A stretch of DNA of 64,000 nucleotides from an uncultured Ardenticatenaceae bacterium (GTDB lineage: Bacteria; Chloroflexota; Anaerolineae; Promineifilales; Promineifilaceae): the NCBI GenBank assembly GCA_964410625.1, contig CAYPHY010000009.1, positions 48,992 to 112,991 on the forward strand. The letters run 5' to 3'. Positions within the stretch are counted from its first letter, which is position 1. Each line of letters opens with the position of its first letter. Below the pieces are notes generated by a model. That model made no database searches. It saw nothing but the letters and a program-made list of their open reading frames with translations, and was not told the origin of the DNA. Position numbers and translations under genes: made by a program. Positions 1 through 64,000 of this stretch are shown here, one piece after another.

Positions 1-820
1 CCATCGGCCGCGCAAACGCCGCCACCACATCTGCTGGATAGCCTCGACCAACCAACGGGTCGAGATACCAACGGTTGATGTGGCCGTCGCCCATCCATGC
101 GGCCGCGCGGTCGGCCGGGCTGTGAGAAGCGGCAGTGAAGGGCGTGTAATTCAGCACCATGCCTACTTCGGCCCCAGGGCTGTTTTGGCGAATGATTGGC
201 ACAGCCATTCCATGCGCCAGCAACAAATGGTGCGCGGTCGCCAGCATCTCGTCCACATCTTGATGGCCCGGCGCATGATCACCGGTCAGATAGCCGAGCC
301 AGGCAATGACCCAGGGTTCGTTAAATGTTACCCACTTCTGGATGCGGTCTCCCAGTGTGCGCGTCACCAGCTCGCTATATTGGACAAAGGCCTCGGCCGT
401 GGCTCGTTGCGGCCAACCGCCCTCATCTTGTAAGACCTGGGGCAAGTCCCAATGATAAAGCGTCGCCATTGGTTCGATCCCTGCCTCCAACAGTGCGTCA
501 ACCAACCGGCTGTAAAAATCAAGCCCAGGTTCATTGACACGGCCGCGACCTGCGGGCAACACCCGTGGCCAGGCAATCGAGAAGCGGTATGCTGTTAGCC
601 CCAGCGCTTTCATCAAGTCAATGTCTTCCCGCCAGCGATGGTAATGCTCACAGGCGATGCTGCCCGTGTCGCCATTGAGCACCTTGCCCGGTGTATTCGA
701 GAAACGGTCCCAGATTGATTCGCCACGGCCGTCTTCTGTGCAAGCCCCTTCAATTTGATAGGAGGCAGTGGCCGCCCCCCAGAGAAAGTCTTCAGGAAAT
801 GTAAAGGTCGTTTGCTTCAT
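1..820 (-). CDS. Glycoside hydrolase family 1 beta-glucosidase, N-terminal ~273 codons (3' end lies beyond the window start)
   Basis: Absent from the ORF track because it runs off the edge. My minus-strand translation from the ATG (cat at 818-820) reads [26 protein letters not shown]...[10 protein letters not shown]...TLYHWDLPQ...WVTFNEPW. This contains the GH1 N-terminal signature and the TFNEP acid/base motif. An AAGGAGAGG RBS lies at 822-830. Confidence 0.9.
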
Positions 821-1057
821 ACCTCTCCTTGTCTGTTGGTATAGTGGTCAATTGGTATATTGGTTTACTGGTCTCCTGGTATAATTGAATTCACTCGTAC
901 AGTGATGGACTAGTGTGGATTAATATACCATCATCCCCATATACCTAGAGCGAAGTAGGGTAGCAGATTAGCGGCCATCACTCAAGCTATTGCTGCGGGT
1001 TGGTGTGGGTTGATGTGGGTTGGTATGGACGAGTGATTGTGATAAGATGATCGCACT

Positions 1058-1483
1058 ATGGCTACAAATACCATTCCTGAATCACATCTTGACTTAATCG
1101 CCGGACCGGTTCATGCGGTACTGACAACCATTTCCCCCAGCGGCAAGCCGGAGAACACGGTTGTCTGGTGCTCGTGGGACGGAGAGTATGTGTTAGTAAA
1201 CACGGCTGACGGCCGCCGCAAACCGGAAAACGTGCGCCATAATCCCTATGTGGCGTTGACGGCCGTTGACCCTGATGATCCTTACCGTTGGGTGGACGTG
1301 CGCGGGATTGTCTATGAGATTGTGGATGATCCCGATTACGCCAACATCAACGCCCATGCCAAGCTCTATACCGGACACGAGCAATATTATGGCGGCTATG
1401 CGCCGATTGAACGCAAAGGCACGGAGAAACGGATCATCTTTAAGATTAAGCCGGAGCGGGTGTTGGTCTATCCGCATCATTAG
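1058..1483 (+). CDS. Pyridoxamine 5'-phosphate oxidase-family (PPOX-class, flavin/F420-dependent-like) protein
   Basis: 141-aa [65 protein letters not shown] is typical of the split-barrel PNPOx-like family. Confidence 0.8.
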
Positions 1484-1619
1484 TGAAGTAGGCAGTAGTG
1501 AGTTGACAGTGGGCAGTTGACGGTAAGCAGTAGTTGTTTATGCTCCGGGCCGGCTGCCGACTGTGAGCGCTGTACTCAGCGCCGACTACCAAGCATTGTT
1601 CTCAATACCGCCAACTAAG

Positions 1620-2114
1620 ATGGACTATCAACTCGATGAACTAAAAACCGAGGATTGGCCCGCTGTGCGGGCGATTTATGAGGCGGGGATTGCCACCGGG
1701 CAGGCGACCTTTGAGACGGCCGTGCCTGCATGGGAGTCCTGGGACGCCGCACACCGCGCCGATTGCCGCCTGGTCGCCCGGCATGATGGCCAGGTCATTG
1801 GTTGGGCTGCGCTTAGCCCAGTCTCCAGCCGCTGTGTCTACGGCGGAGTGGCCGAAGTCAGCGTCTACGTTGATCCGGCGTGGAAAGGAAGAGGTGTGGG
1901 TAAGCGATTGTTGCAAGCCCTGGTCGCCGCTTCGGAGGAGGCTGGGTTGTGGACGTTGCAAGCGAGCATCTTCCCTGAAAATGTTGCCAGCGTGCGTCTA
2001 CATCACAATTGCGGCTTCCGCACTGTGGGAACGCGAGAGCGATTGGGACAACAGTATGGCCGCTGGCGCGACGTCGTTTTGCTAGAACGGCGTAGCAGCG
2101 TCGTGGGTGTATGA
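1620..2114 (+). CDS. GNAT N-acetyltransferase, phosphinothricin/methionine-sulfoximine acetyltransferase-like
   Basis: WPAVRAIYEAGIATGQATFET...VYGGVAEVSVYVDPAWKGRGVGKRLL...ASIFPENVASVRLHHNCGFRTVGTRERLGQQYGRWRDVVLLERR matches the PAT-type GNAT pattern. I prefer the ATG at 1620 over the GTG at 1563 given in the track. Confidence 0.85.
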   Translation: MDYQLDELKTEDWPAVRAIYEAGIATGQATFETAVPAWESWDAAHRADCRLVARHDGQVIGWAALSPVSSRCVYGGVAEVSVYVDPAWKGRGVGKRLLQALVAASEEAGLWTLQASIFPENVASVRLHHNCGFRTVGTRERLGQQYGRWRDVVLLERRSSVVGV

Positions 2115-2117
2115 GTA

Positions 2118-3041
2118 GTGGAGGAAAAGAGAGTTGTCCAGGGACGGCCGTTCCTCAAATGGGCGGGGGGCAAGGCGCGGCTCTTGCCACAACTGGAAGC
2201 GTTGTTTCCGCCGGAGCTAAGCAACGGGGACATCCGCCGCTATGTGGAGCCGTTTGTTGGTAGTGGCGCCGTCTTTTTCCACATCGCCTCCTGCTATTCA
2301 ATTGAGGAGTTCCATCTGGCCGACGCCAATCCCGAATTGATCCTGCTCTATTGCACCATTCAGCAGGATGTAGAGGGCTTGATCGCCCAGTTGCAGCGTA
2401 TAGAACGGGATTACCGGTCGTTGACGGAGAACGGCCGCCACGATTATTACTATGCCGTTCGCCAGCAACTGAACAACCAACGAGCCACAACCGACTTCGG
2501 CAACTTCAGCCCGGCCTGGCTCGAACGGAGCGCTCAACTGCTCTTTCTCAACCGCACCGGCTACAATGGTCTTTTCCGCGTTAATGCCGCCGGCGAGTTT
2601 AATGTGCCGTTCGGCCGCTATAAAAACCCGACCATTTGCCAGCCGGAGCGACTGCGAACGGCCGCCCGCTTACTACAAAATGTGCAGATTCGACAGGCCC
2701 ATTTTGCTGAATGTGCCGACTTTGTAGACGAGCGCACATTTGTTTACTTTGATCCCCCCTACCGGCCGTTGAGCGCAACCGCCCATTTCACCGCTTATTC
2801 AACGCAGACCTTTGGCGACGACGAACAGCTTGAATTGGCAAGATTTTACTGGATGTTACACGGCCGCGGCGCCAAGTTGATGCTCAGCAATTCCGACCCA
2901 CAAAACACCGACCCCAACGACACCTTCTTTGAGCAGGCCTATGCTGGTTTTCGCCTGGAGCGCGTCCGGGCCAGCCGCCATATCAATAGCCAGCCAGACG
3001 GACGGGGGATGATCAATGAGCTGGTGATTTTGAATTGGTAA
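2118..3041 (+). CDS. Dam-family site-specific DNA (adenine-N6) methyltransferase (orphan)
   Basis: FLKWAGGKARLLPQL (SAM-binding N-terminus), NRTGYNGLFRVN and catalytic VYFDPPYRP motifs. No adjacent endonuclease gene. Confidence 0.9.
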   Translation: MEEKRVVQGRPFLKWAGGKARLLPQLEALFPPELSNGDIRRYVEPFVGSGAVFFHIASCYSIEEFHLADANPELILLYCTIQQDVEGLIAQLQRIERDYRSLTENGRHDYYYAVRQQLNNQRATTDFGNFSPAWLERSAQLLFLNRTGYNGLFRVNAAGEFNVPFGRYKNPTICQPERLRTAARLLQNVQIRQAHFAECADFVDERTFVYFDPPYRPLSATAHFTAYSTQTFGDDEQLELARFYWMLHGRGAKLMLSNSDPQNTDPNDTFFEQAYAGFRLERVRASRHINSQPDGRGMINELVILNW

Positions 3042-3050
3042 TGAGTGTGC

Positions 3051-6000
3051 ATGGCTTCCCTGATTCACAAGCTGGCTAACCAATCTTGGGCGTGGCTCTT
3101 ACTGGCTACGGCTTATGGCTTACCGCTCACTTCTCCGCTGTGGCGGTTGACGGCCGTTCCCTGTACCCACGACGGCCATCTCCATTACCATCGAGTCGCC
3201 GCCATGCGCTATGCCTGGGAGCAGGGGGTCTATTTTACGCGCTGGCTGCCCGATCTCGCCTTTGGCTACGGCTACCCCTTCTTCGTCTATCGCGAACCCG
3301 CGCCGCTGTATATGGCCTTGTGGCCGCATCTCCTCGGCGTTCCCCTTCCGGCGGCCGAAAATCTCTTTTACGCGCTGACCATCCTCGCCTGTGGCTGGTT
3401 CATGTTTCTCTGGGCCAACGATCTCTTCGGCCGTCGCGCCGCCTTGGTCGCCGCCGTCGCCTATATGTCCGCCCCCTACGTATTAATAGACGCGCTGGTT
3501 CGTGGCAACGCGCCGGAGTCGTTGGCGTTGCCGCTGTTCCCATTTTTGTTGTGGAGCGGCCGCCGCTGGCTGCTCGGCCGCCAATCGCGCTACTTGATTG
3601 CCGGCGTTCTTGGCCTGGCCTTGCTTTCGTTTGGTCACAACATCTCCACACTGATTTTTGCGCCGACGTTATTGGTTTATTTGCTGGCCGTTGGCTGGAT
3701 CAACCGCTTGCCGGTGAAGGCAATTCTCGGCCGAGTGGCATTGCTGACGGGGCTAGGGTTGGGTGTCGCTTTTTTCTATACCGGTGGGGCTTTGCTGGAG
3801 ATGGACCAGGTGACGCTGCAACAGTCCACCACCACCCGCAACAACGATTGGCGTTATAACTTCGCCAGTGTGGGCGAAATTCTCGCTCCGGTGGCGGCCG
3901 AAGACCCCAACCTGATCAATCCACCGTTGCCCTTCCGCCTGGGTTGGGTCTCGTTAGGGTTGGCTTTGCTCGGTTCAACGGGACTGTTGTGGTTGAGAGG
4001 GCAGGACTCGACTGAGCGCGAACGTCGCTTGCATATTCTGTTGATGATTCTGGCAACAATCGGCTATTTATTCATGGCGTTGCCGCTATCACGGCCGCTA
4101 TGGGAAGCGTTGCCACTGATTGATTTTGTGCAGTTCCCCTGGCGGTTTGTCGGCCGGGCGGCGTTGCCGGTTGCTTTTCTGGCGGGCGTCCCTTTTAGCG
4201 AATCATTTGTGGAGCGATTTGCCAAATCGCTCTACATAGCTGGGACGCGGACGAACGCGGACAAACGCGGCGGTGAGCACCGTTGGGTAAATGGAGCAGT
4301 ACTGCTGGCGACAGTACTGCTAGTGGCGGAAACTTTGCCCAATCTTTACCCTGCCTATTGCCAGGAAGCGCCGTACCCGACGATCACGGATGTCCATACT
4401 TATGAGCGTGTGACCGGGCTGGTTGGGGTTGACCCGGAAGGGAGCTATTTCCCGCGTACTGTTCGGCAACGGCCGCAAGGCTCAGCCTTAGAAGGAGCGT
4501 ATGAGCGTGGGAGATTGCCGCAGCGGTTTGATGGGACGGTATTGCCGGAGGGGGCGGCGATTGAAAGGGTGGAGTACCAGCCGCTGTCGGCCGTCGTCGA
4601 GCTAAACACACCAACGCCTTTCACGGCGCGTTATTTGAGCTTTGCTTTCCCTGGTTGGCAGGCGGAGGTTGATGGGCAAGGGGTGACGATTACGCCCGGC
4701 GACCCCGATGGCTTGATAACCTTTCCCGTACCCGCTGGAGCGCATACCATCGCTGTACGTTGGACAGCGACCCCCCTGCGTATAGCCCTGAGTGGTGTGA
4801 GTGGGTTGGCATTGTTGCTGACCGTTGCTGCCGCTGTCTGGTTCTCCCGGCGGCCGTTAGCCAGTGTTGCCCCTGTTCCGCTAAGCCGTTCTTCACCTTC
4901 TTTCCTGGTTATCGCTTTCCTTATAGCTTTTGGTCTACTGGCTTTGAAGCTGTTGGTCATCGACCGCATGGATAACCCCTTGCGCCGCACCGGCTCTCCC
5001 GTCGTTGACCAATCAACCGCACTACAGGCGGGAGAACTGCGGCTGGATGGCTATCACTTGAGCCGCGCGAACGTCCCCGCAGGGGAGACGTTTGATATTG
5101 AACTGGCCTGGACGGCTGTCGCCCGGCCGCAAGCTGAGTACCAATCAGCCGTCTCCCTGGTTGGGCCGGAGGGACTGACCTGGAGCGACAAAGATATTGC
5201 ACGGCCGCGCATTTACGAAGACGCCGCGCCGACGCACTTTTGGGAGCCAGGGCAATGGGCCTGGGATAGCCACGAAGTGCCGGTCTTGGCCGGTACGCCA
5301 CCAGGGGTTTATGATATTGTCGTCACCCTCTTTGATCTGGAGACGCTCCAGCCATTGACCGTCGTTGACTTGAACGGTGGGACAGTTGGCCCCACGGCCG
5401 TCGTCGGCCAACTGGAAGTAACCAACCCTGTCGAGCCGCCACACTTTACCCCACAATATCCTTTGCCCGATGGTGGGGCGGCCGTTGCCGGATTGGAGAT
5501 GCGCTTGCTTGGCTATAATCAGGACCGCACCGAGGCGATCCCTGGCGATATTGTCTTGCTAACCCTCTTTTGGGAGCGAGAGGGGGAGGCGGCCGCTTCC
5601 TTTACTCTCAGTCTGCTTGATGAGGCGGGGCAAAGCGTGCACTCGTGGGAACTGCCAATCACGCGACCCGATTTTCCGCCAGAACAATGGACGGCCGACC
5701 AACGCCTGCGCGGCCAATACCTGGTGCGTCTCCCTGCTTCGTTGGCCGACGGCCGTTACCAATTTCTACTTCAGGATACGCTGCCGCTCGGCGAGCTGTC
5801 TGTCACTGCCCCTGAGCGTTTATTCTCTCCGCCACCAATTGAGACACCGTTGACGGCCGATTTCATTGAAGCTACCGAGCCTGTTATCCAGTTATCTGGC
5901 TATACGCTCACTTCCGTTGATAATTCACAATTGACAATTGACAATTCACAATTACTAACGCTTGTCTGGCAATCTTTGGCCGAAACCGAAACCAGTTACC

Positions 6001-6251
6001 GCGTCTTTGTCCACGTGGTGGATGAGGCAGGGCAGATCGTCGCCCAATCTGACGGCGAACCGGCGAATTGGACACGGCCGACAACCAGTTGGACGGCCGG
6101 TGAATATATTGTTGATGAACACATACTAATGCTCCCCGCGGGCGTTCCTCCTGAGCAGCTATCTATCCGCGTTGGTCTCTATGATCCTGATAGCGGGCAA
6201 CGTTTGTTGACTGATGGGGGAGCGGCCGATTTCATTACGCTTGAACCATAG
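3051..6251 (+). CDS. Large polytopic membrane protein: N-terminal glycosyltransferase-like (GT-C/PMT/YfhO-like) multi-TM domain plus extracytoplasmic beta-rich repeats
   Basis: 1066-aa ORF (ATG at 3051; the track starts at the GTG at 3045). It has about 10 or more hydrophobic segments in the first ~420 aa, one further TM near aa 590-640, and a long soluble C-terminal region with repeated ...GY/LLGY...W motifs. The function is an inference. An in-frame heptamer-array insertion lies at 5916-5957. Confidence 0.7.
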   Translation: MASLIHKLANQSWAWLLLATAYGLPLTSPLWRLTAVPCTHDGHLHYHRVAAMRYAWEQGVYFTRWLPDLAFGYGYPFFVYREPAPLYMALWPHLLGVPLPAAENLFYALTILACGWFMFLWANDLFGRRAALVAAVAYMSAPYVLIDALVRGNAPESLALPLFPFLLWSGRRWLLGRQSRYLIAGVLGLALLSFGHNISTLIFAPTLLVYLLAVGWINRLPVKAILGRVALLTGLGLGVAFFYTGGALLEMDQVTLQQSTTTRNNDWRYNFASVGEILAPVAAEDPNLINPPLPFRLGWVSLGLALLGSTGLLWLRGQDSTERERRLHILLMILATIGYLFMALPLSRPLWEALPLIDFVQFPWRFVGRAALPVAFLAGVPFSESFVERFAKSLYIAGTRTNADKRGGEHRWVNGAVLLATVLLVAETLPNLYPAYCQEAPYPTITDVHTYERVTGLVGVDPEGSYFPRTVRQRPQGSALEGAYERGRLPQRFDGTVLPEGAAIERVEYQPLSAVVELNTPTPFTARYLSFAFPGWQAEVDGQGVTITPGDPDGLITFPVPAGAHTIAVRWTATPLRIALSGVSGLALLLTVAAAVWFSRRPLASVAPVPLSRSSPSFLVIAFLIAFGLLALKLLVIDRMDNPLRRTGSPVVDQSTALQAGELRLDGYHLSRANVPAGETFDIELAWTAVARPQAEYQSAVSLVGPEGLTWSDKDIARPRIYEDAAPTHFWEPGQWAWDSHEVPVLAGTPPGVYDIVVTLFDLETLQPLTVVDLNGGTVGPTAVVGQLEVTNPVEPPHFTPQYPLPDGGAAVAGLEMRLLGYNQDRTEAIPGDIVLLTLFWEREGEAAASFTLSLLDEAGQSVHSWELPITRPDFPPEQWTADQRLRGQYLVRLPASLADGRYQFLLQDTLPLGELSVTAPERLFSPPPIETPLTADFIEATEPVIQLSGYTLTSVDNSQLTIDNSQLLTLVWQSLAETETSYRVFVHVVDEAGQIVAQSDGEPANWTRPTTSWTAGEYIVDEHILMLPAGVPPEQLSIRVGLYDPDSGQRLLTDGGAADFITLEP
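5916..5957 (+). repeat. Heptamer array (ATTNACA x6) inserted in frame inside a CDS
   Basis: gttgata attcaca attgaca attgaca attcaca attacta. This is 42 nt = 14 codons and encodes VDNSQLTIDNSQLL. The same word family occurs in intergenic arrays at 31654-31688, 37644-37685 and 49984-50032. Confidence 0.8.
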
Positions 6252-6464
6252 AAATGCCTCTACGACCAGAAGATGCAGCCTGGGTTTCTTCGCTTATCCT
6301 CCCCGAATAAGTTGCTCATATATTTTTCTTACACAGCGTTTATTTCTTTCATATGTGCTTCCTTAGAATAGGGGATAGTTAGTGTTGACGTGGAACGCCC
6401 CCAATTGTGGAAGGGCTGAACAAATGAGAAAAACAAACAGTTACGTGTAAGTGGAGGTGTGAAT

Positions 6465-6914
6465 ATGAGAATGATTACCCGTTGGAACCCAACTCGTGAA
6501 GCGTTAGATCTATTTAACGAATTTGAGCGGCTGTTTGACCGCGCTTATCGCGGTAGCGTGGATACCCCGACTACCTGGGGTTTGGCGCTTGATGTGATTG
6601 AGCAAGATGAGCATTTCATCGTTAAGACTTCTGTACCTGGCATTAACCCCGACGATTTGAACATTACCCTAGAGGATAATGTTCTGACCATTCAGGGTGA
6701 GATGCAGTCTGAAGAAACCGCCAATGAGGGCAAATATCATCTGCGCGAGCGGCGTTATGGCAGCTTCGGCCGCACCTTGCGCTTCCCTGTTGCTGTCAAT
6801 GCCGACGCAGTAGAGGCCAACTATCACAATGGCGTCCTGTCGCTCACGGTTCCGAAGGCCGAGGAAGTGAAGCCAAAGCGCATCGCGATTAAGGCAAACG
6901 GTTCGCAAAGTTAA
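6465..6914 (+). CDS. Small heat-shock protein, Hsp20/alpha-crystallin family
   Basis: Alpha-crystallin domain: DVIEQDEHFIVKTSVPGINPDDLNITLEDNVLTIQGE...RERRYGSFGRTLRFP...GVLSLTVPK. GGAGG lies 7 nt upstream of the ATG at 6465. Confidence 0.92.
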   Translation: MRMITRWNPTREALDLFNEFERLFDRAYRGSVDTPTTWGLALDVIEQDEHFIVKTSVPGINPDDLNITLEDNVLTIQGEMQSEETANEGKYHLRERRYGSFGRTLRFPVAVNADAVEANYHNGVLSLTVPKAEEVKPKRIAIKANGSQS

Positions 6915-6952
6915 CCAAATCAACCAAGTAACCTACACTGATTAATTCCAAA

Positions 6953-6987
6953 GGCGTTGGATATCTATTATCCAACGCCTTTTTTTA
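6953..6987 (+). terminator. Rho-independent terminator downstream of hsp20
   Basis: GGCGTTGGAT (6953-6962) pairs with ATCCAACGCC (6970-6979), with a 7-nt loop, followed by TTTTTTT. Confidence 0.75.
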
Positions 6988-7052
6988 TCCATGTGCTGCG
7001 TGCAAACCCGATTTATAAACACCAGCCATTGGATAGGTGTATAATCGTTGGG

Positions 7053-7916
7053 ATGGATTGGTTTCAGATTGGTGGTTTACCGGAACGAGTTTGTATCGTT
7101 GGTTTAGGGTTAATGGGCGGGTCGCTGGCGATGGCATTGCGCGGCCGTGTCTCCACGATCATTGGCGTTGACGCAAACGCCGATACCCGTCAGATGGCGC
7201 TAGAACAGCAGATTGTCCACCAGGCGACGGCCGACCTCGCCGAAGGCATTCGCCACGCTGACCTGCTTATTCTCGCCACCCCGGTGCGGTCAATCTTGCA
7301 GCTCTTAGCTGAGCTTCCCCGTCTACGGCCGGATGGTTGCCTGGTCTTGGACATCGGCAGCACGAAGCAGGTGATTTGCGACGCGATGACCGCATTGCCC
7401 GATAGCTTCCAGGCGATAGGCGGCCACCCGATGTGCGGCCGCGAGACCGCCGGACTGGCTGCGGCAACGGCCGATCTCTACCAGGGTCATACCTTCATCC
7501 TCTGTCGCCATGGGCGAACAACGGCCGCCGTTGAAGCCGTGGCGCTCAATTTGATTGCGACGATTGGCAGCCGTCCCCTGTTTCTCTCGCCGCAAGACCA
7601 CGATGTAGCGGTGGCGGCCGTGAGCCACTTACCCTATCTGGTGGCGGCGGCGTTAATAGACCAGTCAGATGAGAAACATTGGCCGGTCAGCGCTTCCGGC
7701 TTCCGCGATACCACACGCCTGGCGGGGACCGATCCGCGGATGATCCTCGACGTGTTATTGACCAATCGTGAGGCAGTGTTGGTTGGGTTACAGGCTTACC
7801 AGGGGGAACTTTCTCAGGTGGCAGAATGGTTGGCCGCGGCCGACGAGACGGCGCTGCTTGAGTGGGTGCAGAACGTTAACGGCCGCTACCAAGAGTACCG
7901 TCGCCAGCGTACCTGA
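7053..7916 (+). CDS. tyrA: Prephenate dehydrogenase
   Basis: NAD-binding VCIVGLGLMGGSLAMAL, ILATPV, DIGSTK and GGHPMCG motifs. I prefer the ATG at 7053, because the track start at 6957 would overlap the hsp20 terminator. Confidence 0.85.
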   Translation: MDWFQIGGLPERVCIVGLGLMGGSLAMALRGRVSTIIGVDANADTRQMALEQQIVHQATADLAEGIRHADLLILATPVRSILQLLAELPRLRPDGCLVLDIGSTKQVICDAMTALPDSFQAIGGHPMCGRETAGLAAATADLYQGHTFILCRHGRTTAAVEAVALNLIATIGSRPLFLSPQDHDVAVAAVSHLPYLVAAALIDQSDEKHWPVSASGFRDTTRLAGTDPRMILDVLLTNREAVLVGLQAYQGELSQVAEWLAAADETALLEWVQNVNGRYQEYRRQRT

Positions 7917-7929
7917 TCCGTTCAGGTTA

Positions 7930-8619
7930 TTAGCTAACTTCCGGTGTGAGTTGCTGGTAATAATTGCAGAGGTCTTTCAGCGGACAGATGGCGCAGTGGG
8001 GATTGCGGGCGCGGCAGATTTCGCGGCCGTGGCGGATCAAGTTGAGGTGCATCGGGTAAAAGGTCTCTGGATCGCCCATGGATTCGAGGATAGCGTGCGC
8101 TTTTTCGGCGCTGACACGCGGGCCGATCAGCCCCAGACGGCCGGTGACGCGATGGACATGGGTATCCACCGGAAAGGCGGGACGGCCGAAGGCGAAGAGC
8201 AGGATGATCGCCGCCGTCTTTGGCCCAATGCCGTCAATCGCCGTCAACCACGCTTTCGCTTCTTCCAACGGCAGTTCCATCAAAAAATCGAGGCTTAGTT
8301 CGCCGCGTGTCTCGTAGATATGGCGTAGTGCAGCCTGGATTCGTGGCCCCTTCTGGTTCGCCAACCCTGCCGAGCGTATCGTTGTCACGACATCGGCCGT
8401 TGGCGCATTCATCACTGCTTCCCAGGAAGGGAAACGTTCTTTCAAGGCGAAAAAGCCCTTATCACGGTTGATGTCAGAGGTAGATTGGGAGAGGATGGTG
8501 GAGACCAGTTCGTCTATCGGGGGGAGGTGCGGCCGCCAGGTTGGTTCGCCATACGTTTCCTTGAGGATTTGATAGACGGCCGCGTACTTTTCCACCGGTT
8601 CTAGTTGCAACGATTCCAT
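7930..8619 (-). CDS. nth: Endonuclease III-like HhH-GPD base-excision DNA glycosylase with a 4Fe-4S cluster
   Basis: Helix-hairpin-helix LTAIDGIGPKTAAIILLFAFGRPAFPVDTHVHRV and C-terminal CRARNPHCAICPLKDLC cysteine ligands. Confidence 0.9.
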   Translation of the reverse strand: MESLQLEPVEKYAAVYQILKETYGEPTWRPHLPPIDELVSTILSQSTSDINRDKGFFALKERFPSWEAVMNAPTADVVTTIRSAGLANQKGPRIQAALRHIYETRGELSLDFLMELPLEEAKAWLTAIDGIGPKTAAIILLFAFGRPAFPVDTHVHRVTGRLGLIGPRVSAEKAHAILESMGDPETFYPMHLNLIRHGREICRARNPHCAICPLKDLCNYYQQLTPEVS

Positions 8620-8660
8620 ACCCTCTTATTCTAGCCCTTTCTCCCCCATCTGCCGACCAA

Positions 8661-8697
8661 TCCTCTCCCCACTCCTCACTCCCCACTCTCCACTACT
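8661..8697. repeat. Heptamer array (NCCACTC x5, complement GAGTGGN)
   Basis: tcctctc cccactc ctcactc cccactc tccacta. It lies between the nth start and the stop of the wHTH regulator gene. Same word family as 15825-15915. Confidence 0.7.
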
Positions 8698-9016
8698 CCG
8701 GCTTCCACGACAGGGAGTTGTGACGCAAGGCGTCGAGTTGCTGCCAATGTTGGTTAATGGCAGCACGGCCGTCGGCGGTCAGTGCCACTTGTGTGTTCGG
8801 CTTCTTGCCGATGAACTGCTTCTCAATCTGTACCAGCTTCCCTTCCTCCAGCTTAGAGAGATGGCTGGAAAGGTTGCCCTTAGAAAGTCCAGTCAGCCGT
8901 TGCAAATAGAGGAAATCCGCGCTTTCACAGGCGGCGAGGGCGGTCATAATCGCCAACCGTGCCGGTTCATGGATCAGCTTGTTTAGATTCGCCAATTCTT
9001 CAAATAGTTCAGCCAT
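8693..9016 (-). CDS. Winged-helix transcriptional regulator (ArsR/HTH_34-like)
   Basis: 107 aa. HEPARLAIMTALAACESADFLYLQRLTGLSKGNLSSHLSKLEEGKLVQIEKQF is a classic wHTH. It overlaps the upstream membrane gene by 8 nt. Confidence 0.75.
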   Translation of the reverse strand: MAELFEELANLNKLIHEPARLAIMTALAACESADFLYLQRLTGLSKGNLSSHLSKLEEGKLVQIEKQFIGKKPNTQVALTADGRAAINQHWQQLDALRHNSLSWKPE

Positions 9017-9638
9017 TTTGCTCCCGTGAATTAAGCTGGAATGTGCGAACCAAAAGAATATGATCGAGGATACTGGTTAAAACAATCGCTGCCCCACCGG
9101 CAATAAAGAAAACGTCGCTGGCTACAAAAACATTTTCTGAAGATAGATTGAAAAACAGGGGTAGAAAGCCAATGCCAATGAACAGCAAGCCCGCCACTAT
9201 ATAGTACCAACGATAGCGCTGGGTGCGAACTCGCGCAAGGTACATTAGATACCCTCCAAATACAATGATAGCCAGGCCAACAGGCAAGCGCAGAAGGAGG
9301 TCGCCGATAACAGCAGCGAGGAACAAGACGATGAAAATTCTCCCTTCTCGTTCTTCTCGTTGCTGATCTTCCCAAGCGCGTCTGACCTTGCCAAAGCGAT
9401 TGCTATAGTATTGGCTGATTAGCCAATATAATCCACCAACCAGTAATAATCCCCATAGCGTCCAGGTACGGCCGATAACCGTTTGCTCCAACCAGGGGAA
9501 GTATCCAGCGTTATCCAGGCCCAAGAGGATAAAGTAGATGCCTAATGGCACAAACTTCAATCCTTGCAGTTGGTTATAGTTCTGGGTGACGTACTGTACA
9601 CGGTTCAAGTTCATCATATGTGACTCCTTTATCCACAA
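9009..9638 (-). CDS. Integral membrane protein (about 6 TM), paralog of 9685-10254
   Basis: 209-aa hydrophobic ORF. The N-terminus RVQYVTQNYNQLQGLKFVP parallels RMRYVTENYLNLQGLRWV of its neighbour. Both share the motif Y..QYG.V / YYSNRFGKV after TM2. Confidence 0.65.
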   Translation of the reverse strand: MWIKESHMMNLNRVQYVTQNYNQLQGLKFVPLGIYFILLGLDNAGYFPWLEQTVIGRTWTLWGLLLVGGLYWLISQYYSNRFGKVRRAWEDQQREEREGRIFIVLFLAAVIGDLLLRLPVGLAIIVFGGYLMYLARVRTQRYRWYYIVAGLLFIGIGFLPLFFNLSSENVFVASDVFFIAGGAAIVLTSILDHILLVRTFQLNSREQNG

Positions 9639-9684
9639 TCTACTGCATCTATAAGACGCTGTAGGTAGTATGGATACACTTAAC

Positions 9685-10254
9685 TCACTCTACTGGGTGC
9701 AGATTCCGGGCTAAAAATAGGTGATCAAACAAGCCGATGATGATCAAACTGATACCGGTGGTTAACCAAACGACAAAACCCGCTCGCAGGAAGGGAGTTG
9801 CTGGCGGAACAAGCAGCACAAGAGTGAAATCTAATGCGAAGACCAGCAGCGCGGCCGCCAGATAATGCCAACGATACGGCCGTCCCAGTTTCAAAAAGAG
9901 CAGCAAGATTCCGGCAGCAACGACAAGCGGCGCGATAAAAATGGGCGGGTGAAGCGTGCGATCAATCAAGAAGGAAGTCAACGCTGCGGCAAAGAGAATG
10001 CCAAATCGCCATAGCTCCACTTGTACATTAGCTGGCTGCTGCACATGACCGTACTGTTTGGTGTAGTAAGTCCCACTCCACCAAAAGAGAGCCAATGCCA
10101 GTGGTATGCCAACGATCAGTAAGGACAGGGTGGGGATTAGAGCGGCGTCTTCGGCCGCGACCAACAAACATAGCCCTCCCCAGCATACCCAGCGCAACCC
10201 TTGTAGGTTAAGATAGTTTTCCGTTACATAGCGCATCCGTCTCAGGTCTTGCAT
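9685..10254 (-). CDS. Integral membrane protein (about 6 TM), paralog of 9009-9638
   Basis: 189-aa hydrophobic ORF in the same orientation and probably the same operon as 9009-9638 and the wHTH regulator. Confidence 0.65.
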   Translation of the reverse strand: MQDLRRMRYVTENYLNLQGLRWVCWGGLCLLVAAEDAALIPTLSLLIVGIPLALALFWWSGTYYTKQYGHVQQPANVQVELWRFGILFAAALTSFLIDRTLHPPIFIAPLVVAAGILLLFLKLGRPYRWHYLAAALLVFALDFTLVLLVPPATPFLRAGFVVWLTTGISLIIIGLFDHLFLARNLHPVE

Positions 10255-10279
10255 TTTAATCTCTCCTTTTCTGGAAACT

Positions 10280-10357
10280 GGTTTGCATTACAAACCATAT
10301 ACCGCACATTATAGAAGGAATGATAGTTTTTGTCAAGAACCGGTTTGCAGCACAAAC
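10280..10357 (-). promoter_or_regulatory. Two copies of the palindrome GGTTTGCA-N-ACAAAC(C) upstream of the membrane-protein/wHTH operon (candidate operators)
   Basis: GGTTTGCATTACAAACC at 10280-10296 and GGTTTGCAGCACAAAC at 10342-10357, 62 nt apart. They lie 26-100 nt upstream of the start at 10254. Confidence 0.35.
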
Positions 10358-10414
10358 TTATGGATAATGTAATTTATGGTGGGCAATATAAAAGTTGACT
10401 CTGAGGAAAACGTG

Positions 10415-10828
10415 CTACTTCTTACTAACCTCAAACACGTTTGCTGACCGAAAGAAACACACATCAAATTCAGCGAAAAAATTCATCTGACCCAGAATCA
10501 AAGGAACTTGCTCAGCGTTAGTCCAAGCAAATGCAAGGCGTACGGGCTTAAACGGAGCAATGGTCGCTGTTAAGATAATCCCCCGTGCTTCAAAATGCGC
10601 CAAGTTGCCAGACAATTGAAGAGAGTATTGCTGTTGTTCCCAAACTGCGCCTAATTCAAGTCCAAGACGAAATGGAAGAACGCTAACGTCGGCTCCTGAA
10701 TCTAATAAGCCGGACACTGTTCGAGATTGATTCTGATATTGAAGTGTTAAGGGGAGTTGAGGTCGAAGGACAACTTCGCTATTCGGCTTTTGAATAGGAA
10801 CGTAAGGAAATTGAAGACGGTCAGCCAT
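10415..10828 (-). CDS. Retropepsin-like (clan AA) aspartic protease domain protein
   Basis: LLDSGADVSVLP contains the D-S-G-A active-site signature. I place the start at the ATG at 10828 (MADRLQFPY...), which overlaps the upstream ORF stop by 8 nt (ATGGCTGA). The gene is low-GC and has no CGGCCG. Confidence 0.7.
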   Translation of the reverse strand: MADRLQFPYVPIQKPNSEVVLRPQLPLTLQYQNQSRTVSGLLDSGADVSVLPFRLGLELGAVWEQQQYSLQLSGNLAHFEARGIILTATIAPFKPVRLAFAWTNAEQVPLILGQMNFFAEFDVCFFRSANVFEVSKK

Positions 10829-11033
10829 CTTTTGCCTTTTCATCATTAAGCATTTGCCACAGTGTTTGGGCAGCTTCTGGCGCATCGTATGGTGACCAAA
10901 CCTCATAAGTTGTTCCAGGTGTGAAGAAAGCTTCACTATCGAGCGCAAGGTCGTTGAGCAAAACTTGCATCACTCGCAGTTTGTCAACACGACTTAGCTT
11001 GTGTAGTGTCTTAAGAAGTTCAACTGAGACCAT
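10821..11033 (-). CDS. Small helical protein, partner of the retropepsin-like protease (antitoxin-like)
   Basis: 70-aa ORF, MVSVELLKTLHKLSRVDKLRVMQVLLNDLA..., translationally coupled to 10415-10828. Confidence 0.55.
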   Translation of the reverse strand: MVSVELLKTLHKLSRVDKLRVMQVLLNDLALDSEAFFTPGTTYEVWSPYDAPEAAQTLWQMLNDEKAKDG

Positions 11034-11168
11034 AGTTCCTCGCCCTCAGGATAGGAGGCTTACTTATGAATGATGTCATTCCGCTAGCCAGATTTCTGCA
11101 ACAGCTATGTGTCTAATTATATCACTAAATCGCCGCTTCTTCTCGTTTCGTATGATAGTCGCTATGAA

Positions 11169-12974
11169 TTATAAACGCGCACGTTTGACGCGTGTGTTGA
11201 TTTGTTGCAGAAGTGCGTCACGCACGGCCGTTCGCTCTTTTTCCCCCAAGCCCAACAACTCAAAAACAAGCTCATCCATCTCCCGGCGGTCGGGTTGGGC
11301 CAGTTCATAGCTCACCTCGCGCAACGGCCGTTCTGCCAGTCGGGCGAAGCTTTCCCCTAATGCGGCCGTTTGCTCTGACGTAAGTTGGCGCGGGTCGGGC
11401 AGGTACATATCCTCCAGTTCGTAGGAAGCTAACCACAGAACCCCTTCGCCAAAGTTGACCCGCCCCTGTAACTCACATTGTAGGGCAAACCAGGCACTAT
11501 TCAGCAAGGCCGCGGCCGCCAGCAAGGGGACATCGTTAGCGAGGTAAATCCCATATAATTGCTGGTCAATCAACAGAGGGGTGTCGAGTAAGGGAACAAA
11601 GTGGCGCTGCCAGATGCCTTTGGGCAGCACGAGATCGGCCGTTGCTTGCTCCGCTAACCCATACCAGGGACGGCGACCGGCACAGGTGCGTCGTCGGTCA
11701 ACTCCCTGCTGTTCGCCCCAGGCCAGGTAATTGGCTACGGCCGTGCCATGTAATTCAGCATCGGGCGGGATGACGAGGAGTTCGTGACCGCTGTGATGGG
11801 AGTGCAGGCGCAGATGTTCCACGTGGCGCAGCGACTTGAGCGCCGGTTGCCGGAAGGCAGGTTCGATGCCCCACCGTTCAATTGTTGCTTGATCCAGATA
11901 GAAGAAGGCGTTGGCCCCGGTGGTGAAGCCACGGCTAATGGTTGCCCAGCGCTTGAGCGGAACGAGCGCGGCCGTTTCCGCGCGACGCAAATGGAGATAA
12001 ACAGCCGGGGCGCGTAGTTTCGCTCCCCAGCGTTCACCGGCCGCCAACTCATCCTGACGCTGGACGCGCACGATGGCCGCTTCCGTTTGGCGGTCGTTTG
12101 CGGGGAGCAAGCGGCTGATCAGGCGCTCGACCGCGCCCACCCGCCGTTCATCAGCGGCCGTGTCGCCGAGCAACAGTTGTAGCGGCGCGGTCAATTGCAC
12201 CAATCGCACCAGGTTGTTGTTTCGCGCGGCCAGGTTGCTGCATTTTTCGAGGACAACCAGACAGGTGTTGACCCGCGCATCATCGAACCAGCGTTCAACC
12301 TTCGATTCAATGATGGCAACCAGGCGGAAATGATCAAGCAAGAACTGTTTCAGCGGTTGTCCATAGGCAACGTCGAGCCAACCATTAGGGACGATGAACC
12401 CCAATCGGCCGTTCTCGCGCAAGAAGGCCGCGCTATGCAGAAAGAAATAGGCATGTAGCCCGGCACGGCCGCCGAGCAACGCCTGCCAGGATGCGGGAAC
12501 CAGCGGCCGTCGTTCTGCCGCTGGAGAGGCTTCATGGGTAGGGAGGGTGAGTTGTTGCGCGGTCGTGGGGTCGAGGCGGCCGATCCATTCGGCGCGGGTA
12601 TAGGGTGGGTTGCCGATGATTGCGTCAAACGGGGGTAGGGCAGCGGCTTGCAGCGTGAAGAAGTTGGCCGGGATAATCTGGGCATGTGGCAGGTGGGTTT
12701 GGGCAGTTGCTGCCACTTGCGGGTCTAACTCAACGCCCGTCAACTGTTCCGCAGCTAGACCGGTTGGCGCGGAGGAGAGCCATTGTTGCCATTGAGTAGC
12801 CCGTTGTAACAACGCTCCCATGCCACAACTGGGATCAAGCACGCGCCCGACCGCTCCACGGAGGCAAAAACCGAGCAAAAGGTCAGCGACATGGGTTGGC
12901 GTCGCATATTGGCCCCAGGTGCGTTGCTTGTTGGTCACGGGTATAATGATGACACAGTCTTGAAAAGACAACAA
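11169..12974 (-). CDS. Gamma-class N6-adenine DNA methyltransferase (Eco57I/TaqI-like) with a large C-terminal specificity-like region; orphan
   Basis: Motif I VLDPSCGMGALL and motif IV IIGNPPYTR. 601 aa with no nuclease motif recognised and no adjacent restriction gene. The start codon is uncertain. Confidence 0.85.
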   Translation of the reverse strand: MLSFQDCVIIIPVTNKQRTWGQYATPTHVADLLLGFCLRGAVGRVLDPSCGMGALLQRATQWQQWLSSAPTGLAAEQLTGVELDPQVAATAQTHLPHAQIIPANFFTLQAAALPPFDAIIGNPPYTRAEWIGRLDPTTAQQLTLPTHEASPAAERRPLVPASWQALLGGRAGLHAYFFLHSAAFLRENGRLGFIVPNGWLDVAYGQPLKQFLLDHFRLVAIIESKVERWFDDARVNTCLVVLEKCSNLAARNNNLVRLVQLTAPLQLLLGDTAADERRVGAVERLISRLLPANDRQTEAAIVRVQRQDELAAGERWGAKLRAPAVYLHLRRAETAALVPLKRWATISRGFTTGANAFFYLDQATIERWGIEPAFRQPALKSLRHVEHLRLHSHHSGHELLVIPPDAELHGTAVANYLAWGEQQGVDRRRTCAGRRPWYGLAEQATADLVLPKGIWQRHFVPLLDTPLLIDQQLYGIYLANDVPLLAAAALLNSAWFALQCELQGRVNFGEGVLWLASYELEDMYLPDPRQLTSEQTAALGESFARLAERPLREVSYELAQPDRREMDELVFELLGLGEKERTAVRDALLQQINTRVKRARL

Positions 12975-13105
12975 CGGGAAGCTACAACAGATTAGGATTT
13001 ATGCATCGAATTAACACGAATTAACGCGAATGTTCACCTTGTTTTCGTCGAAAAAATGCGCTAATCCGTTTGTTTGCTCATCCGTTGTAGTCAGCGAGAA
13101 AACAA

Positions 13106-13573
13106 ATGGCGGCCGACAAAATCTTATCCCAGAAACAGTTCTTACACACCCTGCCGGATGCAACTACTCCCCATTTGCCTCTGGAACTACAAGGGATTCA
13201 AGTGCGGCGACCGTGGCAATGGCTGATACAGCTACACTACGGCGACCCCAGCCTGCACTTTGAAGTTTCCCATGTCTCGCGGCTCAATGGCTGGGAGTTG
13301 GGTTTCCACTGCGAGTCACGCGATCACCAGCTAAATTATATCCTTCTGAAGGGATTTCAAGCGCATCTGGTGGAAATCAAAGATACGCTCGGTGATCAAA
13401 TAGAGGCGGAGATGTGGGACAAGGGCTGGACGAAGATATATGAAGTTTACCCAGGGAAAACAATGACAACGGAGTATCAGGCCAATGTCGGCCGTCGCCT
13501 GGCGGAAATCATTTGTTGCTTGCAGCCGATCTTTGCGGAGTTGAGGAGCGAGACTGAGAGACTGAGAGATTAG
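13106..13573 (+). CDS. Hypothetical protein
   Basis: 155-aa ORF with an ATG start and no recognisable motif. Its last 8 codons (SETERLRD) lie in one arm of the palindromic repeat at 13547-13612. Confidence 0.5.
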   Translation: MAADKILSQKQFLHTLPDATTPHLPLELQGIQVRRPWQWLIQLHYGDPSLHFEVSHVSRLNGWELGFHCESRDHQLNYILLKGFQAHLVEIKDTLGDQIEAEMWDKGWTKIYEVYPGKTMTTEYQANVGRRLAEIICCLQPIFAELRSETERLRD

Positions 13574-13612
13574 GAGATTATAGTCGCTCAGTCTCCCAGT
13601 CGCTCACTCTCT
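13547..13612. repeat. Octamer-word inverted repeat (GAGACTGA/GAGATTAG family) shared by two convergent gene ends
   Basis: The left arm is gagcgagactgagagactgagag. The reverse complement of the right arm is gagcgactgggagactgagcgac. A related copy sits inside leuS at 36433-36479, and a related array lies at 26808-26853. Confidence 0.8.
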
Positions 13613-15021
13613 TGCTCTTTCCACACCACATCCCCAACCAGCACTAACTCTTCACCAAATGCTTGATAATGGATGTGGTGAAGTTGGGGGAGGGGCAGCG
13701 TGTTTAGCCGCCCGTTGTTCTGGATGGCGGGAAGGCCGCCCATCAGTCGCGGGGCGATGGTTACAATCAGGCGGTCAACCAGGTGTTGGGTCAGGAAGCT
13801 GGTGATCACCGCCGAACCCCCCTCGACCATTAGATTGATGATCCCTTGTTGCGTGAGCAATTGCAGCATCGCTCGTAGGTCAACTTGCCCTTGAAGCGTA
13901 GCTGGCAGGCGAAAGACATGCGCACCCGCCGCTTCCAACTCTAGTTGGCGTTGGGGGTCGGCCGCTTCCGTGGTCATAATCCACGGCCGGTGGCTGGGGT
14001 GGTGCAGCAATCTGGTCTTCAAAGGAAAGCGGAGCTGGCTATCAACAACGACCGGCTGCGGGTTCGCGCCTTCAACCAGGCGCACCGTCAACTGCGGATC
14101 ATCTACCAACACCGTGCCAATGCCAACCAGGATTGCATCATGGGCAGCGCGAAGCTGGTGGGTCAGTCGCAACGTCTCCGGGCCGCTAATCGCCGTCTGC
14201 TGCCCTTTCCCGGCCGTGATCGAACCATCCAGGCTTTGGGCATAGCTCAGCGTGACAAAGGGGCGGTTGCTGGCCGACGCTTTTTGCTGCTCCCCCCCGG
14301 CTACTTCCGTACGCTCTGAAACGCCCAGACTGAAGCGATTAAAATTGAGTAGGTGGTGCATCCGGCGCATTTTGGCATTGAGGTAGGCGATATTTTCCGG
14401 GTTGGCGGCCGTTTGCAACGGAACACGCGCGGTGATCGTCAGTCCAGCTTGTTGCAATCCTTCGATCTTATCCGGGTTGTTGGTCAACAGGCGTAATGAG
14501 GAAATGCCGAGATCGCGCAGGATGAGCGCGGCCACCGTATAGTCGCGAGCGTCCGGCTCGTGACCGAGTATCAAATTCGCGTCAACCGTATCATAGCCCA
14601 TGTCTTGCAAGTTATAGGCCCGCAACTTGTCCAGCAGGCCGATTCCCCGCCCTTCCTGGCGCAGATAGACGATGATCCCCTGTCCTTCGGCGGCAATCAG
14701 GCGCATCGCCGCCGCTAATTGCGGGCCGCAGTCACAACGCAACGAGCCTAATACATCACCGGTGAAACACTCGGAATGGACACGCACCAGGATGTTGGCC
14801 GGTGTGGATCCATTGGGCGATGGGGATGTTCCTACTTCCGCAAGGGGCATAGCCCCCGGCATATCGCCCGGCAACCCGCCGACGATCAGCGCCAGATGTT
14901 CCTTATCATCCTGATTGTTGGTGTATAGGCAAAGCTGGAACTCACCCACGTCGGTGGGGATGCGAGCGCAAGTCATCCGTTGCACAGTGAAAGCGTCCAT
15001 AGGACGGGAAGGCTCAGCCAT
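13588..15021 (-). CDS. ribA: Fusion protein: GTP cyclohydrolase II (RibA) + RibD-C-terminal-type pyrimidine reductase domain
   Basis: The N-terminal half has [22 protein letters not shown] (zinc cysteines) and [31 protein letters not shown]. The C-terminal half has [17 protein letters not shown] and [14 protein letters not shown] place the start at the ATG at 15021, overlapping the upstream stop by 8 nt. Confidence 0.9.
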
Positions 15022-15799
15022 GGGCTTGGGCAAACTCAGATGTTTGGGTAAAGCCGCGTGCCTGCCAGGCGGCATAAAGCAAGATCGAACCAGCCACGGC
15101 CGCATTCAGTGATTCGATCCGGCCGCGCATCGGCAGATAAACCAGAAAATCGCAGCGTTCGCGCACCAACCGCCGTAACCCCTCCCCCTCGTGGCCGACG
15201 ACAATGGCCAGCGGTAGATTTAGGTCTACTTCAGGCAGCGGCCGTGCGCTCTCCTGCAGATCAAGACCAGCCACCCACACCTCTGCCTCTTGCAATTGGC
15301 GAATCGTTTGCGCCAGGTTCGTCACCTGAGCGATCAACAGATGCTCAGAGGCTCCCACTGAATATTGAACAACGGCCGGGGTGATCTCCGGCGCACGCCG
15401 GTCCTGGACGATGACTCCATGCACGCCACACGCTTCGGCCGTGCGCAGCAGCGTGCCGATGTTTTGTGGGCCATGCAGTAAATCGAGGATGAGCAGAAAA
15501 GGGGGTTCCTGGCGTTCGGCCGCCAACGCCAACATCGCTTGAATATCACTATAGGGATAGGGATCAACTTCGGCCAACACGCCCTGATGTTTTGGGTCGG
15601 CGGCGAACTTTTGCGCCAACTGGTTCAGTTGTTGTTTGTCGGCCGCGTTTACCCTTACGCCACGTGCTCGTGCCTCTTTGATAATCACTGTCTGCAGCGG
15701 GTCTTTCTTATCCTTCTGGTACCACAGTTGGTGAACCAGACGACGCCCAGCACGCAGCGCTTCGAGGACAGGATGGTGGCGTGTCAGATATTCAGCCAT
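15014..15799 (-). CDS. SpoU/TrmH-family RNA 2'-O-methyltransferase (RlmB-like)
   Basis: N-terminal substrate-binding domain plus the SPOUT C-terminus: [55 protein letters not shown]. Confidence 0.85.
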
Positions 15800-15824
15800 T
15801 ACTATGTTTTACCACAAAGCCACG

Positions 15825-15915
15825 GAGTGAATAGTGGTTAGTGGCGAGTGGATAGTGGAGAGTAATTTATTGCTAATCTCTAGCGCCTAATCACTGTCCA
15901 CTACCCTACTAATCA
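15825..15915. repeat. Heptamer-array inverted repeat (NAGTGGN family)
   Basis: Left half: gagtgaa tagtggt tagtggc gagtgga tagtgga gagtaat. Right half: taatcac tgtccac ..., the complement of GTGNNNA words. It lies between the rlmB-like start and the cysS stop. Confidence 0.7.
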
Positions 15916-15921
15916 CTCGTA

Positions 15922-17364
15922 TCAGGCTAATTTCCAGGTTGTACCGTCGGCGCGATCTTCGAGGACGATGCCGAGTTCTTTGAGCTGATCACGGATACGG
16001 TCAGAAGTCGCCCAATCTTTGTTGTTGCGGGCCTGGGCGCGTAGTTCGATGAGTAAGCGTACCAGCCCATCTTCGCGCTCGGCACTGGCCCCGCTCTCCA
16101 TCTGGTCGGGGATGATGCCCAGGACTTCCCCGCCTAGCTCGCGGTAGAGGGCGTCAATTGCCTGGAGCGTGTCCTGGGTCAGCGGCCGATCCTCATTTAG
16201 CAAGGCATTTACCCGGCGGGTGAACTCTTGCAGGACGGCCAATGCGGCCGGGGCGTTAAAATCATCATCCATCTTCTCAATGAACTCCGCCCGTGCCTCT
16301 TCAATGAGTTTCGCCACTTCTTCGTCAACGCCCCCTGCCGGTGCGCGGCGTATGCGGTCACGCACCAGGCTGACGGCACCCCAGATGCGTTGCCATCCTT
16401 TGTGCGCTGCCTCGACTGCTTCATCGGAGAAATCAATCGGATTGCTGTAGTGACTGGACAAAATGAAAGTACGAACCGCCTCCGGCTTCCAACGCTCCAA
16501 CGCCTCCATAATGGTCATCGTATTGCCCAGGCTCTTGCTCATCTTGATCCCATCCAGCGTCAGCGAACCGGTCAGCATCCAGTAGCGGGCAAAGGTGGCA
16601 TCGTGGGCGGCCTCGCTTTGGGCGATCTCACATTCATTGTGGGGGAAGATGTTGTCAATGCCGCCACCATGAATGTCAAACGTTTCGCCCAGATATTTGG
16701 CGGCCATCGCCGAGCATTCGATGTGCCAGCCAGGGAAGCCTTCGCCCCAGGGGCTGGGCCAGCGCAAAATGTGTTCCGGCTCCGCCTTTTTCCAGAGGGC
16801 AAAGTCGGCCGGGTGGTTCTTTTCTTCACGCACCGCCACCCGCGCCCCTTCTTCGAGGTCTTCGATGACACGGCCGCTCAACTTGCCATACTCCGGGAAA
16901 GAGGAAACATCAAAATAGACTGAGCCATCCACCACATAGGCGTGTTCTTCGGCAATCAGCTTTTCGATCATCGCGATCTGTTCAGGCACGTGGGCGCTGG
17001 CGCGGGGGCTGATGTCCGGCCGTTGCACCCCCAACGCATCCATATCGGTGAAATATTGGCGGGTGTAGGTCTCGACCACTTGCATCGGCTTGGCCGACAT
17101 CTGCCGCGCTTTCCTCAGGATGCGATCTTCGCCGGTGTCGAGCATGTGGCCGACATCGGTGATATTTTGGACATACAGCACATCATAGCCGCGATAGCGC
17201 AGATAGCGGACGATGACATCAAAGCTGACATAGGTTTTCGCATGACCAAGATGGCTATAGTCATAGACCGTTGGCCCGCAGACGTAGATGTTGACTTTCC
17301 CTTCCGTCAGCGGCACAAACTCTTCTTTTTGTCGTGTTAATACGTTGTAGATTTTCAATGACAT
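15922..17364 (-). CDS. cysS: Cysteine--tRNA ligase
   Basis: Class I signatures: [17 protein letters not shown] (HIGH-type) and KMSKSLGN. 480 aa, full length. Confidence 0.95.
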
Positions 17365-17380
17365 ATGAACTCCGAAGAAA

Positions 17381-17450
17381 GGATGAGGGATGAAGGCTGA
17401 AGGATGATTTATATTTCCTTCCCTCCCTCAGCCCTCATCCTTCATCCTTA
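17381..17450. repeat. Heptamer-array hairpin (GGATGAR family)
   Basis: ggatgag ggatgaa ggctgaa ggatgat, loop ttatatt, then tccttcc ctccctc agccctc atccttc atcctta. It lies between the cysS start and the PIN-TRAM stop. One-armed copies of the same words occur at 31930-31962 and 32362-32390. Confidence 0.8.
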
Positions 17451-17452
17451 TT

Positions 17453-18526
17453 TTAGAGCTTTGCAAAAATCATCCGCCCGGCCGTTGTTTGCAACACTTT
17501 GGTAACGATCACATTTTCGGTACGACTGATCATTTTGACGCCGTCCTCAACGACCACCATCGTTCCATCTTCCAGATAACCAACCCCCTGTCCATACTCC
17601 TTGCCTTCCTGGATAATCTTGACGGTGAGTTCCTCGCCGGGTAGATAGGCAACCTTCACCGCGTTGGCAAGGTCGTTGATGTTCAAAACTGTAATCCCTT
17701 GTAATTCGGCCACCCGGTTGAGGTTGTAGTCGTTGGTCATAATTGGACAACTGAGGCGACGCGCAAGGATGACCAGTTTGCTATCGGCATCGCGCTCGTG
17801 GGGAATGTCTTCATCGGAAAAGCGAATTGGCACGGCCGAATTATTCTGCAAGATACCCAACACCTCTAGTCCGCGACGGCCGCGATTACGGCGCAGACTG
17901 TCGGCACTGTCGGCGATATGCTGTAGCTCTTTGAGGATGAAGTTGGGGACGACCAGCGTGCCGCGAATGAAGCCAGTGCGGCTGATGTCGGTGATGCGGC
18001 CGTCAATAATCACACTGGTATCGAGCAAGATGAGATTTTCAGCCACGGGGGCTGGCTCTTTTACCTCTTTATCCCGTTCCCGGCTGCCGGGCCGTAATGA
18101 GCCAACAAAGTTTTGCAAATCTTTATAGCGCGTCATCAGCAGGGCGGCACTGAGGTAGCACAGCCCTAACGCCGAGGCGAGCGGCAGCACTTCCCGAAAA
18201 GGGGAGGGTAGCTGCGATAGGGGGATGGAGAAGAGCGCGGCGGCGATTAATCCCAGAAAAATACCGATGATCAGCGGCACCAGGCGGTCCGGCGGCATGA
18301 TTGAAAGTGATTGACGAATACGGCCGATCGGCCGGATGGTCAACATTGGCGTAAAGGCAAAGCCGATCAACGCGCCCAGAATGCCAAAGGCAATGATGTA
18401 ATAAATGGGATCAATGGCCCAGGTCCCAGCCAGCATGGCCGACACCTGGTTGCCGATGACTGCCAGAATACCTGCACCCAGAATGGCGCCAATAATACGT
18501 GCTAATAATTCGGTTCGACTGTTCAT
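17453..18526 (-). CDS. Membrane-anchored PIN + TRAM domain protein (YacL-like)
   Basis: Four N-terminal TM helices, a PIN domain (LILLDTSVIIDGRI...VPNFILKELQHIADS) and a C-terminal TRAM-like beta domain (GEELTVKIIQEGKEYGQGVGYLEDGTMVVV). Confidence 0.85.
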   Translation of the reverse strand: MNSRTELLARIIGAILGAGILAVIGNQVSAMLAGTWAIDPIYYIIAFGILGALIGFAFTPMLTIRPIGRIRQSLSIMPPDRLVPLIIGIFLGLIAAALFSIPLSQLPSPFREVLPLASALGLCYLSAALLMTRYKDLQNFVGSLRPGSRERDKEVKEPAPVAENLILLDTSVIIDGRITDISRTGFIRGTLVVPNFILKELQHIADSADSLRRNRGRRGLEVLGILQNNSAVPIRFSDEDIPHERDADSKLVILARRLSCPIMTNDYNLNRVAELQGITVLNINDLANAVKVAYLPGEELTVKIIQEGKEYGQGVGYLEDGTMVVVEDGVKMISRTENVIVTKVLQTTAGRMIFAKL

Positions 18527-19026
18527 ACTTCCCTATTGTGGAGAAGCCTGGAAACAAAAAAGTGAACGTACTTCCCCGCACGTTCACCACTGTGATCACC
18601 TTGATCCGCGAACATCCACCAAAACCGGCCACAGTTGTTTACTGGTCTATATCTCTACTATTTATAGAGGTTGACGGTAGGCGGCCGGGCGGGTTTTGGT
18701 TGTTAATCGCGCATATCCATGAGCGGCTTTTTCAATAAGGCTACCCCGGAGCACAAGCAAGACGGCCGTTTGCTTCTGGAATCAAGATAAGATCGAAAAT
18801 GATGAACGTACATGATAATAAATGAAATAATGATAATAAGAAATGTTAGCACAGCGAAGGAGTATCAGCAACCACAGGAAATAGGAAAATCACGCCATGA
18901 AAAAGGTTCTTAGGAATGTATCCACTGCATATTGCGAACCGTTTGAGCGCTAGTTAGAATAACCTAGGAATATTCATGTTTTTGTGCATAGCGTCCTGGC
19001 TTGAGCTTCAAACTAAGGAAAATAGA

Positions 19027-20244
19027 ATGATGCAGGAAATAGTCCAACAGGAATTTAAGCAGGTATCAATGAACGGATTTTCACAATTTCCTGGTGAAGC
19101 GGCGTTTCAACGATTGTTGGATAAGCTGCCAGCCGGGGCCTATATGTGTGACGCCGATGGGTTGATTACCTATTTCAATCGGCGTGCTGTTGACGTGTGG
19201 GGGCGGGAGCCAATATTGAACAGCCCTGAAGATCGATTCTGTGGATCGTTTAAGCTATTTGCAACGGATGGCTCACCCATCCCCCATGACCAATGCTGGA
19301 TGGCGCTGGCATTGCGCAACAGCACTGAATACAACGGGTACGAAATCATCATTGAGCGGCCGGACGGCCGCCGCCTTACCGCGCTGGCTTATGCCAGTCC
19401 ACTTTACGATGCGACCGGAAAAATGATGGGAGCGGTGAATGTGCTGGCCGACATCAGCGAACGCAAGCAAGCGGAGGAAGAGCGGGAACGGCTTCTTCTT
19501 GAATTGAACAGAGAACGGACCCAGCTTAAAGAGCTCACTGAAACGCTTGAGGAGCGTGTTTTGAAGCGTACCGCTCAAGTTCATGATTTGGTGTTGGCAC
19601 TTAATCTGGCGGAAGAGCGTGAACGCGGCCGTATGGCGGAGATCCTCCACAACGATTTGCAGCAACTACTCTACAGCCAGTTGATGCGAATGGAAGTATT
19701 GCGTCAGAGCCTCCCCGCCGAGCAAAGCGACACGCTGTCTGAGCTGCTTGCTGGGATGGTTGAACAGCTTAACCAGGCTGTTCACATGACGCGCACGCTT
19801 ACTTCCGAACTGAATCCGCCTAAGATGGAAACTAACTATCTGGTCGAAGCGCTCGAATGGCTGGGCCAGCATATGGAGCAAGCTCATGGCCTGAAGGTCG
19901 TGTTCACCACACACGGTGATCCGCTGATCATCAGCAACGAAGCACGGACGCTCCTCTTGCAAATCGTGAGCGAGTTACTGTTCAACGTTGTCAAACACGC
20001 CCGTACTGATCAGGCCCGCCTCAAACTATCCCGGGACCAAAGTCTCTTCACGATTTCCATTGAGGATAAGGGCGCAGGCTTTGATCTGTCTGCGCTTTCG
20101 GCCAATCCGTTGGAACAAAGTGGCCTGGGCATTCGCAGTGTCTCTGATCGTTTGGCGCTTATTGGCGGCCGTCTTGAGATTGATACGGCTCTCGGAGCCG
20201 GAACAAGCGTAACTATCACGGTCCCCGCTCTCCAACCCTTTTAG
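19027..20244 (+). CDS. PAS-domain sensor histidine kinase, HisKA_3 (NarL-partner type) + HATPase_c
   Basis: PAS (YMCDADGLITYFNRRAVDVWG...), a coiled coil, an H-box (ERERGRMAEILHNDLQQ), and N/G boxes (LLFNVVKHA, DKGAGF, GLGIRSVSDRLALIGG). The ATG at 19027 follows AAGGAAAA. Confidence 0.85.
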   Translation: MMQEIVQQEFKQVSMNGFSQFPGEAAFQRLLDKLPAGAYMCDADGLITYFNRRAVDVWGREPILNSPEDRFCGSFKLFATDGSPIPHDQCWMALALRNSTEYNGYEIIIERPDGRRLTALAYASPLYDATGKMMGAVNVLADISERKQAEEERERLLLELNRERTQLKELTETLEERVLKRTAQVHDLVLALNLAEERERGRMAEILHNDLQQLLYSQLMRMEVLRQSLPAEQSDTLSELLAGMVEQLNQAVHMTRTLTSELNPPKMETNYLVEALEWLGQHMEQAHGLKVVFTTHGDPLIISNEARTLLLQIVSELLFNVVKHARTDQARLKLSRDQSLFTISIEDKGAGFDLSALSANPLEQSGLGIRSVSDRLALIGGRLEIDTALGAGTSVTITVPALQPF

Positions 20245-20355
20245 GCGGACTACAAGAACACTTCCAGAAACCCGATTGCTAGATACTAAAACACATCCTG
20301 TAACTTACTTGATTGTTTATATTTGCAACTTAGTGTCAGTGAAATCAATCGCCTC

Positions 20356-20724
20356 ATGGCTTATCGTATCTTTATCGTTGAAGATCACCCTCGAATGCGC
20401 GAGACTTATAGGCTCTTTATCAGGGCCACCTCTGAGTTGGAAATCTGCGGTATCGTTGCTACCGCGGCCGAGGCCCTGACTGAGATCCCACAGCAAGACC
20501 CCGATCTAGTCATCGTAGACATCTCGCTTCCCGATATGAACGGTGTTGAGCTTACGCGACAGCTTCACCAGCAGTATCCCGCGCTGCCGATCATCATCGT
20601 TTCTGGTCATGAGGCTGGTAGCTTTGCCAGTGCTGTTGCGGAGGCAGGAGCCAGGAGTTACATCAATAAGCAGGCTGCTTATTCGGACCTGATTCCCACT
20701 ATCTATGAAATTTTGGAGAATTAG
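20356..20724 (+). CDS. Stand-alone response-regulator receiver (REC) domain protein
   Basis: RIFIVEDHP...PDLVIVDISLPDMNG...IIIVSGH...KQA. There is no output domain. The stop is followed about 40 nt downstream by a CACGAAT repeat element. Confidence 0.85.
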   Translation: MAYRIFIVEDHPRMRETYRLFIRATSELEICGIVATAAEALTEIPQQDPDLVIVDISLPDMNGVELTRQLHQQYPALPIIIVSGHEAGSFASAVAEAGARSYINKQAAYSDLIPTIYEILEN

Positions 20725-20760
20725 AGATCGAGATTCTTTACTTTTACAGGAATTACGCAA

Positions 20761-20836
20761 TTTTGACACGAATGACACGAATAACACGAATTTTGTCTTC
20801 TATTTCGTGAAATTCGTGTCATTCGTGTCGAAAAAA
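20761..20836. repeat. CACGAAT-family inverted-repeat element
   Basis: TTTTGACACGAATGACACGAATAACACGAATTTT, a short loop, then ATTTCGTGAAATTCGTGTCATTCGTGTCGAAAA. The arms are nearly perfect and built from 9-nt words. Confidence 0.85.
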
Positions 20837-20926
20837 GAGTACGAACTGCATAAACTGTATAAGTCCTGTTTTACTAGAGAGAACCGATTTCTCACTGGAA
20901 ACCCGGTTTCTAAAGCTTCTGCAGTT

Positions 20927-22069
20927 TCACCCCAGAACGCCAGGGGCTTCAGCTAATCCATAAAGAGCACGGGCGTTCGTACCGAGGATCGCTTCGGCCG
21001 CCTTCCATGCCTCTCCCTCCGCCAAAAAGCCATCGCTGATAAACGAATCCAGCACGCGCCCCAGCCCCCAGCGACCCCACCGCGCCGCCAGCCAAAAAAT
21101 CTCCGGCATGGTGAAGGCGTCGGTGGCGAAGAGGAGTTTGCTGAATGGGGCCATGCCCAATATATCACCGAGCATGGTAGGGATTCCCGTGGTGGCAAAG
21201 GGGATAGCCAGCGATAGATCGAGCCAGACATGGGGATAGATGGAAGCCAGATGCGCGGTTTCGCGATAGAAGGGCCACCCGGCGTGGAGCAGTACCAATG
21301 GCGTGTTGGTGTGCTCAATCAGGTGGCGCAGATGGAGGGGGTTGGCCGTTCGCAAGTCGGCGTCACGGTCGCCGAAGCCGGTGTGGAATTGAACCGGTAA
21401 TTGCTGCACGGCCGCTTGTTCCACTGCCAGCCAGAGCAGATAATCGAGAAGTGGTTTGCTATCCAGCCGCACACGGCCGTCCCGTCGCGCCGCTTCCTTC
21501 AGAGGAATATAGGCCGCGTCTGCCTCTGACCGCGAAAATTGCTCAATATCCAGTCCCGTCCGGTAGGCGGCAATGCTCTTTAGCGCGACATAGCCATCCG
21601 CCCGCGCACGGCCGACGGCAGCCACGTAGGAATCAATCAGCGCGGTAAATGATTCCTGTTCAACGATCAGCGATTGGGCCAATGTTTCCAGGCGCAGGAT
21701 CGGCCGTACCGGGCAGGGCAACAACGCACTCATCTCGGCCTGGCCATAGGCTGTCTCCCCCTGATAGCCGTAATCACACAGCACCATACTGATGTTTGCG
21801 TCAATAAACAAGCGTTGCCCCCACGCCTTGTAGTCCTGTTCAGCCCGCGCGGTCAATATGGCCTCTACTGTTGGCGCACAATCGAGCAGTTCCGCCAACC
21901 AGCGGAGCGCGGAGCGAAAAAAGAGGGTATGGGGAACATGCCGGGCGTGAATTTGCGGGTCGGTTGATTCGGTAAACCATTGCCGGAAAGCGGCAGCCTC
22001 GGCCGTCGCCTCCGGTGGCAACAGCGGATGGGCATGGTGATCAACAATCGCAACCGACGACAAATCCAT
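20927..22069 (-). CDS. Amidohydrolase-superfamily (amidohydrolase_2-like) metal-dependent hydrolase
   Basis: 380 aa. N-terminal metal ligands VDHHAHP, with later HTGFGD and LLHAGWP motifs. It lies immediately downstream of the GS-like gene on the same strand. Confidence 0.75.
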   Translation of the reverse strand: MDLSSVAIVDHHAHPLLPPEATAEAAAFRQWFTESTDPQIHARHVPHTLFFRSALRWLAELLDCAPTVEAILTARAEQDYKAWGQRLFIDANISMVLCDYGYQGETAYGQAEMSALLPCPVRPILRLETLAQSLIVEQESFTALIDSYVAAVGRARADGYVALKSIAAYRTGLDIEQFSRSEADAAYIPLKEAARRDGRVRLDSKPLLDYLLWLAVEQAAVQQLPVQFHTGFGDRDADLRTANPLHLRHLIEHTNTPLVLLHAGWPFYRETAHLASIYPHVWLDLSLAIPFATTGIPTMLGDILGMAPFSKLLFATDAFTMPEIFWLAARWGRWGLGRVLDSFISDGFLAEGEAWKAAEAILGTNARALYGLAEAPGVLG

Positions 22070-22078
22070 ACGTCTTTT

Positions 22079-22144
22079 GCAACGAATTAACGCGAATTTT
22101 CGCGGATTATACCTGGTTCGCGGAAATTCGCGTTAATTCGTTGC
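22079..22144. repeat. CGCGAAT/ACGAAT-family perfect inverted repeat
   Basis: GCAACGAATTAACGCGAATTTTCGCGGA, loop ttatacctgg, then TTCGCGGAAATTCGCGTTAATTCGTTGC. It lies between the GS-like and amidohydrolase genes. Confidence 0.85.
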
Positions 22145-22151
22145 TAAAAAA

Positions 22152-23504
<1,353 letters not shown>

Positions 23505-23626
23505 GGTCTATCCCTCTTGATGTGCTAACTATGGCATAGGTATATACCGCTCAGGGTTAAACGGAATAGCAATATCCATGCCGGCTGGCGCGTCATTCAT
23601 GACTTTTTCGATTGTATCATACACTT

Positions 23627-23660
23627 TAAAAACGGGGTTTCTTGGAGAAACCCCGTTTTT
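23627..23660 (-). terminator. Bidirectional rho-independent terminator after the GNAT gene
   Basis: AAAAA-CGGGGTTTCT-tgg-AGAAACCCCG-TTTTT. A 10-bp stem flanked by A and T tracts. Confidence 0.7.
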
Positions 23661-24204
23661 AACTTTGCCTGGCCTGCCACTCATAATCGAGAATGGCATA
23701 TTGCAGTATGTCCCACCAGCGCCCCTTGTAATACTCTTTCTCGCGCAAGCGTCCCTCCAGTTGCATCCCCACCTTTTCCAGCACCCTGGCCGAGCCGCTG
23801 TTGTCGGCGTTGCATTCAGCCCAGATGCGGTGCAGGCGTAGCTCTTTGAAGCCAAAGGCGATGATGGCCCGCGCGGCCTCGGTGGCATACCCCTTACCCC
23901 AATGTTGTGGCGCAAGCTCGTAGCCAATGTCGGCTTCGGTGGCTTCAACAGCCTCCATCCGAATCCCACAATTGCCGATCAGTTGGTGGTTGTGCCGAAG
24001 GGTAATGGCGAGTTGGAATTTAGTGCGCGGCCGTGCTTGCTGATAGTTCAAAAACATTTGCACAAACGCCTGTACCTCCTTCGCGCTGCGCTCCGTCCAC
24101 TCATAGTAACGCAAATAGCGCGGATCGCGCTGGTAGGCCAGGACATCCGCCCAATCATCCTCCTTAAACTCGCGGAGGATCAGTCGCTCAGTGGTTAGCT
24201 GCAT
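23659..24204 (-). CDS. GNAT-family N-acetyltransferase (RimJ/RimL-like)
   Basis: MQLTTERLILREFKEDDWADVLAYQRDPRYLRYYEW...IGYELAPQHWGKGYATEAARAIIAFGF... Confidence 0.85.
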   Translation of the reverse strand: MQLTTERLILREFKEDDWADVLAYQRDPRYLRYYEWTERSAKEVQAFVQMFLNYQQARPRTKFQLAITLRHNHQLIGNCGIRMEAVEATEADIGYELAPQHWGKGYATEAARAIIAFGFKELRLHRIWAECNADNSGSARVLEKVGMQLEGRLREKEYYKGRWWDILQYAILDYEWQARQS

Positions 24205-24210
24205 TAAACC

Positions 24211-25017
24211 TCACCTGTGGCCGTCAAGAAAGTTTAGCACATAGCCGTTGAATAGATCTGGTTGTTCCATGTTAGGTAGATGCGCTGTCCCGAACATGAC
24301 CACCTGCTGCGCTCCGGTGATATGGGATGCGAGATAGTCGGCCGTTGCCTGTATCCGTGGCGTATCAAAATCACCGACAATGACCAACGTCGGCACTTGA
24401 ATCTCATCCAGGCGATGGACGGCCGCCGGTTCCAACGGTTGCTCCTCGCCTAACCCTAAACTTTCTGTGGAGAGGGCGATCCGGTTCATATCGCGCACCA
24501 ACTCGCGCACTTGTGGGTCCACTTCGCCCGGCGAACGTTTTGGACCGTCTACCCAGATTTGCAATTCCAGTTCATTGATGCGGTCGAGATCACCCGCTTC
24601 GTCGGCCGCTTCCAACTCTTCCGCCTGGATAGGGGCCGGGCTATCAAAACTAAACCCGCTGAGTGCTGAAGCCACGAGTATAAGAGACTCGACCATCTCT
24701 GGGTGTTCGAGGGTGAAGTCTACGGCCGTTTTGCCCCCCTGTGAGCAACCCACCAGCGTGGCGCGTGGGATGTTCAAGAATTGCAGCAAGCTATACAAAT
24801 CATCATGGTGGGAATAGGCCCCTTCGACCATCGCCGTCTTGCCAAAGCCGCGCCGGTCGTAGCGGATGACCCGGTAATACCGCGCCAGCGCATAAAATTG
24901 CTCATCCCACATGCGGCCGTCGGCAATCCCGGCATGAATTAATACCACAGGCTGCCCTTCCCCGGTGATCTCATAATAAAATCTTGTGCCATTCAACTCG
25001 GCAAACGCTGCTTCCAT
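24211..25017 (-). CDS. Alpha/beta-fold hydrolase
   Basis: VVLIHAGIADGRMW, nucleophile elbow LVGCSQGG, C-terminal GTAHLPNMEQP. Confidence 0.8.
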   Translation of the reverse strand: MEAAFAELNGTRFYYEITGEGQPVVLIHAGIADGRMWDEQFYALARYYRVIRYDRRGFGKTAMVEGAYSHHDDLYSLLQFLNIPRATLVGCSQGGKTAVDFTLEHPEMVESLILVASALSGFSFDSPAPIQAEELEAADEAGDLDRINELELQIWVDGPKRSPGEVDPQVRELVRDMNRIALSTESLGLGEEQPLEPAAVHRLDEIQVPTLVIVGDFDTPRIQATADYLASHITGAQQVVMFGTAHLPNMEQPDLFNGYVLNFLDGHR

Positions 25018-25103
25018 AAGGTTCCTTTTCTTAACATGGATCGTTCATCGAAGGTTTAAATGCCAATTCTATATGAACAGGAAGCCAACAACCAGGAAAT
25101 AAT

Positions 25104-25171
25104 GTAGCGCGGGTTGCCAACCCGCAAGCTCGCAAGCTCCGGTTTAGGTTAGCAACCCCAAACCGGGCTAC
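25104..25171. other. Compact multi-stem structured element in a divergent intergenic region (strand and function unknown)
   Basis: Outer stem GTAGC (25104-25108) / GCTAC (25167-25171). It encloses the hairpins GCGGGTT-gcc-AACCCGC, AGCT-cgca-AGCT and CCGGTTTaGGTT-agc-AACCccAAACCGG. Confidence 0.35.
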
Positions 25172-25262
25172 GCTCGTTTGTATCCTCTTCGCCTTTGCCA
25201 TATAATTCATTTGTGAAACGACATTCCACATTATGAACCGCAAGTCGAAAAGATAGTTACTA

Positions 25263-25318
25263 GCAACGAATTACACGAAATTTCGCAGACCTCAGGTCAA
25301 AATTCGCGTTCATTCGCG
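25263..25318. repeat. ACGAAT/CGCGAAT-family imperfect inverted repeat
   Basis: gcaacgaattacacgaaatttcgcaga ... aaaattcgcgttcattcgcg. Confidence 0.6.
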
Positions 25319-25403
25319 TAAGCTTGTGCTGAGCGTAGCGTAGTATTCGATGCAAGAGCCTAAAGACAGAACTAACAGATTTTAGAGATAAGGAGATGTT
25401 CCC

Positions 25404-26822
25404 ATGGGTAGAAATGGCGCAACCCCACTGACCGATAAAGTATATACCCGCGCACCCTATTGGCAGGATGTGCCGGATGAGAAATGGATGGATTGGCGCT
25501 GGCAGATGAGCAACCGGCTCAATTCGGTGGAGGAACTCGGCCGCGTGATCAACCTCACCGAATCGGAGAAGAAGGCGCTCAGCGCACAAGGCTTGTTCCG
25601 CGTGGACATCACGCCTTACTTCGCCAGCCTGATTGACCCTGATGATCCCCACTGCCCTGTTCGCAAGCAGGTCATCCCCACCGACCGCGAGATGGTCCCG
25701 TTCCAGTCGATGATGGAGGATTCGCTGGCGGAGGACAAGCATTCGCCGGTCCCGGGGTTGGTGCATCGCTATCCCGACCGGGTGTTGATGCTGGTGACGA
25801 CGCAGTGTGCCAGCTATTGCCGCTATTGCACGCGCAGCCGTATTGTTGGCGACCCGACGCAGACCTTTAGCCGCGCGGAGTTTGACGCGCAGATTGATTA
25901 TATCGAGCGCACGCCCCAAATCCGTGACGTGTTGTTGTCAGGCGGTGATCCGATGGTGCTGGCTCCGAAGTTGTTGGATATGATCCTCGGCCGTCTGCGG
26001 GCTATCCCCCACATCGAAATCATCCGCATTGGTTCGCGCGTGCCGGTCTTTTTGCCGATGCGCGTGACGGATGAGTTTTGCGAGATGATTTCCAAGTACC
26101 ATCCCTTCTGGCTGAATATCCATGTCAACCACCACAAGGAGATCACGCCGGAGCTGGCGGCCGCTTGTGACCGGCTGACTCGCGCAGGCGTGCCGTTGGG
26201 CAACCAGAGCGTGTTGCTGGCGGGGGTCAATGACTCGGTGGCTTTGCAGCGCAAGCTGGTGCATGAGCTGGTGAAGATTCGCGTGCGGCCGTACTATCTC
26301 TATCAATGCGATCTGGTCGAAGGGTCCGGCCATCTGCGGACGACGGTCAGCAAGGGGATTGAGATCATCGAAGGGTTGCGCGGCCATACCTCTGGTTATG
26401 CCGTGCCGCAATATGTGGTGGATGCGCCGGGTGGCGGTGGCAAGATTCCGGTGATGCCGAACTATGTCATCTCGCAAGCGCCGGGCAAGGTTGTTTTGCG
26501 CAACTTCGAGGGCTTCATCACCACCTATAGCGAGCCGTTGGACTATGATCCGTATGAGATCAAGGAGCAAGAGGCATTGGTCGCTCCGCGGCCGGAGCCG
26601 GGGCAGGAGGGGATCCACGGCTTGTTGCAAGGGGAACGGATGTTTATTGAGCCGGAAGGCTTTTCCGACACCCATTCACGCGGTGGCGCGGAACATCGCC
26701 TGCGCAGCGGCGAACTGGCGCAGAAGTGGCAGCCGCTGGGCGTTGGCTCAATTGAAGTGAAGCAGCGGCCAGCGGAGTTGGTGGCGGGGGAAGAGAATGG
26801 GCAGGAGGAGACTGGAGATTAA
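25404..26822 (+). CDS. kamA: Lysine 2,3-aminomutase (KamA-family radical SAM / PLP enzyme)
   Basis: Radical-SAM CASYCRYCTRS, LLSGGDPM and the KamA-type N-terminus (WQDVPDEKWMDWRWQMSNR). The last codons run into the GAGATTGG octamer array. Confidence 0.9.
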   Translation: MGRNGATPLTDKVYTRAPYWQDVPDEKWMDWRWQMSNRLNSVEELGRVINLTESEKKALSAQGLFRVDITPYFASLIDPDDPHCPVRKQVIPTDREMVPFQSMMEDSLAEDKHSPVPGLVHRYPDRVLMLVTTQCASYCRYCTRSRIVGDPTQTFSRAEFDAQIDYIERTPQIRDVLLSGGDPMVLAPKLLDMILGRLRAIPHIEIIRIGSRVPVFLPMRVTDEFCEMISKYHPFWLNIHVNHHKEITPELAAACDRLTRAGVPLGNQSVLLAGVNDSVALQRKLVHELVKIRVRPYYLYQCDLVEGSGHLRTTVSKGIEIIEGLRGHTSGYAVPQYVVDAPGGGGKIPVMPNYVISQAPGKVVLRNFEGFITTYSEPLDYDPYEIKEQEALVAPRPEPGQEGIHGLLQGERMFIEPEGFSDTHSRGGAEHRLRSGELAQKWQPLGVGSIEVKQRPAELVAGEENGQEETGD

Positions 26823-26853
26823 GAGATTGGGAGATTGGGAGATTGAAAGATTG
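26808..26853 (+). repeat. Octamer tandem array (GAGATTGG family)
   Basis: gagactgg agattaag agattggg agattggg agattgaa agattg. It overlaps the kamA stop codon at 26820-26822. Confidence 0.8.
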
Positions 26854-27031
26854 TTTTTGACACGAATTGCACGAATGGACACGAAGTTGATGTGGGTTTG
26901 GGGTTTTACCACGGATTGATACGGATTAGACGGATGAACACGGATTTTATTGTATGGAATCCGTGAAAATCCGTTTCATCCGTAAAAATCCGTGGTCTAT
27001 TCGTGAAATTCGTGTCATTCGTGTCGAAAAA
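26854..27031. repeat. CACGAAT-family inverted repeat carrying a second element nested in its loop
   Basis: Outer arms: TTTTTGACACGAATTGCACGAATGGACACGAA and TTCGTGAAATTCGTGTCATTCGTGTCGAAAAA. Confidence 0.8.
26909..26995. repeat. CACGGAT-family inverted repeat nested inside the 26854-27031 element
   Basis: CCACGGATTGATACGGATTAGACGGATGAACACGGATTTT, loop attgtatgg, then AATCCGTGAAAATCCGTTTCATCCGTAAAAATCCGTGG. Confidence 0.8.
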
Positions 27032-27045
27032 TTTTTCTTGGAACC

Positions 27046-27831
27046 ATGTCGAGTAACGGGAATTTGCCTTATCCGGGGACGCAGGCGGTGCGGCGGGCGA
27101 TGGCGCTGTTGAAGGCGTTTGATGATGCTCGGCCGTCGTGGGGCCTATCTGATCTGGCACGTGAGGCGGGGCTGAACAAGACGACTGCCTTCCGCTTGCT
27201 CTCTGCGCTGGAGAGCGAGGGGATGGTGGCCCGCGGCCAGGATGGGGAGAGCTATGTCTTGGGGCCGGAGTTGATCGTGATGGGCGGCCGTGCCTTGCGG
27301 GCGAATAATCTGCGGGCGGTGGCGCGGCCGTATCTGGAAGCGCTGGCGGAGCAGACGGGGGAGACGGCTTCGCTGGAAGTACGTGCCGGGCGGGAGGTGC
27401 TGGTGGCGGATGAGGTGATGGGGGAGTACTTGATGAGTGGCGTGCAGACGATTGGCAGCCGCTGGCCGCTTCATGCCACTTCGACCGGACTGGCGATCCT
27501 GGCCTTTATGCCGCAGGAGGAGCGGGAGGGGTTGGTGGAGCAGCCGCTGGCGGCCGTGACCCCGCACACGATCACCGATCCGCTACAGCTATGCCAGGAG
27601 CTAGAGGCGATCTGTCGCCGGGGGTATGCGGTGGCGGATGAGGGGTTGGAGATTGGGCTGGTGGCCATTGGCGCACCGCTGCATAACCATGATGGCGCGG
27701 TCACGGCGGCGATCAGCATCGCCGGGCCGAAGTTGCGGTTGAATCCTACCCGCGTCGCCGAGATTGGGGGGATGGTGCGGGCGGCGGCAGAGGAGATTTC
27801 AGGACGGTTGGGGTACCGGCCGAGGGGATAG
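27046..27831 (+). CDS. IclR-family transcriptional regulator
   Basis: N-terminal wHTH (RAMALLKAFDDARPSWGLSDLAREAGLNKTTAFRLLSALESEGMV) and a C-terminal IclR effector domain (YAVADEGLEIGLVAIGAPL...AAISIAGP). Confidence 0.9.
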   Translation: MSSNGNLPYPGTQAVRRAMALLKAFDDARPSWGLSDLAREAGLNKTTAFRLLSALESEGMVARGQDGESYVLGPELIVMGGRALRANNLRAVARPYLEALAEQTGETASLEVRAGREVLVADEVMGEYLMSGVQTIGSRWPLHATSTGLAILAFMPQEEREGLVEQPLAAVTPHTITDPLQLCQELEAICRRGYAVADEGLEIGLVAIGAPLHNHDGAVTAAISIAGPKLRLNPTRVAEIGGMVRAAAEEISGRLGYRPRG

Positions 27832-27842
27832 CCGCTTGGTGC

Positions 27843-28094
27843 TCAGTGGTGCACCGGCTCCAGACTGACCGGCGTGATGGTCGCGGTACAGCGCTTGAAG
27901 CCAGGGAGCAAGAATTGTTGAATCGCCTGCCACTCATCAGCTTCGACGATGTAGAATATTTTGTGTTCGGCATTGGCCCCGTAGCGGCCGAGTAATTTGA
28001 TACCGGGTACTGTCGGATCGAACAACGAATTTGATCCACCCTCCCCAAGGGGGCATGTTTCCGGGGTGTGGACTTGCGTGATGTGGAATAACAT
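27843..28094 (-). CDS. Small hypothetical protein
   Basis: I prefer the start at MLFHITQVHTPETCP (ATG at 28094). The longer track ORF begins inside the ACGCAGAT word array. Confidence 0.45.
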   Translation of the reverse strand: MLFHITQVHTPETCPLGEGGSNSLFDPTVPGIKLLGRYGANAEHKIFYIVEADEWQAIQQFLLPGFKRCTATITPVSLEPVHH

Positions 28095-28111
28095 GTTTTG
28101 TCTCCTCAGAG

Positions 28112-28153
28112 TTACGCAGATGACGCAGATCAAACGCTGATTACGCGGATTTC
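28112..28153. repeat. ACGCAGAT/ACGCGGAT word array (one-armed)
   Basis: tacgcagat gacgcagat caaacgctgat tacgcggat. Inverse-orientation copies lie at 43964-44001 and 53346-53376. Confidence 0.65.
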
Positions 28154-28320
28154 ATTTGTAGTGACGGCCGCTGTCCATTGTGACTCCCTTGCTAGTGGAA
28201 CTGACAAAAGCGGCGCATTCACCGTGTGCGCTAGTATAGCGTGTGTTCCCGGCATATCAATGGTATGGATGTGAAGATTGTGGGAAGGGGTGAGGAAGAT
28301 TTGGGGTTGGAGTATCGTTC

Positions 28321-28533
28321 TTATTCTGCTGTTGGCCGGTCTTTCTTTATTTCGGCAATAATTTCGTCGAGGGTGAGACGGCCGAAGCGTTGCTCCCGTT
28401 CTTCGGTGTAGTTGCCGTAACCTGTGGTGTATTGGTTGAGGAAGCGTAGTGTATTGACAATGCCCATTTCACGCAGCAAAAGCCTTATGGCCTCTTGAGT
28501 TATTTCGGTCAATGGTCTTGGTTCGGCTATCAT
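28321..28533 (-). CDS. Small hypothetical protein (antitoxin-like, 70 aa)
   Basis: MIAEPRPLTEITQEAIRLLLREMGIVNTLRFLNQYTTGYGNYTEEREQRFGRLTLDEIIAEIKK. Its ATG overlaps (ATGA) the end of a start-less reading frame at 28531-28684. Confidence 0.5.
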   Translation of the reverse strand: MIAEPRPLTEITQEAIRLLLREMGIVNTLRFLNQYTTGYGNYTEEREQRFGRLTLDEIIAEIKKDRPTAE

Positions 28534-28684
28534 GGTTCTAGTTCGTCAATCCGTTCAACAGGTGTGACAACATGAATCTTTAAACTGGTGACAACTTTGC
28601 CCGATATAGCAGCATGAATGTCTAGTAATGTCCTGTTTTGTCTAGTGTTTGAAAATAGGAGCTGGAATAAGAGACCGGTTAGTG

Positions 28685-31429
28685 TTACTGCAACAAGGTA
28701 ACCATGTCGCGGGCATCGGAATGATCAGGGAAGAGTGCAATAAAATCTGTTAGATCATCTATAGCCATCTGAATCAAGTGCAGTGGAGGCTTTTCAAAAA
28801 GTCCGATTTGATATAACCTACGTGCTTCTGTCGTCTGGTTCGCAGCAAGATAGTATAAGGCGAGGTTAAATCCATTTAGCCAGTCATGAGGATTTGCTTG
28901 ATAGGCTTCTTTCGCTTTTCGTATTGCTTCTGATAGATCTACCATTGCTTTTGTCGTTTGTGCCAGGGTTAAGTAGGTTATACCACGTTGATAATAATTC
29001 CAGTCTGATCCTTCAAGTCCAACAACGAATTCAAAATCGGCAAGTGCAGCTTCGTACAGTTTCATTAATCGGTAGCTCTCTCCGCGACTAGAAATGGCAG
29101 AAATTTCGTTTGGATCAATTGCAACAACATAATTGTAATCAACTAATGCCAGTTCTAGCTCTCCTTTATCCCTATAGACATTACCTCGATTGTAGTAGGC
29201 AGCAACCATTTCTGAGTCAAGTCCAATAGCCTTGTTGAAATCGGTCAAAGCTTCATCCAGCTTTCCCAGCTTTGCGTGAATAAAGCCCCTGTTAGCGTAT
29301 GTAGCTGCCACTTCTGGGCGAAGTTTAATTGCGTGGTTGTAGTCAGCTAGGGCCTCGGCTAGTCTTCCCTGTTCAGCATAGCTAAGCCCCCGATTATTGT
29401 AGGCAGCAGCAAAGTCTGGGTCAACCTCAATTGCGCAGTTGTAGTCAGTAATGCTTCGGTCTACTTCTCCCAACTTGGCATAAGTATTGCCTCGATTGTA
29501 GTAGGCAAACGCATATTTAGGGTCAAGTGCTATAGCACGGTTGTAATCAACTAGTGCTTTGTCTAGATTCCCCTGTTTGACATGCACGTTGCCCCTGTTG
29601 TAATAAGCAGTAGCATCATTCGGATTGAGGGCAATAGCGCATTCATGATCGGCCTGGGCTAACTCCCACTTTCCTTGATCGGCATATGCGAGACCACGAT
29701 TGTTGTAAGCGATAGCAAGTTCTGGATCAAGCGTAAGCGCGCGGTTGTAATCAAGTAATGCGAGTTCTAGCATCCCCAAGTCTTTATAAACATTCCCCCG
29801 ATTGTTATAGGCGATGGCGTACTCCCCGTTAACTTCGATAGCACGAGTGTAATCAGCTAAAGCCTGATCCAATTTCCCTTGTATTTTATAGATCTTACCT
29901 CGGTTGCTATAAGCTGTAGCGTCTCCAGGTTCGAGTAAGATAGCATGATTGTAATCCATCAGAGCCAGGTCTAGTTTTCCCTGGTCTTCGTAGGCTAGAC
30001 CACGGTTGTTATAAAGTCCATGATGGAGATTAAGCATCAATGCAGTAGTATATAGGCGAATAGCTGTTTCGATCTTGCCCTGGTTACGGATAGTAAACGC
30101 CAAGTTAAATAAAGCCCACATGTGAGGAATAGCGCTTGGGTGGAGACGTTGTAATCGTAAGAACCGCCAGATGCGTCGATGATGAAGCAAAAAGGCAACA
30201 ATTTGTTCTGTGGCATGGTTAGGGGTGAGACGCCCTTCTGTGAGAACATCAGGATAGATAATTTGATCTGACCTTGAGATAATATCAAATTGGGCAAGGT
30301 AGGCTAGGTCACTGCTTAAGCGCCTATTTGCAAACCAGGGAATAAGCCAACGACGCTCATAGCTCCATAGCTTTGCGGCATATTGAAGTAATAAGGTTGT
30401 GTAACTAGGGATCCTGGCCGCGTAGAAAGTATCCAAGGCTGCAAACAGGTAACGAGTAGCAGGTCTGTGCTTTTGGATATCGTTGCGTACATTAGCCCAA
30501 GTCTGGGCTAAGCTTTCGCGAACGAAGCGTTGAGCGGTTTCTAGATCTATATAGGTCCATCCGCTAGTATCGAGTCGACGGAAATTGAGCAAGGTCAGCT
30601 CGGGTGTGCCGTCGCGGCCTTCAATGAAAGCTTGGCGAGCCGTATCATCGAGTTGGAGTTCATAGAGATCAGTGGCGTTTTCTACCAGGTATCGGGTTTG
30701 AAGCTCGTCGAGAGGGGGAAGCTCGAGGAAGAGAAAGTGTTGTCGTTCAAGCCACTTCTTTTGTGCTACGGTTAGCTGATCAAGACGAGCGGTTGCGATA
30801 ATGAATGCAGCCTTGACTTGGTCTAACACTGCAAGGGCAGCGGCGAGTTGGTCAAGATCGGAATCGGCAAAGGATTGGGGCAGGTCTTCAAGCAGAAGGA
30901 GGATCGACAAATGGGGGTGGAGAGAGCGATCCAGAGCTTGGCGAAGACTCTCAACGTTGAGGAAGCGAAATTCGGGGGCGGGTTCGTAAAGGCAATTTTC
31001 GAAGACTACTTCTTGGGCGATAGCACGGCGGATAAGTTCGGCGGCTTCACGGCTTTTGCCGATTTTCATGCGGCCGGTGATGAGGATGCGGTGGTGGCGA
31101 TAGAGGAGGTCGGGATGGGTAATTTGGCGATCAATCCAGTTGATGGCGGCGCTGCGGCCAAAGCGTTGCATGAGTTCATCGAGGGTGATGGGGCGGAGTG
31201 GGTTGGTGAGGAGGGGGTCGGGAGTACGGTCGAATAATCTATCGAGGAGTTGAAGACCATCGTTGAAAGCGGAAAGTGCAGCAAGGACAGCAGGGACGAC
31301 CACACCAAGAAGGAAAAGCGCGTTTCTCCAGGGTTGGGGGAGCAGGGATGGAACGAACCAGCTTATACTAAATAGTAAAGCGGATGGGATTATGATGATA
31401 AGGGCAAGGTGAAGCAATGGCCGGTTCAT
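28685..31429 (-). CDS. Membrane-anchored P-loop NTPase (STAND/AAA-like) with about 11 C-terminal TPR repeats
   Basis: Two N-terminal TM helices (aa ~5-25 and 37-55), Walker A ITGRMKIGKS (nt 31052-31075) and Walker B-like LSILLLLEDL. A helical region is followed by tandem 34-aa TPR units (A.A/YNNRG..Y...G....A..DYN.AI.L.P) across nt ~28880-30000. Confidence 0.8.
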   Translation of the reverse strand: MNRPLLHLALIIIIPSALLFSISWFVPSLLPQPWRNALFLLGVVVPAVLAALSAFNDGLQLLDRLFDRTPDPLLTNPLRPITLDELMQRFGRSAAINWIDRQITHPDLLYRHHRILITGRMKIGKSREAAELIRRAIAQEVVFENCLYEPAPEFRFLNVESLRQALDRSLHPHLSILLLLEDLPQSFADSDLDQLAAALAVLDQVKAAFIIATARLDQLTVAQKKWLERQHFLFLELPPLDELQTRYLVENATDLYELQLDDTARQAFIEGRDGTPELTLLNFRRLDTSGWTYIDLETAQRFVRESLAQTWANVRNDIQKHRPATRYLFAALDTFYAARIPSYTTLLLQYAAKLWSYERRWLIPWFANRRLSSDLAYLAQFDIISRSDQIIYPDVLTEGRLTPNHATEQIVAFLLHHRRIWRFLRLQRLHPSAIPHMWALFNLAFTIRNQGKIETAIRLYTTALMLNLHHGLYNNRGLAYEDQGKLDLALMDYNHAILLEPGDATAYSNRGKIYKIQGKLDQALADYTRAIEVNGEYAIAYNNRGNVYKDLGMLELALLDYNRALTLDPELAIAYNNRGLAYADQGKWELAQADHECAIALNPNDATAYYNRGNVHVKQGNLDKALVDYNRAIALDPKYAFAYYNRGNTYAKLGEVDRSITDYNCAIEVDPDFAAAYNNRGLSYAEQGRLAEALADYNHAIKLRPEVAATYANRGFIHAKLGKLDEALTDFNKAIGLDSEMVAAYYNRGNVYRDKGELELALVDYNYVVAIDPNEISAISSRGESYRLMKLYEAALADFEFVVGLEGSDWNYYQRGITYLTLAQTTKAMVDLSEAIRKAKEAYQANPHDWLNGFNLALYYLAANQTTEARRLYQIGLFEKPPLHLIQMAIDDLTDFIALFPDHSDARDMVTLLQ

Positions 31430-31493
31430 GGTGGTCTGTTTTGAGTTGTCCTCCCTGGGGGATTATGGCGGGAATGGAGGGAATTTGCAAGGG

Positions 31494-31570
31494 GTGGCAG
31501 GTGGCAAGTAGCAGGTGGCAGTAAGCGGTAATCGGTGTTTGGTGATTGGTGGTGGGTGAGGGGTGGGATA
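31494..31570 (+). repeat. Heptamer array (GTGGCAG family, 11 in-phase units)
   Basis: gtggcag gtggcaa gtagcag gtggcag taagcgg taatcgg tgtttgg tgattgg tggtggg tgagggg tgggata. It lies in the divergent spacer between the STAND gene and the terminase island. Confidence 0.8.
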
Positions 31571-31653
31571 CGCGGGTTGGCAACCTGCGCTGCGAGAGGT
31601 GCAGAGTGCGGGTGCGTCGGAGGGAGGTGGGGGAGTAGAATGGGGGAGGGAAT

Positions 31654-31688
31654 GGTTAATTGTCAATTGTGAATTGTTAATTGTGAAT
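31654..31688 (+). repeat. Heptamer array (TGTNAAT family)
   Basis: ggttaat tgtcaat tgtgaat tgttaat tgtgaat. Similar arrays precede each island ORF (31965-32000, 32390-32420). Confidence 0.75.
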
Positions 31689-31944
31689 GGAGGCGGGGAT
31701 GGTTAGGGGTGAGGAGGTGGATGTGGAGTTGGAGGTGGCAGCGGCGCGGGGGGTGTTGCGGCGGTTGGTGGAGATGATGGCGGATCAGCGGAATCCGACG
31801 CTGGTGATGGCGTTGAGCCGGGAGATTGCGCGGCAGGTGGAGGTGATTGGGGGGTTGTTGGGGAGGAAGCGAGATGGGGGAGAGGGAGAGGCGTGGTTGA
31901 TGGGGGTTGTGGAGGAGGTGTTGGGGGAGAAGGATGAGGGATGA
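31687..31944 (+). CDS. Hypothetical protein of the G-rich island
   Basis: 85-aa ORF in a stretch where random stops are expected about every 20 codons. 26 of its first 30 codons end in G and none in C. No motif recognised. Confidence 0.5.
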   Translation: MEAGMVRGEEVDVELEVAAARGVLRRLVEMMADQRNPTLVMALSREIARQVEVIGGLLGRKRDGGEGEAWLMGVVEEVLGEKDEG

Positions 31945-31998
31945 AGGATGAGGGATGAGGGGGGAGAATGGTTAATGGTGAATTGTTAATTGTGAACG

Positions 31999-32382
31999 GT
32001 GATGAGGGGGGTGCTGATGGGGGAGGAAGGGCTTTCGACGAAGCAGGTGTTGGTTTTGAATGCGTTGTTGGCGGGGAAGTTGAAGCGGGAGGCGGCGGAG
32101 ATGGCGGGGGTGACGCCAAGGACGGTTTCGCGGTGGATGCAGTTGCCGGTGTTTCGGGCGGCTTTGAACCGAGAGGCGGCGGAGTTGAGTATGGTGACAT
32201 CGTATTTGTCGGCGCGGGCGGTGGTGAAGGCGTTGGAGCAGTTGATTGCGCTGCTGGAGGGGGATAGTAAGGAGACGTTGAAGGTGAAGGCGGCGATTGG
32301 GGTGTTGCAGCATCATCCGGCGGTGTGGTTGGGGCCGATTGATGCGGAAGTGGTGAAGAGAAGGATGAGGGATGAAGGATGA
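31999..32382 (+). CDS. HTH-domain protein, small-terminase-like by position
   Basis: LSTKQVLVLNALLAGKLKREAAEMAGVTPRTVSRWMQLPVFRAAL is an HTH motif, and the gene lies directly upstream of the TerL-like gene. Start ambiguous: GTG at 31999, or ATG at 32002 or 32017. Confidence 0.55.
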   Translation: MMRGVLMGEEGLSTKQVLVLNALLAGKLKREAAEMAGVTPRTVSRWMQLPVFRAALNREAAELSMVTSYLSARAVVKALEQLIALLEGDSKETLKVKAAIGVLQHHPAVWLGPIDAEVVKRRMRDEG

Positions 32383-32428
32383 AGGGTGAGAATTGTGAAT
32401 TGTCAATTGTTAATGGTGAAGTGGGGGG

Positions 32429-34162
32429 GTGGACATGGAAGATGGGAAGGTTCGGGAAGCGTTGCGGCGGGTGTTGGGGGATGTGGGGCGGTTTTCGCGG
32501 TTTGTGTTGGGAGTGAGGTTGCGGGGATACCAGGCGGAGCCGTTGCGGGAGATCGTGGACTCGATCTTGCGGAAGGAGGGGCGGGAGTTTTTGTTGGTGT
32601 TTCCGCGGCAGGCGGGGAAGAATGAGGCGGTGGCGCAGTTGTTGGCGTATTTGTTGGTGTTGTTGCAGGGACGAGGAGGGAATGTAGTGTTTGCGGCGAT
32701 TGGAGATGGCGTAGGGCGCGGGATGCGGCGGTTGGAGGAGCATTTGGAGAATCCGCTGACGAGGGGACGGTGGGGACGACAGCGACGGCCGGAGGCAAGG
32801 GTGCTGGGGAAGGCGGCGGTGGTGTTTTTGAGTTCGCATCCGTCGGCGAAGGCACGAGGGGAGACGGCGCATCATTTGTTGATTATTGATGAGGCACAGG
32901 ACCAGTATAGCCATCATGTGGAGGCGGTGTTTACGCCGATGCGGGCGGCGAATAATGCGACGGCGGTGTATATGGGGACGGTACGGACGACGAGTGATTT
33001 TTTGTGGCGGAAGAAGCTGGAGCTGGAACGGTTGGAGGAAGGGGATGGGGTACGGCGGGTGTATCTGGTGTCGCCAGAGGAGGTGGTGGCGGAGAATGGG
33101 GATTATGGGCGGTTTTTGGCGGGGCAGATTGCGAAGTATGGGGAGAGGCATCCGATTGTACAGGCGGAATATTTTTTGCGGCCGATGGATAGGGAGGGTG
33201 GGTTGTTCCCGGAGGAACGGCGGCGGTTGATGAGGGGGGTGCATTATCGGAGAATGGGGAGATTAGAGATTGGTGATTGGGAGCGTGCAGAGGAGCAGAG
33301 GAGCAGGGGGGCGGAGGAGAGAATGGTTAATGGTGAAGGGTTAACGGTGAATGGTCAATTGGAGAGTGGACGGTTGTATGTGGCGGCGGTGGATGTGGCG
33401 GGGCAGGATGAGGGGGCGAGCGGGGAGTGGCAGGTGGCAGGTGGCAAGTGGCAGGTAGCAGGGGAAGAATTGGTGAATCCGGGGAGGGATTGGACGGTGG
33501 CGACGGTTTTTGAGGTTAGGGAGGGGGCAGGTAGCATTGGGCCGGGGTATTGGGCGGTGGATGTGTTTGTGGATCATGGGGGGCGGCATTTTCAGGAAGT
33601 GGGAGGACGGCCGAGCCTGGCGGCGCGGCTGTTAGGGTTTTTACGGCATTGGGAAGTGAGTGGGGTGATTGTGGATGCGTCGGGGGTGGGGCAAGGGTTG
33701 GCGGATTGGCTGATGGCGGAGATGGGGAAGCAGCGGGTAATCGCGTACCATTTTGCGGGGCGGGGGCAGAAGGCGATGTTGGGGAGCCGGTTCTTGAGTT
33801 TGATCGAGACGAACCGGTTTAAGTATTGGTGTGGCGATGAACATGAGGTGGGGAGTGATGGGTGGTGGTTTTGGGAGCAGGCGGCGCGTTGTTCGTACCA
33901 TCTGGCGCCGAGGGGGTTGTTTGAACGGGATTTGCAGTGGGGCGTGGGGGAAAACCAGATGGTGGAGACACCGTTGGGACGGGTGAGGGTACATGATGAC
34001 CGGTTGATGTCGGCGGCGTTGATTGCGGAGTATGATTTTTTGGCGCGACAGGGACGAGTGATGATGGGAATGGCACGGAGTGAGATGGTGCGGCCGGTTG
34101 ATCCATTGGAATTGGAGAGTAAGGGGGATGGATTGGGTAGTAGTAGTAGTAGGCGGTCATAG
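32429..34162 (+). CDS. Phage terminase large subunit-like ATPase-nuclease
   Basis: Walker A VFPRQAGKNE (about 32600-32626) and Walker B/catalytic LLIIDEAQDQ (about 32869-32905). RNase-H-like nuclease acidic motifs: YVAAVDVAGQDEG (about 33374-33415), VIVDASGVGQGLADWL and VHDDRLMSAAL. The 577-codon ORF is open despite G/A/T-rich composition. Confidence 0.8.
   Translation: MDMEDGKVREALRRVLGDVGRFSRFVLGVRLRGYQAEPLREIVDSILRKEGREFLLVFPRQAGKNEAVAQLLAYLLVLLQGRGGNVVFAAIGDGVGRGMRRLEEHLENPLTRGRWGRQRRPEARVLGKAAVVFLSSHPSAKARGETAHHLLIIDEAQDQYSHHVEAVFTPMRAANNATAVYMGTVRTTSDFLWRKKLELERLEEGDGVRRVYLVSPEEVVAENGDYGRFLAGQIAKYGERHPIVQAEYFLRPMDREGGLFPEERRRLMRGVHYRRMGRLEIGDWERAEEQRSRGAEERMVNGEGLTVNGQLESGRLYVAAVDVAGQDEGASGEWQVAGGKWQVAGEELVNPGRDWTVATVFEVREGAGSIGPGYWAVDVFVDHGGRHFQEVGGRPSLAARLLGFLRHWEVSGVIVDASGVGQGLADWLMAEMGKQRVIAYHFAGRGQKAMLGSRFLSLIETNRFKYWCGDEHEVGSDGWWFWEQAARCSYHLAPRGLFERDLQWGVGENQMVETPLGRVRVHDDRLMSAALIAEYDFLARQGRVMMGMARSEMVRPVDPLELESKGDGLGSSSSRRS
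33255..33464 (+). repeat. Word-array repeats (GAGATTG, GGTTAATGGTGAA, GTGGCAG families) inserted in frame in the TerL-like gene
   Basis: The encoded peptide is MGRLEIGDWERAEEQRSRGAEERMVNGEGLTVNGQLESG ... GEWQVAGGKWQVAGEE. It flanks the first nuclease acidic motif. The DNA words are identical to those of the intergenic arrays. Confidence 0.75.
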
Positions 34163-34239
34163 AACACCGATTGAAATCGGCGTCTGACACAGGAAACCCG
34201 TTGAAACGGGTTAGCATTGATTAGGCAATTAAAAGTTTG

Positions 34240-34500
34240 CTAGATGGGCGCCAACACAAACTCCCCCAACAACCGATCTGTCAATTGATGGGCTTCGCGC
34301 AGGCGATAATTTTCGCTGGTGATGACGACGACCAGTTCTGAGGCGGGAAAGACGAGTACCCGGTTGCCGCCTGTGCCGGTCATGGACATGCAAGGCATGT
34401 GGTAGGCGGCATGGCGTTGTTCGCCGGAGGGGAAGGATTTGAGTCACCAGAGATAGCCGTATTCGGTGGCGTCGTCTATGCGAGCGTGCGGCCGTTCCGC
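34240..34500 (-). pseudogene. C-terminal fragment of a beta-lactamase-family serine hydrolase (5'-truncated, internal TGA)
   Basis: My minus-strand translation: ANGPHARIDDATEYGYLW*LKSFPSGEQRHAAYHMPCMSMTGTGGNRVLVFPASELVVVITSENYRLREAHQLTDRLLGEFVLAPI*. The YGY.WW and G.GG..v.v.P...lvvv.tsN patterns are typical C-terminal features of the family. There is no start codon or N-terminal half. Confidence 0.55.
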
Positions 34501-34555
34501 CTATTATAACCGGGTTATGCGTTCGATGATATTTGTCGTTATAATTAACCCTACC

Positions 34556-34804
34556 ATGCACCCAAATCTGACTGACACGCACCCGGAAGTGGAAAGGGTT
34601 TTGAATGAAATGCTGCGAGAGGTTCCCGCCTGGCGCAAGCTGGAGATGATGGGACAACTGAATGCGACGGCACGACATTTGGCAATGGAGGGTCTGCGAG
34701 AACGATACCCTGAGGCAACAGAGGCGGAACTGAAACGCCGTATGGCAGATTTACTACTTGGTCATGAATTAGCCGAGAAGGCATATGGCCCCATTGCCAC
34801 CTAA
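34556..34804 (+). CDS. Small helical hypothetical protein (first gene of a two-gene nucleotidyltransferase cassette)
   Basis: 82 aa from the ATG at 34556: MHPNLTDTHPEVERVLNEMLREVPAWRKLEMMGQLNATARHLAMEGLRERYPEATEAELKRRMADLLLG. The stop lies 9 nt before the next ATG. Confidence 0.5.
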   Translation: MHPNLTDTHPEVERVLNEMLREVPAWRKLEMMGQLNATARHLAMEGLRERYPEATEAELKRRMADLLLGHELAEKAYGPIAT

Positions 34805-34813
34805 ACACCGGAA

Positions 34814-34963
34814 ATGTCGGATGAACCTTCCTTCGTCGCCCTATTGGTCATTGAGGTATTTGAAAAGCTGCAAATACCGTATCTCATCGGTGGGTCGTTT
34901 GCCAATACAACTCACGGGCATGTACGTACGACAAGTTCAGTTCGGAAAATAAACCACGGATAG
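34814..34963 (+). pseudogene. Truncated nucleotidyltransferase-fold gene, cut off by a CACGGAT repeat element
   Basis: MSDEPSFVALLVIEVFEKLQIPYLIGGSFANTTHGHVRTTSSVRKINHG*. The IPY.IGGS.A...HG..R.T pattern of minimal nucleotidyltransferases stops just before the expected D.D catalytic motif. The reading frame ends inside the repeat. Confidence 0.5.
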
Positions 34964-35040
34964 ACACGGATCAAACGGATCAATACGGATTTTTGCCAGG
35001 AAATCCGTAAAAATCTGTCAAATCTGTGTAATCCGTGGTT
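34952..35040. repeat. CACGGAT-family inverted-repeat element
   Basis: AACCACGGATAGACACGGATCAAACGGATCAATACGGATTTTT, loop gccagg, then AAATCCGTAAAAATCTGTCAAATCTGTGTAATCCGTGGTT. Confidence 0.8.
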
Positions 35041-35060
35041 AATTCCGAACGCAGGTTTCT

Positions 35061-37622
35061 TTACGGCAAGCTACTTGTTACTATGTTCACCAATCTGCCA
35101 GGGACGAAGATGATGTTCTGGATAACGCGGCCGTCCACGTGCCGCTGCACGACCGCGCTTTGCATGGCAGTTTCTCGCATCGTTTGTGGATCGCTATCGG
35201 CCGCTATGGTCATTCGATCTCGCACTTTGCCATCCACCTGCACTACAATCGTCACCTGCTCGTCAATGGTCAGCGCTTCGTCATAGGTCGGCCAGGGTTG
35301 GCGGTGGACGGAATCCGTCCCGCCCAGCACGGTTTGCCAGATCTCTTCGGTGATGACCGGCGCGATGGGGGCCAGCAGCAGCGTGAAGTCGCGAATGGTC
35401 TCTCGCCATTGCGCGGCCGATCCGACTCCCGCTTCCCGCATCACGATCAATTCATTCAGATGTTCCATCAGTGCAGCAACGGCCGTGTTGAAGCGAAACT
35501 GCTCCATCTCTCGTGTGATGCGCTGGATCAGCTTATGGCGGCCGCGTTCCAATTGCGGATCGCGGATTGGGGATTGCGGAGAGGTGGGGAAATCCGCAAT
35601 CGGCATTCCGAACTCCGCAATCTCTTGTGTTAGTCGCCAGTATCGTTCCAGAAAGCGACTGACGCCAATGATCCCGCGGCTATCCCAGACGACGCTGGCG
35701 TCGAATGGGCCGACGAACAGGATGTAGGTGCGGGCGGCGTCCACGCCCCATTCCGCTACCACCTCATCGGGCGTGACGACGTTGCCCTTTGACTTCGACA
35801 TCTTTTGCCCGTCTACGGCCGAATGCAGCATCCCCTGGTTACGCAGTTGGGTAAACGGCTCGATGAAATCCACCAGCCCGGCATCGTACATCACCTTTGT
35901 CCAAAAGCGAGCATATAGCAGGTGCATGACGGCGTGTTCCGCCCCGCCGACATAGAGGTCAACGGGCAGCCAGCGGCGAACGGCTTCGGGGTCAAACGGC
36001 CGATCCGCCTCGTGCGGGCTGGGGAAGCGCAGGAAGTACCAGGAGGAGCAGGCGAAGCCATCCATCGTATCCGTCTCGCGTTGCGCCGGGCCGCCACAGT
36101 TGGGGCAGGTGGTGTTGACCCATTCGGTTGCGTTTGCCAGCGGCGAACGGCCGTCGCCTGTCGGCCGGAAATCTATCGCTTCCGGCAGCAGCACCGGTAG
36201 TTCCTCTTCCGGCACAGCCACCGCGCCGCAATCGGGGCAATGGACAATCGGGATTGGTGCGCCCCAGTAACGCTGGCGAGAGATGAGCCAGTCGCGCATC
36301 TTGTAGGCGACTTTCGGCCGCCCCGTCCCCTGTGTTTCCAGGTCGGCGGTGATTTGCGGGATGGCCTCGGCCGATTCCATACCCGTATATGGCCCGGAGT
36401 TGATCAGGGTTCCGTAACGGGTCTCTACAATAGGAGACTGAGAGATTGGGAGAGTAGGAGATTTAGTCTCCCAGTCTCCAGTCGCTTGAATAACCGGCAC
36501 GACCGCCAGCCCATACCGTTGGGCAAAGGCGTAGTCCCGCGCGTCGTTGGCCGGGACGCCCATCACCGCGCCTGTACCGTAGCCCATCAGCACGTAGTCG
36601 GCCACCCACACCGGAACGGGTTCGCCGGTCAGCGGGTGAGTGGCATAGGCACCGGTAAAGACGCCATTTTTCTCCTGATTGGCCGCTGCGCGGTCGATCT
36701 CCGTCATCCGCTTGGCCGCTTCGACATAAGCGTCTACTGCCGCCCGCTGCTCCGGCGTTGTGATTTCGGCGACCAGCGGATGCTCTGGGGCCAGCACCAG
36801 GAACGTCACCCCATACAACGTATCTGGCCGCGTCGTAAAGACCACAATCTCCCCTGCTCCTCCGCTCCTCTGCTCCCCGGCAGCCGCGCTTTGCCTAACA
36901 ACAAACGATACCTCTGCCCCCTCCGAACGGCCGATCCAATTTCGCTGCGCCGTCTTGATCGAGTCCGGCCAGTTGATCGTTTCCAGGTCGGCCAGCAGCC
37001 GGTCGGCATAGGCGGTGATCTTGAAATACCATTGCTTCAGCTCTTTGCGCGTCACCAGCGAGTCGCAACGCCAGCAACGGCCGTTTTCCACTTGCTCATT
37101 GGCTAGAATGGTCTTGCAACTGGGACACCACCACTGGCTGCCCGTTGCCTGGTAAGCCAGGCCGCGCTCAAACAGCAGGCGGAAGAACCATTGAGTCCAG
37201 CGGTAAAAATCGGGATCGGTCGAGCTAAACTCCCGCGACCAATCATAGGAACATTCGATCAGCTTGAACTGGCGCTTATAGGTGGCGGAAAATTGGCGGC
37301 TGCTTTCGCTAGGGTGGATGCCGTGCTTTATGGCGTAATTTTCGGCCGGCAGCCCAAAGGCGTCCCAGCCCATGGGATGCAGCACATTGTAGCCACGCAT
37401 CCGCATGAACCGCGCACCGACGCAGGTAGGGATGTAGTTGCGGCAGTGACCGACGGACAGGCCATCGCCGGAGGGATAGGGGAAGAAGTCGAGGATGTAG
37501 TAGTGGGACTTGCCGGGATCATCCCCGGTCTTGTACAGGTCAATCGCTTCCCAATACGGCCGCCACTTCGCTTCCAACGTTCTAAAGTCGTAGCGCGTAT
37601 TTTCAATATGCTCTTTGATCAT
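35061..37622 (-). CDS. leuS: Leucine--tRNA ligase
   Basis: Class I HIGH-type (FPYPSGDGLSVGHCRNY) and KMSKSKGN motifs, CP1 editing domain and zinc-finger-like CxxC pairs. I prefer the ATG at 37622, 5 nt after GGAGA (the track uses TTG at 37634). It carries two in-frame repeat insertions (35551-35624 and 36433-36479). Confidence 0.95.
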   Translation of the reverse strand: MIKEHIENTRYDFRTLEAKWRPYWEAIDLYKTGDDPGKSHYYILDFFPYPSGDGLSVGHCRNYIPTCVGARFMRMRGYNVLHPMGWDAFGLPAENYAIKHGIHPSESSRQFSATYKRQFKLIECSYDWSREFSSTDPDFYRWTQWFFRLLFERGLAYQATGSQWWCPSCKTILANEQVENGRCWRCDSLVTRKELKQWYFKITAYADRLLADLETINWPDSIKTAQRNWIGRSEGAEVSFVVRQSAAAGEQRSGGAGEIVVFTTRPDTLYGVTFLVLAPEHPLVAEITTPEQRAAVDAYVEAAKRMTEIDRAAANQEKNGVFTGAYATHPLTGEPVPVWVADYVLMGYGTGAVMGVPANDARDYAFAQRYGLAVVPVIQATGDWETKSPTLPISQSPIVETRYGTLINSGPYTGMESAEAIPQITADLETQGTGRPKVAYKMRDWLISRQRYWGAPIPIVHCPDCGAVAVPEEELPVLLPEAIDFRPTGDGRSPLANATEWVNTTCPNCGGPAQRETDTMDGFACSSWYFLRFPSPHEADRPFDPEAVRRWLPVDLYVGGAEHAVMHLLYARFWTKVMYDAGLVDFIEPFTQLRNQGMLHSAVDGQKMSKSKGNVVTPDEVVAEWGVDAARTYILFVGPFDASVVWDSRGIIGVSRFLERYWRLTQEIAEFGMPIADFPTSPQSPIRDPQLERGRHKLIQRITREMEQFRFNTAVAALMEHLNELIVMREAGVGSAAQWRETIRDFTLLLAPIAPVITEEIWQTVLGGTDSVHRQPWPTYDEALTIDEQVTIVVQVDGKVRDRMTIAADSDPQTMRETAMQSAVVQRHVDGRVIQNIIFVPGRLVNIVTSSLP
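35551..35624. repeat. Heptamer-array inverted repeat (ATTGCGG / CCGCAAT) inside leuS
   Basis: attgcgg atcgcgg attgggg attgcgg agaggtg gggaaat ccgcaat cggcatt ccgaact ccgcaat. It is translated on the minus strand as ...FGMPIADFPTSPQSPIRDPQLE... Confidence 0.75.
36433..36479. repeat. GAGACTG-family hairpin inside leuS
   Basis: GGAGACTGAGAGA, loop ttgggagagtaggagattta, then GTCTCCCAGTCTCC. It is translated as ...GDWETKSPTLPISQSPIVE.... Same family as 13547-13612. Confidence 0.75.
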
Positions 37623-37643
37623 GGCTGTCTCCAAAAATTATGA

Positions 37644-37685
37644 CTTGTGAATTATGAATTGTGAATGGCTAATGGGCCATTCAAA
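37644..37685. repeat. Heptamer array (ATTNTGA family) in the leuS 5' region
   Basis: cttgtga attatga attgtga atggcta atgggcc attcaaa. Confidence 0.65.
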
Positions 37686-37772
37686 CAAAAACGGCCACAG
37701 TGTGTTTACCCTGCGGCCGTTTTGACCATGATCCATTCATAAACAAAAAAGCCACAGGGCGACCCCTGTGGC
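37685..37772 (-). promoter_or_regulatory. Two terminator-like hairpins with U-tracts in the leuS upstream leader (minus strand)
   Basis: Read on the minus strand, GCCACAGGG-gtcg-CCCTGTGGC + TTTTTTGTTT lies at 37742-37772. ACGGCCGCAG-ggtaaacaca-CTGTGGCCGT + TTTTTGTTT lies at 37685-37724. Confidence 0.45.
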
Positions 37773-38185
37773 GTTTGAGTTTCAACCTGGTTCTATTTGC
37801 TTGCTCATTCGGCCGGGCAGGGGGTTAGGACGGCAACTAAGTTGCCAAGTAACAAGCCCCGTAACGATTGCCGATCAAATGAGTAATTCATTGCTATCAA
37901 TCCTGATCGCTAAACGATAATAGCAGATTAGCACAGCTATAGGGGTGTGTCAAGCGTGATTTTCTTAAAATGTGGCTTCTCTGTGTAGGGCAGCGATTTG
38001 GGAAAATCGCCGTACAGCGTGTCAACGTTCATCTGCCAAAATGGTGGCGGCCGATTCTCCTGCAACCACGCGCTCTGCTTGCTCGCTCCCGTGTCCCCCT
38101 GATAGAATAGACGACCCAGGTAAAACGATTGAGGTAGGAAGGAATAGACCCCCATTTAGCACAAAAACCCCAAAGGAATAGAGCC

Positions 38186-38617
38186 ATGACCTTGCCCTTT
38201 ATCCAAGAGAATACAGCGTCCAGACAAAAGCTTGAAACGCTTGTCCGCGGTCTATCGGCCGAAGAGCTTGCACGCACCAACCCGCATGGGTGGACGGTCG
38301 CTGCCCTGCTGGCCCACCTTGCCTTTTGGGACCGGCGCATCCTGGTCTTGTTGCGTCGTTGGAAGGCTGATGGGGTGGACGAATCCCCCGTTGACCCACA
38401 TATGATCAATGATGCTATCCAGCCGCTGTTGCTGGCGCTCGATCCGCAAGCGGCCGTTGAATTGTGCCTCGCTTCGGCCGCGGCCGTGGATGCGGAGATC
38501 GAGACGATGACGGCCGAGTTGGTCGACGAAATTGAAGCCTCGCCAAATTTTATCCGCCTCAACCGCTCATTCCATCGCTATGACCATTTGGGTGAAATCG
38601 AGCGTCTGTTGGCGTAA
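38186..38617 (+). CDS. DinB-family (DinB_2-like) four-helix-bundle protein
   Basis: 143 aa. ...NPHGWTVAALLAHLAFWDRR... shows the histidine pattern typical of the DinB/YfiT-like fold. Confidence 0.7.
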   Translation: MTLPFIQENTASRQKLETLVRGLSAEELARTNPHGWTVAALLAHLAFWDRRILVLLRRWKADGVDESPVDPHMINDAIQPLLLALDPQAAVELCLASAAAVDAEIETMTAELVDEIEASPNFIRLNRSFHRYDHLGEIERLLA

Positions 38618-38623
38618 ACGCAA

Positions 38624-38656
38624 ACGGGGTATCAGGCTTATTTCCTGATACCCCGT
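38624..38656 (+). terminator. Hairpin terminator candidate after the DinB-family gene
   Basis: ACGGGGTATCAGG-cttattt-CCTGATACCCCGT, a 13-bp stem. The 3' T-tract is weak (TTATCT). Confidence 0.45.
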
Positions 38657-38767
38657 TATCTAATCAGGCTGATAGAGCCAATTACCCGTTCGCGCTCTCA
38701 GCTGGGTGGGCTGTCTTTTTGTTTAGCGAGAAGAGTTGTTATACTTCGTTTATCCGAAAGTTCTCCA

Positions 38768-38810
38768 AAACCTCTGAGGTCTAGTCATCCTATTAAGACC
38801 TCAGAGGTTT
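38768..38810 (+). promoter_or_regulatory. 15-bp-stem hairpin about 40 nt upstream of the pullulanase start
   Basis: AAACCTCTGAGGTCT (38768-38782) pairs with AGACCTCAGAGGTTT (38796-38810), with a 13-nt loop. Function unknown. Confidence 0.35.
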
Positions 38811-38852
38811 ATTGACCCAATGCTGGCATACGAAGTTGCTGAGAGGGACAGT

Positions 38853-41800
38853 ATGAATTCTATATGGCGAATGTGCGTTTTGCTGATCGGGTTGCTGGTG
38901 GGAACGGCCGTTTATGCCCAGGGCGACGACAGCAACCTGCCCCCACCGGAGACGGTGACGATTGCCGGGACGCTGCAACCACAACTGGGGTGCTCTGGCG
39001 AGTGGAACACCACCTGCGAAGAGAGTATGCTGGTCTATGACGCGGCTAACGATATTTATATCGCCACTTTTGAGCTGACGGCCGGTGATTATGAGTACAA
39101 GGCCGCGCTCAACGGCAGTTGGACGGACAATTATGGCCTCCATGCCGAATATTACGGCCCCAACATCCCCCTTTCTGTCCCTGAGGATGGCCCCGTGACC
39201 TTCTTCTATGACCATAAGACACGCTGGATTAGCGACAACATCAACAGCATCATTGCCACTGTTCCCGGCAGTTACCAGCCTACCGTTGGCTGTAGCGGCG
39301 AGTGGATGCCCGATTGTTTGCGCTCGCTTTTGCAAGACCCGGACGGGGACGGGATTTACACCTTTGTTACCGCGCTGATTCCGGCCGGTGAGTATGAGGC
39401 GAAGGTGGCTATCAACCAGAGTTGGGAAGAGAATTATGGCGCGGAGGGAGCGGCCGATGGCCCCAATATCCCCTTCACCGTGCCGGAAAGTGCCCAGACA
39501 ACTTTCAGCTATGATCCGGAAACCAACCTCCTGACCATTTCGACCGAGGATGCGCCGCCGGATGCGATTACGTCCCTTGATCAGATAAGCGGCCCGGACG
39601 TACCGCTGATCCCCCGCGCTATTCCTCAACCCGATCTGGTGGTCATTCCCGGCACGATCCAGAGCGTGCTTGGTTGCGACGGCGATTGGCAGCCGGAGTG
39701 TGAAGTGACGGTTTTGACCTTTGACGAAGCCAACCAAATTTGGCAAGCGACCTTTGAACTGCCCGCCGGGAGCTACTTCTACAAGGCGGCGATTGACGGC
39801 AGTTGGGATGTCAATTTCGGCCTCAATGCCCAAAGAGGCGGGGCGGACATCCCGCTGAACCTGGACAGCGGCGGCCCCGTCACCTTTTATTTTGATCCCG
39901 GCACCGGCTGGGTGACGGACAGCATCAGCAGCCCCATCGCCACAGTCATCGGGGATTTCCAGGATGAAATCGGTTGTGATGCAGAGCCGCAGCCCGATTG
40001 TTTGCGCTCCTGGTTGCAAGACCCGGATGGGGATGGGCTTTTCCTTTACCAGACGCTTGATATTCCCCCTGGAGACTATACCGTCCAGGTCGCCGTTGGC
40101 CTCTCTGATGATGAGGTCTATGGCGCAGAGGGGGCACTAGGAGGTGCACCCATTTCCTTCACAGTTCCCGAAGAAGATTCGTTGGCCCTCTTTACCTGGG
40201 ACTCCGAATCGAACCTGCTCACTGCCCAGGTTGCGCTGCCCGGCCGTCCCGCCATCCCTGGCAATCTCGGCCAAACGGCCGCCCATTGGGTGACGCCCGA
40301 TACCATTGCCTGGGACCCCGACATGGAACAGGCCACGAGCTTCCAATTGCACTATGGCGACGGCCTCTCGCTGACCCCCGCCGGTATCACCGGCGGCGAA
40401 GCGATCACGCTGACGCTGGATGAAGCTGGATTGGGCGAGGAGGTATTGGCGAAGTTCCCTCATCTAAGTCGCTATCAGGCGTTCAAACTGGATGAGGCGG
40501 ATTTGCCGCTTGTGCCGGAGATTTTGCGCGGGCAAACGGCCGTTTCGGCGGCCGACGACATTGGCCCGCTGGACGCCACTGGCTTGCAAATACCGGGGGT
40601 GCTTGATGAACTTTATACCTATGACGGGCCGCTCGGAGTGACGTTTAGCGATGGCGTGCCGACGTTGAGCGTGTGGGCGCCTACGGCGCGGAGCGTCAAC
40701 CTCCATCTCTTCGCCGACAGCGATCCGGCGACGGCCGCTACGGTTGCGCCGATGACCCTGGATGAGGCGACGGGCGTTTGGACGATTACGGGGGACGCGG
40801 GGTGGAACGGCCGTTACTATCTCTATGAAGTCGAAGTTTATGCACCGACCGCCGGAAGCATCGTCACCAATCTCGTCACCGACCCCTATTCCCATAGCCT
40901 GGCGATGAATAGCACGCGCAGCCAGATTGTGGATTTGAGCGATCCGGCATTCAAGCCGGAGGGCTGGGATGAAGTGGAAAAGCCGCCCTTAGACGCGCCG
41001 GAGGATATAGTCGTTTACGAACTCCATGTGCGCGACTTCAGCGTCAATGACCCGACCGTCCCCGAAGAACATCGCGGGACGTATCTAGCCTTTACGGACA
41101 CAGAGAGCAACGGGATGCAACATCTGGCACGGCTGGCCGAAGCGGGGTTGACCCATCTCCATCTCTTACCCACGTTCGACATCACCACCATTAATGAGAA
41201 TAAAGCGGAGTGGGTGGAGCCAGACACGGCCGAACTAGCCGCCCTGCCGCCGGACTCCGAGGAGCAGCAAGCGATCATCAGCGAGATTCGCGGCGAAGAT
41301 GGCTTCAACTGGGGGTATGACCCTTATCACTACACCGTCCCCGAAGGGAGCTATGCCACCGACCCCGATGGGCCAACGCGGATCATGGAGTATCGCCAGA
41401 TGGTGCAGTCGCTGAACAACACCGGGCTGCGCGTGGTGGCCGATGTGGTCTATAACCACACCAGTTCCAGCGGGCAGGCGGGTACGGCCGTTCTCGACCG
41501 CATTGTCCCCGGCTACTACCATCGCCTGAACCGCACCGGCAGCGTGGAAACGAGCACTTGCTGCCAGAACACGGCGACGGAACACAACATGATGCGCAAG
41601 CTGATGGTGGATTCGGTCGTCACCTGGGCGGTGCAGTACAAGGTGGACGCCTTCCGCTTTGATTTGATGGGCCACCACATGGTCGCCGATATGCAAGCGG
41701 TGCGCGACGCGCTGGACGCCTTGACGGTGGAGGAGCATGGGGTGGACGGCCGCAGCATCTATGTCTATGGCGAGGGGTGGAACTTTGGCGAAGTGGCCGA

Positions 41801-43187
41801 CGATGCGCGAGGGGTGAACGCGACGCAGCCCAACATGGCGGGGACGGGCATTGGCACCTTCAACGACCGGTTGCGGGACGCGGTGCGTGGTGGCACGCCC
41901 TTTGATGGGCAGACCGACCAGGGCTTCATCAACGGCCTCTACTATGATCCCAACGAGACAGACCAGGGGCCACAAGGGGCGCAACTCGGCCGTTTGCTGC
42001 TTTTCAGCGACCACATCCGCGTGGGGTTGGCGGGTAATCTGGCCGATTATGCCTTTGTCGCTCTCAACGGTGAATTGACGCCGGGCAGCGGAATTGATTA
42101 CAACGGCAATCCGGCCGGGTATACCAGCGATCCGCAAGAGAACATCGTCTACATCGAGAAGCACGACAACGAGACGCTCTTCGACATCATCCAATATAAA
42201 GCGCCGTCGGGTAGCAGCCTGGATGACCGCGTGCGGATGCAAAACATGGGGCAGAGTATCGTCGGCTTGAGCCAGGGGATCCCCTTCTTCCACGCGGGAA
42301 CGGATATGCTGCGCTCGAAGTCGCTCGACCGCAATAGCTATGACTCCGGCGACTGGTTCAACCGGCTGGACTTTAGCTATGAGACCAACTATTGGGGTAG
42401 CGGGCTGCCACCAGCGGCCGACAACCAGGCGCAATGGCCGCTGATGCAGCCGTTGTTGGCCGACGCCAGCCTTGCCCCCGGCCGCGAACAAATTCTGCGT
42501 AGTGTGGAGCATTTCCGCGAAATTTTGCAGATTCGCCAGAGTTCGCCCCTCTTCCGGCTGCAAACGGCCGAGCAAGTCAGCGAACGACTGCAATTCCACA
42601 ACGTTGGCCCAGAGCAAATCCCAGGCCTGATTGTGATGAGCCTTTCTGACATCGGCGGTGAGAACCTTGATCCCAACTATGGCTTCATCGTCGTCTTGTT
42701 TAACGCCAACAACCAGGAACAGCAATTCAGCGAACTGTTGCTGACGGGGTTGCCACTGGCACTCCATCCGGTGCAGGCGGCTTCGACCGATCCCATCGTG
42801 CAAACGGCCGCCTTTGACCCTGCTTCAGCGACCTTCACTGTGCCAGGGAGGACGACGGCCGTCTTTGTCCTGGCCGAAGCCGATACCCCGGCGGAACTGG
42901 TTGCCCCGGAGCCAACCCCCGAACCAACCCCGGAACCGACGGCCGAGCCAACTGTTACCCCTGAACCAGAGCCAACGGCCGAACCGTCACCGGAAGCGAC
43001 GGCCGAGGCGGAAGAAGTGGCGGAGGTGGAAGAGACGCCTGTGGCTACGGATGAACCGGCGACGGTGATTGGGGAAACGGCCGAGGACGACGCGTCCAAT
43101 GCGGTCCCCTGGGTACTAGGTGGGGCGGCCGTGCTGGGCCTGGTTGGTGGTGCAGCCTATCTATGGTTCCGTCGCAGGAGTGGTTGA
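38853..43187 (+). CDS. Cell-anchored pullulanase (GH13) with four N-terminal carbohydrate-binding-like modules, a PT/PE linker and a C-terminal TM anchor
   Basis: Signal peptide [24 protein letters not shown]. Four ~110-130-aa repeats each carry G(C)xGxW...C and a Y.YK / NxSW motif. GH13 regions: [33 protein letters not shown]. Linker [27 protein letters not shown]. Final hydrophobic helix + RRRSG. Confidence 0.9.
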
Positions 43188-43197
43188 GGAAGAAGCG

Positions 43198-43268
43198 ATC
43201 CACGAATCTGCACGAATTTTCACGAATGAGACTTATAATTCGTGTAGATTCGTGTAAATTCGTGGATC
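43198..43268. repeat. CACGAAT-family inverted-repeat element
   Basis: gatCACGAATCTGCACGAATTTTCACGAATgagacttataATTCGTGTAGATTCGTGTAAATTCGTGgatc. Confidence 0.85.
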
Positions 43269-43406
43269 CTTAGGAGGATTATTATTATCAATGCCTGAGA
43301 TTGAACTTAACGAATTTTCACGAATGAGACTTATAATTCGTGTAGATTCGTGTAAATTCGTGGATCCTTAGGAGGATTATTTTTATCAATGCCTGAGATT
43401 GAACTT
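43212..43406 (+). repeat. Near-perfect 98-nt tandem duplication (2 x 97 nt, 1 mismatch)
   Basis: Copy 1 is 43212-43308 and copy 2 is 43310-43406. Each contains part of the CACGAAT element, the AGGAGG RBS and the first 6 codons (MPEIEL) of the GNAT gene. Confidence 0.9.
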
Positions 43407-43868
43407 CGGGATGTGGTCGAGGCTGACCTGCCTGTTTTCTTTGAGCATCAGCTTGATCCACAGGCCAACTACATGGCCGCCTTCACCGCCAAAGACCCGG
43501 CCGACCGTGAGGGGTTCATGGCGCGTTGGCAGCGGATTATGAGCGACGACAGCACGACGAATAAAACGATCCTGCTTGACGGAGAGGTAATTGGTTCGAT
43601 TTCCAGCTTTGAACAAGATGGTGAGCTAGAGGTCACCTATTGGTTGGACAAGGCGTACTGGGGCAAGGGGTTGGCGACCCAGGCGCTCGCTAAATTATTG
43701 GAGATGACCGAGAGACGGCCGCTACATGCCCGCGTCGCCAAAGACAACATCGGCTCGCTGCGCGTCTTGCAAAAGTGTGGCTTCGTCATCGTCGGCGAGG
43801 ACAAGGGATTTGCCAACGCACGTGGCACAGAAGTGGAGGAGTATCTGCTCACGCTTCCCGAAGGTTGA
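43389..43868 (+). CDS. GNAT-family N-acetyltransferase
   Basis: 159 aa. ...YWLDKAYWGKGLATQALAKLLE...RVAKDNIGSLRVLQKCGFVIVGED... Confidence 0.85.
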   Translation: MPEIELRDVVEADLPVFFEHQLDPQANYMAAFTAKDPADREGFMARWQRIMSDDSTTNKTILLDGEVIGSISSFEQDGELEVTYWLDKAYWGKGLATQALAKLLEMTERRPLHARVAKDNIGSLRVLQKCGFVIVGEDKGFANARGTEVEEYLLTLPEG

Positions 43869-43872
43869 AAAT

Positions 43873-43949
43873 AGCTCACGCAAAGGCGCAAAGTACGCTA
43901 AGGGTTTTACACTTTGCGTCTTTGCGTCTTTGCGTACTTTGCGTGAGCT
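43873..43949. repeat. GCGCAAAG-family inverted-repeat element (copy 1 of 3)
   Basis: AGCTCACGCAAAGGCGCAAAGTACGCTAAG, loop, then CTTTGCGTCTTTGCGTCTTTGCGTACTTTGCGTGAGCT. Confidence 0.85.
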
Positions 43950-43963
43950 TTTTATAGACGAAA

Positions 43964-44001
43964 ATCTGCGTCATCCGCGTTTTATCAGCGTCATCCGCGT
44001 A
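43964..44001. repeat. ACGCGGAT-family word array (complement orientation)
   Basis: atctgcgtc atccgcgt tttatcagcgtc atccgcgta. Confidence 0.6.
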
Positions 44002-44022
44002 ACTATTTTAGGAGCTTGTTTT

Positions 44023-44313
44023 ATGAGTGTTGCCCGTATTGGCGAAACGCAAGCAAAAGAGGGCGCAGAAGAGGAACTGCGTGACTTCCTGCAATCGATC
44101 ATACCGGGGATCAAGGCGTCGGCCGGATGTCTCTCCTGCCAACTCTTTCAAAGCCAGGAGGAGCCAGGGAAATTTTTGATGATCGAGGTTTGGGATAGTG
44201 TGGAGTCGCATCAAGCGGCCGTACAAGAAATCTCGCCGGAAGAGATCAAGCGGATTCGTACACTCCTGGCGGGTGCGCCCAGCGGCCGTTACTACGATCT
44301 CATAGGTGAGTAG
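44023..44313 (+). CDS. Antibiotic-biosynthesis-monooxygenase (ABM/Dabb-fold) domain protein
   Basis: 96 aa from the ATG at 44023, preceded by AGGAG. ...GCLSCQLFQSQEEPGKFLMIEVWDSVESHQAA... is typical of the ABM fold. Confidence 0.7.
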   Translation: MSVARIGETQAKEGAEEELRDFLQSIIPGIKASAGCLSCQLFQSQEEPGKFLMIEVWDSVESHQAAVQEISPEEIKRIRTLLAGAPSGRYYDLIGE

Positions 44314-44324
44314 CGTCTATTACA

Positions 44325-44804
44325 TCAGCCCCGATTTAGCTTGATGACGCGCACGGCCGCTTGCTCAATCTCTTCTAAAGGGACCAACAGTCCCTCAGTG
44401 TAGTAAGTGCCGTTGGGGATGCGCCGCTGTGGATACTCCCTGGCCCAGCGCTTCAGGCGAATTTGAATATCTTTCGGCCGCAGCACATAAACGCGCTTTG
44501 TGCCAACAATGTAGTAAATGATGAAGTCGGACTGGCAGGTGAACGCCCAGCCGGGGATGCCCTCGGTATCCACGCTGGTGGTCTCAACGAAGGCGTTGCC
44601 GGTGGTGGCGGCCGTCTTGTCCGCTTTGTATTCGATCTTGAACTGTTTGCCGTCGCGCGGCCGTGTGAAAACACGGTCAATCCCCTGTCGTTGTTCCTCG
44701 CGGGTGGCGTGGCGGATGACAAACTGCTGGCGGAAAAAGGAGTCTAAATACCGTTCGCTCGCTTCCCCTTTGCGAAGTTGTCCGTATAGATCGTAGGCTT
44801 TCAT
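44325..44804 (-). CDS. Hypothetical protein with a possible PD-(D/E)XK nuclease-like motif
   Basis: Start at MKAYDLYG (ATG at 44804), 4 nt after the M28 peptidase stop. GIDRVF ... FKIEYKAD fits a D...E.K arrangement. This is a weak assignment. Confidence 0.45.
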   Translation of the reverse strand: MKAYDLYGQLRKGEASERYLDSFFRQQFVIRHATREEQRQGIDRVFTRPRDGKQFKIEYKADKTAATTGNAFVETTSVDTEGIPGWAFTCQSDFIIYYIVGTKRVYVLRPKDIQIRLKRWAREYPQRRIPNGTYYTEGLLVPLEEIEQAAVRVIKLNRG

Positions 44805-44808
44805 CGCG

Positions 44809-46023
44809 CTAACTCGGCCGTCCCCATTCCATTTCCTGCTTATCAAGTGCTTGCAAAAGCGCTTGCGCCAACTGTATCGCCTCTAGCAGTTTGCCGGGAC
44901 TGATCCAATCAATGGTATCGGCCGGGGTGTGGTAGATGTCCTTTATCCCCAGGGAGCCGAGGGCAATGCTCGGCACGCCGTTGGAATAGAAGATGTAATG
45001 GTCGCTGGCGGGCCAGGGGGCGACCTGGGCGACGCCGGGAAAAGCCGCTTTTGTCTGAGCGACTAATTGCTCAAAGGGGGTGGAAGCGGCAAAGGTGGCG
45101 ATGGTGTTGGCGGCAAGGCGCGGGCCAATGCCGTCCATGTTGATGGCGAACGCAATTTGCTTAAAGCCATCTCCCACTTCTTTTGCATATGTCATATCCC
45201 CCAAACCATACATCTCCTCACCGCTGAAGGCAACAAACTCTAAGGTATAGTTTTGGATGGGGATGGTTGTGGGCGAGTCCGACAGTAGGGCGGCTAAAGT
45301 CAGGAGCGCAGCCACTCCGGTGGCGTTGTCGTATGCGCCGACTGTGTCCACTTTCGTGTCGTAGTGGGCGCAAAGGACGATCCGCTCCGGCCGTTTGCCT
45401 GGTAGACGGCCGAGCACATTGCTCGACTGGCCCGGCGTTCGCCGGCTGGCGATTTTCATCCGTACCGTTTCCCCCGATGCCTGTACCAGCTTGAGGCCGC
45501 TGCTGGCTGTCACCGTGACGGAAGGGATGTTCAGATCGAAGTCTTCTATCAGCCGCCAACGGCCGTGCAGGGAGGGGTTGATGGTAATCAGCGCGGCCGG
45601 TTGCCGCTCCTCCAGCAGTTCGATGATCCGCCGGTCGCGCTCAGAGACGTAGATCGCCCCTTTGGCCGCCAGTTCATGCTGGGCTAACTCGCCGTAAAAG
45701 ATGGGGATGCGGGCGGTGATGTCGGCCGCTTCTAACGCTTCAACCGTGCCGATGACGATGGTCGGGGCAGAGATGTCACAAGAAGGGGAAAAGGTGTTGG
45801 CATAAGCTTCCAACGCTGCGCCGTTCAATTGCAAAGCGGTAGCCTCCTCTATCCAGTTGGGGCAGGGGAATGGTTGAAATTCGACGGATAGCCCGGCCTG
45901 CTGAAATGTGCTGGTGATGTAATCGGCCGCGGCCTTGTTCCCCGGCGTGCCTATCAGCCGGTTTCCGATTTCCTCCGCCAGTTTTCGCACGTGTTGCATC
46001 GCTTGCTCGGCAATTGGTTTCAT
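44809..46023 (-). CDS. M28-family metallo-aminopeptidase
   Basis: 404 aa. LCAHYDT, YDNATGVAALL, FSGEEMYGLGD and a late H (YHTPADT) are the zinc-ligand motifs of family M28. Confidence 0.8.
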   Translation of the reverse strand: MKPIAEQAMQHVRKLAEEIGNRLIGTPGNKAAADYITSTFQQAGLSVEFQPFPCPNWIEEATALQLNGAALEAYANTFSPSCDISAPTIVIGTVEALEAADITARIPIFYGELAQHELAAKGAIYVSERDRRIIELLEERQPAALITINPSLHGRWRLIEDFDLNIPSVTVTASSGLKLVQASGETVRMKIASRRTPGQSSNVLGRLPGKRPERIVLCAHYDTKVDTVGAYDNATGVAALLTLAALLSDSPTTIPIQNYTLEFVAFSGEEMYGLGDMTYAKEVGDGFKQIAFAINMDGIGPRLAANTIATFAASTPFEQLVAQTKAAFPGVAQVAPWPASDHYIFYSNGVPSIALGSLGIKDIYHTPADTIDWISPGKLLEAIQLAQALLQALDKQEMEWGRPS

Positions 46024-46056
46024 AGTATTGACGAATCCCTCCGCCTATGTTAGGAT

Positions 46057-46096
46057 GGTTAAACGTTTACGTAAAGGTTTACGTAAACGTTTAACC
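46057..46096. promoter_or_regulatory. 40-nt perfect palindrome with two AAACGTTT cores: candidate LacI-family operator
   Basis: GGTTAAACGTTTACGTAAA-GG-TTTACGTAAACGTTTAACC. It lies in the divergent spacer between the M28 peptidase and lacI-family genes, 44 nt upstream of the regulator ATG. Confidence 0.6.
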
Positions 46097-46139
46097 AGAT
46101 TATATCGGTAGTTTAGCCTCTTTTGGAGCAAGAACCAAG

Positions 46140-47165
46140 ATGGCCACCATTCGCGAAGTTGCCCAGGCTGCTGGTGTTTCCTATGCGACGGTATCGCATG
46201 TGCTGAACAACACGCGCTTTGTTTCGCCCGAAACTCGCGAGCGTGTGGTGGCGGCGATGAACGAGCTGGACTACCGCCCCAATGCCCTCGCCCGTTCCCT
46301 CCGCAGTGGTAAGACCAATACACTGGGTTTGATTCTGCCGGATAGTTCCAACCCCTTTTTCGCTGAAATCGGCCGCAGCATCGAAGACGCCGCTTTTGAA
46401 CTGGGCTATAACCTCTTTCTCTGCAACACCGAGGGGGATGTGGAGCGCGAACGGGTCTATGTTGACGCCCTCAGCAAAAAACAGGTGGATGGGATTATTT
46501 TCGTGGCCGCCGGGGATCAGGTGGATTCGTTAAACTCGCTCCTCAGCCAGGAGATGCCGGTGATCATGATTGACCGTGATTTACCCAACATTGAGGTGGA
46601 CGCTGTGTTGACCGATAACCAGCATGGGGGTTATCTGGCGACGCGCCACCTGATCGAACTGGGCCACCGGCGCATCGCCTGCATCCGCGGGCCATCCAGT
46701 GTTACCCCCAGCGGAGAGCGGGTGGTGGGGTATCGCCAGGCGCTTGAAGAAGCGGGCATCGCCTATGATGAATCGCTGGTCATTCGTGGCGACTACCACC
46801 CCGATTCGGCCGTACGGGCGACATACCACTTACTCGATTTGGATGAACCACCGACGGCGATATTTGCATTGAATGATTTGATGGCGGTTGGCGTGTTGCA
46901 CGCGGCCGCCAAAGCTGGCTGCCGTGTCCCGCAAGAGCTGGCGGTCATCGGTTATGACGATATTGAGTTAGCCAGCTTCACGACCCCTTCTCTCTCAACT
47001 ATCGCTCAACCCAAGAGCGCAATTGGTTATCAGACAGCCCACATACTTGCCAAACGGATTGCCGATGGCAATAACCCGCCTTGCCGCACGATTCTTTCGC
47101 CCAAATTGATTATGCGGGGCAGCACCGTAGCGGACTCAGCGGTACTGGACGGAAATAGCAGGTAA
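46140..47165 (+). CDS. LacI-family transcriptional regulator
   Basis: MATIREVAQAAGVSYATVSHVLNNTRFVSPETRERVVAAMNELDYRPNALARSLR HTH plus a periplasmic-binding-fold effector domain. Confidence 0.92.
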   Translation: MATIREVAQAAGVSYATVSHVLNNTRFVSPETRERVVAAMNELDYRPNALARSLRSGKTNTLGLILPDSSNPFFAEIGRSIEDAAFELGYNLFLCNTEGDVERERVYVDALSKKQVDGIIFVAAGDQVDSLNSLLSQEMPVIMIDRDLPNIEVDAVLTDNQHGGYLATRHLIELGHRRIACIRGPSSVTPSGERVVGYRQALEEAGIAYDESLVIRGDYHPDSAVRATYHLLDLDEPPTAIFALNDLMAVGVLHAAAKAGCRVPQELAVIGYDDIELASFTTPSLSTIAQPKSAIGYQTAHILAKRIADGNNPPCRTILSPKLIMRGSTVADSAVLDGNSR

Positions 47166-47369
47166 ACACTCTCTTTTTGGTTTCGTTACTCTTTGTCCTT
47201 CATGGGCAAGGCGCTTGTCTGTTAGGGATGGTCTGGATTTGGTTCGGCGGTCCAGGCTACGGCCGCGAGGTCAATAGCAGCCCCACCGGGAAGAACGCAA
47301 TGCTATTGGCAAGTTCTTAAATGCCGGGCGTCCACGTCCACCATTTTGTTAGTCTGAGGAGAGAAAAAA

Positions 47370-48860
47370 ATGAAACGTCGCAATCGAAAGTCAAATAAAT
47401 CAACATTTATTCAACTGCTCTGCGCGATTTTCATCATCGCCATGCTGGTCGCCTGTAGCCAGGCCGCGCCAGAGACGGAGAGTCCGGCAGCCACAGAACC
47501 GGCGGCCGAAGAGCCAGCTCCGGTTGAAGAAGAAGCTGCGCCGACTGAGGAAGAGGCTGCTCCGGCTGAAGAGGAAGAGGCTGCCCCCACTGAAGGTGAG
47601 GAAGGCGCAGCCGAAGGTGAGGAAATGGCCGAGGGGGAGAACCCCAACTATAACTTCAGCCCCGGCATTCCTGATCCCGAAGAACCGGTCGTTGTCACCT
47701 TTGCCTCCTGGGTCTATGCCGAGGGTTGGCAATCATTGGCCGACCAATTCAACGAGATCCATCCCAACATCACCATTGAGTTTGTTGATGTGCCGTTCGA
47801 GCAGATGCACGACATGTTGCTGACCCAGGTGGCGGCCAACAACACGCCGGACACCGCTTATGTGGATGGCTCGATTGTCACGGAGTTTTCTTCACGTGGC
47901 GCCTTAACGTCTCTTGACAACTATGTCGCCCAGAGCGAAGTGATCGATCTCACGGACTATGTCCCAGCTTTTCTGACAGCAGCCCAGTATGAAGGGCAAC
48001 TCTATGCGTTGCCGATTGATGGCGAGTCCACCGGGCTGTTCTATCGCACCGATTGCTTCGAGGAAGCGGGGCTTGATCCGAACCAGCCCCCCACGACCTG
48101 GGAAGAGTTTCGCCAGTATGCGGAGGTATTGACCGACCCGGAGAACAACCGCTATGGCTTCATTTCTTTCGCCCCGGAAGCGGCCTATTACTTCTACCCC
48201 TGGCTGTGGCAGGCGGGCGGTGAAACGTTGGCCGAGAATGGGACGGATGTGATTTGGGACAGCGAAGCGGGGCAGCGGGCGGCCGATTTCTATGTTGACC
48301 TGGTGCAGTTCTCGCCGCCGGACTTCTTGAACTCGAACTCCTGGGACGGCCGCGTGGCCTTCGCCAATGGTGACGTCTGCATGTATGTCGCCGGGGCGTG
48401 GTTTGCCGGTGTGCTGGCGACTGAGTTCCCCGATATTGATGGGTTGTGGGCGGCCGCGCCGTTGCCACAGGATGAGCGTTGCGCCACGACGATTGCCGGT
48501 GATCACCTGGTCATCTTTGAAGAGACGGAGCATCCCGAAGCAGCCTACAAATGGATCGAGTTTGTCTCCGCACCCCACAACATGGCGGTGTTAAATCTGG
48601 GCACGCCGGAGAACCCGGCGACGCTACTACCACCGCGCATCTCGCTTCTGGAAGACCCGGCAACCTTTGAGGGGCGGCCGTTCCTGGAGGGCTTTGCCGA
48701 AAATATGCAGTGTGCCGTTGTCAGCGACATCGTCCAGCCGCGATATTTCGAGATGGAGCAATATCTCAATGATTATCTCGGCCGCGCCTTCTATGGCGAG
48801 TTTGATGGAGCGACGGCGGTGATCGAGTCGGCCGTGGAAGCGGAAGCGGTCTTGGATTAG
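47370..48860 (+). CDS. Sugar ABC transporter substrate-binding lipoprotein (family 1) with an acidic A/E/P-rich linker
   Basis: Lipobox LVACS, then a linker of about 70 aa (AEEPAPVEEEAAPTEEEAAPAEEEE...), then the SBP_bac_1-like body. Confidence 0.88.
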   Translation: MKRRNRKSNKSTFIQLLCAIFIIAMLVACSQAAPETESPAATEPAAEEPAPVEEEAAPTEEEAAPAEEEEAAPTEGEEGAAEGEEMAEGENPNYNFSPGIPDPEEPVVVTFASWVYAEGWQSLADQFNEIHPNITIEFVDVPFEQMHDMLLTQVAANNTPDTAYVDGSIVTEFSSRGALTSLDNYVAQSEVIDLTDYVPAFLTAAQYEGQLYALPIDGESTGLFYRTDCFEEAGLDPNQPPTTWEEFRQYAEVLTDPENNRYGFISFAPEAAYYFYPWLWQAGGETLAENGTDVIWDSEAGQRAADFYVDLVQFSPPDFLNSNSWDGRVAFANGDVCMYVAGAWFAGVLATEFPDIDGLWAAAPLPQDERCATTIAGDHLVIFEETEHPEAAYKWIEFVSAPHNMAVLNLGTPENPATLLPPRISLLEDPATFEGRPFLEGFAENMQCAVVSDIVQPRYFEMEQYLNDYLGRAFYGEFDGATAVIESAVEAEAVLD

Positions 48861-48888
48861 TTGTTAGAAAGTAGGCAGTAGGCAAAAT

Positions 48889-48954
48889 CTCACGCAAAGG
48901 CGCAAAGGTCGCTAAGTTTTTTAAGCTTTGCGTCTTAGCGTGCTTTGCGTGAGC
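48889..48954. repeat. GCGCAAAG-family inverted-repeat element (copy 2 of 3)
   Basis: CTCACGCAAAGGCGCAAAGGTCGCTAAGttttttAAGCTTTGCGTCTTAGCGTGCTTTGCGTGAGC. Nearly identical to 61281-61348. It lies between the binding-protein and permease genes. Confidence 0.9.
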
Positions 48955-48973
48955 TATTTTCAAAGGAGTGACT

Positions 48974-49903
48974 ATGGCCGTAATTGAATCTCCTATCGTT
49001 AAAACCCAAAGCAGTTGGCGGCGGGGATGGCGCAGTCTGAAGAAGAATTGGACCTCTTATCTTTTTCTAGCCCCTGGCCTGCTCCATTTTGCTGTCTTTA
49101 CGCTGATCGCCGTCACCTTTGCCTTCTATATCAGCTTTCACGAGTGGAATATCCTTGAACCGGATCGGCCGTTTGTTGGGCTGGAGAATTACGCCCGTCT
49201 GTTTACCGACAAGCGATTTCATCAGGCGGTCTTTAACACCTTTCTTTTCATGCTCGGTATTCCGCTGACGATGGCACTAGGCTTAGGGCTTGCCTTATTG
49301 CTCAACGTCAAAGTTCGCGGGCAAGGACTCTACCGGACTGCGTTTTATCTACCGGTGATCACCCCCCTGGTCGTTTCCGCCATTATTTGGAAGTGGATCT
49401 ACCAGGGTGATTATGGGCTGCTCAACTATTACCTGCTGAAATTTGGCCTGATCAGCAAAAAGCTACTCTGGCTGTCTGATCCTGACCTGGCCCTGCCAGC
49501 GCTGGTGATTATGGGCGTCTGGTTAGGGGCCGGAAGCCATATGATCATCTATCTGGCTGGATTACAAGGGATACCTGAAGAGTTGTATGACTCGGCTAAG
49601 GTGGATGGGGCGAACGGCATACACCGCCTGTTCTTTATTACCATTCCCCTGCTGGCCCCCACCACATTCTTTCTCTTTATTACCTCGGTTATCGCCACCT
49701 TCCAGGTCTTTACTCAGGTATATATCATGACCAGCGGTGGGCCGCTCAACCGGACGACCACCATCGGTTATTACCTGTATGAAAAGGGCTTCCGCCATTT
49801 AGAGATGGGGTATGCAACTGCCATGGCGTTTGCCCTCTTTGCGATGATCTTCGTTTTTACCTTGATCCAAATGAAGTTCACGCGCGGCGATATTGAATAT
49901 TAA
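48974..49903 (+). CDS. Carbohydrate ABC transporter permease (MalF/UgpA-like)
   Basis: Six TM segments and an EAA-type loop (YDSAKVDGANGIHRLFFITIPLL). ATG at 48974 (the track uses GTG at 48968). Confidence 0.9.
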   Translation: MAVIESPIVKTQSSWRRGWRSLKKNWTSYLFLAPGLLHFAVFTLIAVTFAFYISFHEWNILEPDRPFVGLENYARLFTDKRFHQAVFNTFLFMLGIPLTMALGLGLALLLNVKVRGQGLYRTAFYLPVITPLVVSAIIWKWIYQGDYGLLNYYLLKFGLISKKLLWLSDPDLALPALVIMGVWLGAGSHMIIYLAGLQGIPEELYDSAKVDGANGIHRLFFITIPLLAPTTFFLFITSVIATFQVFTQVYIMTSGGPLNRTTTIGYYLYEKGFRHLEMGYATAMAFALFAMIFVFTLIQMKFTRGDIEY

Positions 49904-49927
49904 TTGGTATAGAAATGTATGGTTTGG

Positions 49928-50032
49928 TGATGGTGGGTAAGCGGCAGGTGGCAAGTATCAGGTGGCGAGTGGCAGGTATGCCATTCACAATTGACCATTA
50001 ACCATTTACCGTTCACCATTAACCATTCGACA
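49928..50032 (+). repeat. 15 in-phase heptamers: TGGCNNG half-array followed by TTNACCA half-array
   Basis: tgatggt gggtaag cggcagg tggcaag tatcagg tggcgag tggcagg tatgcca ttcacaa ttgacca ttaacca tttaccg ttcacca ttaacca ttcgaca. It lies between the two permease genes. Confidence 0.85.
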
Positions 50033-50043
50033 GGAGTTTCGCT

Positions 50044-50982
50044 ATGGCAGCGACTACCACTCGCCAGGAAAGGGTTGCCTCCAAGCCAATATTAGATCGC
50101 AGCTTGAAGATCAAGCGGTTTGAGGTTGGGATCGGCCACCTGATTGTTTACATTATTCTGACTATCGGCGCGATTATCTTTTTTGCTCCGTGGGCGTGGA
50201 TGGTCTCCGCCTCTTTCCAGCCGCTGGGCGACATGTTTAACTGGCCGCCAACCTGGATTCCAGAGACATTCACGCTCAACAATTACCGCAACTTTCTTGC
50301 TGCCCAGGGATTCTGGCGCTGGATTTTGAATAGTGCGGTTTTGGCGATCAGCGTGTTGATCATCCAACTGATTGTCAATTCAATGGCCGCCTATGCCTTT
50401 GCCAAGCGCAATTTTCCGGGACGTGATTTTATATTTTTGATGATGCTTGGCACATTGATGATCCCTGGGCAGATTTATCTGATCCCCAATTACATCATCC
50501 TCCAGCATATCCCGCTTTTTAATGGCAACGACATCATGGGGATGGGCGGACATGGGTGGCTCGACTCTTACTGGGGGTTGATCGTGCCTTATGCCTTCAG
50601 CGTGTGGAGTGTTTTCTTCATGCGCCAATATATGAAGTCCATTCCCAATGAGTTGCTTGATGCGGCACGAATTGATGGGGCGTCGGAGTTTCGCATCTAC
50701 TGGCAGATCATGCTCCCTCTCTGTGTTCCCGTTTTGGCGGCACAGGCGATCTTCACCTTTACGTTTGTGTGGAATGATTTCTTCTGGCCGTTGATCGTGG
50801 TCAGCGACCAGGACTTGCGCACACTGCAACTGGGCCTGGCGCTCTTTGTGGTCAAGAATCGCACGGCCTGGGATGTGGTGATGGCCGGTTCGGTGCTTTC
50901 AACGTTGCCGATTTTGATCGTTTTCTTGCTCTTCCAGCGTTACTTCATTCGCGGCATTACGTTGACGGGAATGAAGGGATAG
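50044..50982 (+). CDS. Carbohydrate ABC transporter permease (MalG/UgpE-like)
   Basis: Six TM segments and the EAA loop LLDAARIDGASEFRIYWQIMLPL. Confidence 0.9.
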   Translation: MAATTTRQERVASKPILDRSLKIKRFEVGIGHLIVYIILTIGAIIFFAPWAWMVSASFQPLGDMFNWPPTWIPETFTLNNYRNFLAAQGFWRWILNSAVLAISVLIIQLIVNSMAAYAFAKRNFPGRDFIFLMMLGTLMIPGQIYLIPNYIILQHIPLFNGNDIMGMGGHGWLDSYWGLIVPYAFSVWSVFFMRQYMKSIPNELLDAARIDGASEFRIYWQIMLPLCVPVLAAQAIFTFTFVWNDFFWPLIVVSDQDLRTLQLGLALFVVKNRTAWDVVMAGSVLSTLPILIVFLLFQRYFIRGITLTGMKG

Positions 50983-51042
50983 GGTGGATTCAGGTGGATC
51001 GCGGCCGAATCAGGCAGAATGAATTCTGCCGCTGATACGGGA

Positions 51043-51061
51043 AACATGTTGAAAACATGTT
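51043..51061. promoter_or_regulatory. Direct repeat of the palindrome AACATGTT upstream of the amylase gene
   Basis: AACATGTT-gaa-AACATGTT, 27 nt upstream of the ATG at 51088. Preceded by the hairpin GGCAGAAT-ga-ATTCTGCC (51013-51030). Confidence 0.35.
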
Positions 51062-51087
51062 AACGGATGGAGCAATTGTAGCTGCTT

Positions 51088-53208
51088 ATGAACAGTTATT
51101 ATGTCAATAGGCGAGATTTTATACGATTGAGTTTGATTACCTCGGTCGCGGCCGTTGCTGCCGCTTGCCGACGAGCCGAGTCGGAGGTTGTTTCGCCAAC
51201 GGAAGCACCACCAACGGCCGAACCCAAACCCCAACCCACCGCCGTCGCTGAGGAAGAAGCGGCCGAGGCAGCCCCCGCTGGCCCAAGCTGTGAAGTCCAG
51301 CTTGGCAATGCCAGCGCCGACGTTTGGGCCTGGAGCACGCAACTGACGGGACAAGTGACCGGTCTGGAAGAGTGCCTGGCGGTGATGTTGCTGGTCAATG
51401 GGATGAATGTGGCGGTGGAGCAGGATGGTGAGAATTTTTCGGCCGACGTGCCACTGGTCGAGGGGGAAAACGAGGTGGCGGCCGTTTGTCAATGTGCGGA
51501 TGGAGAAGAGGGAACACCACAGATGGTTACATTTACCGGACGGCTGGCGCAGCGGCCGAAGGCGATGATCCGCCCCAGCCTGGAAGGGGAACAGTTGGTC
51601 CTGGATGGCACGGAGAGCCAGCCGGATGAGCGCGAAGGCAGCCCGATTGTGGAGTATATCTGGTCGGTGCGGCCAGGGAATCCGGCGGCCGTGCAGGTGG
51701 ATGGCGCGGAGTTCAGCGGTGAAGTCAGTGGCGAACGGATCAGCGTTGCGTTGCCGGACACGGATGGCGAGTATTATTTTAACCTGCGTGTCGTGGACGA
51801 GAACGGCAACGAGGACCGCAGCGGGACCTATGTGGAAGTGCGGGATGGGGTGGTGCGTATTCCCAATTATGATGTGGAACACCCGGCCTGGATTGACAGC
51901 GCAGTTGTCTATGGCACGATCCCGCGTAATTTCGGCAGCCCCGCTTTCCAGGCCGTCACCGACCGGCTGGATTATCTGCAAGAGCTGGGCATCACCGCCC
52001 TCTGGCTGGCCCCGGTCAATGTCTCTCCCCCTGGCGACTATGGCTATGCGGTGGTGGATTACTTTGAATTGAATCCACGCTATGGAACGAAAGAGGATTT
52101 TAAGCGGATGGTGGATGAGGCCCATGCGCGGGGGATTCGTGTGTTGATGGATTTGGTCCCAAACCATTCGTCGGCCGAGCATCCCTACTATCGGGATGCG
52201 CTGAACAACGGCAAGCAGTCCCACTATTGGGAGTTCTATGATCGCGACGTGAATGGGATGCCAACCCATTATTTCGATTGGACGCATCTGCCCAACCTGA
52301 ACTACGAAAATCCCGAAGTGCGGCGCTGGATGCTGGAAGCCTCGGCCTATTGGGTGCGCGAGTTTGACATTGACGGCTACCGCGTGGATGTGGCCTGGGG
52401 CGTGACGGAACGACGGCCGGAGTTTTGGATGGAGTGGCGGCATGAGCTAAAGCGGATTAAGCCGGATGTGTTTTTGTTGGCCGAGGCCAGCGCCCGCGAT
52501 CCGTTCTATTTCGACAACGGCTATGATGTTGCTTATGACTGGACGCTCGATCTGGGCCATTGGGCCTGGGAATTGGTCTGGGATTCTAACCAGCACACGC
52601 TACTGACTTATAACCTGAAGACGGTCTTGCTCAACGAGCCGCGCGGCTACCATCCCGACGCGCTGATCTTCCGCTTCCTGAACAACAACGACACCGGCCC
52701 GCGTTTCATCAGCAATCACGGCGAAGGGATGACGCGGGTGTCTACGGCGTTGTTGCTGACCTTGCCGGGTGTGCCTTGTATCTATACGGCCGATGAAGTG
52801 GGCGAATTTTTCTCCCCTTACTTTGACCCCAACCCACTATCTTGGGATGAGAACTTCCCCGGCCTGCGTGATTACCACAAACAACTCATCGCCTTACGCA
52901 AGGAAGTGCCTAGCCTCCATTCGCGCCAGTGGCAGTTATTAAACGTGGAACCGCGCCAGCAACTGTTTGGCTATCTCCGTTATCTGGAAGGGAATGAGCA
53001 GCCGGTCGTGGTCTTACTCAACTTTTTTGATCAAGAACTGGAAGCAGAAGTTCCAATCCCTGAAGGGTTCCAGGAGCAGTTGGCTGGTGCAACGTGGACT
53101 GATTTGCTGAACGGCGAAACGGTCACGATTACGGATGCGGCCGCGGTGCGTGTGCCAATCGGCCGCTTCGGTGCGCGTATCCTGGCCCCGCAAGATCGGA
53201 GAGCATAG
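51088..53208 (+). CDS. Tat-exported lipoprotein alpha-amylase-family enzyme (GH13) with an N-terminal beta-sandwich region
   Basis: Twin-arginine signal NRRDFIRLSLITSVAAVAAAC. GH13 regions: MDLVPNHS, GYRVDVAW, FLLAEA, FLNNND. Confidence 0.9.
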   Translation: MNSYYVNRRDFIRLSLITSVAAVAAACRRAESEVVSPTEAPPTAEPKPQPTAVAEEEAAEAAPAGPSCEVQLGNASADVWAWSTQLTGQVTGLEECLAVMLLVNGMNVAVEQDGENFSADVPLVEGENEVAAVCQCADGEEGTPQMVTFTGRLAQRPKAMIRPSLEGEQLVLDGTESQPDEREGSPIVEYIWSVRPGNPAAVQVDGAEFSGEVSGERISVALPDTDGEYYFNLRVVDENGNEDRSGTYVEVRDGVVRIPNYDVEHPAWIDSAVVYGTIPRNFGSPAFQAVTDRLDYLQELGITALWLAPVNVSPPGDYGYAVVDYFELNPRYGTKEDFKRMVDEAHARGIRVLMDLVPNHSSAEHPYYRDALNNGKQSHYWEFYDRDVNGMPTHYFDWTHLPNLNYENPEVRRWMLEASAYWVREFDIDGYRVDVAWGVTERRPEFWMEWRHELKRIKPDVFLLAEASARDPFYFDNGYDVAYDWTLDLGHWAWELVWDSNQHTLLTYNLKTVLLNEPRGYHPDALIFRFLNNNDTGPRFISNHGEGMTRVSTALLLTLPGVPCIYTADEVGEFFSPYFDPNPLSWDENFPGLRDYHKQLIALRKEVPSLHSRQWQLLNVEPRQQLFGYLRYLEGNEQPVVVLLNFFDQELEAEVPIPEGFQEQLAGATWTDLLNGETVTITDAAAVRVPIGRFGARILAPQDRRA

Positions 53209-53224
53209 GAAGCATAAATTCAAT

Positions 53225-53290
53225 CCACGAATCTACACGAATTTTCATGAACAGAAGCCAATATTCGTGTAGATTCGTGAGAATTCGTGG
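53225..53290. repeat. CACGAAT-family inverted-repeat element
   Basis: CCACGAATCTACACGAATTTTCATGAA, loop cagaagccaat, then ATTCGTGTAGATTCGTGAGAATTCGTGG. Confidence 0.85.
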
Positions 53291-53398
53291 ATCGCTTTAG
53301 GAGTTTTCACGGGCGAATGCACACCAAAAGCGGTGAAAATTGAGTTTATCAGCGTTTGTCCGCGTTCGTCCGCGTCCTATTTTCAGGAGAGAAAAGCC

Positions 53399-54370
53399 AT
53401 GAAAATCGCAATGTTACGTGGCCCGCGCGATTTTGAACTGTTGGATCGGCCGATCCCCCAGCTTCAACCCGATGAGGTGTTGGTGCATGTGGCCGCTTGT
53501 GGGGTGTGTACCTCTGAGTTGGATATGTGGGAGGGGATCGCCGGAGATCAGGTTTTCCCCCGCTTTCCCGGTCATGAGGTTAGCGGGGTCGTGGAGGAGG
53601 TGGGCGCGGCCGTCAGCGAGTTTAAGCCGGGTGATCCCGTCGCTGTTTGGGTGACGGAGAACGGCTTTGCCGAATATGTGACGGTGAAAGCCGAATACTG
53701 TTTCCCCGCCGGAAACGTGCCGCTGGATGCGGCGTTGGCCGAGCCGTTGGCCTGTGCGGTGAACACCGTCGAACTGGCTAACATCTCGCTGGCTGATAAT
53801 GTGGTGATCATCGGCGCGGGATTTATGGGCAATCTGGTGCAAAAGCTGGTGGCGTTGCAAGGGCCGCAGCAACTGATTGTCGCCGATACGCGGCCGGAAG
53901 TGTTAGACCGCGCCTGCCAACTGGGGGCAACCAGGGTGGTCAATGTCCGCGAGGAGTCGCTGCCAGAGGTGGTGAAGGAGTTGACCAACGGCCAGGGGGC
54001 TGATGTTAGCTTTGAAATCACCGGTATCGAGGCCCCGCTGCAAATGCTGGGTGATGTGACGCGGATGAGTGGGAAGGTGGTGATTGTCGGCTACCATCAG
54101 GGCGGGATGCGCCAAATTCCCCTTGCCCATTGGAATTGGATGGCCTTTAACATCATCAACGCCCACTTCCGCGAGGTTTCCACCATTTTGCGTGGGATGC
54201 GGATTGGGATGAATCTGCTGACCAGCGGCCGTCTAGCCATTGATGATCTCGTCACCCACCGTTTTGCATTGGCCGAGATCGATCAAGCTTTCCGCACCGC
54301 CCATGACAAACCAGCCGGGTTTGTGAAGTCAACGGTGTTGATGGATGGATTGGATGGTTTGGGTGGCTGA
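53399..54370 (+). CDS. Zinc-dependent medium-chain alcohol/polyol dehydrogenase
   Basis: ACGVCTSELDMWEG, GHEVSGVVEEVG and the Rossmann motif VIIGAGFMGN. The ATG at 53399 follows AGGAGAGAAAAG. The longer track ORF runs through a repeat array. Confidence 0.88.
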   Translation: MKIAMLRGPRDFELLDRPIPQLQPDEVLVHVAACGVCTSELDMWEGIAGDQVFPRFPGHEVSGVVEEVGAAVSEFKPGDPVAVWVTENGFAEYVTVKAEYCFPAGNVPLDAALAEPLACAVNTVELANISLADNVVIIGAGFMGNLVQKLVALQGPQQLIVADTRPEVLDRACQLGATRVVNVREESLPEVVKELTNGQGADVSFEITGIEAPLQMLGDVTRMSGKVVIVGYHQGGMRQIPLAHWNWMAFNIINAHFREVSTILRGMRIGMNLLTSGRLAIDDLVTHRFALAEIDQAFRTAHDKPAGFVKSTVLMDGLDGLGG

Positions 54371-54435
54371 CACGGCCGCACGGCGTTGGCCGGTTTGAAC
54401 CGGCGTTGCCTGATAGCCCGGTGGTTTACCGCCGG

Positions 54436-57400
54436 ATGGCTTTAATAAACAGGATGACCAACATTTTAAATCAAGCAGAACCAACGACCGAAAACGGCCG
54501 CCAACAACCCCAACCCTGGCCCAAAGTGCCGCTTAGCCTCCACAATTTTCAACGGCCGCCGCGCGAATATGGCATCCTCCCCTTCTGGTTCCTCAATGGG
54601 GAATTGGAGCCGGAAGAGATGCGCTACCAGATTCGCGAATTTTACGAGAAGGGGATGAGTGGGATCATCCTGCACGGCCGCTTTGGGCTGGAACTCCCTT
54701 ACATTGGCGAGACCTACCTGGAGCGGATCAAGCTGGCGGTGGATGAGGCGCAGCGGATTGGTTTTCCCACCTGGGTCTATGACGAGATGAATTGGCCCAG
54801 CGGCACGGCCGATAAGCGCGTCCTCAAGAGCCGTCCCGACCTGGTGCAACGCTATATCGAGTGCATCAATTTCACCGTGCGCGGCCCCTGGTTCACCTAT
54901 CTGACCGGCGAAGATAGCCGCTATCTCGACTTTGAACGCTCGACGCCGCTGGCCGCCTTTGCCATCAGCCAGGAGGGGCAGGTGATTGACCTGACCCCCA
55001 ACCTCTCCTTCGGCGACGTGATCCCCTGGGAGGCCCCGGCCGGTAACTGGCGGCTGATCTACATGGTGGAAAAAACGGCCGACTACTACATTGACGCACT
55101 TAACCCGGAGTCGACGGCCGAATTTCTGCGCCTGGGGTATGAGCCTTACCGCGACATCCTCGATGGGCAGATGTCTACGCAAATGCTCGGCTTCTATACC
55201 GATGAACCGGCGATGCACTACTATCTAACGGGCGGCGACAATCCGATCATCCCCTGGACAAAGGATATGTTTCGCCGCTTCCAGGGGCGCAACGGGTATA
55301 ATTTGCGGCCGTTTCTGCCTGACCTCTTCTTCGACATCCGCCCGGAAAGCGCTCGCGTGCGCTTCGATTTCTACAACTCGCTGACTGACTTTTACAGCGA
55401 CGCCTATTACCGCCAGATTCATGAGTGGTGTCGCGAGCACAATGTGCTGTTCACCGGCCACTTGCTTTATGAGGAGTGGTTGCGGCCGCTCGTTCGCGTC
55501 GAGGGTAATCTCTTCCGCCACTATGAACACTTCGATGTGATCGGCGTAGACCATCTCTACCCGATCATCGGCAACCGCGACCGCCCGGCCGAACATGTGG
55601 CGATGAAGGTCGGCAGTTCGGCCGCCCACCAGCTGGGCAGCGAACGGCTGTTGTGCGAATCCTTCGGCGGCATCTTCATGGATGCGACGATGCAACGGAT
55701 GAAGTGGATCACCGATTGGGAGTATGTCCTCGGCGTCAACCTGCTCAACCCGCATGGCTACCACTACACGCTCGAAGGGCCACGCAAGCGTGATTGGCCC
55801 CCTTCGATGTTTTACCAATACCCCTGGTGGCGTTACTTTAACGAGTTTTCCAACTATGTCAGTCGCCTCAGCCATTTGCTCAGCGGCGGCCGTCATGTGG
55901 CAAAGGTGGCTGTCCTCTGGCCGATGCAGGCGATGTTTGCCAACTATACGCCGCAAAGCCACAACCAACCTGGCGACCGAATTGAGCAGGACTTCAACAC
56001 GCTGACCGACCTGCTTTTGCGGCTGCATTATGACTTCGACTATCTGGATGAAGATTTTTTGGCACAGGCAGAGATCAGGGACGGCCGCATCCACATTCGC
56101 GACGAGGCGTATGAGCTACTTGTCTTGCCGCCGCTGACGCACATCAAAATAAGCACATTGGAACGCCTGGAGCAGTTCGCGGGGCAGGGCGGCCGTTTGC
56201 TGGCGACCGTCTTTCTGCCCGACCGCGCCTTTGCGGCCGAGAGCGGGCCGGAGGCAACGATAGACATTTCCGAGCGCATTAAAAAGCTCTTTGGCGTCAA
56301 TCCGGCGGAGTCACAGCAGAATTTCCAGCAGCAATACGACCTGAAGGTGTTGTGGCAGGGGGACAATGCTGCCTTTGTTCGCAGCTACGCGCTGGCTCGC
56401 CAACTGCCGATGCGTTGGCAACAGCGGTTGGGGCAACCGGGCCGCACCGAGAGCTTTGCTTTTACCATCGAATCAGGCCAGGAAGGCAGCCAGGCCAGCC
56501 GCTACTTCGTCACCCTCCCTGGTAACGAACGGGAGGAGATCACTGAGGAAGTAAACCGCGAACGGCAAGCGGTCGCTGATGCGCTGCAATCAGCGTTGAA
56601 CGGCTTACTTGAGCCGGATGTCACGATTAGCCAGCCCGACATCTTTTACCTGCACCGGGTGAAGGACGGGCAGGATATTTACTTCTTCGTCAATCCCACC
56701 TTTGGCGAGCTGTCGGCCGAGGTCTCGATCAGCGGCGATGTTCAGCCGATGCTGTGGGACCCTTCGATGGGCGACGAACGGCCGCTGGTTCCCTCAAGCG
56801 TGCAGGACGGCCGCACCCGCTTCTCGCTCCACTTCCCACCAACCGGCTCGGCCTTTGTCTTGCCACAGGCGGGGAACGGCCGTCGCATCATCGAAACGAA
56901 TTTGCGCTTTGATGCTTTAGGCGATGGAGCGCTGACGGGATACGGCCGTGTTGAGGAAGGGTTTGTGGTCGTCGAGCAAGCTGGCAAACGGATGCGGGAA
57001 AGCGTTCGGGGGCAGTCGCCTGTTGAACCGCTACTGCTAGATGGTGAATGGGAATTTGAGGCGGAGAACGACAACGCGCTGGTGATTGGCAACTGGTTGG
57101 CAGCGCAGGAACGGCCGGGGACGGACTGGCAGGCGTATGCACTACCTGACGTGGACACAGCCGATTGGCTGCCGATGGTCCCCGGAGCATGGTCTTACCA
57201 GCTTCCGGCCGAACCCGATGTCCCTTATCCGATCCCCGTCTGGTATCGCATTCACCTGCCGCTAGATTATCTGCCGCCGAATATGCAGCTTATTGTGGAT
57301 GGCTTTGCCGGTTCGGAGTGGCAACTGTATGTCAACGGCGAGGCTGTTACCTCTCCCCCACAGCGTAGCACGTTTGACAGCCAGATGAAAGCGGTTGACA

Positions 57401-57909
57401 TCACACCCTATGTGCGTCAGGGTGACAATCTCATCGCGTTGCGACTGGTTGTCACCAATTCGACGGATGGACTGCTTGATCTGCTGAAGATCATGGGCGA
57501 CTTTAGCCTGATTCCCAAGGGGGACGGCACGTATCAAGTGGGGCTGCCGCGTACCACGATGCAGCCCTGCTCCTGGGCGGAGCAAGGGTATCCCTTTTAT
57601 TCCGGTTCGGCCGTCTATCGCCGACGCTTTCAACTACCCGCCTCATTCGCCGGACAGCGAGTCTTCTTACAGGCTCCGGTGCGGGATGATGTGTTGGAAG
57701 TGGTGGTCAATGGGCAGCCGGCGGCTGTGCGCCTCTGGCCGGAGTACGAAGTGGAAATCACCGACCAGCTACAACCCGGCGAAAACCTGTTGGAACTGCG
57801 GCTGACGAATACGTTAGTCAATTTGTTGGAAGGGGTGGAACGGCCGTCGGGTCTGTCGGCCGCGCCTTCACTAGTACCTTACCAACTATATATTTTCACA
57901 CCCTCGTAA
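54436..57909 (+). CDS. Large putative glycoside hydrolase (TIM-barrel-like N-terminal domain plus galactose-binding-like C-terminal domains)
   Basis: An ORF of about 1150 aa. YGILPFWFLNGELEPEEMRYQIREFYEKGMSGIILHGRFGL...WVYDEMNWPSG resembles rhamnosidase/GH-type barrels. The C-terminal domains resemble GH2-type sugar-binding jelly rolls. The family is not assignable by eye, and the start is uncertain (54406, 54436 or 54454). Confidence 0.6.
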   Translation: MALINRMTNILNQAEPTTENGRQQPQPWPKVPLSLHNFQRPPREYGILPFWFLNGELEPEEMRYQIREFYEKGMSGIILHGRFGLELPYIGETYLERIKLAVDEAQRIGFPTWVYDEMNWPSGTADKRVLKSRPDLVQRYIECINFTVRGPWFTYLTGEDSRYLDFERSTPLAAFAISQEGQVIDLTPNLSFGDVIPWEAPAGNWRLIYMVEKTADYYIDALNPESTAEFLRLGYEPYRDILDGQMSTQMLGFYTDEPAMHYYLTGGDNPIIPWTKDMFRRFQGRNGYNLRPFLPDLFFDIRPESARVRFDFYNSLTDFYSDAYYRQIHEWCREHNVLFTGHLLYEEWLRPLVRVEGNLFRHYEHFDVIGVDHLYPIIGNRDRPAEHVAMKVGSSAAHQLGSERLLCESFGGIFMDATMQRMKWITDWEYVLGVNLLNPHGYHYTLEGPRKRDWPPSMFYQYPWWRYFNEFSNYVSRLSHLLSGGRHVAKVAVLWPMQAMFANYTPQSHNQPGDRIEQDFNTLTDLLLRLHYDFDYLDEDFLAQAEIRDGRIHIRDEAYELLVLPPLTHIKISTLERLEQFAGQGGRLLATVFLPDRAFAAESGPEATIDISERIKKLFGVNPAESQQNFQQQYDLKVLWQGDNAAFVRSYALARQLPMRWQQRLGQPGRTESFAFTIESGQEGSQASRYFVTLPGNEREEITEEVNRERQAVADALQSALNGLLEPDVTISQPDIFYLHRVKDGQDIYFFVNPTFGELSAEVSISGDVQPMLWDPSMGDERPLVPSSVQDGRTRFSLHFPPTGSAFVLPQAGNGRRIIETNLRFDALGDGALTGYGRVEEGFVVVEQAGKRMRESVRGQSPVEPLLLDGEWEFEAENDNALVIGNWLAAQERPGTDWQAYALPDVDTADWLPMVPGAWSYQLPAEPDVPYPIPVWYRIHLPLDYLPPNMQLIVDGFAGSEWQLYVNGEAVTSPPQRSTFDSQMKAVDITPYVRQGDNLIALRLVVTNSTDGLLDLLKIMGDFSLIPKGDGTYQVGLPRTTMQPCSWAEQGYPFYSGSAVYRRRFQLPASFAGQRVFLQAPVRDDVLEVVVNGQPAAVRLWPEYEVEITDQLQPGENLLELRLTNTLVNLLEGVERPSGLSAAPSLVPYQLYIFTPS

Positions 57910-57927
57910 TAGAGTGCAGCATTTTTA

Positions 57928-58359
57928 TCAATCGCTGGTTTGATTTTCCAGTATCTTGAGGAACTCTCTTGGCGTTATGATTGAAATGTTTTCAAAGGGT
58001 GAGAGGACTAACAAGTCTACATCATTGCTAACGATGAAACTGGCTTTGCCACTGACCGCAGCCTCAAGAAATTTGTTGTCATCGGCATCGCGGCACACAG
58101 TGATCTGGCGCGTTGGTTCTATCCTCTCCCCACATAGACGAAGCGTGTGCAGGAACAGATGGCGATAATGCTCTGTCAGATGATATTTTTCTCGCAAATG
58201 GGGCCGGTTCAAAACGGCAACAAGTTCTTCTATTGCCTGGGTGCTATAAAGCAGCGTGAATGCACGGGCACGCATATACGACAGAATATGGCCAGCTTGG
58301 CCATAGGGTTTGGTGGCCGCGCTCACCGGTGCATTCGTATCAATAACGGCTCGAACCAC
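57928..58359 (-). CDS. PIN-domain toxin (VapC-like)
   Basis: MVRAVIDTNA (first acidic residue), ...DADDNKFLEAAVSGKASFIVSNDVDLL. Low GC and no CGGCCG. Confidence 0.8.
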   Translation of the reverse strand: MVRAVIDTNAPVSAATKPYGQAGHILSYMRARAFTLLYSTQAIEELVAVLNRPHLREKYHLTEHYRHLFLHTLRLCGERIEPTRQITVCRDADDNKFLEAAVSGKASFIVSNDVDLLVLSPFENISIITPREFLKILENQTSD

Positions 58360-58636
58360 GGCGTGTCTCAGCTATTGCCGTTGCTATGTCGGCTTCGACT
58401 TCAGTATCGGAATAAACAGCGTTTTGCTCATCTACTTGAGCAATTAGACGCTCAAACTCGGTCAACCATTCATCATCTTCTAGTTCCAACATGCGTTGGT
58501 ACACCTTATAAGGAATTAGCACTGCTTCCGGCTGGTTGTCGCGAGTTAAAACATAAGGGATAGTCTCTTGTGTGACCTCATTAAGAACAGACTTGAAGCG
58601 TTGCCGTAGTTCTTTCAGGCCAATGACTTTTTGCAT
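58340..58636 (-). CDS. Phd/YefM-type antitoxin
   Basis: MQKVIGLKELRQRFKSVLNEVTQETIPYVLTRDNQPEAVLIPYKVYQRM. The ATG at 58636 lies about 8 nt after GGGAGA. It overlaps the toxin gene by 20 nt. Confidence 0.75.
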   Translation of the reverse strand: MQKVIGLKELRQRFKSVLNEVTQETIPYVLTRDNQPEAVLIPYKVYQRMLELEDDEWLTEFERLIAQVDEQNAVYSDTEVEADIATAIAETRRGSSRY

Positions 58637-58778
58637 AAGCATCTCCCGATTCTGTTTTGATAGCACTTGTATTGTACCTCACATTGTGAAAGTGCGTATG
58701 GGTCTATGGATAGATAGCGGGCGAGTCTTTCTGGCTAGGCTACGAATTTGTCATAGATGTTTATCTGCCATCGCTGTG

Positions 58779-59675
58779 TTATATCATATATCCCCCGTTA
58801 GGTTGGTAAGCTCGGAAATAATCAATGACGAATCGTTGTGGATAGGAAAGAGTGTGCTGAATGGTATCGGCCGCCAAGGGGCGTTCGAAGATGTCTAGCA
58901 TGAACACCATTGGATAGTGAGGAGATTGCTGGATGGTCGTGATTTTGATGTTATCAACGTAGTAATCAATATGGGTAGGCGTCCATTCGGCCGCGTAAAT
59001 GTGGTACTGCGTTGCATCCATGTTCAATACCGGCTCATACCATTCATCGCGAATGGCGGGATCGCTCCAGGGGTGTACGCCGTGACCTATTTTTGAGCCG
59101 CTGGGGCCGACGTCTTTGCCAAAGATTTCACAGATGCAGATTTCGGCCGAATGCTCCGCTATCTCTTCATACCCAATCATCCACAGGGCGACATGATTGG
59201 CAATCCCTTCTGTTGCTTTGGCCCGCATTTCAAAGTAACCGTACTGCGGCGTATAGAGTTGGACGTTTGGCTGTGCTTCGCGCACCACACAGTCAGGATG
59301 AAAGCGGAGGAGACCGGCTTTGCTGCCCAACGGACCGGCAAATTCGCCCGTTTGAATAGAGGAGGCTTTGATCGCTCCATCAAATTCAGAACACCACGGT
59401 TGTTGATCGGCCGTAATTTGCAGGACCAGGTTGCCCTGCTCAAAGTAATAGTTAGCGGCCGATTGCGCCCTTGAACTCCAATGAGGTAGATAAAATGGCA
59501 GCCACTTATTCGTATCCAACAGTGGCCCATCAAATTCATCGTGGAATTCGAGCGTATACCCCGCTTTTTCCAAAGGGTTGGGTGGGCAATCACCGGTAGC
59601 AAAATCGCCGGAGAGTGGTTGAACAAGCATGACAGCCTCCATGAATTTAGGAAGTAGAGAACGCCATTTTAGCAA
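58779..59675 (-). CDS. GH16-like concanavalin-fold protein with a variant catalytic motif
   Basis: HVALWMIGYEE...SAEICICEIFGK aligns with the GH16 WPAFWMLG ... E-[ILV]-D-[IV]-x-E-xx-G pattern, but Cys replaces the central Asp. The start is uncertain. Confidence 0.6.
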   Translation of the reverse strand: MLKWRSLLPKFMEAVMLVQPLSGDFATGDCPPNPLEKAGYTLEFHDEFDGPLLDTNKWLPFYLPHWSSRAQSAANYYFEQGNLVLQITADQQPWCSEFDGAIKASSIQTGEFAGPLGSKAGLLRFHPDCVVREAQPNVQLYTPQYGYFEMRAKATEGIANHVALWMIGYEEIAEHSAEICICEIFGKDVGPSGSKIGHGVHPWSDPAIRDEWYEPVLNMDATQYHIYAAEWTPTHIDYYVDNIKITTIQQSPHYPMVFMLDIFERPLAADTIQHTLSYPQRFVIDYFRAYQPNGGYMI

Positions 59676-59693
59676 AGTTAGAGGGAAAGAAGG

Positions 59694-60188
59694 ATGAAAT
59701 TACCGATTCGCGAACTGAGCGCGGCCGCCTTTGCGCCCTATGGTCAAGTGATCGAAATGCCTGAGCGTTCCCAGGATGCTGCTGGCCCTGGCTGGAGATG
59801 GTGGGGCGAGACGGTGTTGTTGGAAGGGGATGAACGGCCGTATGGCATTGGCTATCTTGATCTACAACCGGCCGACTTGCGCTTCGATTGGGCGGAACGC
59901 CACATGCGCTCGATGGAACTGCTCATCCCCGCGGGCGGCGATTGTCTCGTCTATGTTGGCCCACCGGATCACCCGGAGCAACCAGAGCAGATGCCACCGC
60001 TGGAACGGTTTGAAGTGTTTCGAGTGCGAAAGGGACAGGGGGTATTGCTGGGCCGTGGCGTCTGGCACGGTGCGCCGTTGGCGTTGGACCGGCCGCTAAA
60101 CGTCATCGTTCTCCTCCATCAAAACACCGGCGGGGAGGATACGGCCGTTGTCCGTTTTCCTGATTCACCGGTCAGCATTCACCCTTAA
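59694..60188 (+). CDS. Ureidoglycolate-lyase-like cupin protein
   Basis: 164 aa. The N-terminus LSAAAFAPYGQVIE and the overall pattern resemble the ureidoglycolate hydrolase/lyase fold. Moderate confidence. Confidence 0.5.
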   Translation: MKLPIRELSAAAFAPYGQVIEMPERSQDAAGPGWRWWGETVLLEGDERPYGIGYLDLQPADLRFDWAERHMRSMELLIPAGGDCLVYVGPPDHPEQPEQMPPLERFEVFRVRKGQGVLLGRGVWHGAPLALDRPLNVIVLLHQNTGGEDTAVVRFPDSPVSIHP

Positions 60189-60396
60189 GTAAAATGCGGA
60201 AAGTTTCTTGAGAACAGAAACCGGGTTTCTTAGCTTTTACTAGACAGCATCGTTTGCTCGATAGAAACCCGGTTTCTAAGCGAACTTTCCGACACACACT
60301 TAGTGCATAAATGACATCTGTCAGTTGAAAGCAGGCTAATAGTCGTACCATTTTTGCCCGGAACTCGATTATACTGAAAACGTTAACTTAGGATTT

Positions 60397-60485
60397 ACAC
60401 GTTGAACACGAATTGGCGCAAATGACACGAATTTTAGATTCTATTTTCGTAAATTTGCACTCAAAAATTATGCCATTCGTGTTGA
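60397..60485. repeat. CACGAAT-family degenerate element
   Basis: acacgttgaacacgaattggcgcaaatgacacgaatttt ... ttttcgtaaatttgcactcaaaaattatgccattcgtgttg. Confidence 0.6.
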
Positions 60486-60508
60486 GTATATAGAAGGAGT
60501 AAAACGTA

Positions 60509-61258
60509 ATGGCTAACGTTGAAGGAAAAGTAGCAATTGTCACTGGCGCGAGTTCGGGCATCGGCCGTTCTTGTGCGCTGGTGTTGGCGGAGCGTGGGGC
60601 AAAAGTGGTTGTCTCTGATGTGAGTGTTTCCGGCGGTGAGGAAACTGTCAATTTAATCACTCAGGCCGGTGGTGACGCGATCTTTGTCCGCGCCGATGTC
60701 AGCTCGGCCGAGGATGTGGAAGCGTTAGTAAACCGGACGGTTGAGCAGTACGGCCGCCTGGACATCGCTGTCAACAACGCCGGGATCGGTGGCGAAGCGG
60801 CGCCGACTGGTGAGTACACCGTAGAAGGGTGGCGGCGAGTGATTGATATCAACCTGATCGGCGCCTTTCTCTGTATGCACTACCAGATTCCGCGCATGTT
60901 GGAGAGTGGCGGTGGGGCTATCGTCAATATGGCTTCTATTTTGGGTTCGGTTGGTTTCCCCGGCTCCTCCGCTTATGTTGCCGCCAAACATGGGTTGTTG
61001 GGGCTGACCAAATCGGCCGCGCTGGAGTATGCCACGTCTGGCATTCGCATCAACTCCGTCGGCCCAGCCTTCATTTACACACCGCTGATCGCTGAGATGG
61101 GGGAAGAGGGGCATAACATGCTCATCCAGGCGCATCCTATCGGCCGTTTGGGTGAACCGGAAGAGGTCGCTTATCTGGTGGCCTGGCTTTGCTCGGATGA
61201 AGCCTCTTTTGTGACCGGCAGCTATTATCTGGTGGATGGCGGTTACACGGCACAGTAG
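60509..61258 (+). CDS. Short-chain dehydrogenase/reductase (classical SDR)
   Basis: TGASSGIGRS cofactor motif, NNAG, and the catalytic S...YVAAK. Confidence 0.92.
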   Translation: MANVEGKVAIVTGASSGIGRSCALVLAERGAKVVVSDVSVSGGEETVNLITQAGGDAIFVRADVSSAEDVEALVNRTVEQYGRLDIAVNNAGIGGEAAPTGEYTVEGWRRVIDINLIGAFLCMHYQIPRMLESGGGAIVNMASILGSVGFPGSSAYVAAKHGLLGLTKSAALEYATSGIRINSVGPAFIYTPLIAEMGEEGHNMLIQAHPIGRLGEPEEVAYLVAWLCSDEASFVTGSYYLVDGGYTAQ

Positions 61259-61280
61259 TGACTGTCCTTTATGAATATAA

Positions 61281-61348
61281 AGCTCACGCAAGGGCGCAAA
61301 GGTCGCTAAGTTTTTTAAGCTTTGCGCCTTAGCGTTCTTTGCGTGAGC
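61281..61348. repeat. GCGCAAAG-family inverted-repeat element (copy 3 of 3)
   Basis: AGCTCACGCAAGGGCGCAAAGGTCGCTAAGttttttAAGCTTTGCGCCTTAGCGTTCTTTGCGTGAGC. Confidence 0.9.
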
Positions 61349-61371
61349 CAGTCTCAAAGGAGAATTTAGCT

Positions 61372-62775
61372 ATGCCTGTTGTGGATCGTCGTGAATTCGG
61401 CGGCCGTTTTGCCGTCAAGGAAAACTCGCGCCGTCTGGCAAACTATCGTTATCTGGAAATCCAACTGATGGAGATGATCGCCGGGTGGTGCCACACCACG
61501 CCGCAAATCGCCTTCAAGGCTACCTTTGGTTACCACGTCTACGATCACGCGCAGGCGGCCGATATGCTGGGTGAACGGCAAGAACAACTGCGCTCGGCAC
61601 GCGAACGCCAGGAACCGCCGACAGACGAATTTGCCAAGCTCTGCGAGCGCGTTTGGCATCTAAATTCAACGGTTGAGCGTTTAGTGGCTGTCTATCGCGT
61701 TCTCGAACCCCATCTGGTCAGTACCTATGTCTACCACGCCGACGCCACCGACCCGCTGGCCGATACGCCGACGGTGCGGATGTTGCGCCATCTGGCGGGG
61801 ATGGGCCAATCCCATCTGGCCTGGGGGCAGGCGATTTTGGAGGGGTTGACCCGCGAACCGGAAGCGCGGCGGCTGGCGCTGGATGTGCAGGCGGAGTTGG
61901 AAGCTGACCTGGTGGCCTGTGGCGGCGTAACCGGGCAGGGGATTGAGTCGCATTGGCTGGCTTTTCATAGCACACGGGCGGCCGATAAACCCAGCACACG
62001 GCCGCGACGGTGCGACTATCGCTTTGTCAAGCAATGCCCGCCGCTAGAGCATTCCATTGTCGAAGCCCCCTTCTGGTTCTCCGGCAACCCGGATGACTTT
62101 AGTAACGCCTATACCTCAGAAGATGAATGGTCACGCGAAGGCTACCGGCATAAGTTCCACCAACTGCTCTATGGCGAAGTAGAGACAACCGACCGGATGG
62201 GGAAGATGATCGCCGAATTTCCCGACCTGCCTTGGGAGATGCGGATGGAACTGGCGAACCAGATGTGGGACGAGGCGCGGCACATTGAGATCGTCGCCAA
62301 AGCGTGCGAGGAGGAGTTGGGGGCAGAGCTTGGCTATGGCCCCTGGCCGCTGGCCTGGTGGTGGATGCAGAACGAAAGCGATCCGTTGCGCCGTATCTCC
62401 GTCACCAATAGTTGGTCGGAAGCGAATTTGATGAGTACGCTGCGCCAGTGGCGCGAACATGCTGAAGAGCGCGGCTACAACCGGCTGGCCGAGCTATGCG
62501 ACTACCTCCAGGCGGACGAGTCCAATCACGTCAAGCTGGCGACGCGCTGGATACCGGCTTTGCTGAAGGATGAGCCGGAACGGATGAATGATTTGCTGGA
62601 GTGGAGCCGCGCGGCCGTTGCTCGCATCGAAGGCTTTTACGGTTCGGCCTATGGCGGCAATGGTCAGGAGAACGGCGCAGTCCAGCGCAAAGAACCGCGC
62701 TTTACCTTTGTGCGCGGCCGAGGGGAGGAGTCTCAATCTGACCGCTCCGAATTTAGCTATATCATTGGAGAATAA
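61372..62775 (+). CDS. Ferritin-like di-iron protein (DUF455-like), double length
   Basis: 467 aa from the ATG at 61372, after AAGGAG. E..H motifs WDEARHIEIV and ADESNHVKL lie in the C-terminal half. The N-terminal half is helical and looks like a degenerate duplicate. Confidence 0.6.
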   Translation: MPVVDRREFGGRFAVKENSRRLANYRYLEIQLMEMIAGWCHTTPQIAFKATFGYHVYDHAQAADMLGERQEQLRSARERQEPPTDEFAKLCERVWHLNSTVERLVAVYRVLEPHLVSTYVYHADATDPLADTPTVRMLRHLAGMGQSHLAWGQAILEGLTREPEARRLALDVQAELEADLVACGGVTGQGIESHWLAFHSTRAADKPSTRPRRCDYRFVKQCPPLEHSIVEAPFWFSGNPDDFSNAYTSEDEWSREGYRHKFHQLLYGEVETTDRMGKMIAEFPDLPWEMRMELANQMWDEARHIEIVAKACEEELGAELGYGPWPLAWWWMQNESDPLRRISVTNSWSEANLMSTLRQWREHAEERGYNRLAELCDYLQADESNHVKLATRWIPALLKDEPERMNDLLEWSRAAVARIEGFYGSAYGGNGQENGAVQRKEPRFTFVRGRGEESQSDRSEFSYIIGE

Positions 62776-62792
62776 AATTCATTTTAGTCCCT

Positions 62793-63491
62793 ATGTCTAA
62801 AGAAAGAATATTAGTACGTATAACACTTGTTGTGGCTGCGCTATTTGCTATTTCTGCAATCGTTGGTGCTGTTTTATCGTCTGGTTTCGCTTCAGCCGAA
62901 ACCTGGGCAGTGATTGCAGCTGCGTTAGCTGTAATTACTTCTACTATTTCGTCTTGGCCTGCCCAACGTGCCCTTGAGCTTCAGCAAGATCAACAGCTTC
63001 CATATCCTTATCCAACACTTGATATTAGGAGTAGGTATGGCTTAATGATGTTGCGGGTTACAAATTACGGCGAAAGTGTAGCCGTGGACATAAGGCTACG
63101 ATGGAACCGACCATTACTGAATGAAAAAGGTGAGTTAGTCCGCTTTACAGACCAAGAAGAAGCACCAGATATTCCGGCACTTCCACCAAATGAGAGTGTT
63201 GCAATTCTGATCGGAAGACCATTTATTCTCTTTGAAAAATACGAGGATATGAGCTATTCCGGTGAGGTTGAATTCAAAGACGCTTCTGGAAACAAAAGGA
63301 AGCATGCTTTTTATCTAAGTGCAGAGGCTTGGAGAAAATCACCAACTCATGACGAAGAGGAGTTAAAAACACACTACCAAATTCAAAAAATACCGGACGA
63401 GATAGGACGACTTCGGCGCGAACTAGAGTATATAAAATTCGCTCTTGGGGATTTGCAACCACAAGAACCAGACAGCGAAGAAACGGGTTAG
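62793..63491 (+). CDS. Hypothetical membrane protein (two N-terminal TM helices plus a soluble domain), low GC
   Basis: 232-aa ORF. It is markedly AT-richer than its neighbours and has no CGGCCG. No motif recognised. Confidence 0.5.
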   Translation: MSKERILVRITLVVAALFAISAIVGAVLSSGFASAETWAVIAAALAVITSTISSWPAQRALELQQDQQLPYPYPTLDIRSRYGLMMLRVTNYGESVAVDIRLRWNRPLLNEKGELVRFTDQEEAPDIPALPPNESVAILIGRPFILFEKYEDMSYSGEVEFKDASGNKRKHAFYLSAEAWRKSPTHDEEELKTHYQIQKIPDEIGRLRRELEYIKFALGDLQPQEPDSEETG

Positions 63492-63511
63492 ATTTGGCTA
63501 ATGGAGAATAA

Positions 63512-64000
63512 TTGGCAACAGACGAGATCGCACAGGCTGTAGCTGAGCTTTGCAGGCAGCGACCAGACCTCAATTGCCGTACCATTGAGTCTGTCTTGAC
63601 GCTTTCCCTGGAGATTAAACGCGAGGGCCGGGAAGGGCGCAATATCGGCACGCTGTTTGTGGTTGCCGATACGGAAGAAACGCTGAAGCGCTCGAAGAGC
63701 CTGATCCTCGACCCGCTTTGGTACCATCCCGACGAGCATAAGCATATTGATGATCCCAACTTGCGGGAAACGTTAAAAGAGCTGGCACAGATGGATGGCG
63801 CGTTTATTGTTGCTGACAGTGGGACTGTCCTTTCTGCCTGCCGTTATATCAATGTGTCGGCCGAAGGGGTGGAACTGCCTCTGGGGCTTGGCAGTCGTCA
63901 TATGGCGGCCGCGTCCATCACCCGGCAAACAAAGGCGGTGGCTTTTGTCTGCTCCGAAAGCAGAGTCGTACGCATCTTTAACCAAGGCAAAATTGTCGCC
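63512..64000 (+). CDS. DisA_N/DAC-domain protein (putative diadenylate cyclase), 3' end beyond the window
   Basis: Absent from the ORF track because it runs off the edge. My translation from the TTG at 63512: MATDEIAQAVAELCRQ...GRNIGTLFVVAD...LAQMDGAFIVADSGTVLSACRYI...LGLGSRHMAAASIT.... It carries the DGA and (G/S)RH..A signatures of DAC domains. Confidence 0.75.
   Translation, partial: MATDEIAQAVAELCRQRPDLNCRTIESVLTLSLEIKREGREGRNIGTLFVVADTEETLKRSKSLILDPLWYHPDEHKHIDDPNLRETLKELAQMDGAFIVADSGTVLSACRYINVSAEGVELPLGLGSRHMAAASITRQTKAVAFVCSESRVVRIFNQGKIVA

Follow-up and report, generated by a model that had tools for sequence, protein, structure and literature searches.

The hexamer CGGCCG is the dominant DNA word of the 64,000-nt stretch analysed here (the window), and its over-representation is genuine. 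A directional pressure on essentially all long-resident DNA drives convertible sequences to CGGCCG, acting on synonymous sites first, on non-coding DNA too and, to a small degree, on amino-acid choices. The best reading is a HIP-type signature, comparable to HIP1 (GCGATCGC) of cyanobacteria, that arises from pressure on all resident DNA and probably from methylation-linked biased repair. In particular, we assign a probability of about 45% to the reading that CGGCCG is the HIP of a Chloroflexota lineage, under pressure from a putative solitary cytosine methyltransferase combined with methylation-aware repair or conversion.

CGGCCG is the top hexamer of the window by more than 2-fold; the runners-up have at most 124 copies, and every one of them overlaps CGGCCG. 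Its copies are distributed as follows.

1 to 64,000, unstranded: the CGGCCG (DCGGCCGH) set, 285 copies, with 258 within 48 called coding sequences and 28 scored as non-coding.

This count (4.45 per kb, or one copy per 225 nt) compares with expectations of 27.8 from base composition, 35.7 from a first-order Markov model and 100.5 from a third-order Markov model. A synonymous shuffle of the 48 coding sequences, retaining each protein and its codon usage, yields 65.4 ± 7.0 copies (observed/expected ratio, O/E, of 3.95; z = 27), and a codon-order shuffle yields 40.3 (O/E 6.4). The excess is present in all three reading frames (53, 130 and 75 copies observed versus 10.7, 34.6 and 20.2 expected) and reaches 13-fold in non-coding DNA (28 versus 2.1). 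Moreover, 258 of the 433 compatible amino-acid contexts (60%) carry CGGCCG, where codon usage predicts 58, and the RP and GR dipeptides are 20 to 35% more frequent than in motif-free genomes; pressure on a DNA word can be strong enough to skew dipeptide composition. The preliminary description of this DNA, which had proposed a hyper-abundant, HIP1-like CGGCCG enriched by an order of magnitude across all frames and between genes, is borne out by these counts: the excess is 10-fold over composition (285 versus 28) and 4-fold over the synonymous shuffle, and in the window it persists under codon-shuffled and higher-order Markov nulls (258 versus 65 coding copies). Its local tallies are exact (5 copies in 1-600, 6 in 12001-12600, 4 in 40501-41100 and 4 in a terminase stretch considered below); its GC content of about 58% is revised to a measured 55.1%.

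The unit itself is short. The base 5′ of CGGCCG is A at a frequency of.36, G at.31, T at.24 and C at.09, and the A...T flank bias noted earlier is therefore a tendency only. The octamer ACGGCCGT stands at 21 times its expectation in the window, but its 29 copies are no commoner than the 36 predicted from the hexamer and independent flank preferences, which rules it out as the true unit and leaves DCGGCCGH as the unit of this genome. No sequence information is present past ±1, and CGGCCG is therefore not a repeat element; a dispersed repeat of the REP or MITE type, with its long and mostly intergenic unit, is ruled out by these uninformative flanks and by the coding location of about 90% of the copies. 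Two individual sites illustrate local arrangements.

38475 to 38486: two abutting copies, CGGCCGCGGCCG, within a small plus-strand ORF.
37691 to 37727: an intergenic terminator-like hairpin, whose arms contain CGGCCA and CGGCCG, kept in the relative L081.

The hairpin had been placed near 37691 from the outset and is present there; a search against Rfam found no known RNA families in the window. The metagenomic loci densest in ACGGCCGT (10 to 18 per kb) were set aside as a separate phenomenon, consisting of satellite-like GTACACGGCCGT repeats in which six frames are open.

CGGCCG enrichment is a lineage trait of Ardenticatenales/Promineifilaceae-type Chloroflexota. Relatives were placed by LeuRS, using a single-protein NJ tree that is poorly resolved.

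35061 to 37622, minus strand: leuS, with 15 CGGCCG copies in 15 of 25 possible contexts; the basis of both ortholog comparison and placement.

Most of the nearest LeuRS relatives have a CGGCCG excess (O/E 4.6 to 13.8), and outgroups with similar or higher GC have an O/E of about 1. The flanks of CGGCCG vary by lineage, leading to different octamers: the top octamer of the relatives is ACGGCCGT, GCGGCCGC or CCGGCCGG, at 10 to 130 times its expectation and up to one per 430 nt, and ACGGCCGT is the unit in several of them. L003 (4.44-Mb contig CBDCVS010000003.1) exemplifies the ACGGCCGT type, L015 the GCGGCCGC type and L011 the CCGGCCGG type. Further, one relative nested among the CGGCCG carriers (L008) has GCCGGC (92/17) in place of CGGCCG, and GCCGGC is enriched in another (L010). 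Across leuS orthologs, 252 motif positions are shared, where independent filling of shared contexts predicts 224; such near independence fits a per-site drive better than a position-specific function. Between the window and L081, which are about 87-88% identical, motif bases are 95.6% conserved versus 88.2% for their surroundings. In one gene, 35 of 39 and 36 of 38 codons within motifs are identical, compared to 77% outside them; codons of matching type reach 79-80% (P = 0.003-0.09). Two further protein searches for more DNA of the 87%-identity relative gave best matches of only 75-82% identity, and of the source contig itself only an identical 4.4-kb Logan contig was found.

The density of CGGCCG had also been proposed to separate native from foreign DNA, on the basis of four stretches without the motif and a sparse terminase island. 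Our comparison used a codon-aware occupancy, defined as the share of compatible amino-acid contexts that carry CGGCCG, for the following stretches (strand given where assigned).

28386 to 31070: motif-free stretch of 46% GC in a TPR-repeat (TPR/STAND) gene (28685-31429, minus strand); 1 of 11 contexts, P = 8e-4.
31071 to 34251: G-rich, C-poor terminase island; 5 CGGCCG copies.
31999 to 32382: terminase small-subunit-like ORF within the terminase island.
32429 to 34162: terminase large-subunit-like ORF within the terminase island.
10158 to 11224: motif-free stretch of 44% GC adjoining an Eco57I-like N6 methyltransferase; 0 of 1 contexts, too short and with too few compatible contexts to judge alone.
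57870 to 58867: motif-free stretch with a PIN toxin / Phd antitoxin pair (57928-58666, minus strand); none of 3 contexts, without significance on its own.
62720 to 63857: motif-free low-GC stretch with a membrane ORF (62793-63491, plus strand); 0 of 7 contexts in the ORF, P = 0.0018.
49172 to 51001: motif-free native stretch with two ABC sugar-transporter permease genes, ordered as in relatives; 3 compatible contexts.

Each of the four stretches indeed has 0 copies, and the foreign-island reading is supported by the under-occupied TPR/STAND gene, terminase-like ORF (4 of 18 contexts, P = 1.4e-3) and membrane ORF. As a general marker, however, density is less dependable: the three empty stretches of about 1 kb are uninformative alone, none of them reaching significance once corrected for composition (P 0.22-0.33); the native permease stretch is empty as well, because its amino-acid composition leaves almost no compatible contexts; and adapted phage genes appear host-like. 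The terminase island is sparse by its 4-copy count and by the occupancy of its ORF, but it is not depleted once composition is corrected for (5 copies observed versus 5.8 expected). Synteny with L081 stops at 34252, exactly at the edge of this island, and no relatives of the window's terminase were found in IMG/VR.

In IMG/VR contigs, phage genes for portal, terminase and tail proteins have CGGCCG occupancies of 37-52%, compared to 0-22% for three window genes. These differences imply that the pressure follows residence in the cell, and not gene function. Because clade-adapted phage genes carry CGGCCG, the absence of the motif indicates recent arrival from outside the clade rather than mobile DNA as such; conversion to CGGCCG has yet to reach DNA that is new to the clade. 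Occupancy is a codon-aware way to date the arrival of genes, and it could help decide whether a phage contig or a metagenomic fragment belongs with this host clade. An active EagI-type restriction target, for which site avoidance is predicted, is rejected, since CGGCCG is instead enriched in both host and phage contigs.

Three genes of the window encode enzymes that bear on the mechanism.

2118 to 3041, plus strand: solitary Dam-family (D12) methyltransferase, with 6 CGGCCG copies of its own.
11169 to 12974, minus strand: Eco57I-like N6-adenine methyltransferase, with an NPPY motif and 13 CGGCCG copies.
7930 to 8619: EndoIII-family Fe-S glycosylase, nearest to Deinococcus EndoIII-1 (172-175 bits), with Mig (1KEA) at 46 bits.

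D12 enzymes can be GGCC-specific. The Dam-family enzyme of the window looks GATC-specific from its residues, keeping K9, Y119, N120, L122, R124, P134, R137 and Y138 of E. coli Dam; with all GATC-contact residues conserved, it is ruled out as the CGGCCG methyltransferase. The Eco57I-like N6 enzyme cannot modify CGGCCG, because the site has no A, and its 13 motif copies make its gene native-like. Motif scans found no cytosine-C5 or N4 methyltransferase motifs in the window, the 80 leuS loci or the motif-rich viral and metagenomic loci, and scans for C5, N4 and N6 motifs in all fetched loci gave nothing relevant to CGGCCG; a missing cytosine methyltransferase is weak evidence here, because the scans covered very little of any one genome. 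About 20 other palindromes are almost wholly avoided (including GCGCGC, GCCGGC, GGCGCC, CCGCGG, GGGCCC and CCCGGG), which implies that the genome's word content responds strongly to restriction-modification enzymes. The enriched words match known type II restriction-modification targets (EagI, CGGCCG; NotI, GCGGCCGC; EaeI, YGGCCR; NaeI, GCCGGC).

In the mechanism that we favour, a putative solitary cytosine methyltransferase of the restriction-modification type would recognise CGGCCG or its GGCC core, and its coupling to methylation-aware mismatch repair or gene conversion would favour the methylatable site, as Elhai proposed for HIPs. The G-meC dinucleotide that this model needs would arise if the inner C were methylated, and shifts in enzyme specificity may have led to the lineage octamers ACGGCCGT, GCGGCCGC and CCGGCCGG and to the replacement by GCCGGC. 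Each alternate HIP in cyanobacteria is accompanied by a matching methyltransferase (PMC4390886), a pairing that supports, by inference, a methylation link here. However, a CGGCCG density of 4.5 per kb is well over the saturation of about 1 per kb predicted by Elhai's model, which counts against the mechanism. The lack of a depleted C-to-T variant (see below), the apparent conservation of motif bases and the GATC-type residues of the window's one solitary methyltransferase weigh in the same direction, as does, weakly, the lack of cytosine methyltransferase motifs in the scanned DNA.

Selection for a DNA-level function that requires many copies would offer another explanation, with CGGCCG acting as a transformation uptake or recombination signal, as a Chi-like self-protection against a helicase-nuclease, or as a nucleoid-protein site. 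We consider it unlikely overall, though well worth weighing. The apparent conservation of motif bases and codons above background between the window and L081 agrees with it, and the same conservation pattern at HIP1 was read as selection, not neutral replenishment (Xu et al. 2018). The trait is maintained over the whole clade, its spacing in native DNA is slightly evener than random (CV 0.82), HIP1 has been tied to transformation in recent preprints, and phages that need host survival carry CGGCCG, as expected of a self-mark. However, the 60% filling of synonymous opportunities and the accompanying dipeptide shift far exceed what a density-dependent function needs, and ortholog positions are near-independent given their amino-acid context. 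The uptake and Chi signals known elsewhere either exceed CGGCCG in length or are asymmetric with a defined strand orientation, and no competence or recombination gene was found linked to CGGCCG here.

Very-short-patch repair, where a Vsr- or Mig-like enzyme restores T:G to C:G at a C5-methylated cytosine of CGGCCG, is a known route to the enrichment of methyltransferase targets (Dcm/Vsr), but we regard it as improbable in this case. The window's glycosylase belongs to the EndoIII family, which includes the T:G glycosylase Mig.Mth; its low Mig score beside that of EndoIII-1 nonetheless rules it out as a Mig-type T:G repair enzyme. Compared to the synonymous shuffle, the one-off C-to-T variants are found at ratios of 1.01 (TGGCCG), 1.07 (CGGCTG) and 0.97 (CGGTCG), all commoner than the transversion variants (0.48-0.78). 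Because no C-to-T variant is specifically depleted, there is no classical single-position T:G repair signature; moreover, the motif scan detected no C5-methyltransferase signature in the window, and the E. coli effect is far below 60% occupancy. An indirect effect of composition, through codon usage, proteome dipeptides or the avoidance of other GC-rich palindromes, has very little probability. CGGCCG is built from Ala, Gly, Arg and Pro codons, its density correlates with GC (Spearman 0.47), and the GC-rich palindromes named above are avoided; the synonymous shuffle falls far short of the observed count all the same, and adding palindrome-avoidance constraints raises it only to 67 ± 7.5. The 13-fold non-coding excess and the outgroups of similar or higher GC with an O/E of about 1 argue in the same direction. 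As far as these nulls are adequate, the synonymous and codon-order shuffles rule out a codon or dipeptide artefact, and the constrained shuffle rules out a by-product of avoiding about 20 palindromes.

A broader form of the HIP reading is more tentative than the one that we favour: an independent HIP system in Ardenticatenales/Promineifilaceae, which has switched several times (DCGGCCGH, ACGGCCGT, GCGGCCGC, CCGGCCGG/YGGCCR, GCCGGC), fills most synonymous sites, reshapes dipeptides and is shared with phages. If true, the system would be driven by repair or serve as a self-mark, and the protein machinery behind HIPs generally could be sought through the natural experiments that its repeated switches provide.

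The likeness to HIP1 holds on all features tested (a top GC-rich palindrome, in all frames, with no longer repeat, clade-wide) and extends to the variant palindromes of sub-lineages. HIP1 too is short, palindromic and rich in GC, and no word of equal length is more abundant; throughout its lineage there is a copy roughly every 200-1000 nt, in all frames and in intergenic DNA. HIP1 sites are conserved somewhat above the surrounding synonymous sites, as the one gene compared here suggests for CGGCCG. The HIP1 octamer is 15-300 times over-represented, at about 0.5-2.5 per kb, and HIPs have been described as periodically spaced over 10-90 kb. In contrast, HIP1 belongs to cyanobacteria and has a CGATCG core, a word nearly missing from coding DNA here (1 copy versus 25 expected). 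Here the iterated word is a loosely flanked hexamer, octamer units being confined to relatives; and HIP1 has known GATC and CGATCG methyltransferases, where the CGGCCG counterpart is putative. The alternate cyanobacterial HIPs include GGCGCC (Calothrix PCC 7103), rCCGGy/GCCGGC (Oscillatoria PCC 10802), GCsGC, GGGATCCC and TCGATCGA (Elhai 2015). Like CGGCCG, they are hexamer-level palindromes with O/E above 10 that supplant the usual palindrome in single lineages, all have a GC step able to carry G-meC, and GCCGGC is the same word as in L008 (replacement) and L010 (enriched). They are found, however, in sporadic single strains with an identified methyltransferase, in contrast to a whole clade with a putative enzyme.

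Other lineage-specific words are less similar. The DUS of Neisseria, the USS of Haemophilus and Chi are also dense short words that tell self DNA from foreign and are lacking in recent acquisitions, but they are 5-12 nt long, non-palindromic, orientation-dependent and much less saturated; CGGCCG cannot show their strand orientation, because it is its own reverse complement. In E. coli, Dcm methylation together with Vsr very-short-patch repair enriches CCWGG. This best-understood route, where biased mismatch correction over-represents a methyltransferase target, has a small effect with a depleted T-variant, compared to a very large effect with no depleted variant here. A literature search, with most subscription journals outside its reach, found nothing relevant on an over-representation of CGGCCG or ACGGCCGT; in the searchable literature, HIPs are otherwise described only in cyanobacteria, and CGGCCG is best read as a second, independent case. 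For about thirty years, the debate over where HIP1 comes from and what it does has drawn its evidence from cyanobacteria (PMC4390886, PMC5861425). With a different core and lineage variants, the proposed causes, including a cognate methyltransferase, a methyl-directed repair nuclease and competence genes, become testable by their co-variation with the palindrome, both between the two phyla and from switch to switch inside this clade.

The palindrome CGGCCG occurs 285 times in the 64,000 nt of the window (once per 225 nt, at a GC content of 55.1%), compared to 27.8 copies expected from base composition, 35.7 from a first-order Markov model and 100.5 from a third-order one. It ranks first among the window's hexamers, more than 2-fold above the next, and every runner-up overlaps it. 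The local counts and the four motif-free stretches of a preliminary description were exact on recount; its GC content of about 58% was measured here as 55%, and the octamer ACGGCCGT, at 29 copies in the window, does not exceed the 36 predicted from its sub-words. The 5′ flanking base is A (.36), G (.31), T (.24) or C (.09), and the flanks carry no information beyond ±1; the unit here is therefore DCGGCCGH, a hexamer with loose flanks, and not part of a longer repeat. By composition, TGATCA ranks second among the window's over-represented palindromes (31 versus 12), paralleling its excess in picocyanobacteria (Elhai).

The excess withstands codon-aware correction. Across 48 genes, taken as longest ORFs under a simple rule and checked against codon-position GC, 258 copies are observed versus 65.4 ± 7.0 after synonymous shuffling within genes (O/E 3.95, z 27) and 40.3 after codon-order shuffling. 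Each reading frame is enriched 3.7- to 5-fold, as the claim of occurrence in all frames implied, and DNA scored as non-coding holds 28 copies versus 2.1 expected, a few of them in small missed ORFs. The motif can be encoded without protein change in Arg-Pro, [S/T/P/A]-Ala-[D/E/V/A/G] and x-Gly-Arg contexts; 258 of these 433 compatible contexts (60%) are filled, versus 58 expected from codon usage. For example, CGG-CCG spells 53 of 80 Arg-Pro pairs, with CGG making up only 25% of Arg codons. Moreover, amino-acid order itself appears slightly shifted by this pressure: in CGGCCG-rich genomes, dipeptide O/E is 1.15-1.23 for Arg-Pro and 1.35-1.49 for Gly-Arg, versus 0.97-0.99 and 0.98-1.12 in nested, outgroup and other-phylum loci.

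About 20 other palindromic and related words, CCCGAG and GAGCCC among them, are almost wholly avoided in coding DNA under the synonymous-shuffle null.

Palindromes avoided in the window's coding DNA (observed versus expected, synonymous shuffle)
GCGCGC, 1 versus 28.7
CGATCG, 1 versus 25
CTGCAG, 1 versus 18
TCCGGA, 1 versus 20
GGGCCC, 0 versus 14
GCCGGC, 5 versus 40
CAGCTG, 2 versus 25
CCCGGG, 2 versus 21
TGGCCA, 7 versus 26
GAGCTC, 1 versus 13
GCATGC, 1 versus 12.7

The sets of avoided words are partly different in relatives, and the avoidance suggests long-standing contact with numerous restriction systems. CGGCCG could then be a mere left-over palindrome; this explanation is rejected because CGGCCG reaches only 67.2 ± 7.5 copies even when a synonymous shuffle keeps 22 avoided words as rare as observed.

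The nearest LeuRS relatives in a species-representative genome set (61-67% identity, best tblastn segment) are all Chloroflexota MAGs, labelled Ardenticatenia, Ardenticatenaceae, Promineifilaceae or Anaerolineae. In the loci of 11 of these nearest relatives CGGCCG is the commonest hexamer, and it ranks second or third in two others (L002, L015), with O/E of 4.6-13.8 across these 13. It is enriched only 2.5-fold in a locus of 66% GC (L001), and its O/E is about 1 in loci of other Chloroflexota and other phyla. On a poorly resolved single-protein NJ tree the CGGCCG-rich genomes form one group, within which two relatives without the enrichment (L008, L016) are nested. L008 carries 92 copies of GCCGGC versus 17 expected, the same word that the window avoids. 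Flanks differ among lineages: ACGGCCGT leads the octamers of L003, L004, L005, L009 and L014 and ranks second in L002, at 60-130 times expectation and a density of up to one per 430 nt; in L015 the dominant form is GCGGCCGC (52 copies versus 0.69 expected); and CCGGCCGG is the commonest palindromic octamer in L006, L007, L011 and L013 (10-22x), three of which also abound in TGGCCA. Further, several Riflebacteria loci and 'Ca. Zhuqueibacter' (L021, L025, L030, L035, L039, L041, L010) have GCCGGC as their most over-represented palindromic hexamer, at O/E 4-5. Published work may understate how widespread moderate enrichment of palindromes is.

In IMG/VR, a pattern scan turned up contigs in which ACGGCCGT reaches about 65-150 times expectation; one encodes homologues of portal, large terminase and head protease (L094), and another a tape-measure protein and a minor tail protein (L088). 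The motif occupancy of these phage contigs is 0.37-0.52; because they carry the signature, it follows residence in the host clade and not chromosomal function. The pressure probably extends to whatever DNA is replicated in these cells. Six metagenome contigs (L150, L173, L172, L147, L135, L219) contain ACGGCCGT at 10-18 copies per kb, in L150 within a degenerate, satellite-like repeat (GTACACGGCCGT...) with all six frames open; such dense repeats are unrelated to the genome-wide signature.

Motif absence had been proposed to mark foreign DNA. This is only partly borne out: three genes are under-occupied, the ~1-kb stretches are uninformative on their own, and a native permease stretch is also empty.

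Occupancy of compatible contexts in candidate foreign genes
28685-31429, TPR gene: 1 of 11 filled (P=8e-4)
32429-34162, terminase-like ORF: 4 of 18 filled (P=1.4e-3)
62793-63491, ORF: 0 of 7 filled (P=1.8e-3)
PIN toxin: 0 of 3 filled, uninformative
10415-10948, ORF: 0 of 1 filled, uninformative

In a composition-corrected Poisson test with a native enrichment factor of 9.5, the TPR stretch is depleted (P=0.022), three motif-free stretches of ~1 kb give P values of 0.22-0.33 each, and the four low-GC stretches pooled hold 0 copies versus 7.7 expected (P ~5e-4, by arithmetic from the Poisson expectation). The C-poor terminase island holds 5 versus 5.8 expected, which is no depletion. Positions 49172-51001 are equally motif-empty (P=0.011); density alone is a false positive there, because its two ABC permeases are ordered as in relatives and offer only three compatible contexts.

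The terminase island (31071-34251) is G-rich and C-poor (GC skew 0.41-0.56 in 2-kb windows), with ORFs resembling terminase small and large subunits (PHROG E 8e-8 and 8e-10); a scarcity of stop codons lets several long ORFs overlap on both its strands. IMG/VR yielded no relative of it. The alignment with L081, a close relative from Logan assemblies, stops at window position 34252, right at the edge of the island, which supports a putative rearrangement or insertion there. Adjoining the island, 34252-34620 holds two end remnants (83-87% identity) of a CopG/beta-lactamase-domain gene, of which L081 has an intact copy (3215-4315); ~875 nt are missing in the window.

Across 13 leuS orthologs there are 252 motif co-occurrences, close to the 224 predicted if each genome filled its compatible contexts independently. 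L081/L082 are closer (88.4% nucleotide identity in leuS), with the same DCGGCCGH profile and 12 of 15 leuS sites in common. In leuS, motif bases are 95.6% identical between them and the window, versus 88.2% elsewhere. Where the amino acid is the same, 35/39 and 36/38 codons within motifs are identical, versus 77% outside (P 0.036 and 0.003; one gene) and 79-80% for the same codon types outside (P 0.089 and 0.016; one gene). These data from a single gene weakly suggest maintenance of the motif, and at 60% saturation selection and per-site drive are inseparable. Upstream of leuS, a ~340-nt leader (37623-37963, minus strand) is 92% identical to L081, above leuS itself, with two hairpins resembling terminators and a promoter-like TTGACA...TGCTAATCT; it has no Rfam match even at E<=1, and may be an attenuator or T-box-like leader not yet described.

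Two methyltransferases are encoded in the window.

2118-3041, Dam-family D12 methyltransferase, solitary, keeping all checked E. coli Dam GATC-contact residues
11169-12974, Eco57I-like N6-adenine methyltransferase

Neither can explain CGGCCG, an A-free cytosine site. No C5 or N4 methyltransferase motifs were found in any locus scanned, a tiny share of any one genome. An EndoIII-like glycosylase (7930-8619), considered as the T:G glycosylase Mig, instead resembles Deinococcus EndoIII-1. The Eco57I-like enzyme has a partial, below-cutoff match to MAD2, the MADS defence methyltransferase; three ORFs beside it, one low-GC and motif-free, have no Pfam, NCBIfam or PHROG match, and 9009-12974 may be a defence island.

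Overall, the enrichment is clade-wide, codon-independent and near-saturating, for a restriction-site-like palindrome with lineage-specific flanks that resident phages carry too and that some genes of recent arrival lack. The most plausible source of the pressure would be a solitary cytosine methyltransferase linked to mismatch repair or conversion that senses methylation, the coupling that Elhai's model proposes for HIPs (PMC4390886); if the inner C were methylated, it would provide the G-meC step on which the model depends. Under the synonymous-shuffle null, transversion neighbours of CGGCCG stand at 0.48-0.78 of expectation, and none of the three transition variants shows position-specific depletion of a C-to-T product (TGGCCG 1.01, CGGCTG 1.07, CGGTCG 0.97). 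The classical very-short-patch repair signature at one methylated cytosine is thus absent. That absence, a density above 1 per kb and the motif's mild conservation make selection for a function at the DNA level a real possibility. A 4,444-nt contig in SRR11702770 (L083, Logan) is 100% identical to window 48931-53374 and therefore represents the same strain, making that dataset useful for read-level population or methylation analysis.

The preliminary HIP1-like reading is borne out in that CGGCCG fits highly iterated palindromes (HIPs) on every criterion that the data could decide, namely rank, over-representation, independence of coding, lack of a longer repeat unit and lineage-wide occurrence with variants, and the relatives' octamer enrichments fall inside the 15- to 300-fold range reported for HIP1 (PMC5861425). 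No description of a CGGCCG-type HIP was found in the literature searched, most subscription journals being outside its reach; given this and the matching criteria, CGGCCG is filed as a HIP in a new phylum. It is not HIP1, whose CGATCG core is avoided here. Among Elhai's cyanobacterial alternate HIPs are the hexamer GGCGCC and rCCGGy/GCCGGC; CGGCCG is not one of them.

Follow-up and report, generated by a model that had tools for sequence, protein, structure and literature searches.

Small non-coding insertion elements of several families appear to have colonised spacers between genes, and some protein surface loops, in this Anaerolineae-like member of the Chloroflexota. We analysed a 64,000-nt stretch of its DNA, here called the window, in which the elements form discrete, dispersed units, sometimes nested or in frame within genes. 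That colonisation of this kind took place, and that the window copies are gene-less, MITE- or REP-like derivatives of cassettes with a GxxExxY nuclease gene, later remodelled by slippage, we put at about an even chance; that the elements were mobile, and by which mechanism, is what we infer.

Tandem-repeat detection by TRF (period 6-12, at least 2.5 copies) finds 50 arrays in the window, or 7.8 per 10 kb, against 0-4 (mean about 1) in each of 20 dinucleotide shuffles. Arrays account for 12.4% of intergenic bases versus 0.94% of coding bases, CACGAAT-N2-3-CACGAAT is found 15 times where 0.01 would be expected, and an inverted-repeat search returns these elements as the longest inverted repeats of the window. 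Elements consist of 3-5 words in tandem, and most also contain an inverted copy of that array; the two together would let DNA or RNA fold into a long hairpin.

The original prediction was partly confirmed: the observation is real yet overstated. Arrays occur everywhere it had placed them, and its statement that families differ in their words and have a common architecture stands. That nearly every spacer above 60 nt contains one is too strong, since strict TRF detects arrays in 17 of the 32 spacers of at least 60 nt, and the tally reaches about 22 of 32 once hairpins below the TRF threshold are added. A LacI-type operator palindrome at 46056-46097 was left out of this count. An inverted run follows in about two thirds of arrays; seven are direct only, with folding z-scores near 0 (1487-1535, 8661-8697, 26808-26853, 28112-28153, 31494-31570, 43964-44001, and 53346-53376). 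Nor are arrays exclusively intergenic: some lie in frame inside leuS, a terminase gene, and a membrane-protein gene. The proposed eight or more families collapse to 2 classes. Class I (period 9-10) uses the words CACGAAT, CACGGAT, CGCGAAT, CGCRGAT, CGCAAAG, and GCAGAGG, with z-scores of -6 to -13; class II (period 7-8) comprises G/T-rich heptamers and octamers, whose hairpins score -3.5 to -6.4. Word labels are approximate; the element at 22079-22144 has no exact CACGAAT, its words being AACGAAT, CGCGAAT, and CGCGGAT, and elements labelled GCGCAAAG hold one exact GCGCAAAG per arm.

The class I elements are as follows, with a strand where one was assigned.

20761-20836, hairpin of 3 + 3 words (GA)CACGAAT, period 9, in a convergent spacer; 30-nt arms, 90% complementary; z -10.6
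22075-22148, hairpin of AACGAAT, CGCGAAT, and CGCGGAT words, between glnA and an amidohydrolase gene
25262-25325, degenerate hairpin (AACGAAT/CACGAAA ... ATTCGCG) in a divergent spacer
26854-27031, nested pair, a complete CCACGGAT hairpin (26908-26996) in the loop of an outer GACACGAAT hairpin; z -10.1 and -8.6
34952-35040, CCACGGAT hairpin directly past the leuS stop codon; right arm with two ATCTGTG (C-to-T) words
43197-43268, CCACGAAT hairpin with a 10-nt period, ahead of a GNAT gene
53223-53292, second copy of the CCACGAAT-CT(G/A) variant, aligned with 43197-43268
60397-60485, decayed hairpin; z -2.8
43869-43953, CGCAAAG-family hairpin, copy 1, CTCACGCAAAG GCGCAAAG nnCGCTAAG ... inverted
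48886-48957, CGCAAAG-family hairpin, copy 2, in a sugar ABC operon, separating its solute-binding and permease genes
61278-61350, CGCAAAG-family hairpin, copy 3; z -6.5
28112-28153, plus strand, four ACGCRGAT words, direct only; on the minus strand, the Shine-Dalgarno sequence and start codon of a small gene follow about 10 nt beyond the array
43964-44001, minus strand, ACGCRGAT array, opposite in orientation to that at 28112-28153, immediately ahead of the Shine-Dalgarno sequence and ATG of the ABM gene (44008)
53344-53376, minus strand, CGCGGAC/CGCTGAT array preceding the Shine-Dalgarno sequence and ATG of an alcohol dehydrogenase gene
4245-4270, plus strand, word array GACGCGGACGAACGCGGACAAACGC within the coding sequence for a 1068-aa membrane protein

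Several of these are copies of one another. The CCACGAAT-CT(G/A) variant is present twice (43197-43268 and 53223-53292), and its family has therefore been dispersed; a 98-bp tandem duplication (43212-43406) repeats the right half of the first copy together with the Shine-Dalgarno sequence and start of the GNAT gene. In alignment, the three CGCAAAG hairpins have a common loop and sharp boundaries, and a 25-26-nt stretch is near-identical between the array within the membrane-protein gene and the one ahead of the alcohol dehydrogenase gene (at 53350).

Class II contains the following elements.

13547-13612, octamer hairpin, GAGACTGA ... inverted, spanning two convergent gene ends; z -3.9
15825-15915, heptamer hairpin, AGTGGNN
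17370-17458, heptamer hairpin, GGATGAR, filling the spacer from the PIN-TRAM stop to the cysS Shine-Dalgarno sequence; z -6.4
49904-50031, 128-nt insertion, a GGTGGCA-type heptamer run then a CCATTNA run, with G-T pairing, from the permease 1 stop to the permease 2 Shine-Dalgarno sequence
36430-36482, minus strand, GGAGACTG octamer hairpin, in frame in leuS, in a variable loop of the editing domain
35552-35621, ATTGCGG heptamer hairpin, in frame in leuS; retained, though altered, in the 87% relative L341
31493-31570, plus strand, direct run of 11 degenerate heptads (GGTGGCA ... GTGATTG), GT phase conserved
31925-32000, plus strand, composite direct module [GGATGAR]4[NAATKGT]5 where genes of the terminase cluster meet; second copy at 32360-32424
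33287-33462, plus strand, GCAGAGGA, NAATKGT, and GTGGCAG arrays, in frame in the terminase large-subunit gene
1487-1535, plus strand, direct AGTNNNC heptads, no inverted partner; z 0.8
8656-8697, minus strand, direct AGTGRGG-type heptads, no inverted partner
37636-37690, AATTRTG heptamer array adjoining the leuS start, two heptads (14 nt) longer than in L341
26807-26853, plus strand, direct GAGATTGR octamers overlapping the end of a lysine aminomutase gene

Array density is 6-9 per 10 kb in relatives at 85-87% protein identity and 0-1.6 in those at 72-82%. The 128-nt block lies between TAA and AGGAGTTT; at the same place the 82%-identity relative L343 has a 12-nt junction, TAG-AGGAGTTTGACC-ATG, and three relatives have 9-12 nt between the two permease genes, a fourth 88 nt. 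By this sequence comparison with a sister lineage, at least one element is an insertion. The spacer holding CGCAAAG copy 2 is occupied in L343 by an unrelated plain hairpin. The glnA-spacer hairpin is orthologous but rearranged in the 85% relative L123, with arms that have changed in compensated fashion and are still complementary, and is absent from the 72% relative L124; the GGATGAR hairpin at 17370-17458 is conserved in L123 (6137-6203). In-frame copies occupy three loops of leuS, in two relatives. The 7-8-nt class behaves like the 9-10-nt class in insertion, slippage, and in-frame copies. It is less well explained; sampled loci revealed no enrichment across other phyla, and no gene association was found. 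The earlier proposal of a common generating mechanism rather than a mobile sequence proves half right: local slippage does act on the arrays, so dispersal and local generation both contribute, while individual families are dispersed, discrete, and inserted.

The class I vocabulary extends far beyond this organism. The CACGAAT triple occurs at 120 or more genome loci from no fewer than 15 phyla. Arms mostly have three words; CCACGAAT is the outermost in 92% of them, and the outer end reads CCAC or CTCAC, preceded by TTAR. CACGAAT arrays have an inverted partner in 61 of 149 cases, versus 0 of 43 and 0 of 53 for permuted control words, which form perfect tandem repeats only. CACGAAT loci are also enriched in related words, and a 25-base CGCAAAG arm recurs in 53 metagenome contigs with GC of 0.36-0.63. 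Words are complementary between arms and inter-word spacers often are not; across phyla, the words, and not the spacers between them, are on sequence grounds the conserved part.

Elsewhere, the same word types, specifically CACGAAT, CGCAGAT, CGCAAAG, CACAGAG, and CGCAGAGG, bracket genes of the GxxExxY family (TIGR04256/PF13366, PDDEXK_3). These encode a small predicted PD-(D/E)XK nuclease with D...(D/E)xK residues intact in the motif columns. The cassettes are roughly 450 bp long, with word arrays at both ends and the gene within, and the link was seen at loci L073, L046, L103, L367/368, L069, and L032. Among viral and plasmid loci picked by the protein alone, not by arrays, the association recurs at both of the 2 viral loci and in most of the 8 plasmid records: of the latter, 3 are clearly bracketed by inverted arrays, 1 is so in part, 1 has a complete hairpin beside the gene, 2 have direct rather than inverted repeats, and 1 shows nothing clear. 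The sequences show GxxExxY genes bracketed by arrays, and the 9-10-nt families, whose words recur in at least 15 phyla, are no local invention. The gene is present at only 4 of the 120 CACGAAT genome loci listed, where no further neighbour recurs, Pfam names covering the three largest clusters only. GxxExxY is absent from the window and from six short contigs of close relatives, so its link to the window elements consists of shared words only. PF13366 is catalogued as "unknown, multiple transfers between divisions" (PMC3424549), and the literature searched yielded no published link between GxxExxY and flanking arrays. The flanking arrays could instead be operators or RNA structures that regulate the gene, rather than ends for movement.

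On the preferred reading, the nuclease or a partner protein, encoded at another place in the genome, would bind the words as repeated sites and, acting in trans, would move or copy the elements. After insertion, slippage would add or remove whole words, and arm-to-arm correction together with slippage would reshape arrays into new word families. The insertions that survive would be those lying between one gene's stop codon and the following ribosome-binding site, or those in protein loops that tolerate them, and they would act mainly as mRNA hairpins.

Such a role could also be primary. Host regulatory elements under selection, recruited rather than selfish, might form hairpins in mRNA to stabilise the cistrons upstream, define processing sites, or attenuate read-through, or might serve as site arrays for a global nucleic-acid-binding protein; we regard this as rather unlikely. 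It would fit the precise filling of stop-to-Shine-Dalgarno spacers, the hairpin 3' of the sugar ABC solute-binding gene with a different hairpin there in a relative, the persistence of some hairpins at orthologous sites, and the scarcity of CACGAAT arms elsewhere in divergent spacers (12 arms) relative to convergent (41) and co-directional ones (54). ACGCRGAT arrays, sense-oriented about 10 nt ahead of the Shine-Dalgarno sequences of three unrelated genes, are placed like the TAACTGA repeats of Beggiatoaceae (PMC4679880). Yet the sense RNA of minus-strand operons bears destabilising A-C mismatches, and the antisense folds better in 5 of 6; a downstream T-run of at least 4 accompanies only 2 of 15 hairpins, and separate, conserved classical terminators exist. 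Coding-region and nested copies are hard to account for in this way, and sister lineages at 72-82% identity manage without the elements.

Alternatively, and in our view improbably, the arrays were made in place: slipped-strand mispairing would multiply a word, intrastrand template switching (quasi-palindrome correction) or snap-back synthesis would invert the run, nothing would move, and likeness of words would reflect mutational bias. Whole-word copy-number differences between relatives, as beside leuS, agree with this, as do the rearranged yet complementary arms of the orthologous glnA spacer, the degenerate heptads that keep only their GT phase, G-T mismatches that track the G-rich strand irrespective of gene direction, and the absence of target-site duplications. 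Slippage is also credited for heptamers, the commonest long simple repeats of many bacteria, in the account of Mrazek et al. 2007 that PMC4679880 gives. In-place origin sits poorly with identical composite elements at several loci that share loop and sharp ends, with a complete element nested in another's loop, and with a 128-nt block at a junction that has no seed sequence in a sister lineage. Nor does it predict a three-word, 25-base arm of fixed order in 53 unrelated metagenome contigs, or control words that never form hairpins.

Known repeat systems offer partial parallels. REP/BIME elements of E. coli can stabilise upstream mRNA, the classic case being malE-malF. The likeness in placement that had been suggested is fair, with intercistronic and 3' positions that include the one after the sugar ABC solute-binding gene. 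Like the REP/BIME/REPIN elements of Enterobacteria and Pseudomonas, ours are short extragenic palindromes in many copies, mostly past genes or between cistrons, without target-site duplication, and single, head-to-head, or tail-to-tail, the last two arrangements being found for REPs as well (PMC3733652). That ordinary REP/REPIN elements, mobilised by a RAYT (an IS200/IS605-type Y1 transposase) encoded outside the window, would account for them is nevertheless very doubtful. Neither a GTAG nor a CGTC tag is present at their CCAC or CTCAC ends; arms are 25-40 nt long, 3-5 iterated words of 7-8 nt in place of a simple 5-13-bp stem; and the sole recurrent gene beside the listed loci encodes the PD-(D/E)XK protein GxxExxY, not a Y1 HUH enzyme. 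As had been stated, the window holds no RAYT, and Pfam scans of its roughly 50 ORFs detected no transposase, integrase, HUH protein, or reverse transcriptase. An assembly or sequencing artefact is scarcely credible: short-read Logan assemblies of the same organism do break at the repeats, but independent assemblies of relatives carry the same elements at orthologous sites, isolate and long-read genomes of other phyla contain them, and some lie in frame inside conserved genes.

With bacterial MITEs (Correia elements, Nezha, TIMEs), the elements have in common a non-coding body of 60-260 bp, terminal inverted repeats, nested insertions, and gene-less forms that outnumber gene-carrying ones. They differ in having no DDE transposase partner, in internally iterated inverted repeats, and in cross-phylum conservation of words rather than of whole sequences. 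None of the 43 hairpins examined in the window is flanked by a target-site duplication, which excludes standard DDE transposition and bears out the view that the families do not reduce to one MITE with such duplications. CGTC-tagged REPs and Rickettsia palindromic elements (RPE) are likewise palindromes of several phyla, with in-frame copies in protein-coding genes and no dedicated transposase known (PMC3733652); ours have another sequence, no CGTC tag, word-array arms, and a candidate associated gene. Direct repeats of the heptamer TAACTGA, found in Beggiatoaceae, cyanobacteria, and Bacteroidetes, also place a specific short word in tandem across scattered lineages, often closely preceding start codons, and no transfer mechanism is known; unlike ours, they are almost only direct, with no associated gene reported (PMC4679880, which also cites Mrazek et al. 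2007 for long simple sequence repeats of 5-11-nt units). TAACTGA itself is absent from the window. Compared with GxxExxY cassettes, the window has arrays alone.

The cyanobacterial frame once proposed does not fit. STRR, which Mazel et al. (1990) are said to have described, are reportedly tandem heptanucleotides of non-coding DNA in several sequence families, and their AGT-containing units resemble the AGTNNNC heptads of the window. The present host, however, belongs to the Chloroflexota and is not a cyanobacterium, many window arrays are paired with an inverted copy, the STRR words CCCCAGT, TTGGTCA, and CAACAGT are never tandem in the window, and HIP1 is absent from it. Several of the word families match both ends of tiny nuclease-gene cassettes known from many bacterial phyla; this match points to a little-described kind of selfish DNA, which these elements may represent, and away from ordinary terminators and cyanobacterial repeats.

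The intergenic DNA of the window carries numerous arrays of short tandem words, which make up 12.4% of the 7.8 kb of intergenic sequence versus 0.94% of coding DNA when curated gene calls are used. Unfiltered TRF output comprised 94 rows in the window; a strict filter (period 6–12, at least 2.5 copies) gave 50 arrays, against 0–4 per shuffle in 20 dinucleotide-preserving shuffles. At the coordinates listed in the original prediction, the sequence is as described there, and its broader statements need trimming. It placed such arrays in nearly every spacer longer than about 60 nt: the arrays are real, but only 17 of the 32 spacers of at least 60 nt hold one under the strict filter, or about 22 of 32 once weaker hairpins are included. 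It also had the run of words usually followed by its inverse; many hairpins do occur, but for seven of the arrays it listed, no inverted partner exists. Some word labels were loose, in that 22079–22144, assigned to CACGAAT, holds AACGAAT, CGCGAAT, and CGCGGAT but no CACGAAT.

The arrays fall into 2 classes. Class I has a period of 9–10 nt, built from a conserved word of 7–8 nt and a free spacer of 2–3 nt; its words in the window are CACGAAT, CACGGAT, CGCGAAT/AACGAAT, ACGCRGAT, and the CGCAAAG/CGCTAAG set. A typical class I element spans 65–90 nt, with three or four words per arm, and its outermost word reads CCAC... or CTCAC.... Class II has a period of 7–8 nt and G/T-rich, often degenerate units (RGTRGNN, such as AGTGGAT and GGTGGCA; NAATKGT; GGATGAR; GAGAYTGR; GCAGAGGA); in long runs the GT dinucleotide alone stays in phase, and in hairpins the 5' arm is always the purine-rich one. 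Word-array elements are the longest inverted repeats of the window, with folding energies 6–13 SD below shuffles for the 9–10-nt class and 3.5–6.4 SD below for heptamer and octamer hairpins. One palindrome was left out of the repeat families: 46056–46097, a perfect 20 + 20-nt palindrome of TAAACGTTTACG units in the divergent spacer upstream of a LacI-family regulator gene (46140–47165), looks like a doubled LacI-type operator. Elsewhere, a spacer devoid of word arrays (10255–10414) contains two copies of a ~20-nt motif (GGTTTGCA..ACAAAC) about 90 nt apart, which may be an operator pair for the adjoining unannotated small genes.

The host is a member of the Chloroflexota: for three window proteins, the best named homologues all belong to that phylum (Anaerolineae, Caldilineaceae, Promineifilaceae, Ardenticatenaceae). 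The genes are ordinary housekeeping ones, including cysS, leuS, glnA, riboflavin synthesis, a pullulanase, a sugar ABC operon, two DNA methyltransferases, and a PIN/Phd pair, and the window has no transposase, integrase, RAYT, reverse transcriptase, or GxxExxY gene. Three sets of genes deserve mention in their own right:

2118–3041 and 11169–12974, DNA adenine methyltransferase genes, one D12/Dam-like and one Eco57I/N6_Mtase-like, the latter with no obvious nuclease partner
18976–20926, about 2 kb comprising a PAS histidine kinase, a response regulator, and a CACGAAT hairpin
31430–34162, plus strand, isolated phage-type terminase pair (PHROGs): small subunit 31999–32382, large subunit 32429–34162

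GATC recurs at 10-nt spacing inside some CACGGAT arrays (34966–34990). The middle region is a gene-level insertion adjoining the hairpin: in L123, a contig of a relative with 85% protein identity, the amidohydrolase gene joins the PIN-TRAM gene directly (4672–5070). The terminase strand contains 12% C and 47% G, and its third codon positions 4.5% C versus 37.8% in an adjoining host gene; codons end nearly always in G or T; foreign origin, a history of single-strand replication, or deaminase pressure could account for this bias.

Class I words recur far beyond this clade. Three CACGAAT words separated by 2–3 nt occur at no fewer than 120 loci among GTDB species representatives; the matches listed include Bacteroidota (about a dozen Flavobacterium isolates), Verrucomicrobiota, Planctomycetota, Acidobacteriota, Chloroflexota (with Herpetosiphon giganteus DSM 589), several proteobacterial classes, Spirochaetota, and others. 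Raw match counts were rejected as evidence on their own, since in the viral collection two permuted control words also give 43 and 52 matches versus at least 120 for CACGAAT. What distinguishes CACGAAT arrays is their variable spacers, their CCAC end, and their inverted partner. Control-word arrays are perfect tandems, with identical spacers in 41 of 43 and 51 of 53 cases and an inverted partner in none; among 149 CACGAAT arrays, 127 have variable spacers, 135 have C as the preceding base, and 61 have an inverted array within 300 nt. The outer end is CCAC in 92% of 145 arms, preceded by T-T-A-R; that of the CGCAAAG family is CTCAC. Across 43 complete hairpins (element length 49–261 nt, median 89), words agree between arms and spacers often do not (30–65% at spacer positions); it is therefore the word itself that is conserved rather than mere pairing ability, and this pattern of conservation points to a putative sequence-specific recognition. 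Several other readings of CACGAAT were rejected: it does not have the spacing of a sigma-54 promoter, is too weakly similar to a DnaA box or parS half-site, and resembles a Mu or Tn3 end in style only, with no target duplication.

Among loci fetched for CACGAAT, tandem CGCGAAT, CACAGAT, CACTAAT, CGCAAAG, and CGCAGAT lie far above average 7-mers, and class II words stand at background level, with 0–1 tandem pairs in 815 kb of other-phylum loci. A three-word CGCAAAG arm (25 specified bases) was found in 53 metagenome contigs with a GC content of 0.36–0.63, as 25 hairpins, 5 tail-to-tail pairs, and 23 solitary arms; in one metagenome contig, a GTGGCAG hairpin adjoins such an arm. CACGAAT arms are found chiefly in convergent (41 arms) and co-directional (54) spacers and seldom in divergent ones (12). 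Six contigs from related metagenome samples (L345, L356, L358, L359, L370, and L376) share an element of about 130 nt, with a CGCAAAG-type end on the left, a CTTGGCG-type end on the right, and a conserved interior (…GGGACTAGCGGGAAAGTGGCTTGTCGGTTGTGACC…) between them; it is a multi-copy family with non-identical ends. In L193, a viral contig with a Mu-like prophage, complete CCACGAAT hairpins fill the junctions between terminase and portal genes and between portal and next gene, so phages, too, are colonised by the elements. A BLAST search with model elements found no match among annotated plasmids and phages, and no description of the elements was found in the literature searched by sequence word and by topic.

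One gene family is linked to these arrays. When 1238 ORFs lying within 2.5 kb of arrays were clustered all against all, the genome set yielded no large family; one three-member cluster was PF13366 (PDDEXK_3), and after all screens it was the sole linked-gene candidate left. Near the at least 120 genome loci no other recurrent gene family was found (Pfam names were taken for the three largest clusters), no linked transposase was kept in the neighbourhoods of the comparison loci L113 and L032, and ORFs between array pairs in viral contigs were Mu-like terminase and portal genes alone. All array-associated members are TIGR04256 ‘GxxExxY proteins’, predicted PD-(D/E)XK nucleases whose D...(D/E)xK columns show either no change or conservative substitutions. 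A sequence comparison with the PDB returned no solved relative, and the only other resemblance was a faint Cas4-like match. The sole mention in the literature searched assigns PF13366 no known function and lists ‘multiple transfers’ between divisions (PMC3424549).

In several loci the gene sits between the arrays. We scored bracketing as at least 2–3 tandem words of the C[AG]CNNA[TGA] type, with period 8–11, inverted on the two sides of a TIGR04256 gene, and found it at L073, L046, L103, L398, L399, L401, L403, and L404. In L073 (Verrucomicrobiota), a 128-codon gene is exactly bracketed: AACCACAAAT-AGA-CACGAAT-TTA-CACGAAT runs up to the ATG, and ATTCGTG-TCC-ATTCGTG-TTT-ATTCGTGGTT follows the stop; the layout is the same in L046. 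In L103 (Chloracidobacterium), the left array (GCCGCAGAT-AA-ACGCAAAT-AA-ACGCAGAT) and the right array (ATCTGCGT-TT-ATCTGCGT-CC-ATCTGCGG) use words of the window's ACGCRGAT family, and the gene lies 5 kb away from the pattern by which the locus was selected. CGCAAAG-type arrays stand on both sides of the genes in L367 and L368, and complete hairpins on both sides in L069 (Chloroflexia) and L032 (Nitrosomonas); these four and the L103 member were found by a profile search of all fetched loci. Words of the GCAGAGG/CACAGAGG type also flank GxxExxY genes.

Loci chosen through the protein alone, comprising two viral contigs and eight plasmid or chromid records from seven phyla, confirm the link at the level of sequence. 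Inverted arrays bracket the gene in both viral contigs, with CGCAAAAG/CGCTAAAG words in one versus CACAAAG/CACGAAG in the other. Among the plasmid records, three of the eight have clear inverted arrays (CACAGAG(G) in Bernardetia and Bacteroides, and a single CACGGAT word in Treponema), two are flanked on either side by direct repeats that contain arrays, and one is without clear arrays; Sphingomonas has a three-word left array sharing 7-mers with the gene's 3' end, and in Gemmatirosa a complete CGCAGAGG hairpin adjoins the gene. The arrays might regulate the GxxExxY gene instead of serving as its ends; the genes themselves lie between unrelated housekeeping genes, such as fabD and fabG in Sphingomonas. 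Gene-carrying forms with matching word arrays thus exist outside the window; the window matches the bracketing pattern by class I word identity alone, and neither it nor the short contigs of its relatives hold a GxxExxY gene. A viral contig, L130, has at 5848–6668 a 247-codon ORF without a Pfam match, bracketed by inverted CACGAAT arrays (AACACGAAT three times just before the ATG, ATTCGTG three times with GTT just after the stop), which may represent another type of cargo gene carried by these ends.

A mainly regulatory role for the elements is unlikely in our estimation. The window also has classical terminators (a GC-rich stem followed by a T-run), separate from the word arrays; the three for which relatives were compared are conserved. 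Examples are:

23626–23662, classical terminator
37741–37782, classical terminator
38621–38660, classical terminator

Word-array hairpins are not canonical intrinsic terminators, because a T-run of at least 4 within 12 nt follows in only 2 of 15 hairpin/direction combinations; several have a T-run before and an A-run after. The tRNA/tmRNA scan of the window was empty, and no Rfam 15 family reached its gathering score there; with a permissive cutoff, the only models to appear were miRNA precursors far below threshold, as for generic long hairpins. As a test of selection on RNA, we also compared G-U and A-C asymmetry with gene direction, a comparison that mutational strand bias confounds. Of 19 elements, 15 fold better on the plus strand than on the minus strand and one is a tie, regardless of the direction of flanking genes; over the whole window, the plus strand is also the G-rich one, and sense RNA of minus-strand operons therefore carries A-C mismatches. 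The better-folding strand thus tracks the G-rich, probably leading, strand rather than the sense strand, which argues against strong selection on an RNA fold and fits either mutational strand bias or folding of the plus strand as single-stranded DNA. For solitary arms in other genomes, orientation relative to GC skew was not significant in the genome set; significance was confined to a viral set in which one phage clade predominates.

The elements are discrete, dispersed, and changing. Three CGCAAAG elements align over about 70 nt, with similarity ending abruptly at the stem foot and the loop AAGTTTTTTAAGC in two of them; two CCACGAAT elements represent one variant; a near-identical 25–26-nt array lies in a membrane-protein gene (4245–4270) and in a spacer (53350–53376); and a complete CCACGGAT hairpin sits inside the loop of a GACACGAAT hairpin. 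Insertion is clearest at the permease–permease junction of the sugar ABC operon (47370–53208), where L343 (82% identity) reads TAG-AGGAGTTTGACC-ATG and the window reads TAA, a 128-nt heptamer hairpin, then AGGAGTTTCGCT-ATG. Among the relatives, this spacer measures 9–12 nt in three and 88 nt in the closest (89% identity); in the window its length is 140 nt. In leuS, sites set by alignment with Thermus LeuRS and ten homologues reveal in-frame word-array hairpins at three variable loops in both the window and L341 (87%), with content differing at two of the three. The terminase large-subunit gene holds GCAGAGGA, NAATKGT, and GTGGCAG runs, translated as ...RAEEQRSRGAEERMVNGEGLTVNG... and ...GEWQVAGGKWQVAG.... 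The hairpin in the glnA–amidohydrolase spacer is present in an 85% relative and absent in a 72% relative; between the window and the former, a word pair has changed on both arms (CGCGAAT:ATTCGCG vs CACGAAT:ATTCGTG) and word order is altered. Array abundance is lineage specific, at 7.8 per 10 kb in the window, 6–9 in relatives with 85–87% protein identity, and 0–1.6 in those with 72–82%.

Purely local generation of the arrays is, on our reckoning, distinctly unlikely as a whole, and likelier for class II. Local change does occur: by the leuS start, the heptamer array of the window has two more units than that of L341, and at 34952–35040 the same C-to-T change in two adjacent words of one arm is as expected if adjoining words are homogenised. 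A 98-bp tandem duplication at 43212–43406 (98% identity) spans the right half of a CCACGAAT hairpin, a Shine-Dalgarno sequence, and the first 18 nt of a GNAT gene, whose start consequently occurs twice; it is probably due to recent recombination or slippage between word arrays and could be an assembly effect.

Small palindromic repeats are common in bacterial genomes, and the elements are of this type, known in kind. They are similar in placement and behavior to REP/BIME, CGTC-REP/RPE, and MITEs and, by the defining features tested, belong to none of them. A RAYT system is very improbable: such a system typically has a REP-flanked gene for a Y1 HUH transposase and a GTAG or CGTC tag at the palindrome end, whereas here the outer end is CCAC or CTCAC, neither tag is present, and about 50 window ORFs gave no match to Y1_Tnp or any other transposase; the original prediction had likewise stated that the window has no RAYT. 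Terminal inverted repeats on a short noncoding element are shared with MITEs, but a DDE partner and flanking target-site duplications are absent; no duplication was found at the filled site 49904–50031, and at the 43 hairpins direct flank matches are at chance (5–14 of 43 per position), so the families do not collapse into one ordinary MITE. Inverted flank matches at these hairpins reach 1–4 nt outwards. The proposed likeness to cyanobacterial STRR repeats does not hold in the strict sense: the host belongs to the Chloroflexota, and the window has no tandem dimers of CCCCAGT, TTGGTCA, or CAACAGT and no HIP1 (GCGATCGC). Rickettsia palindromic elements, which have no sequence relation to those of the window, likewise insert in frame into tolerant loops, as seen here in leuS, terminase, and membrane-protein genes. 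For one tandem word recurring across phyla, the closest published parallel comes from Beggiatoaceae, cyanobacteria, and Bacteroidetes, whose TAACTGA repeat has likewise spread in a way not yet explained (PMC4679880); the window has no tandem TAACTGA.

That the arrays are artefacts is a negligible prospect. Short-read Logan assemblies of what is apparently the same organism (SRR11702770, SRR11702771) stop 42 nt upstream of the IclR gene, at a point inside a nested hairpin (compared with window 27003–27046), and contigs of close relatives are mostly 1.5–7 kb.

We give an even chance to a joint account in which the window's class I elements are derivatives of GxxExxY cassettes that lack the gene. 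These elements would spread in trans, comparable to MITEs with insertion sequences or REPINs with RAYTs; slippage and correction between arms would then diversify the words, and selection would spare harmless positions, namely the stretch from stop codon to next ribosome-binding site and protein loops. Insertion without target duplication might, speculatively, proceed through a small PD-(D/E)XK dimer that cuts an extruded cruciform in a structure-specific way. More tentatively, and with the balance tipping against it, inverted arrays of 7–8-nt words together with the ~125-residue GxxExxY predicted nuclease may constitute an undescribed class of very small selfish elements in many phyla. The nuclease would recognise its own word arrays, possibly as an extruded cruciform, move the cassette without target duplication, and also mobilise many gene-less hairpins, such that in some lineages, this Chloroflexota clade among them, most spacers would be occupied, and protein loops as well.

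We know of no mover for most palindromic-repeat families outside RAYT-REP. Shared words tie these hairpins to a widespread, uncharacterised family of predicted nucleases, making the binding and cutting of arrays a testable question. For the genomes concerned (Chloroflexota, Bacteroidota, Planctomycetota-Verrucomicrobiota, and Acidobacteriota), the elements matter for annotation and expression prediction, since they place strong hairpins inside operons; they also break short-read assemblies and insert in frame in essential genes. If the proposed link is true, a protein family annotated in thousands of genomes would gain a role, the same 7-nt words in tandem across distant phyla would be accounted for, and a further mechanism of DNA mobility without target duplication would be added.

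Follow-up and report, generated by a model that had tools for sequence, protein, structure and literature searches.

An orphan large terminase gene within a strand-fixed G-over-C island of an uncultured Ardenticatenaceae bacterium: a possible prophage remnant

Cryptic prophage remnants and orphan terminases are packaging genes that persist without portal, capsid or integrase genes, and such remnants occupy strain-variable regions that carry accessory or defence-type genes, short unassignable ORFs and a non-host composition. The locus described here, which lies in a 64-kb stretch of DNA of an uncultured Ardenticatenaceae bacterium (64,000 nt, analysed as a whole and referred to below as the window), has all of these features. 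Unlike such remnants, it is anomalous not through a shift in GC content but through the near-total exclusion of C from the free sites of one strand, and its large terminase (TerL) is fully intact. In tailed phages, the large terminase (T4 gp17, D6E, Sf6 gp2, HK97) combines an ASCE ATPase and an RNase-H-like nuclease in a two-domain fold, with conserved Walker A/B motifs and acidic nuclease residues. The TerL of the window shares both the fold and the residues; its family, however, is usually partnered by a Cys3-His zinc-ribbon protein and not by a recognised small subunit (TerS).

Two described systems approach the composition of the locus. A combined C→T and A→G deamination pattern is known from the exposure of single-stranded DNA, for example on the mitochondrial H strand. 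The H/L asymmetry of vertebrate mitochondria follows the physical strand regardless of gene direction, has this same C→T and A→G form and reduces one base at four-fold sites to no more than a few per cent, all of which is also seen in the island. In contrast to mitochondria, the island is a 3-kb chromosomal segment, probably derived from tailed dsDNA phages, in a background of 55–60% GC; moreover, G rather than T takes most of its sites, and A exceeds T at four-fold sites. To our knowledge, an asymmetry of this level is matched only by the most asymmetric organelle genomes, and a GC skew of 0.5–0.8 with 1% C at four-fold sites (1% G in relatives) is far above anything described in bacterial chromosomes or tailed dsDNA phages. 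The RcGTA-type clusters of Alphaproteobacteria form small GC-skew peaks which are ascribed to codon choice, are co-oriented with replication and accompany a complete structural cluster (PMC9836097). The island resembles them in that chromosomal phage-derived packaging or head genes use G over C in their codons, but its skew is more than 10 times larger and extends to spacers and a reverse-strand gene, and structural genes are absent (compare PMC9836097).

Extent and strand character of the skew

The composition of the whole window is G.294 and C.257; that of positions 31430–34165 is G.469, C.121, A.188 and T.222. In 200-nt windows, the GC skew of 31400–34200 ranges from 0.44 to 0.83, against approximately ±0.1 in the rest of the window. 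At the four-fold sites of the three + strand ORFs of the island we found G.80, C.013, A.13 and T.055 (window background: G.376, C.385, A.10, T.14), and the third-position skew, (G3−C3)/(G3+C3), reaches 0.87–0.98 in these ORFs. In 42 of the 44 other long ORFs it lies between −0.20 and +0.20, the two outliers being an IclR gene (+0.53) and a STAND-like gene (+0.40 on the physical strand). An earlier sequence-only reading had drawn attention to the segment, and its counts were exact: G27/C4 in 32401–32460, G31/C6 in 33001–33060 and G20/C17 in 16021–16080, with 26 of the first 30 codons of ORF 31687–31944 ending in G and none in C, and, for 30 codons of the STAND-like gene (31160–31249), 19 ending in C and one in G.

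The same reading had delimited the segment as 30850–34165. The right end held; the left did not, since the skew core (G>>C on the + strand, from skew and codon profiles) occupies about 31010–34165 and fades gradually leftwards across the STAND-like gene to about 30000. The right edge is abrupt and coincides with the TerL stop (34162). Composition is normal again in the boundary region 34163–34228, which contains two small hairpins (34167–34180 and 34195–34212), and is followed by short ORFs without a family match until the LeuRS gene at 35061. An assembly or sequencing artefact was rejected, because the Logan contigs L051 (27004–31520) and L070 (31492–32954) are 100% identical to the window; these independent contigs break inside a GGTGGCA array, where they overlap by 29 nt. 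Local replication skew, named beforehand as an outcome that would undermine the claim, was likewise rejected, given a 1-kb background of about ±0.1 and gene-level third-position skews within ±0.2.

The bias follows the physical strand, as had been proposed, and selection on codons or tRNAs was rejected because spacers, genes of both orientations and amino-acid composition are all affected. Codons 41–140 of the STAND-like gene, which lies on the − strand, have a + strand third-position skew of 0.83–0.85, as extreme as that of TerL; the three non-coding spacers of the island have G.41–.46 and C.02–.10; and amino-acid usage is shifted (E, G, V and M up; A, P, T and D down). At the two-fold sites of the + strand ORFs, 84% of pyrimidines are T and 87% of purines are G, and in the N-terminal part of the STAND-like gene 88% of purines are A and 66% of pyrimidines are C, so that both patterns read as C→T and A→G on the + strand. 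The C:T and A:G ratios are equal at two-fold and four-fold sites. The excess of A over T at four-fold sites is not predicted by simple deamination, and a pure C→T bias of the ssDNA-phage type is by itself a poor fit, as T is depleted there; an added GC pressure is needed. Prediction of G-quadruplexes, suggested by the sequence-only reading, revealed one canonical motif in the island against 7.4 ± 2.3 in shuffles, a depletion which disfavours selection for such structures.

Genes of the island and the strain-specific segment

Judging by its modelled fold, its PHROG profile and its phage relatives with portal and protease-capsid genes downstream, the 577-aa ORF on the + strand (32429–34162, from a GTG at 32429; the deposited protein has 575 aa) is a true large terminase. 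Terminase homology, the lack of which had been put forward as a reason to abandon the proposal, was found with PHROG_2 ("terminase large subunit", 7.9e-10); Pfam, NCBIfam and PDB-sequence profiles gave no match. The best Foldseek matches to the AF2 model (pLDDT 77.6) were the large terminases T4 gp17, D6E, Sf6 and HK97 and the G20c nuclease domain, the ATPase domain matching T4 gp17 and P74-26, and the nuclease domain matching G20c with a target-normalised TM-score of 0.65–0.68. In an alignment of 18 homologues, the columns of Walker A (RQAGKNEA, aa 60–67, 32606–32629) and Walker B (LLIIDEAQD, aa 150–158, 32876–32902) are invariant or nearly so, and residues D322, D327, D416, D523 and D524 of the nuclease acidic motifs (33383–33412, 33671–33697 and 33989–34006) are invariant; the window TerL retains every invariant column. 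Profile, structure and alignment thus agree with the ATPase-nuclease with intact motifs recognised earlier. There are 481 homologues at 50–56% identity, and the nearest cultured relative, that of Bacillus phage vB_BboS-125, is only 27.5% identical.

A random stop is expected once per 22 codons, in accordance with the earlier estimate, which gives a probability of about 2e-12 for 577 codons without a stop. In addition, none of the 28 CAG, CAA and CGA codons of TerL that are one C→T change from a stop has been converted. Both results favour the purifying selection already suggested, acting while the bias built up, and TerL was presumably working during that time. Two in-frame insertions were found in the gene, (i) one of 33 aa in the ATPase-nuclease linker (33254–33352), made of period-8 GCAGAGGA and heptamer GAATGGT arrays, which is missing from all 17 aligned homologues and modelled with low confidence, and (ii) GEWQVAGGKWQVAG (33422–33463), encoded by a (GTGGCAG)n heptamer array. 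A 513-aa antisense "shadow" ORF on the − strand (31703–33244) is not a gene; it is open because the complement of NNG codons is CNN, which is never a stop.

The first + strand ORF of the island, orfA (31687–31944, 85 aa), had been described as an unknown protein. In most related loci a conserved Cys3-His zinc-ribbon protein is encoded ahead of TerL, and orfA probably corresponds to the C-terminal half of this protein (hhalign E 5.5e-5, probability 66%, 74 collinear columns), so that it appears to be a truncated homologue; no convincing remnant of the zinc-ribbon half was detected upstream in any frame. The second ORF (32017–32382, +), directly upstream of TerL, had been read as a TerS-like HTH protein. 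Its position stands, and its weak likeness to small terminases comes from matches to PHROG 2538 (8e-8) and Pfam HTH_28 (4.8e-4, below the cut-off), but a conserved partnership with TerL proteins of this family was not borne out: it is unrelated to the zinc-ribbon family and has no counterpart in any of about 60 related loci. A search of 5.8 billion proteins returned only itself and one weak match, and by these comparisons it is an additional, lineage-specific gene.

The divergent intergenic region (31430–31686; G.455, C.105) consists mostly of G-rich heptamer arrays of GGTGGCA, GGTGATT and GAATTGT. Their unit families also occur elsewhere in the window, but all of the approximately 18 TRF rows within the island have more G than C on the + strand, in contrast to a mixed orientation outside.

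On the − strand, positions 28685–31429 encode the STAND-like protein, a 914-aa membrane-anchored P-loop NTPase with TPR repeats, and the skew of the gene falls towards the TPR part. The label STAND, given by the sequence-only reading, was not borne out, since the strong Pfam matches are to TPR only, the putative P-loop, GRMKIGKS, and the putative Walker B motif, LLLLED, are recognised by eye only, and neither NACHT/NB-ARC in Pfam nor any PADLOC family was matched. The N-terminal part has just two known homologues, one in a host context and one on a short contig, both balanced in G3/C3 and neither near a terminase; none of the approximately 60 TerL loci carries the gene. A conserved STAND–terminase system, one of three explanations offered earlier, was therefore rejected, as co-occurrence is lacking in both directions. 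The gene lies within a strain-specific segment: a related strain (L050) is 91% identical to the window up to position 28533, after which it carries a different, NACHT-like gene on the + strand. This replacement gene has a milder skew of the same sign, as does the host IclR gene beside the island (G3.60, C3.19), in the related strain as well, which hints at a regional effect.

Homologues of portal, major capsid protein (MCP) or other capsid, adaptor, tail and integrase genes were not found in the 64-kb window, nor was any tRNA gene, and no att site or direct repeats bracketing the segment were identified, in line with the earlier description. Rfam and terminator scans around the island revealed nothing informative.

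Related terminase loci

Approximately 60 related loci were collected, nearly all from Ardenticatenales/Promineifilaceae, the latter being abundant wastewater filaments, and in most of them a zinc-ribbon ORF precedes TerL. They fall into three groups: (i) phage contigs with a physical-strand skew, reverse-strand integrases included, whose polarity is opposite to that of the island, (ii) orphan copies that lack skew and lie in conserved host synteny, and (iii) mosaic blocks with sharp limits and a skew that equals the island's, one of which begins at a tRNA-Ser gene.

A portal gene follows TerL in L002, L053/54, L056, L057, L059–61, L055 and L026 (phrog_10963, 1.7e-22), and the same relatives carry a prohead protease–MCP fusion downstream (NF045541, 2e-39). 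These relatives thus belong to the tailed dsDNA phages and not to ssDNA elements. Of the 12 phage-context contigs profiled, 11 have a whole-contig GC skew of −0.13 to −0.25, with 89–100% of 1-kb windows negative. At four-fold sites, the reverse-strand integrase of L002 (PF00589, 2.3e-28) shows G.62 and C.17, as opposed to G.16 and C.62 in the + strand genes of this contig, and the integrase of L026 and an EAD7 ORF of L057 likewise follow the physical strand. The layout of L057 matches that of the window, with reverse-oriented conflict-type genes just upstream of the zinc-ribbon ORF and TerL.

Nine orphan loci share the order bactofilin-like gene, zinc-ribbon ORF and TerL, in host synteny and without skew, which shows that the skew is not a property of the TerL protein family. 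Such a family trait was rejected on a survey of 40 loci, where TerL skew ranged from −0.37 to +0.16 and third-position skew never exceeded +0.18. As regards the mosaic blocks, in L004 a skew of +0.1 gives way, immediately past tRNA-Ser (19632–19719), to values of −0.36 to −0.63, and the structural genes of this block have four-fold G.835; in L039 a 1.8-kb block with four-fold C.82 and G.01 is flanked by unskewed, co-oriented genes of the capsid cluster. Searches of metagenome and viral collections with codon-specific DNA and peptide patterns revealed no close or G-polar relative of the module, and a search for G-polar phages through the adaptor-like protein returned only contigs that were already known.

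Origin of the asymmetry

From the observed bias and its physical-strand nature, the identity of TerL, the skew of the phage relatives, the mosaic blocks and the strain-specific left junction, we propose, with the chances for and against about evenly balanced, that the segment is a strain-specific prophage remnant whose strand asymmetry, of the deamination type, was inherited from a source element. This source would be a tailed phage of temperate lifestyle, or an element resembling one, from Promineifilaceae (Chloroflexota). The surviving part may be its packaging end, that is, the truncated gene of the TerL partner, the extra HTH gene and the intact TerL, with the reverse-oriented accessory NTPase-TPR gene upstream, the portal, capsid and all else having been lost. 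The G>>C bias would be a mutational signature of that element, one strand of which underwent far more C→T and A→G changes, and this deamination pattern, combined with the high-GC pressure of these genomes, may have driven free sites to G. The bias presumably arose before or during mobile life, through asymmetric replication that exposed one strand in single-stranded form. Among the three explanations of the sequence-only reading, the element remnant is the best fit, with replication that is strand-asymmetric and with tailed dsDNA phages rather than ssDNA elements as relatives.

Phage-homologous genes, a strain-variable segment and a foreign composition are all present, as expected of a prophage remnant, but neither an integrase nor an att/tRNA junction occurs in the 64-kb window. 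Several further observations speak against this origin. Every phage-context TerL examined is C-rich on the coding strand, in contrast to the G-rich TerL of the window, and the magnitude of the island skew is approximately 2.5 times that of the phage-context contigs; the L004 fragment alone shares both polarity and magnitude with the island, and its terminase is not seen on that fragment. As no close relative of the terminase module was found in genome, viral or metagenome collections, no donor was identified, and in a neighbour-joining tree the window TerL forms a long branch beside the host-orphan clade, outside the phage clade. Finally, the skew fades through the NTPase-TPR gene with no junction at its left limit, four-fold A exceeds T, and the host-type heptamer arrays are all G>C inside the island.

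Some of these points accord with strand-asymmetric mutation in place, which we nevertheless regard as rather unlikely. Here, a rightward polymerase would set out from varying positions within the STAND-like gene, halt at a fixed stop at 34165–34230 and on each passage displace the + strand, the deamination of which (C→T, A→G) would follow; the agent could be RNA polymerase with self-reinforcing R-loops on a G-rich transcript, or a unidirectional start of strand-displacement replication. The leftward decay of the skew and its sharp stop at the TerL end beside two hairpins are consistent with this mechanism, as are the single physical polarity of divergent genes, the milder same-sign skew in the flanking IclR and LAM genes and in the different gene of the related strain, the uniform G-rich orientation of host-type arrays (mixed outside), and a transition signature that fits + strand exposure. 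However, only one weak match to a rightward promoter was detected (30255–30283), at a frequency no higher than in shuffles, and nothing comparable is seen in any other gene of the window. The GGTGGCA array of the intergenic region retains unconstrained Cs, one per unit, which argues against a strong C-depleting process still active in place. Moreover, there is a sharp difference in skew between adjacent genes of one orientation in L039, and the L004 block begins at a tRNA, for which imported blocks are the better fit, and most phage relatives are C-rich on the coding strand, the opposite of what deamination of the non-template strand would leave. A self-reinforcing form of this mechanism, in which rightward transcription or strand-displacement synthesis of the terminase cassette exposes the + strand of a strand-specific hypermutation zone and deamination raises the G content of the transcript, with further stabilisation of R-loops, is in our view unlikely; if true, it would link a domesticated terminase to a bacterial, evolutionary-scale analogue of the R-loop skew of immunoglobulin switch regions and CpG islands.

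Selection for a strand free of C (or of G), whether on DNA or on RNA, appears improbable. It might act to eliminate every palindromic restriction site that contains G/C, to evade a nuclease or deaminase specific for one base, or to keep the mRNA weakly structured, and the predicted folding of the island mRNA is indeed weaker (−35.5 versus about −50 kcal/mol per 150 nt at equal GC; −23 kcal/mol per 150 nt in the 5′ part of the STAND-like gene). Both polarities in the relatives would be expected if asymmetry alone mattered, and biased spacers also agree with such selection. Nonetheless, sites or motifs as targets are not expected to purge nearly all free C (1.3% at four-fold sites) or to shift amino-acid usage, an RNA-level target leaves the opposite mRNA composition of reverse-strand genes unexplained, the agreement of two-fold with four-fold sites in their C:T and A:G ratios resembles a mutational equilibrium, and G-quadruplex motifs are depleted.

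A domesticated GTA-like or satellite-like packaging module with G-over-C codon choice as part of its domestication, for which the invariant residues of TerL, the nine orphan zinc-ribbon–TerL pairs in host synteny and the skew peaks of RcGTA clusters (PMC9836097) could be cited, is equally improbable, given that it is the conserved orphan copies which lack skew, that the window copy is strain-specific, without a close relative, with a truncated partner gene and a TerL interrupted by two repeat arrays, that no structural genes of a head–tail cluster were found within the 64 kb, and that the skew is more than tenfold that of PMC9836097 and reaches spacers and the reverse gene, so that codon choice is not its source.

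If the prophage-remnant picture holds, a lineage of Chloroflexota phages would exist in which strand-fixed bias occurs with either polarity and is exchanged as mosaic blocks, and such a bias would point to an unusual replication or DNA-damage regime. The island would also be a natural experiment on the limit of recoding, in which the invariant columns of TerL were kept while nearly all free C was lost. The pair of zinc-ribbon protein and TerL is itself widespread, unannotated and conserved in host synteny in Promineifilaceae, which makes it a candidate for a domesticated packaging module.

Extent and strand specificity of the skew

The G-over-C excess was confirmed and is striking, and every base and codon count quoted in the sequence-only reading was reproduced exactly on recount. 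Base fractions within 31430-34165 were G.469, C.121, A.188 and T.222 (whole window: G.294, C.257). In 200-nt windows, the GC skew rose from approx. 0.15-0.3 over 30000-31000 to 0.53-0.83 over 31400-34100, and to the right of 34165 it dropped to 0.2, then to approx. 0, inside 100-200 nt. The third-position skew, (G3-C3)/(G3+C3), was 0.97, 0.98 and 0.87 in the three plus-strand ORFs of the island, i.e. orfA (31687-31944), an HTH ORF (32017-32382) and the large terminase gene terL (32429-34162). It lay within +/-0.20 in 42 of the 44 other long ORFs of the window; the two outliers were an IclR regulator gene (+0.53) and the divergent minus-strand NTPase-TPR gene (28685-31429; +0.40 on the physical strand). 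Four-fold degenerate sites carried G.80, A.13, T.055 and C.013 in the island ORFs (window background: G.376, C.385, A.10, T.14), and leucine was encoded 63 times by TTG and 13 times by CTG. The island was also the most extreme skewed segment when set against 826 kb of related DNA.

An assembly artefact was ruled out as the source of the skew, since Logan contigs of an independent assembly (SRR11702770) matched 27004-31520 and 31492-32954 at 100% identity. The two contigs join within a GGTGGCA array and overlap by just 29 nt; this array is strand-asymmetric, and therefore the relative orientation of both sides is still fixed.

Codon or tRNA selection was likewise ruled out, because the spacers, the reverse gene and amino-acid usage are all shifted. 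The three island spacers contained G.41-.46 and C.02-.10. Four-fold sites in codons 1-193 of the NTPase-TPR gene were C.56, G.076, T.295 and A.067, and the plus-strand third-position skew of its codons 41-140 (0.83-0.85) was level with that of terL, declining to approx. 0.45 (codons 160-420) and approx. 0.25 (codons 440-620). The sole two homologues of its N-terminal part that were found elsewhere have balanced G3/C3. Compared with its relatives, TerL is enriched in E, G, V and M and poor in A, P, T and D, whose codons require C or avoid G.

At two-fold sites, pyrimidines were 84% T and purines 87% G in the plus-strand ORFs; in the reverse gene, purines were 88% A and pyrimidines 66% C. In both gene directions this pattern reads as C->T and A->G on the plus strand. 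The C:T (approx. 1:5) and A:G (approx. 1:6) ratios were equal at two-fold and four-fold sites, as expected for mutational equilibrium. Purines made up 93% of island four-fold sites, an excess that would result if the GC pressure on these genomes acted against a "T sink"; A exceeded T at these sites, which simple deamination does not predict.

Genes and repeat arrays of the locus

The 577-aa ORF had been correctly recognized as a terminase from the sequence. It matched PHROG_2 ("terminase large subunit") at 7.9e-10, with no match in Pfam and NCBIfam profile searches, and 481 full-length homologues were found at 50-56% identity. All invariant columns of an 18-sequence alignment are kept, including Walker A, Walker B and the acidic nuclease residues. 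The best structural matches of its AlphaFold model (pLDDT 77.6) were the T4 gp17, D6E, Sf6, HK97 and PhiV-1 terminases and the G20c nuclease domain; the closest cultured-phage protein was that of Bacillus phage vB_BboS-125 (27.5% identity). The purifying selection proposed earlier was borne out for the period in which the bias accumulated: all 28 CAG, CAA and CGA codons, each one C->T change from a stop, are intact even though free Cs are down to 1.3%, which argues for selection on TerL during the build-up. Two in-frame insertions on the plus strand (33254-33352 and 33422-33463) consist of tandem repeat arrays, are absent from all 17 aligned homologues and form the low-confidence regions of the model. 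A (GTA)5 microsatellite (34137-34152) encodes the last codons (SSSS) right before the stop, and the C-terminal tail exceeds that of the homologues in length.

Most related loci have, ahead of terL, a gene whose 140-230-aa product bears a Cys3-His zinc ribbon at its N terminus. The orfA product, previously described as an unknown protein, aligned collinearly with the C-terminal half of this protein (hhalign E 5.5e-5, probability 66%) and lacks the zinc ribbon itself. The HTH ORF, for which a small-terminase character had been suggested, hit a small-terminase PHROG (8e-8). It is missing from every related locus and has next to no homologues among 5.8 billion proteins. The minus-strand gene product has a TM, P-loop and TPR layout and gave no match in NACHT/NB-ARC and PADLOC searches; its proposed joint system with the terminase module is unsupported. 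The reported absence of portal, capsid and integrase genes held across the 64 kb, where no portal, capsid, adaptor, tail or integrase homologues of the related phages and no tRNA genes were found. Between terL and the LeuRS gene there are only short ORFs with no family matches. Two long antisense frames were rejected as genes: the 513-aa frame at 31703-33244 (-) is open because NNG codons become CNN on the opposite strand and CNN cannot be a stop, and the 129-aa frame at 30848-31237 (+) is an artefact of opposite-strand NNC codon use and should not be annotated.

Short tandem arrays of 7-10-nt units occupy many intergenic regions over the whole window (e.g. 5917-5953, 8665-8694, 15826-15863, 17379-17447, 37636-37666 and 49939-50027), resemble cyanobacterial STRR repeats and are often paired as inverted arrays, such as AAGGATG x4 beside TCCCTCA x3. 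A 98-nt unit with AATTCGTGTA-type sub-repeats is directly repeated twice at 43212-43406 (98% identity). The families GGTGGCA, GAATGGT/TTAATGG, AATTGTG and GGATGAG are common to the island and the rest of the window; arrays outside occur in both orientations, whereas inside (31465-33462) all of the approx. 18 TRF rows have G>C on the plus strand. A composite unit of approx. 69 nt (GGATGAG array, G run, GAATGGT/AATTGTG array) is present four times: ahead of each plus-strand ORF (31627-31695, 31929-32011 and 32360-32442) and in frame within terL, at the ATPase-nuclease linker (33298-33366), where a GGAGG...ATG motif could provide a candidate internal start.

Terminase loci in related genomes

The adjoining lysine 2,3-aminomutase clusters with Promineifilum proteins at at least 90% identity, and nearly all TerL relatives come from Ardenticatenales/Promineifilaceae MAGs. 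Over 26887-28533, the window shares 91% identity with a related strain (L050), which then carries a different plus-strand NACHT-like gene with milder skew of the same sign as the island; the NTPase-TPR gene and everything after it are therefore strain-specific. The IclR gene (27046-27831; G3.60, C3.19) has the same values in L050, where its nucleotide sequence is 91% identical and the substitutions are symmetric; its skew is old, milder and of the same sign as that of the adjoining island. Similar ACGGATT/AATCCGT-type arrays (26908-26996 and 34966-35049), which include an inverted match of 20 nt between 26898-26917 and 35030-35049, flank the entire IclR-to-LeuRS interval, which roughly equals the positive-skew region.

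In the phage-context loci (L002, L026 and L053-L061), terL is followed by a portal gene (phrog_10963) and a prohead protease-capsid fusion. Most of these contigs have a whole-contig GC skew of -0.13 to -0.25, with A above T, a polarity opposite to that of the island. The reverse-strand tyrosine integrase gene of L002 (four-fold G.62, C.17; plus-strand genes G.16, C.62), the L026 integrase gene and the L057 EAD7 ORF all track the physical strand, which makes strand-fixed skew a trait of this phage group. In L057 (4357-7483), the zinc-ribbon ORF and terL are immediately preceded by a conflict-system cassette of reverse-oriented genes, the EAD7 ORF and a clostripain (C11)/PD40 gene, which mirrors the NTPase-TPR gene in position.

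Mosaic blocks with skew as extreme as that of the island were found in two further loci. In L004, directly after tRNA-Ser (GGA) (19632-19719), the skew changes from +0.1 to between -0.36 and -0.63, and the phage structural genes have four-fold G.835 and C.095 on the coding strand; these genes (within 19632-21491) belong to an integrated element that matches the island in polarity and magnitude and extends past the locus end. In L039 (1615-3331), two minus-strand genes with four-fold C.82 and G.01 form a skewed block of approx. 1.8 kb inside a portal-capsid-tail cluster, the co-oriented genes on either side being balanced. A second terL copy (L048, 10001-11558; its MAG also holds L022) sits in a 20-kb region with a skew of approx. 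-0.2 to -0.38 and matches the query only as several separate reading-frame pieces, an apparent pseudogene or the product of long-read frameshift errors.

Nine orphan loci (L001, L005, L008, L013, L015, L031, L034, L035 and L038; terL at approx. 10001-11500 in the long loci) contain a bactofilin-like gene, the zinc-ribbon ORF and terL in constant order between ordinary host genes, with a skew of approx. 0. The bactofilin-like gene is divergent, and L008 and L034 also have a LiaF-like gene. The pair of zinc-ribbon ORF and terL is a candidate domesticated terminase of Promineifilaceae.

Origin of the island

The best explanation, to which we attach about an even chance, is that the island is what remains of a prophage, derived from a Chloroflexota phage lineage with strong strand asymmetry. 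In the simplest reading, 28534-34165 would be the leftover of a temperate phage-like element, whose core (31010-34165) would retain the element's own strand-asymmetric mutational signature.

Several observations fit import poorly and keep alive the main rival, a doubtful one, namely strand-specific mutation in place, in which the plus strand would be displaced rightward, starting at varying points but stopping at a fixed one (34165-34230). Every phage-context terL has the opposite polarity, and the skew here is approx. 2.5 times larger; in an NJ tree, the TerL of the window sits next to the orphan clade on a long branch; and the collections searched yielded neither a donor nor a close relative. 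The skew fades gradually across the NTPase-TPR gene, IclR (in L050 too) and the L050 gene share its sign in milder form, and the island arrays belong to host-window families, yet are all in the G-rich orientation. Against an in-place process, a promoter scan gave no convincing candidate, unconstrained Cs remain in the intergenic GGTGGCA array, and the skewed blocks of relatives end at gene edges or a tRNA.

RcGTA clusters, which sit at peaks of G-over-C skew (PMC9836097), offer a parallel for a GTA-like reading of the terminase module. Against such a reading, it is the conserved orphan copies that lack skew, and the copy in the window looks degraded around an intact terL. Selection at the nucleotide level, e.g. 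purging of all G/C palindromes, would account for both polarities but is unlikely to have removed free C almost totally; the weaker mRNA folding predicted for the island is a consequence of uncertain relevance. Selection for G-quadruplexes is disfavoured, as G4 motifs are depleted in the island.

Under the prophage-remnant explanation, prolonged single-strandedness of one strand would lead to C->T and A->G changes there, whatever the gene direction. Such single-strandedness is the established explanation of the mitochondrial H/L asymmetry, which shows the same gene-direction-independent pattern on one strand; by this analogy, we infer that these phages may replicate with one strand long single-stranded. 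Cryptic prophage fragments that carry an orphan terminase are already known; what is unusual in the island and its relatives is the size of the strand asymmetry.
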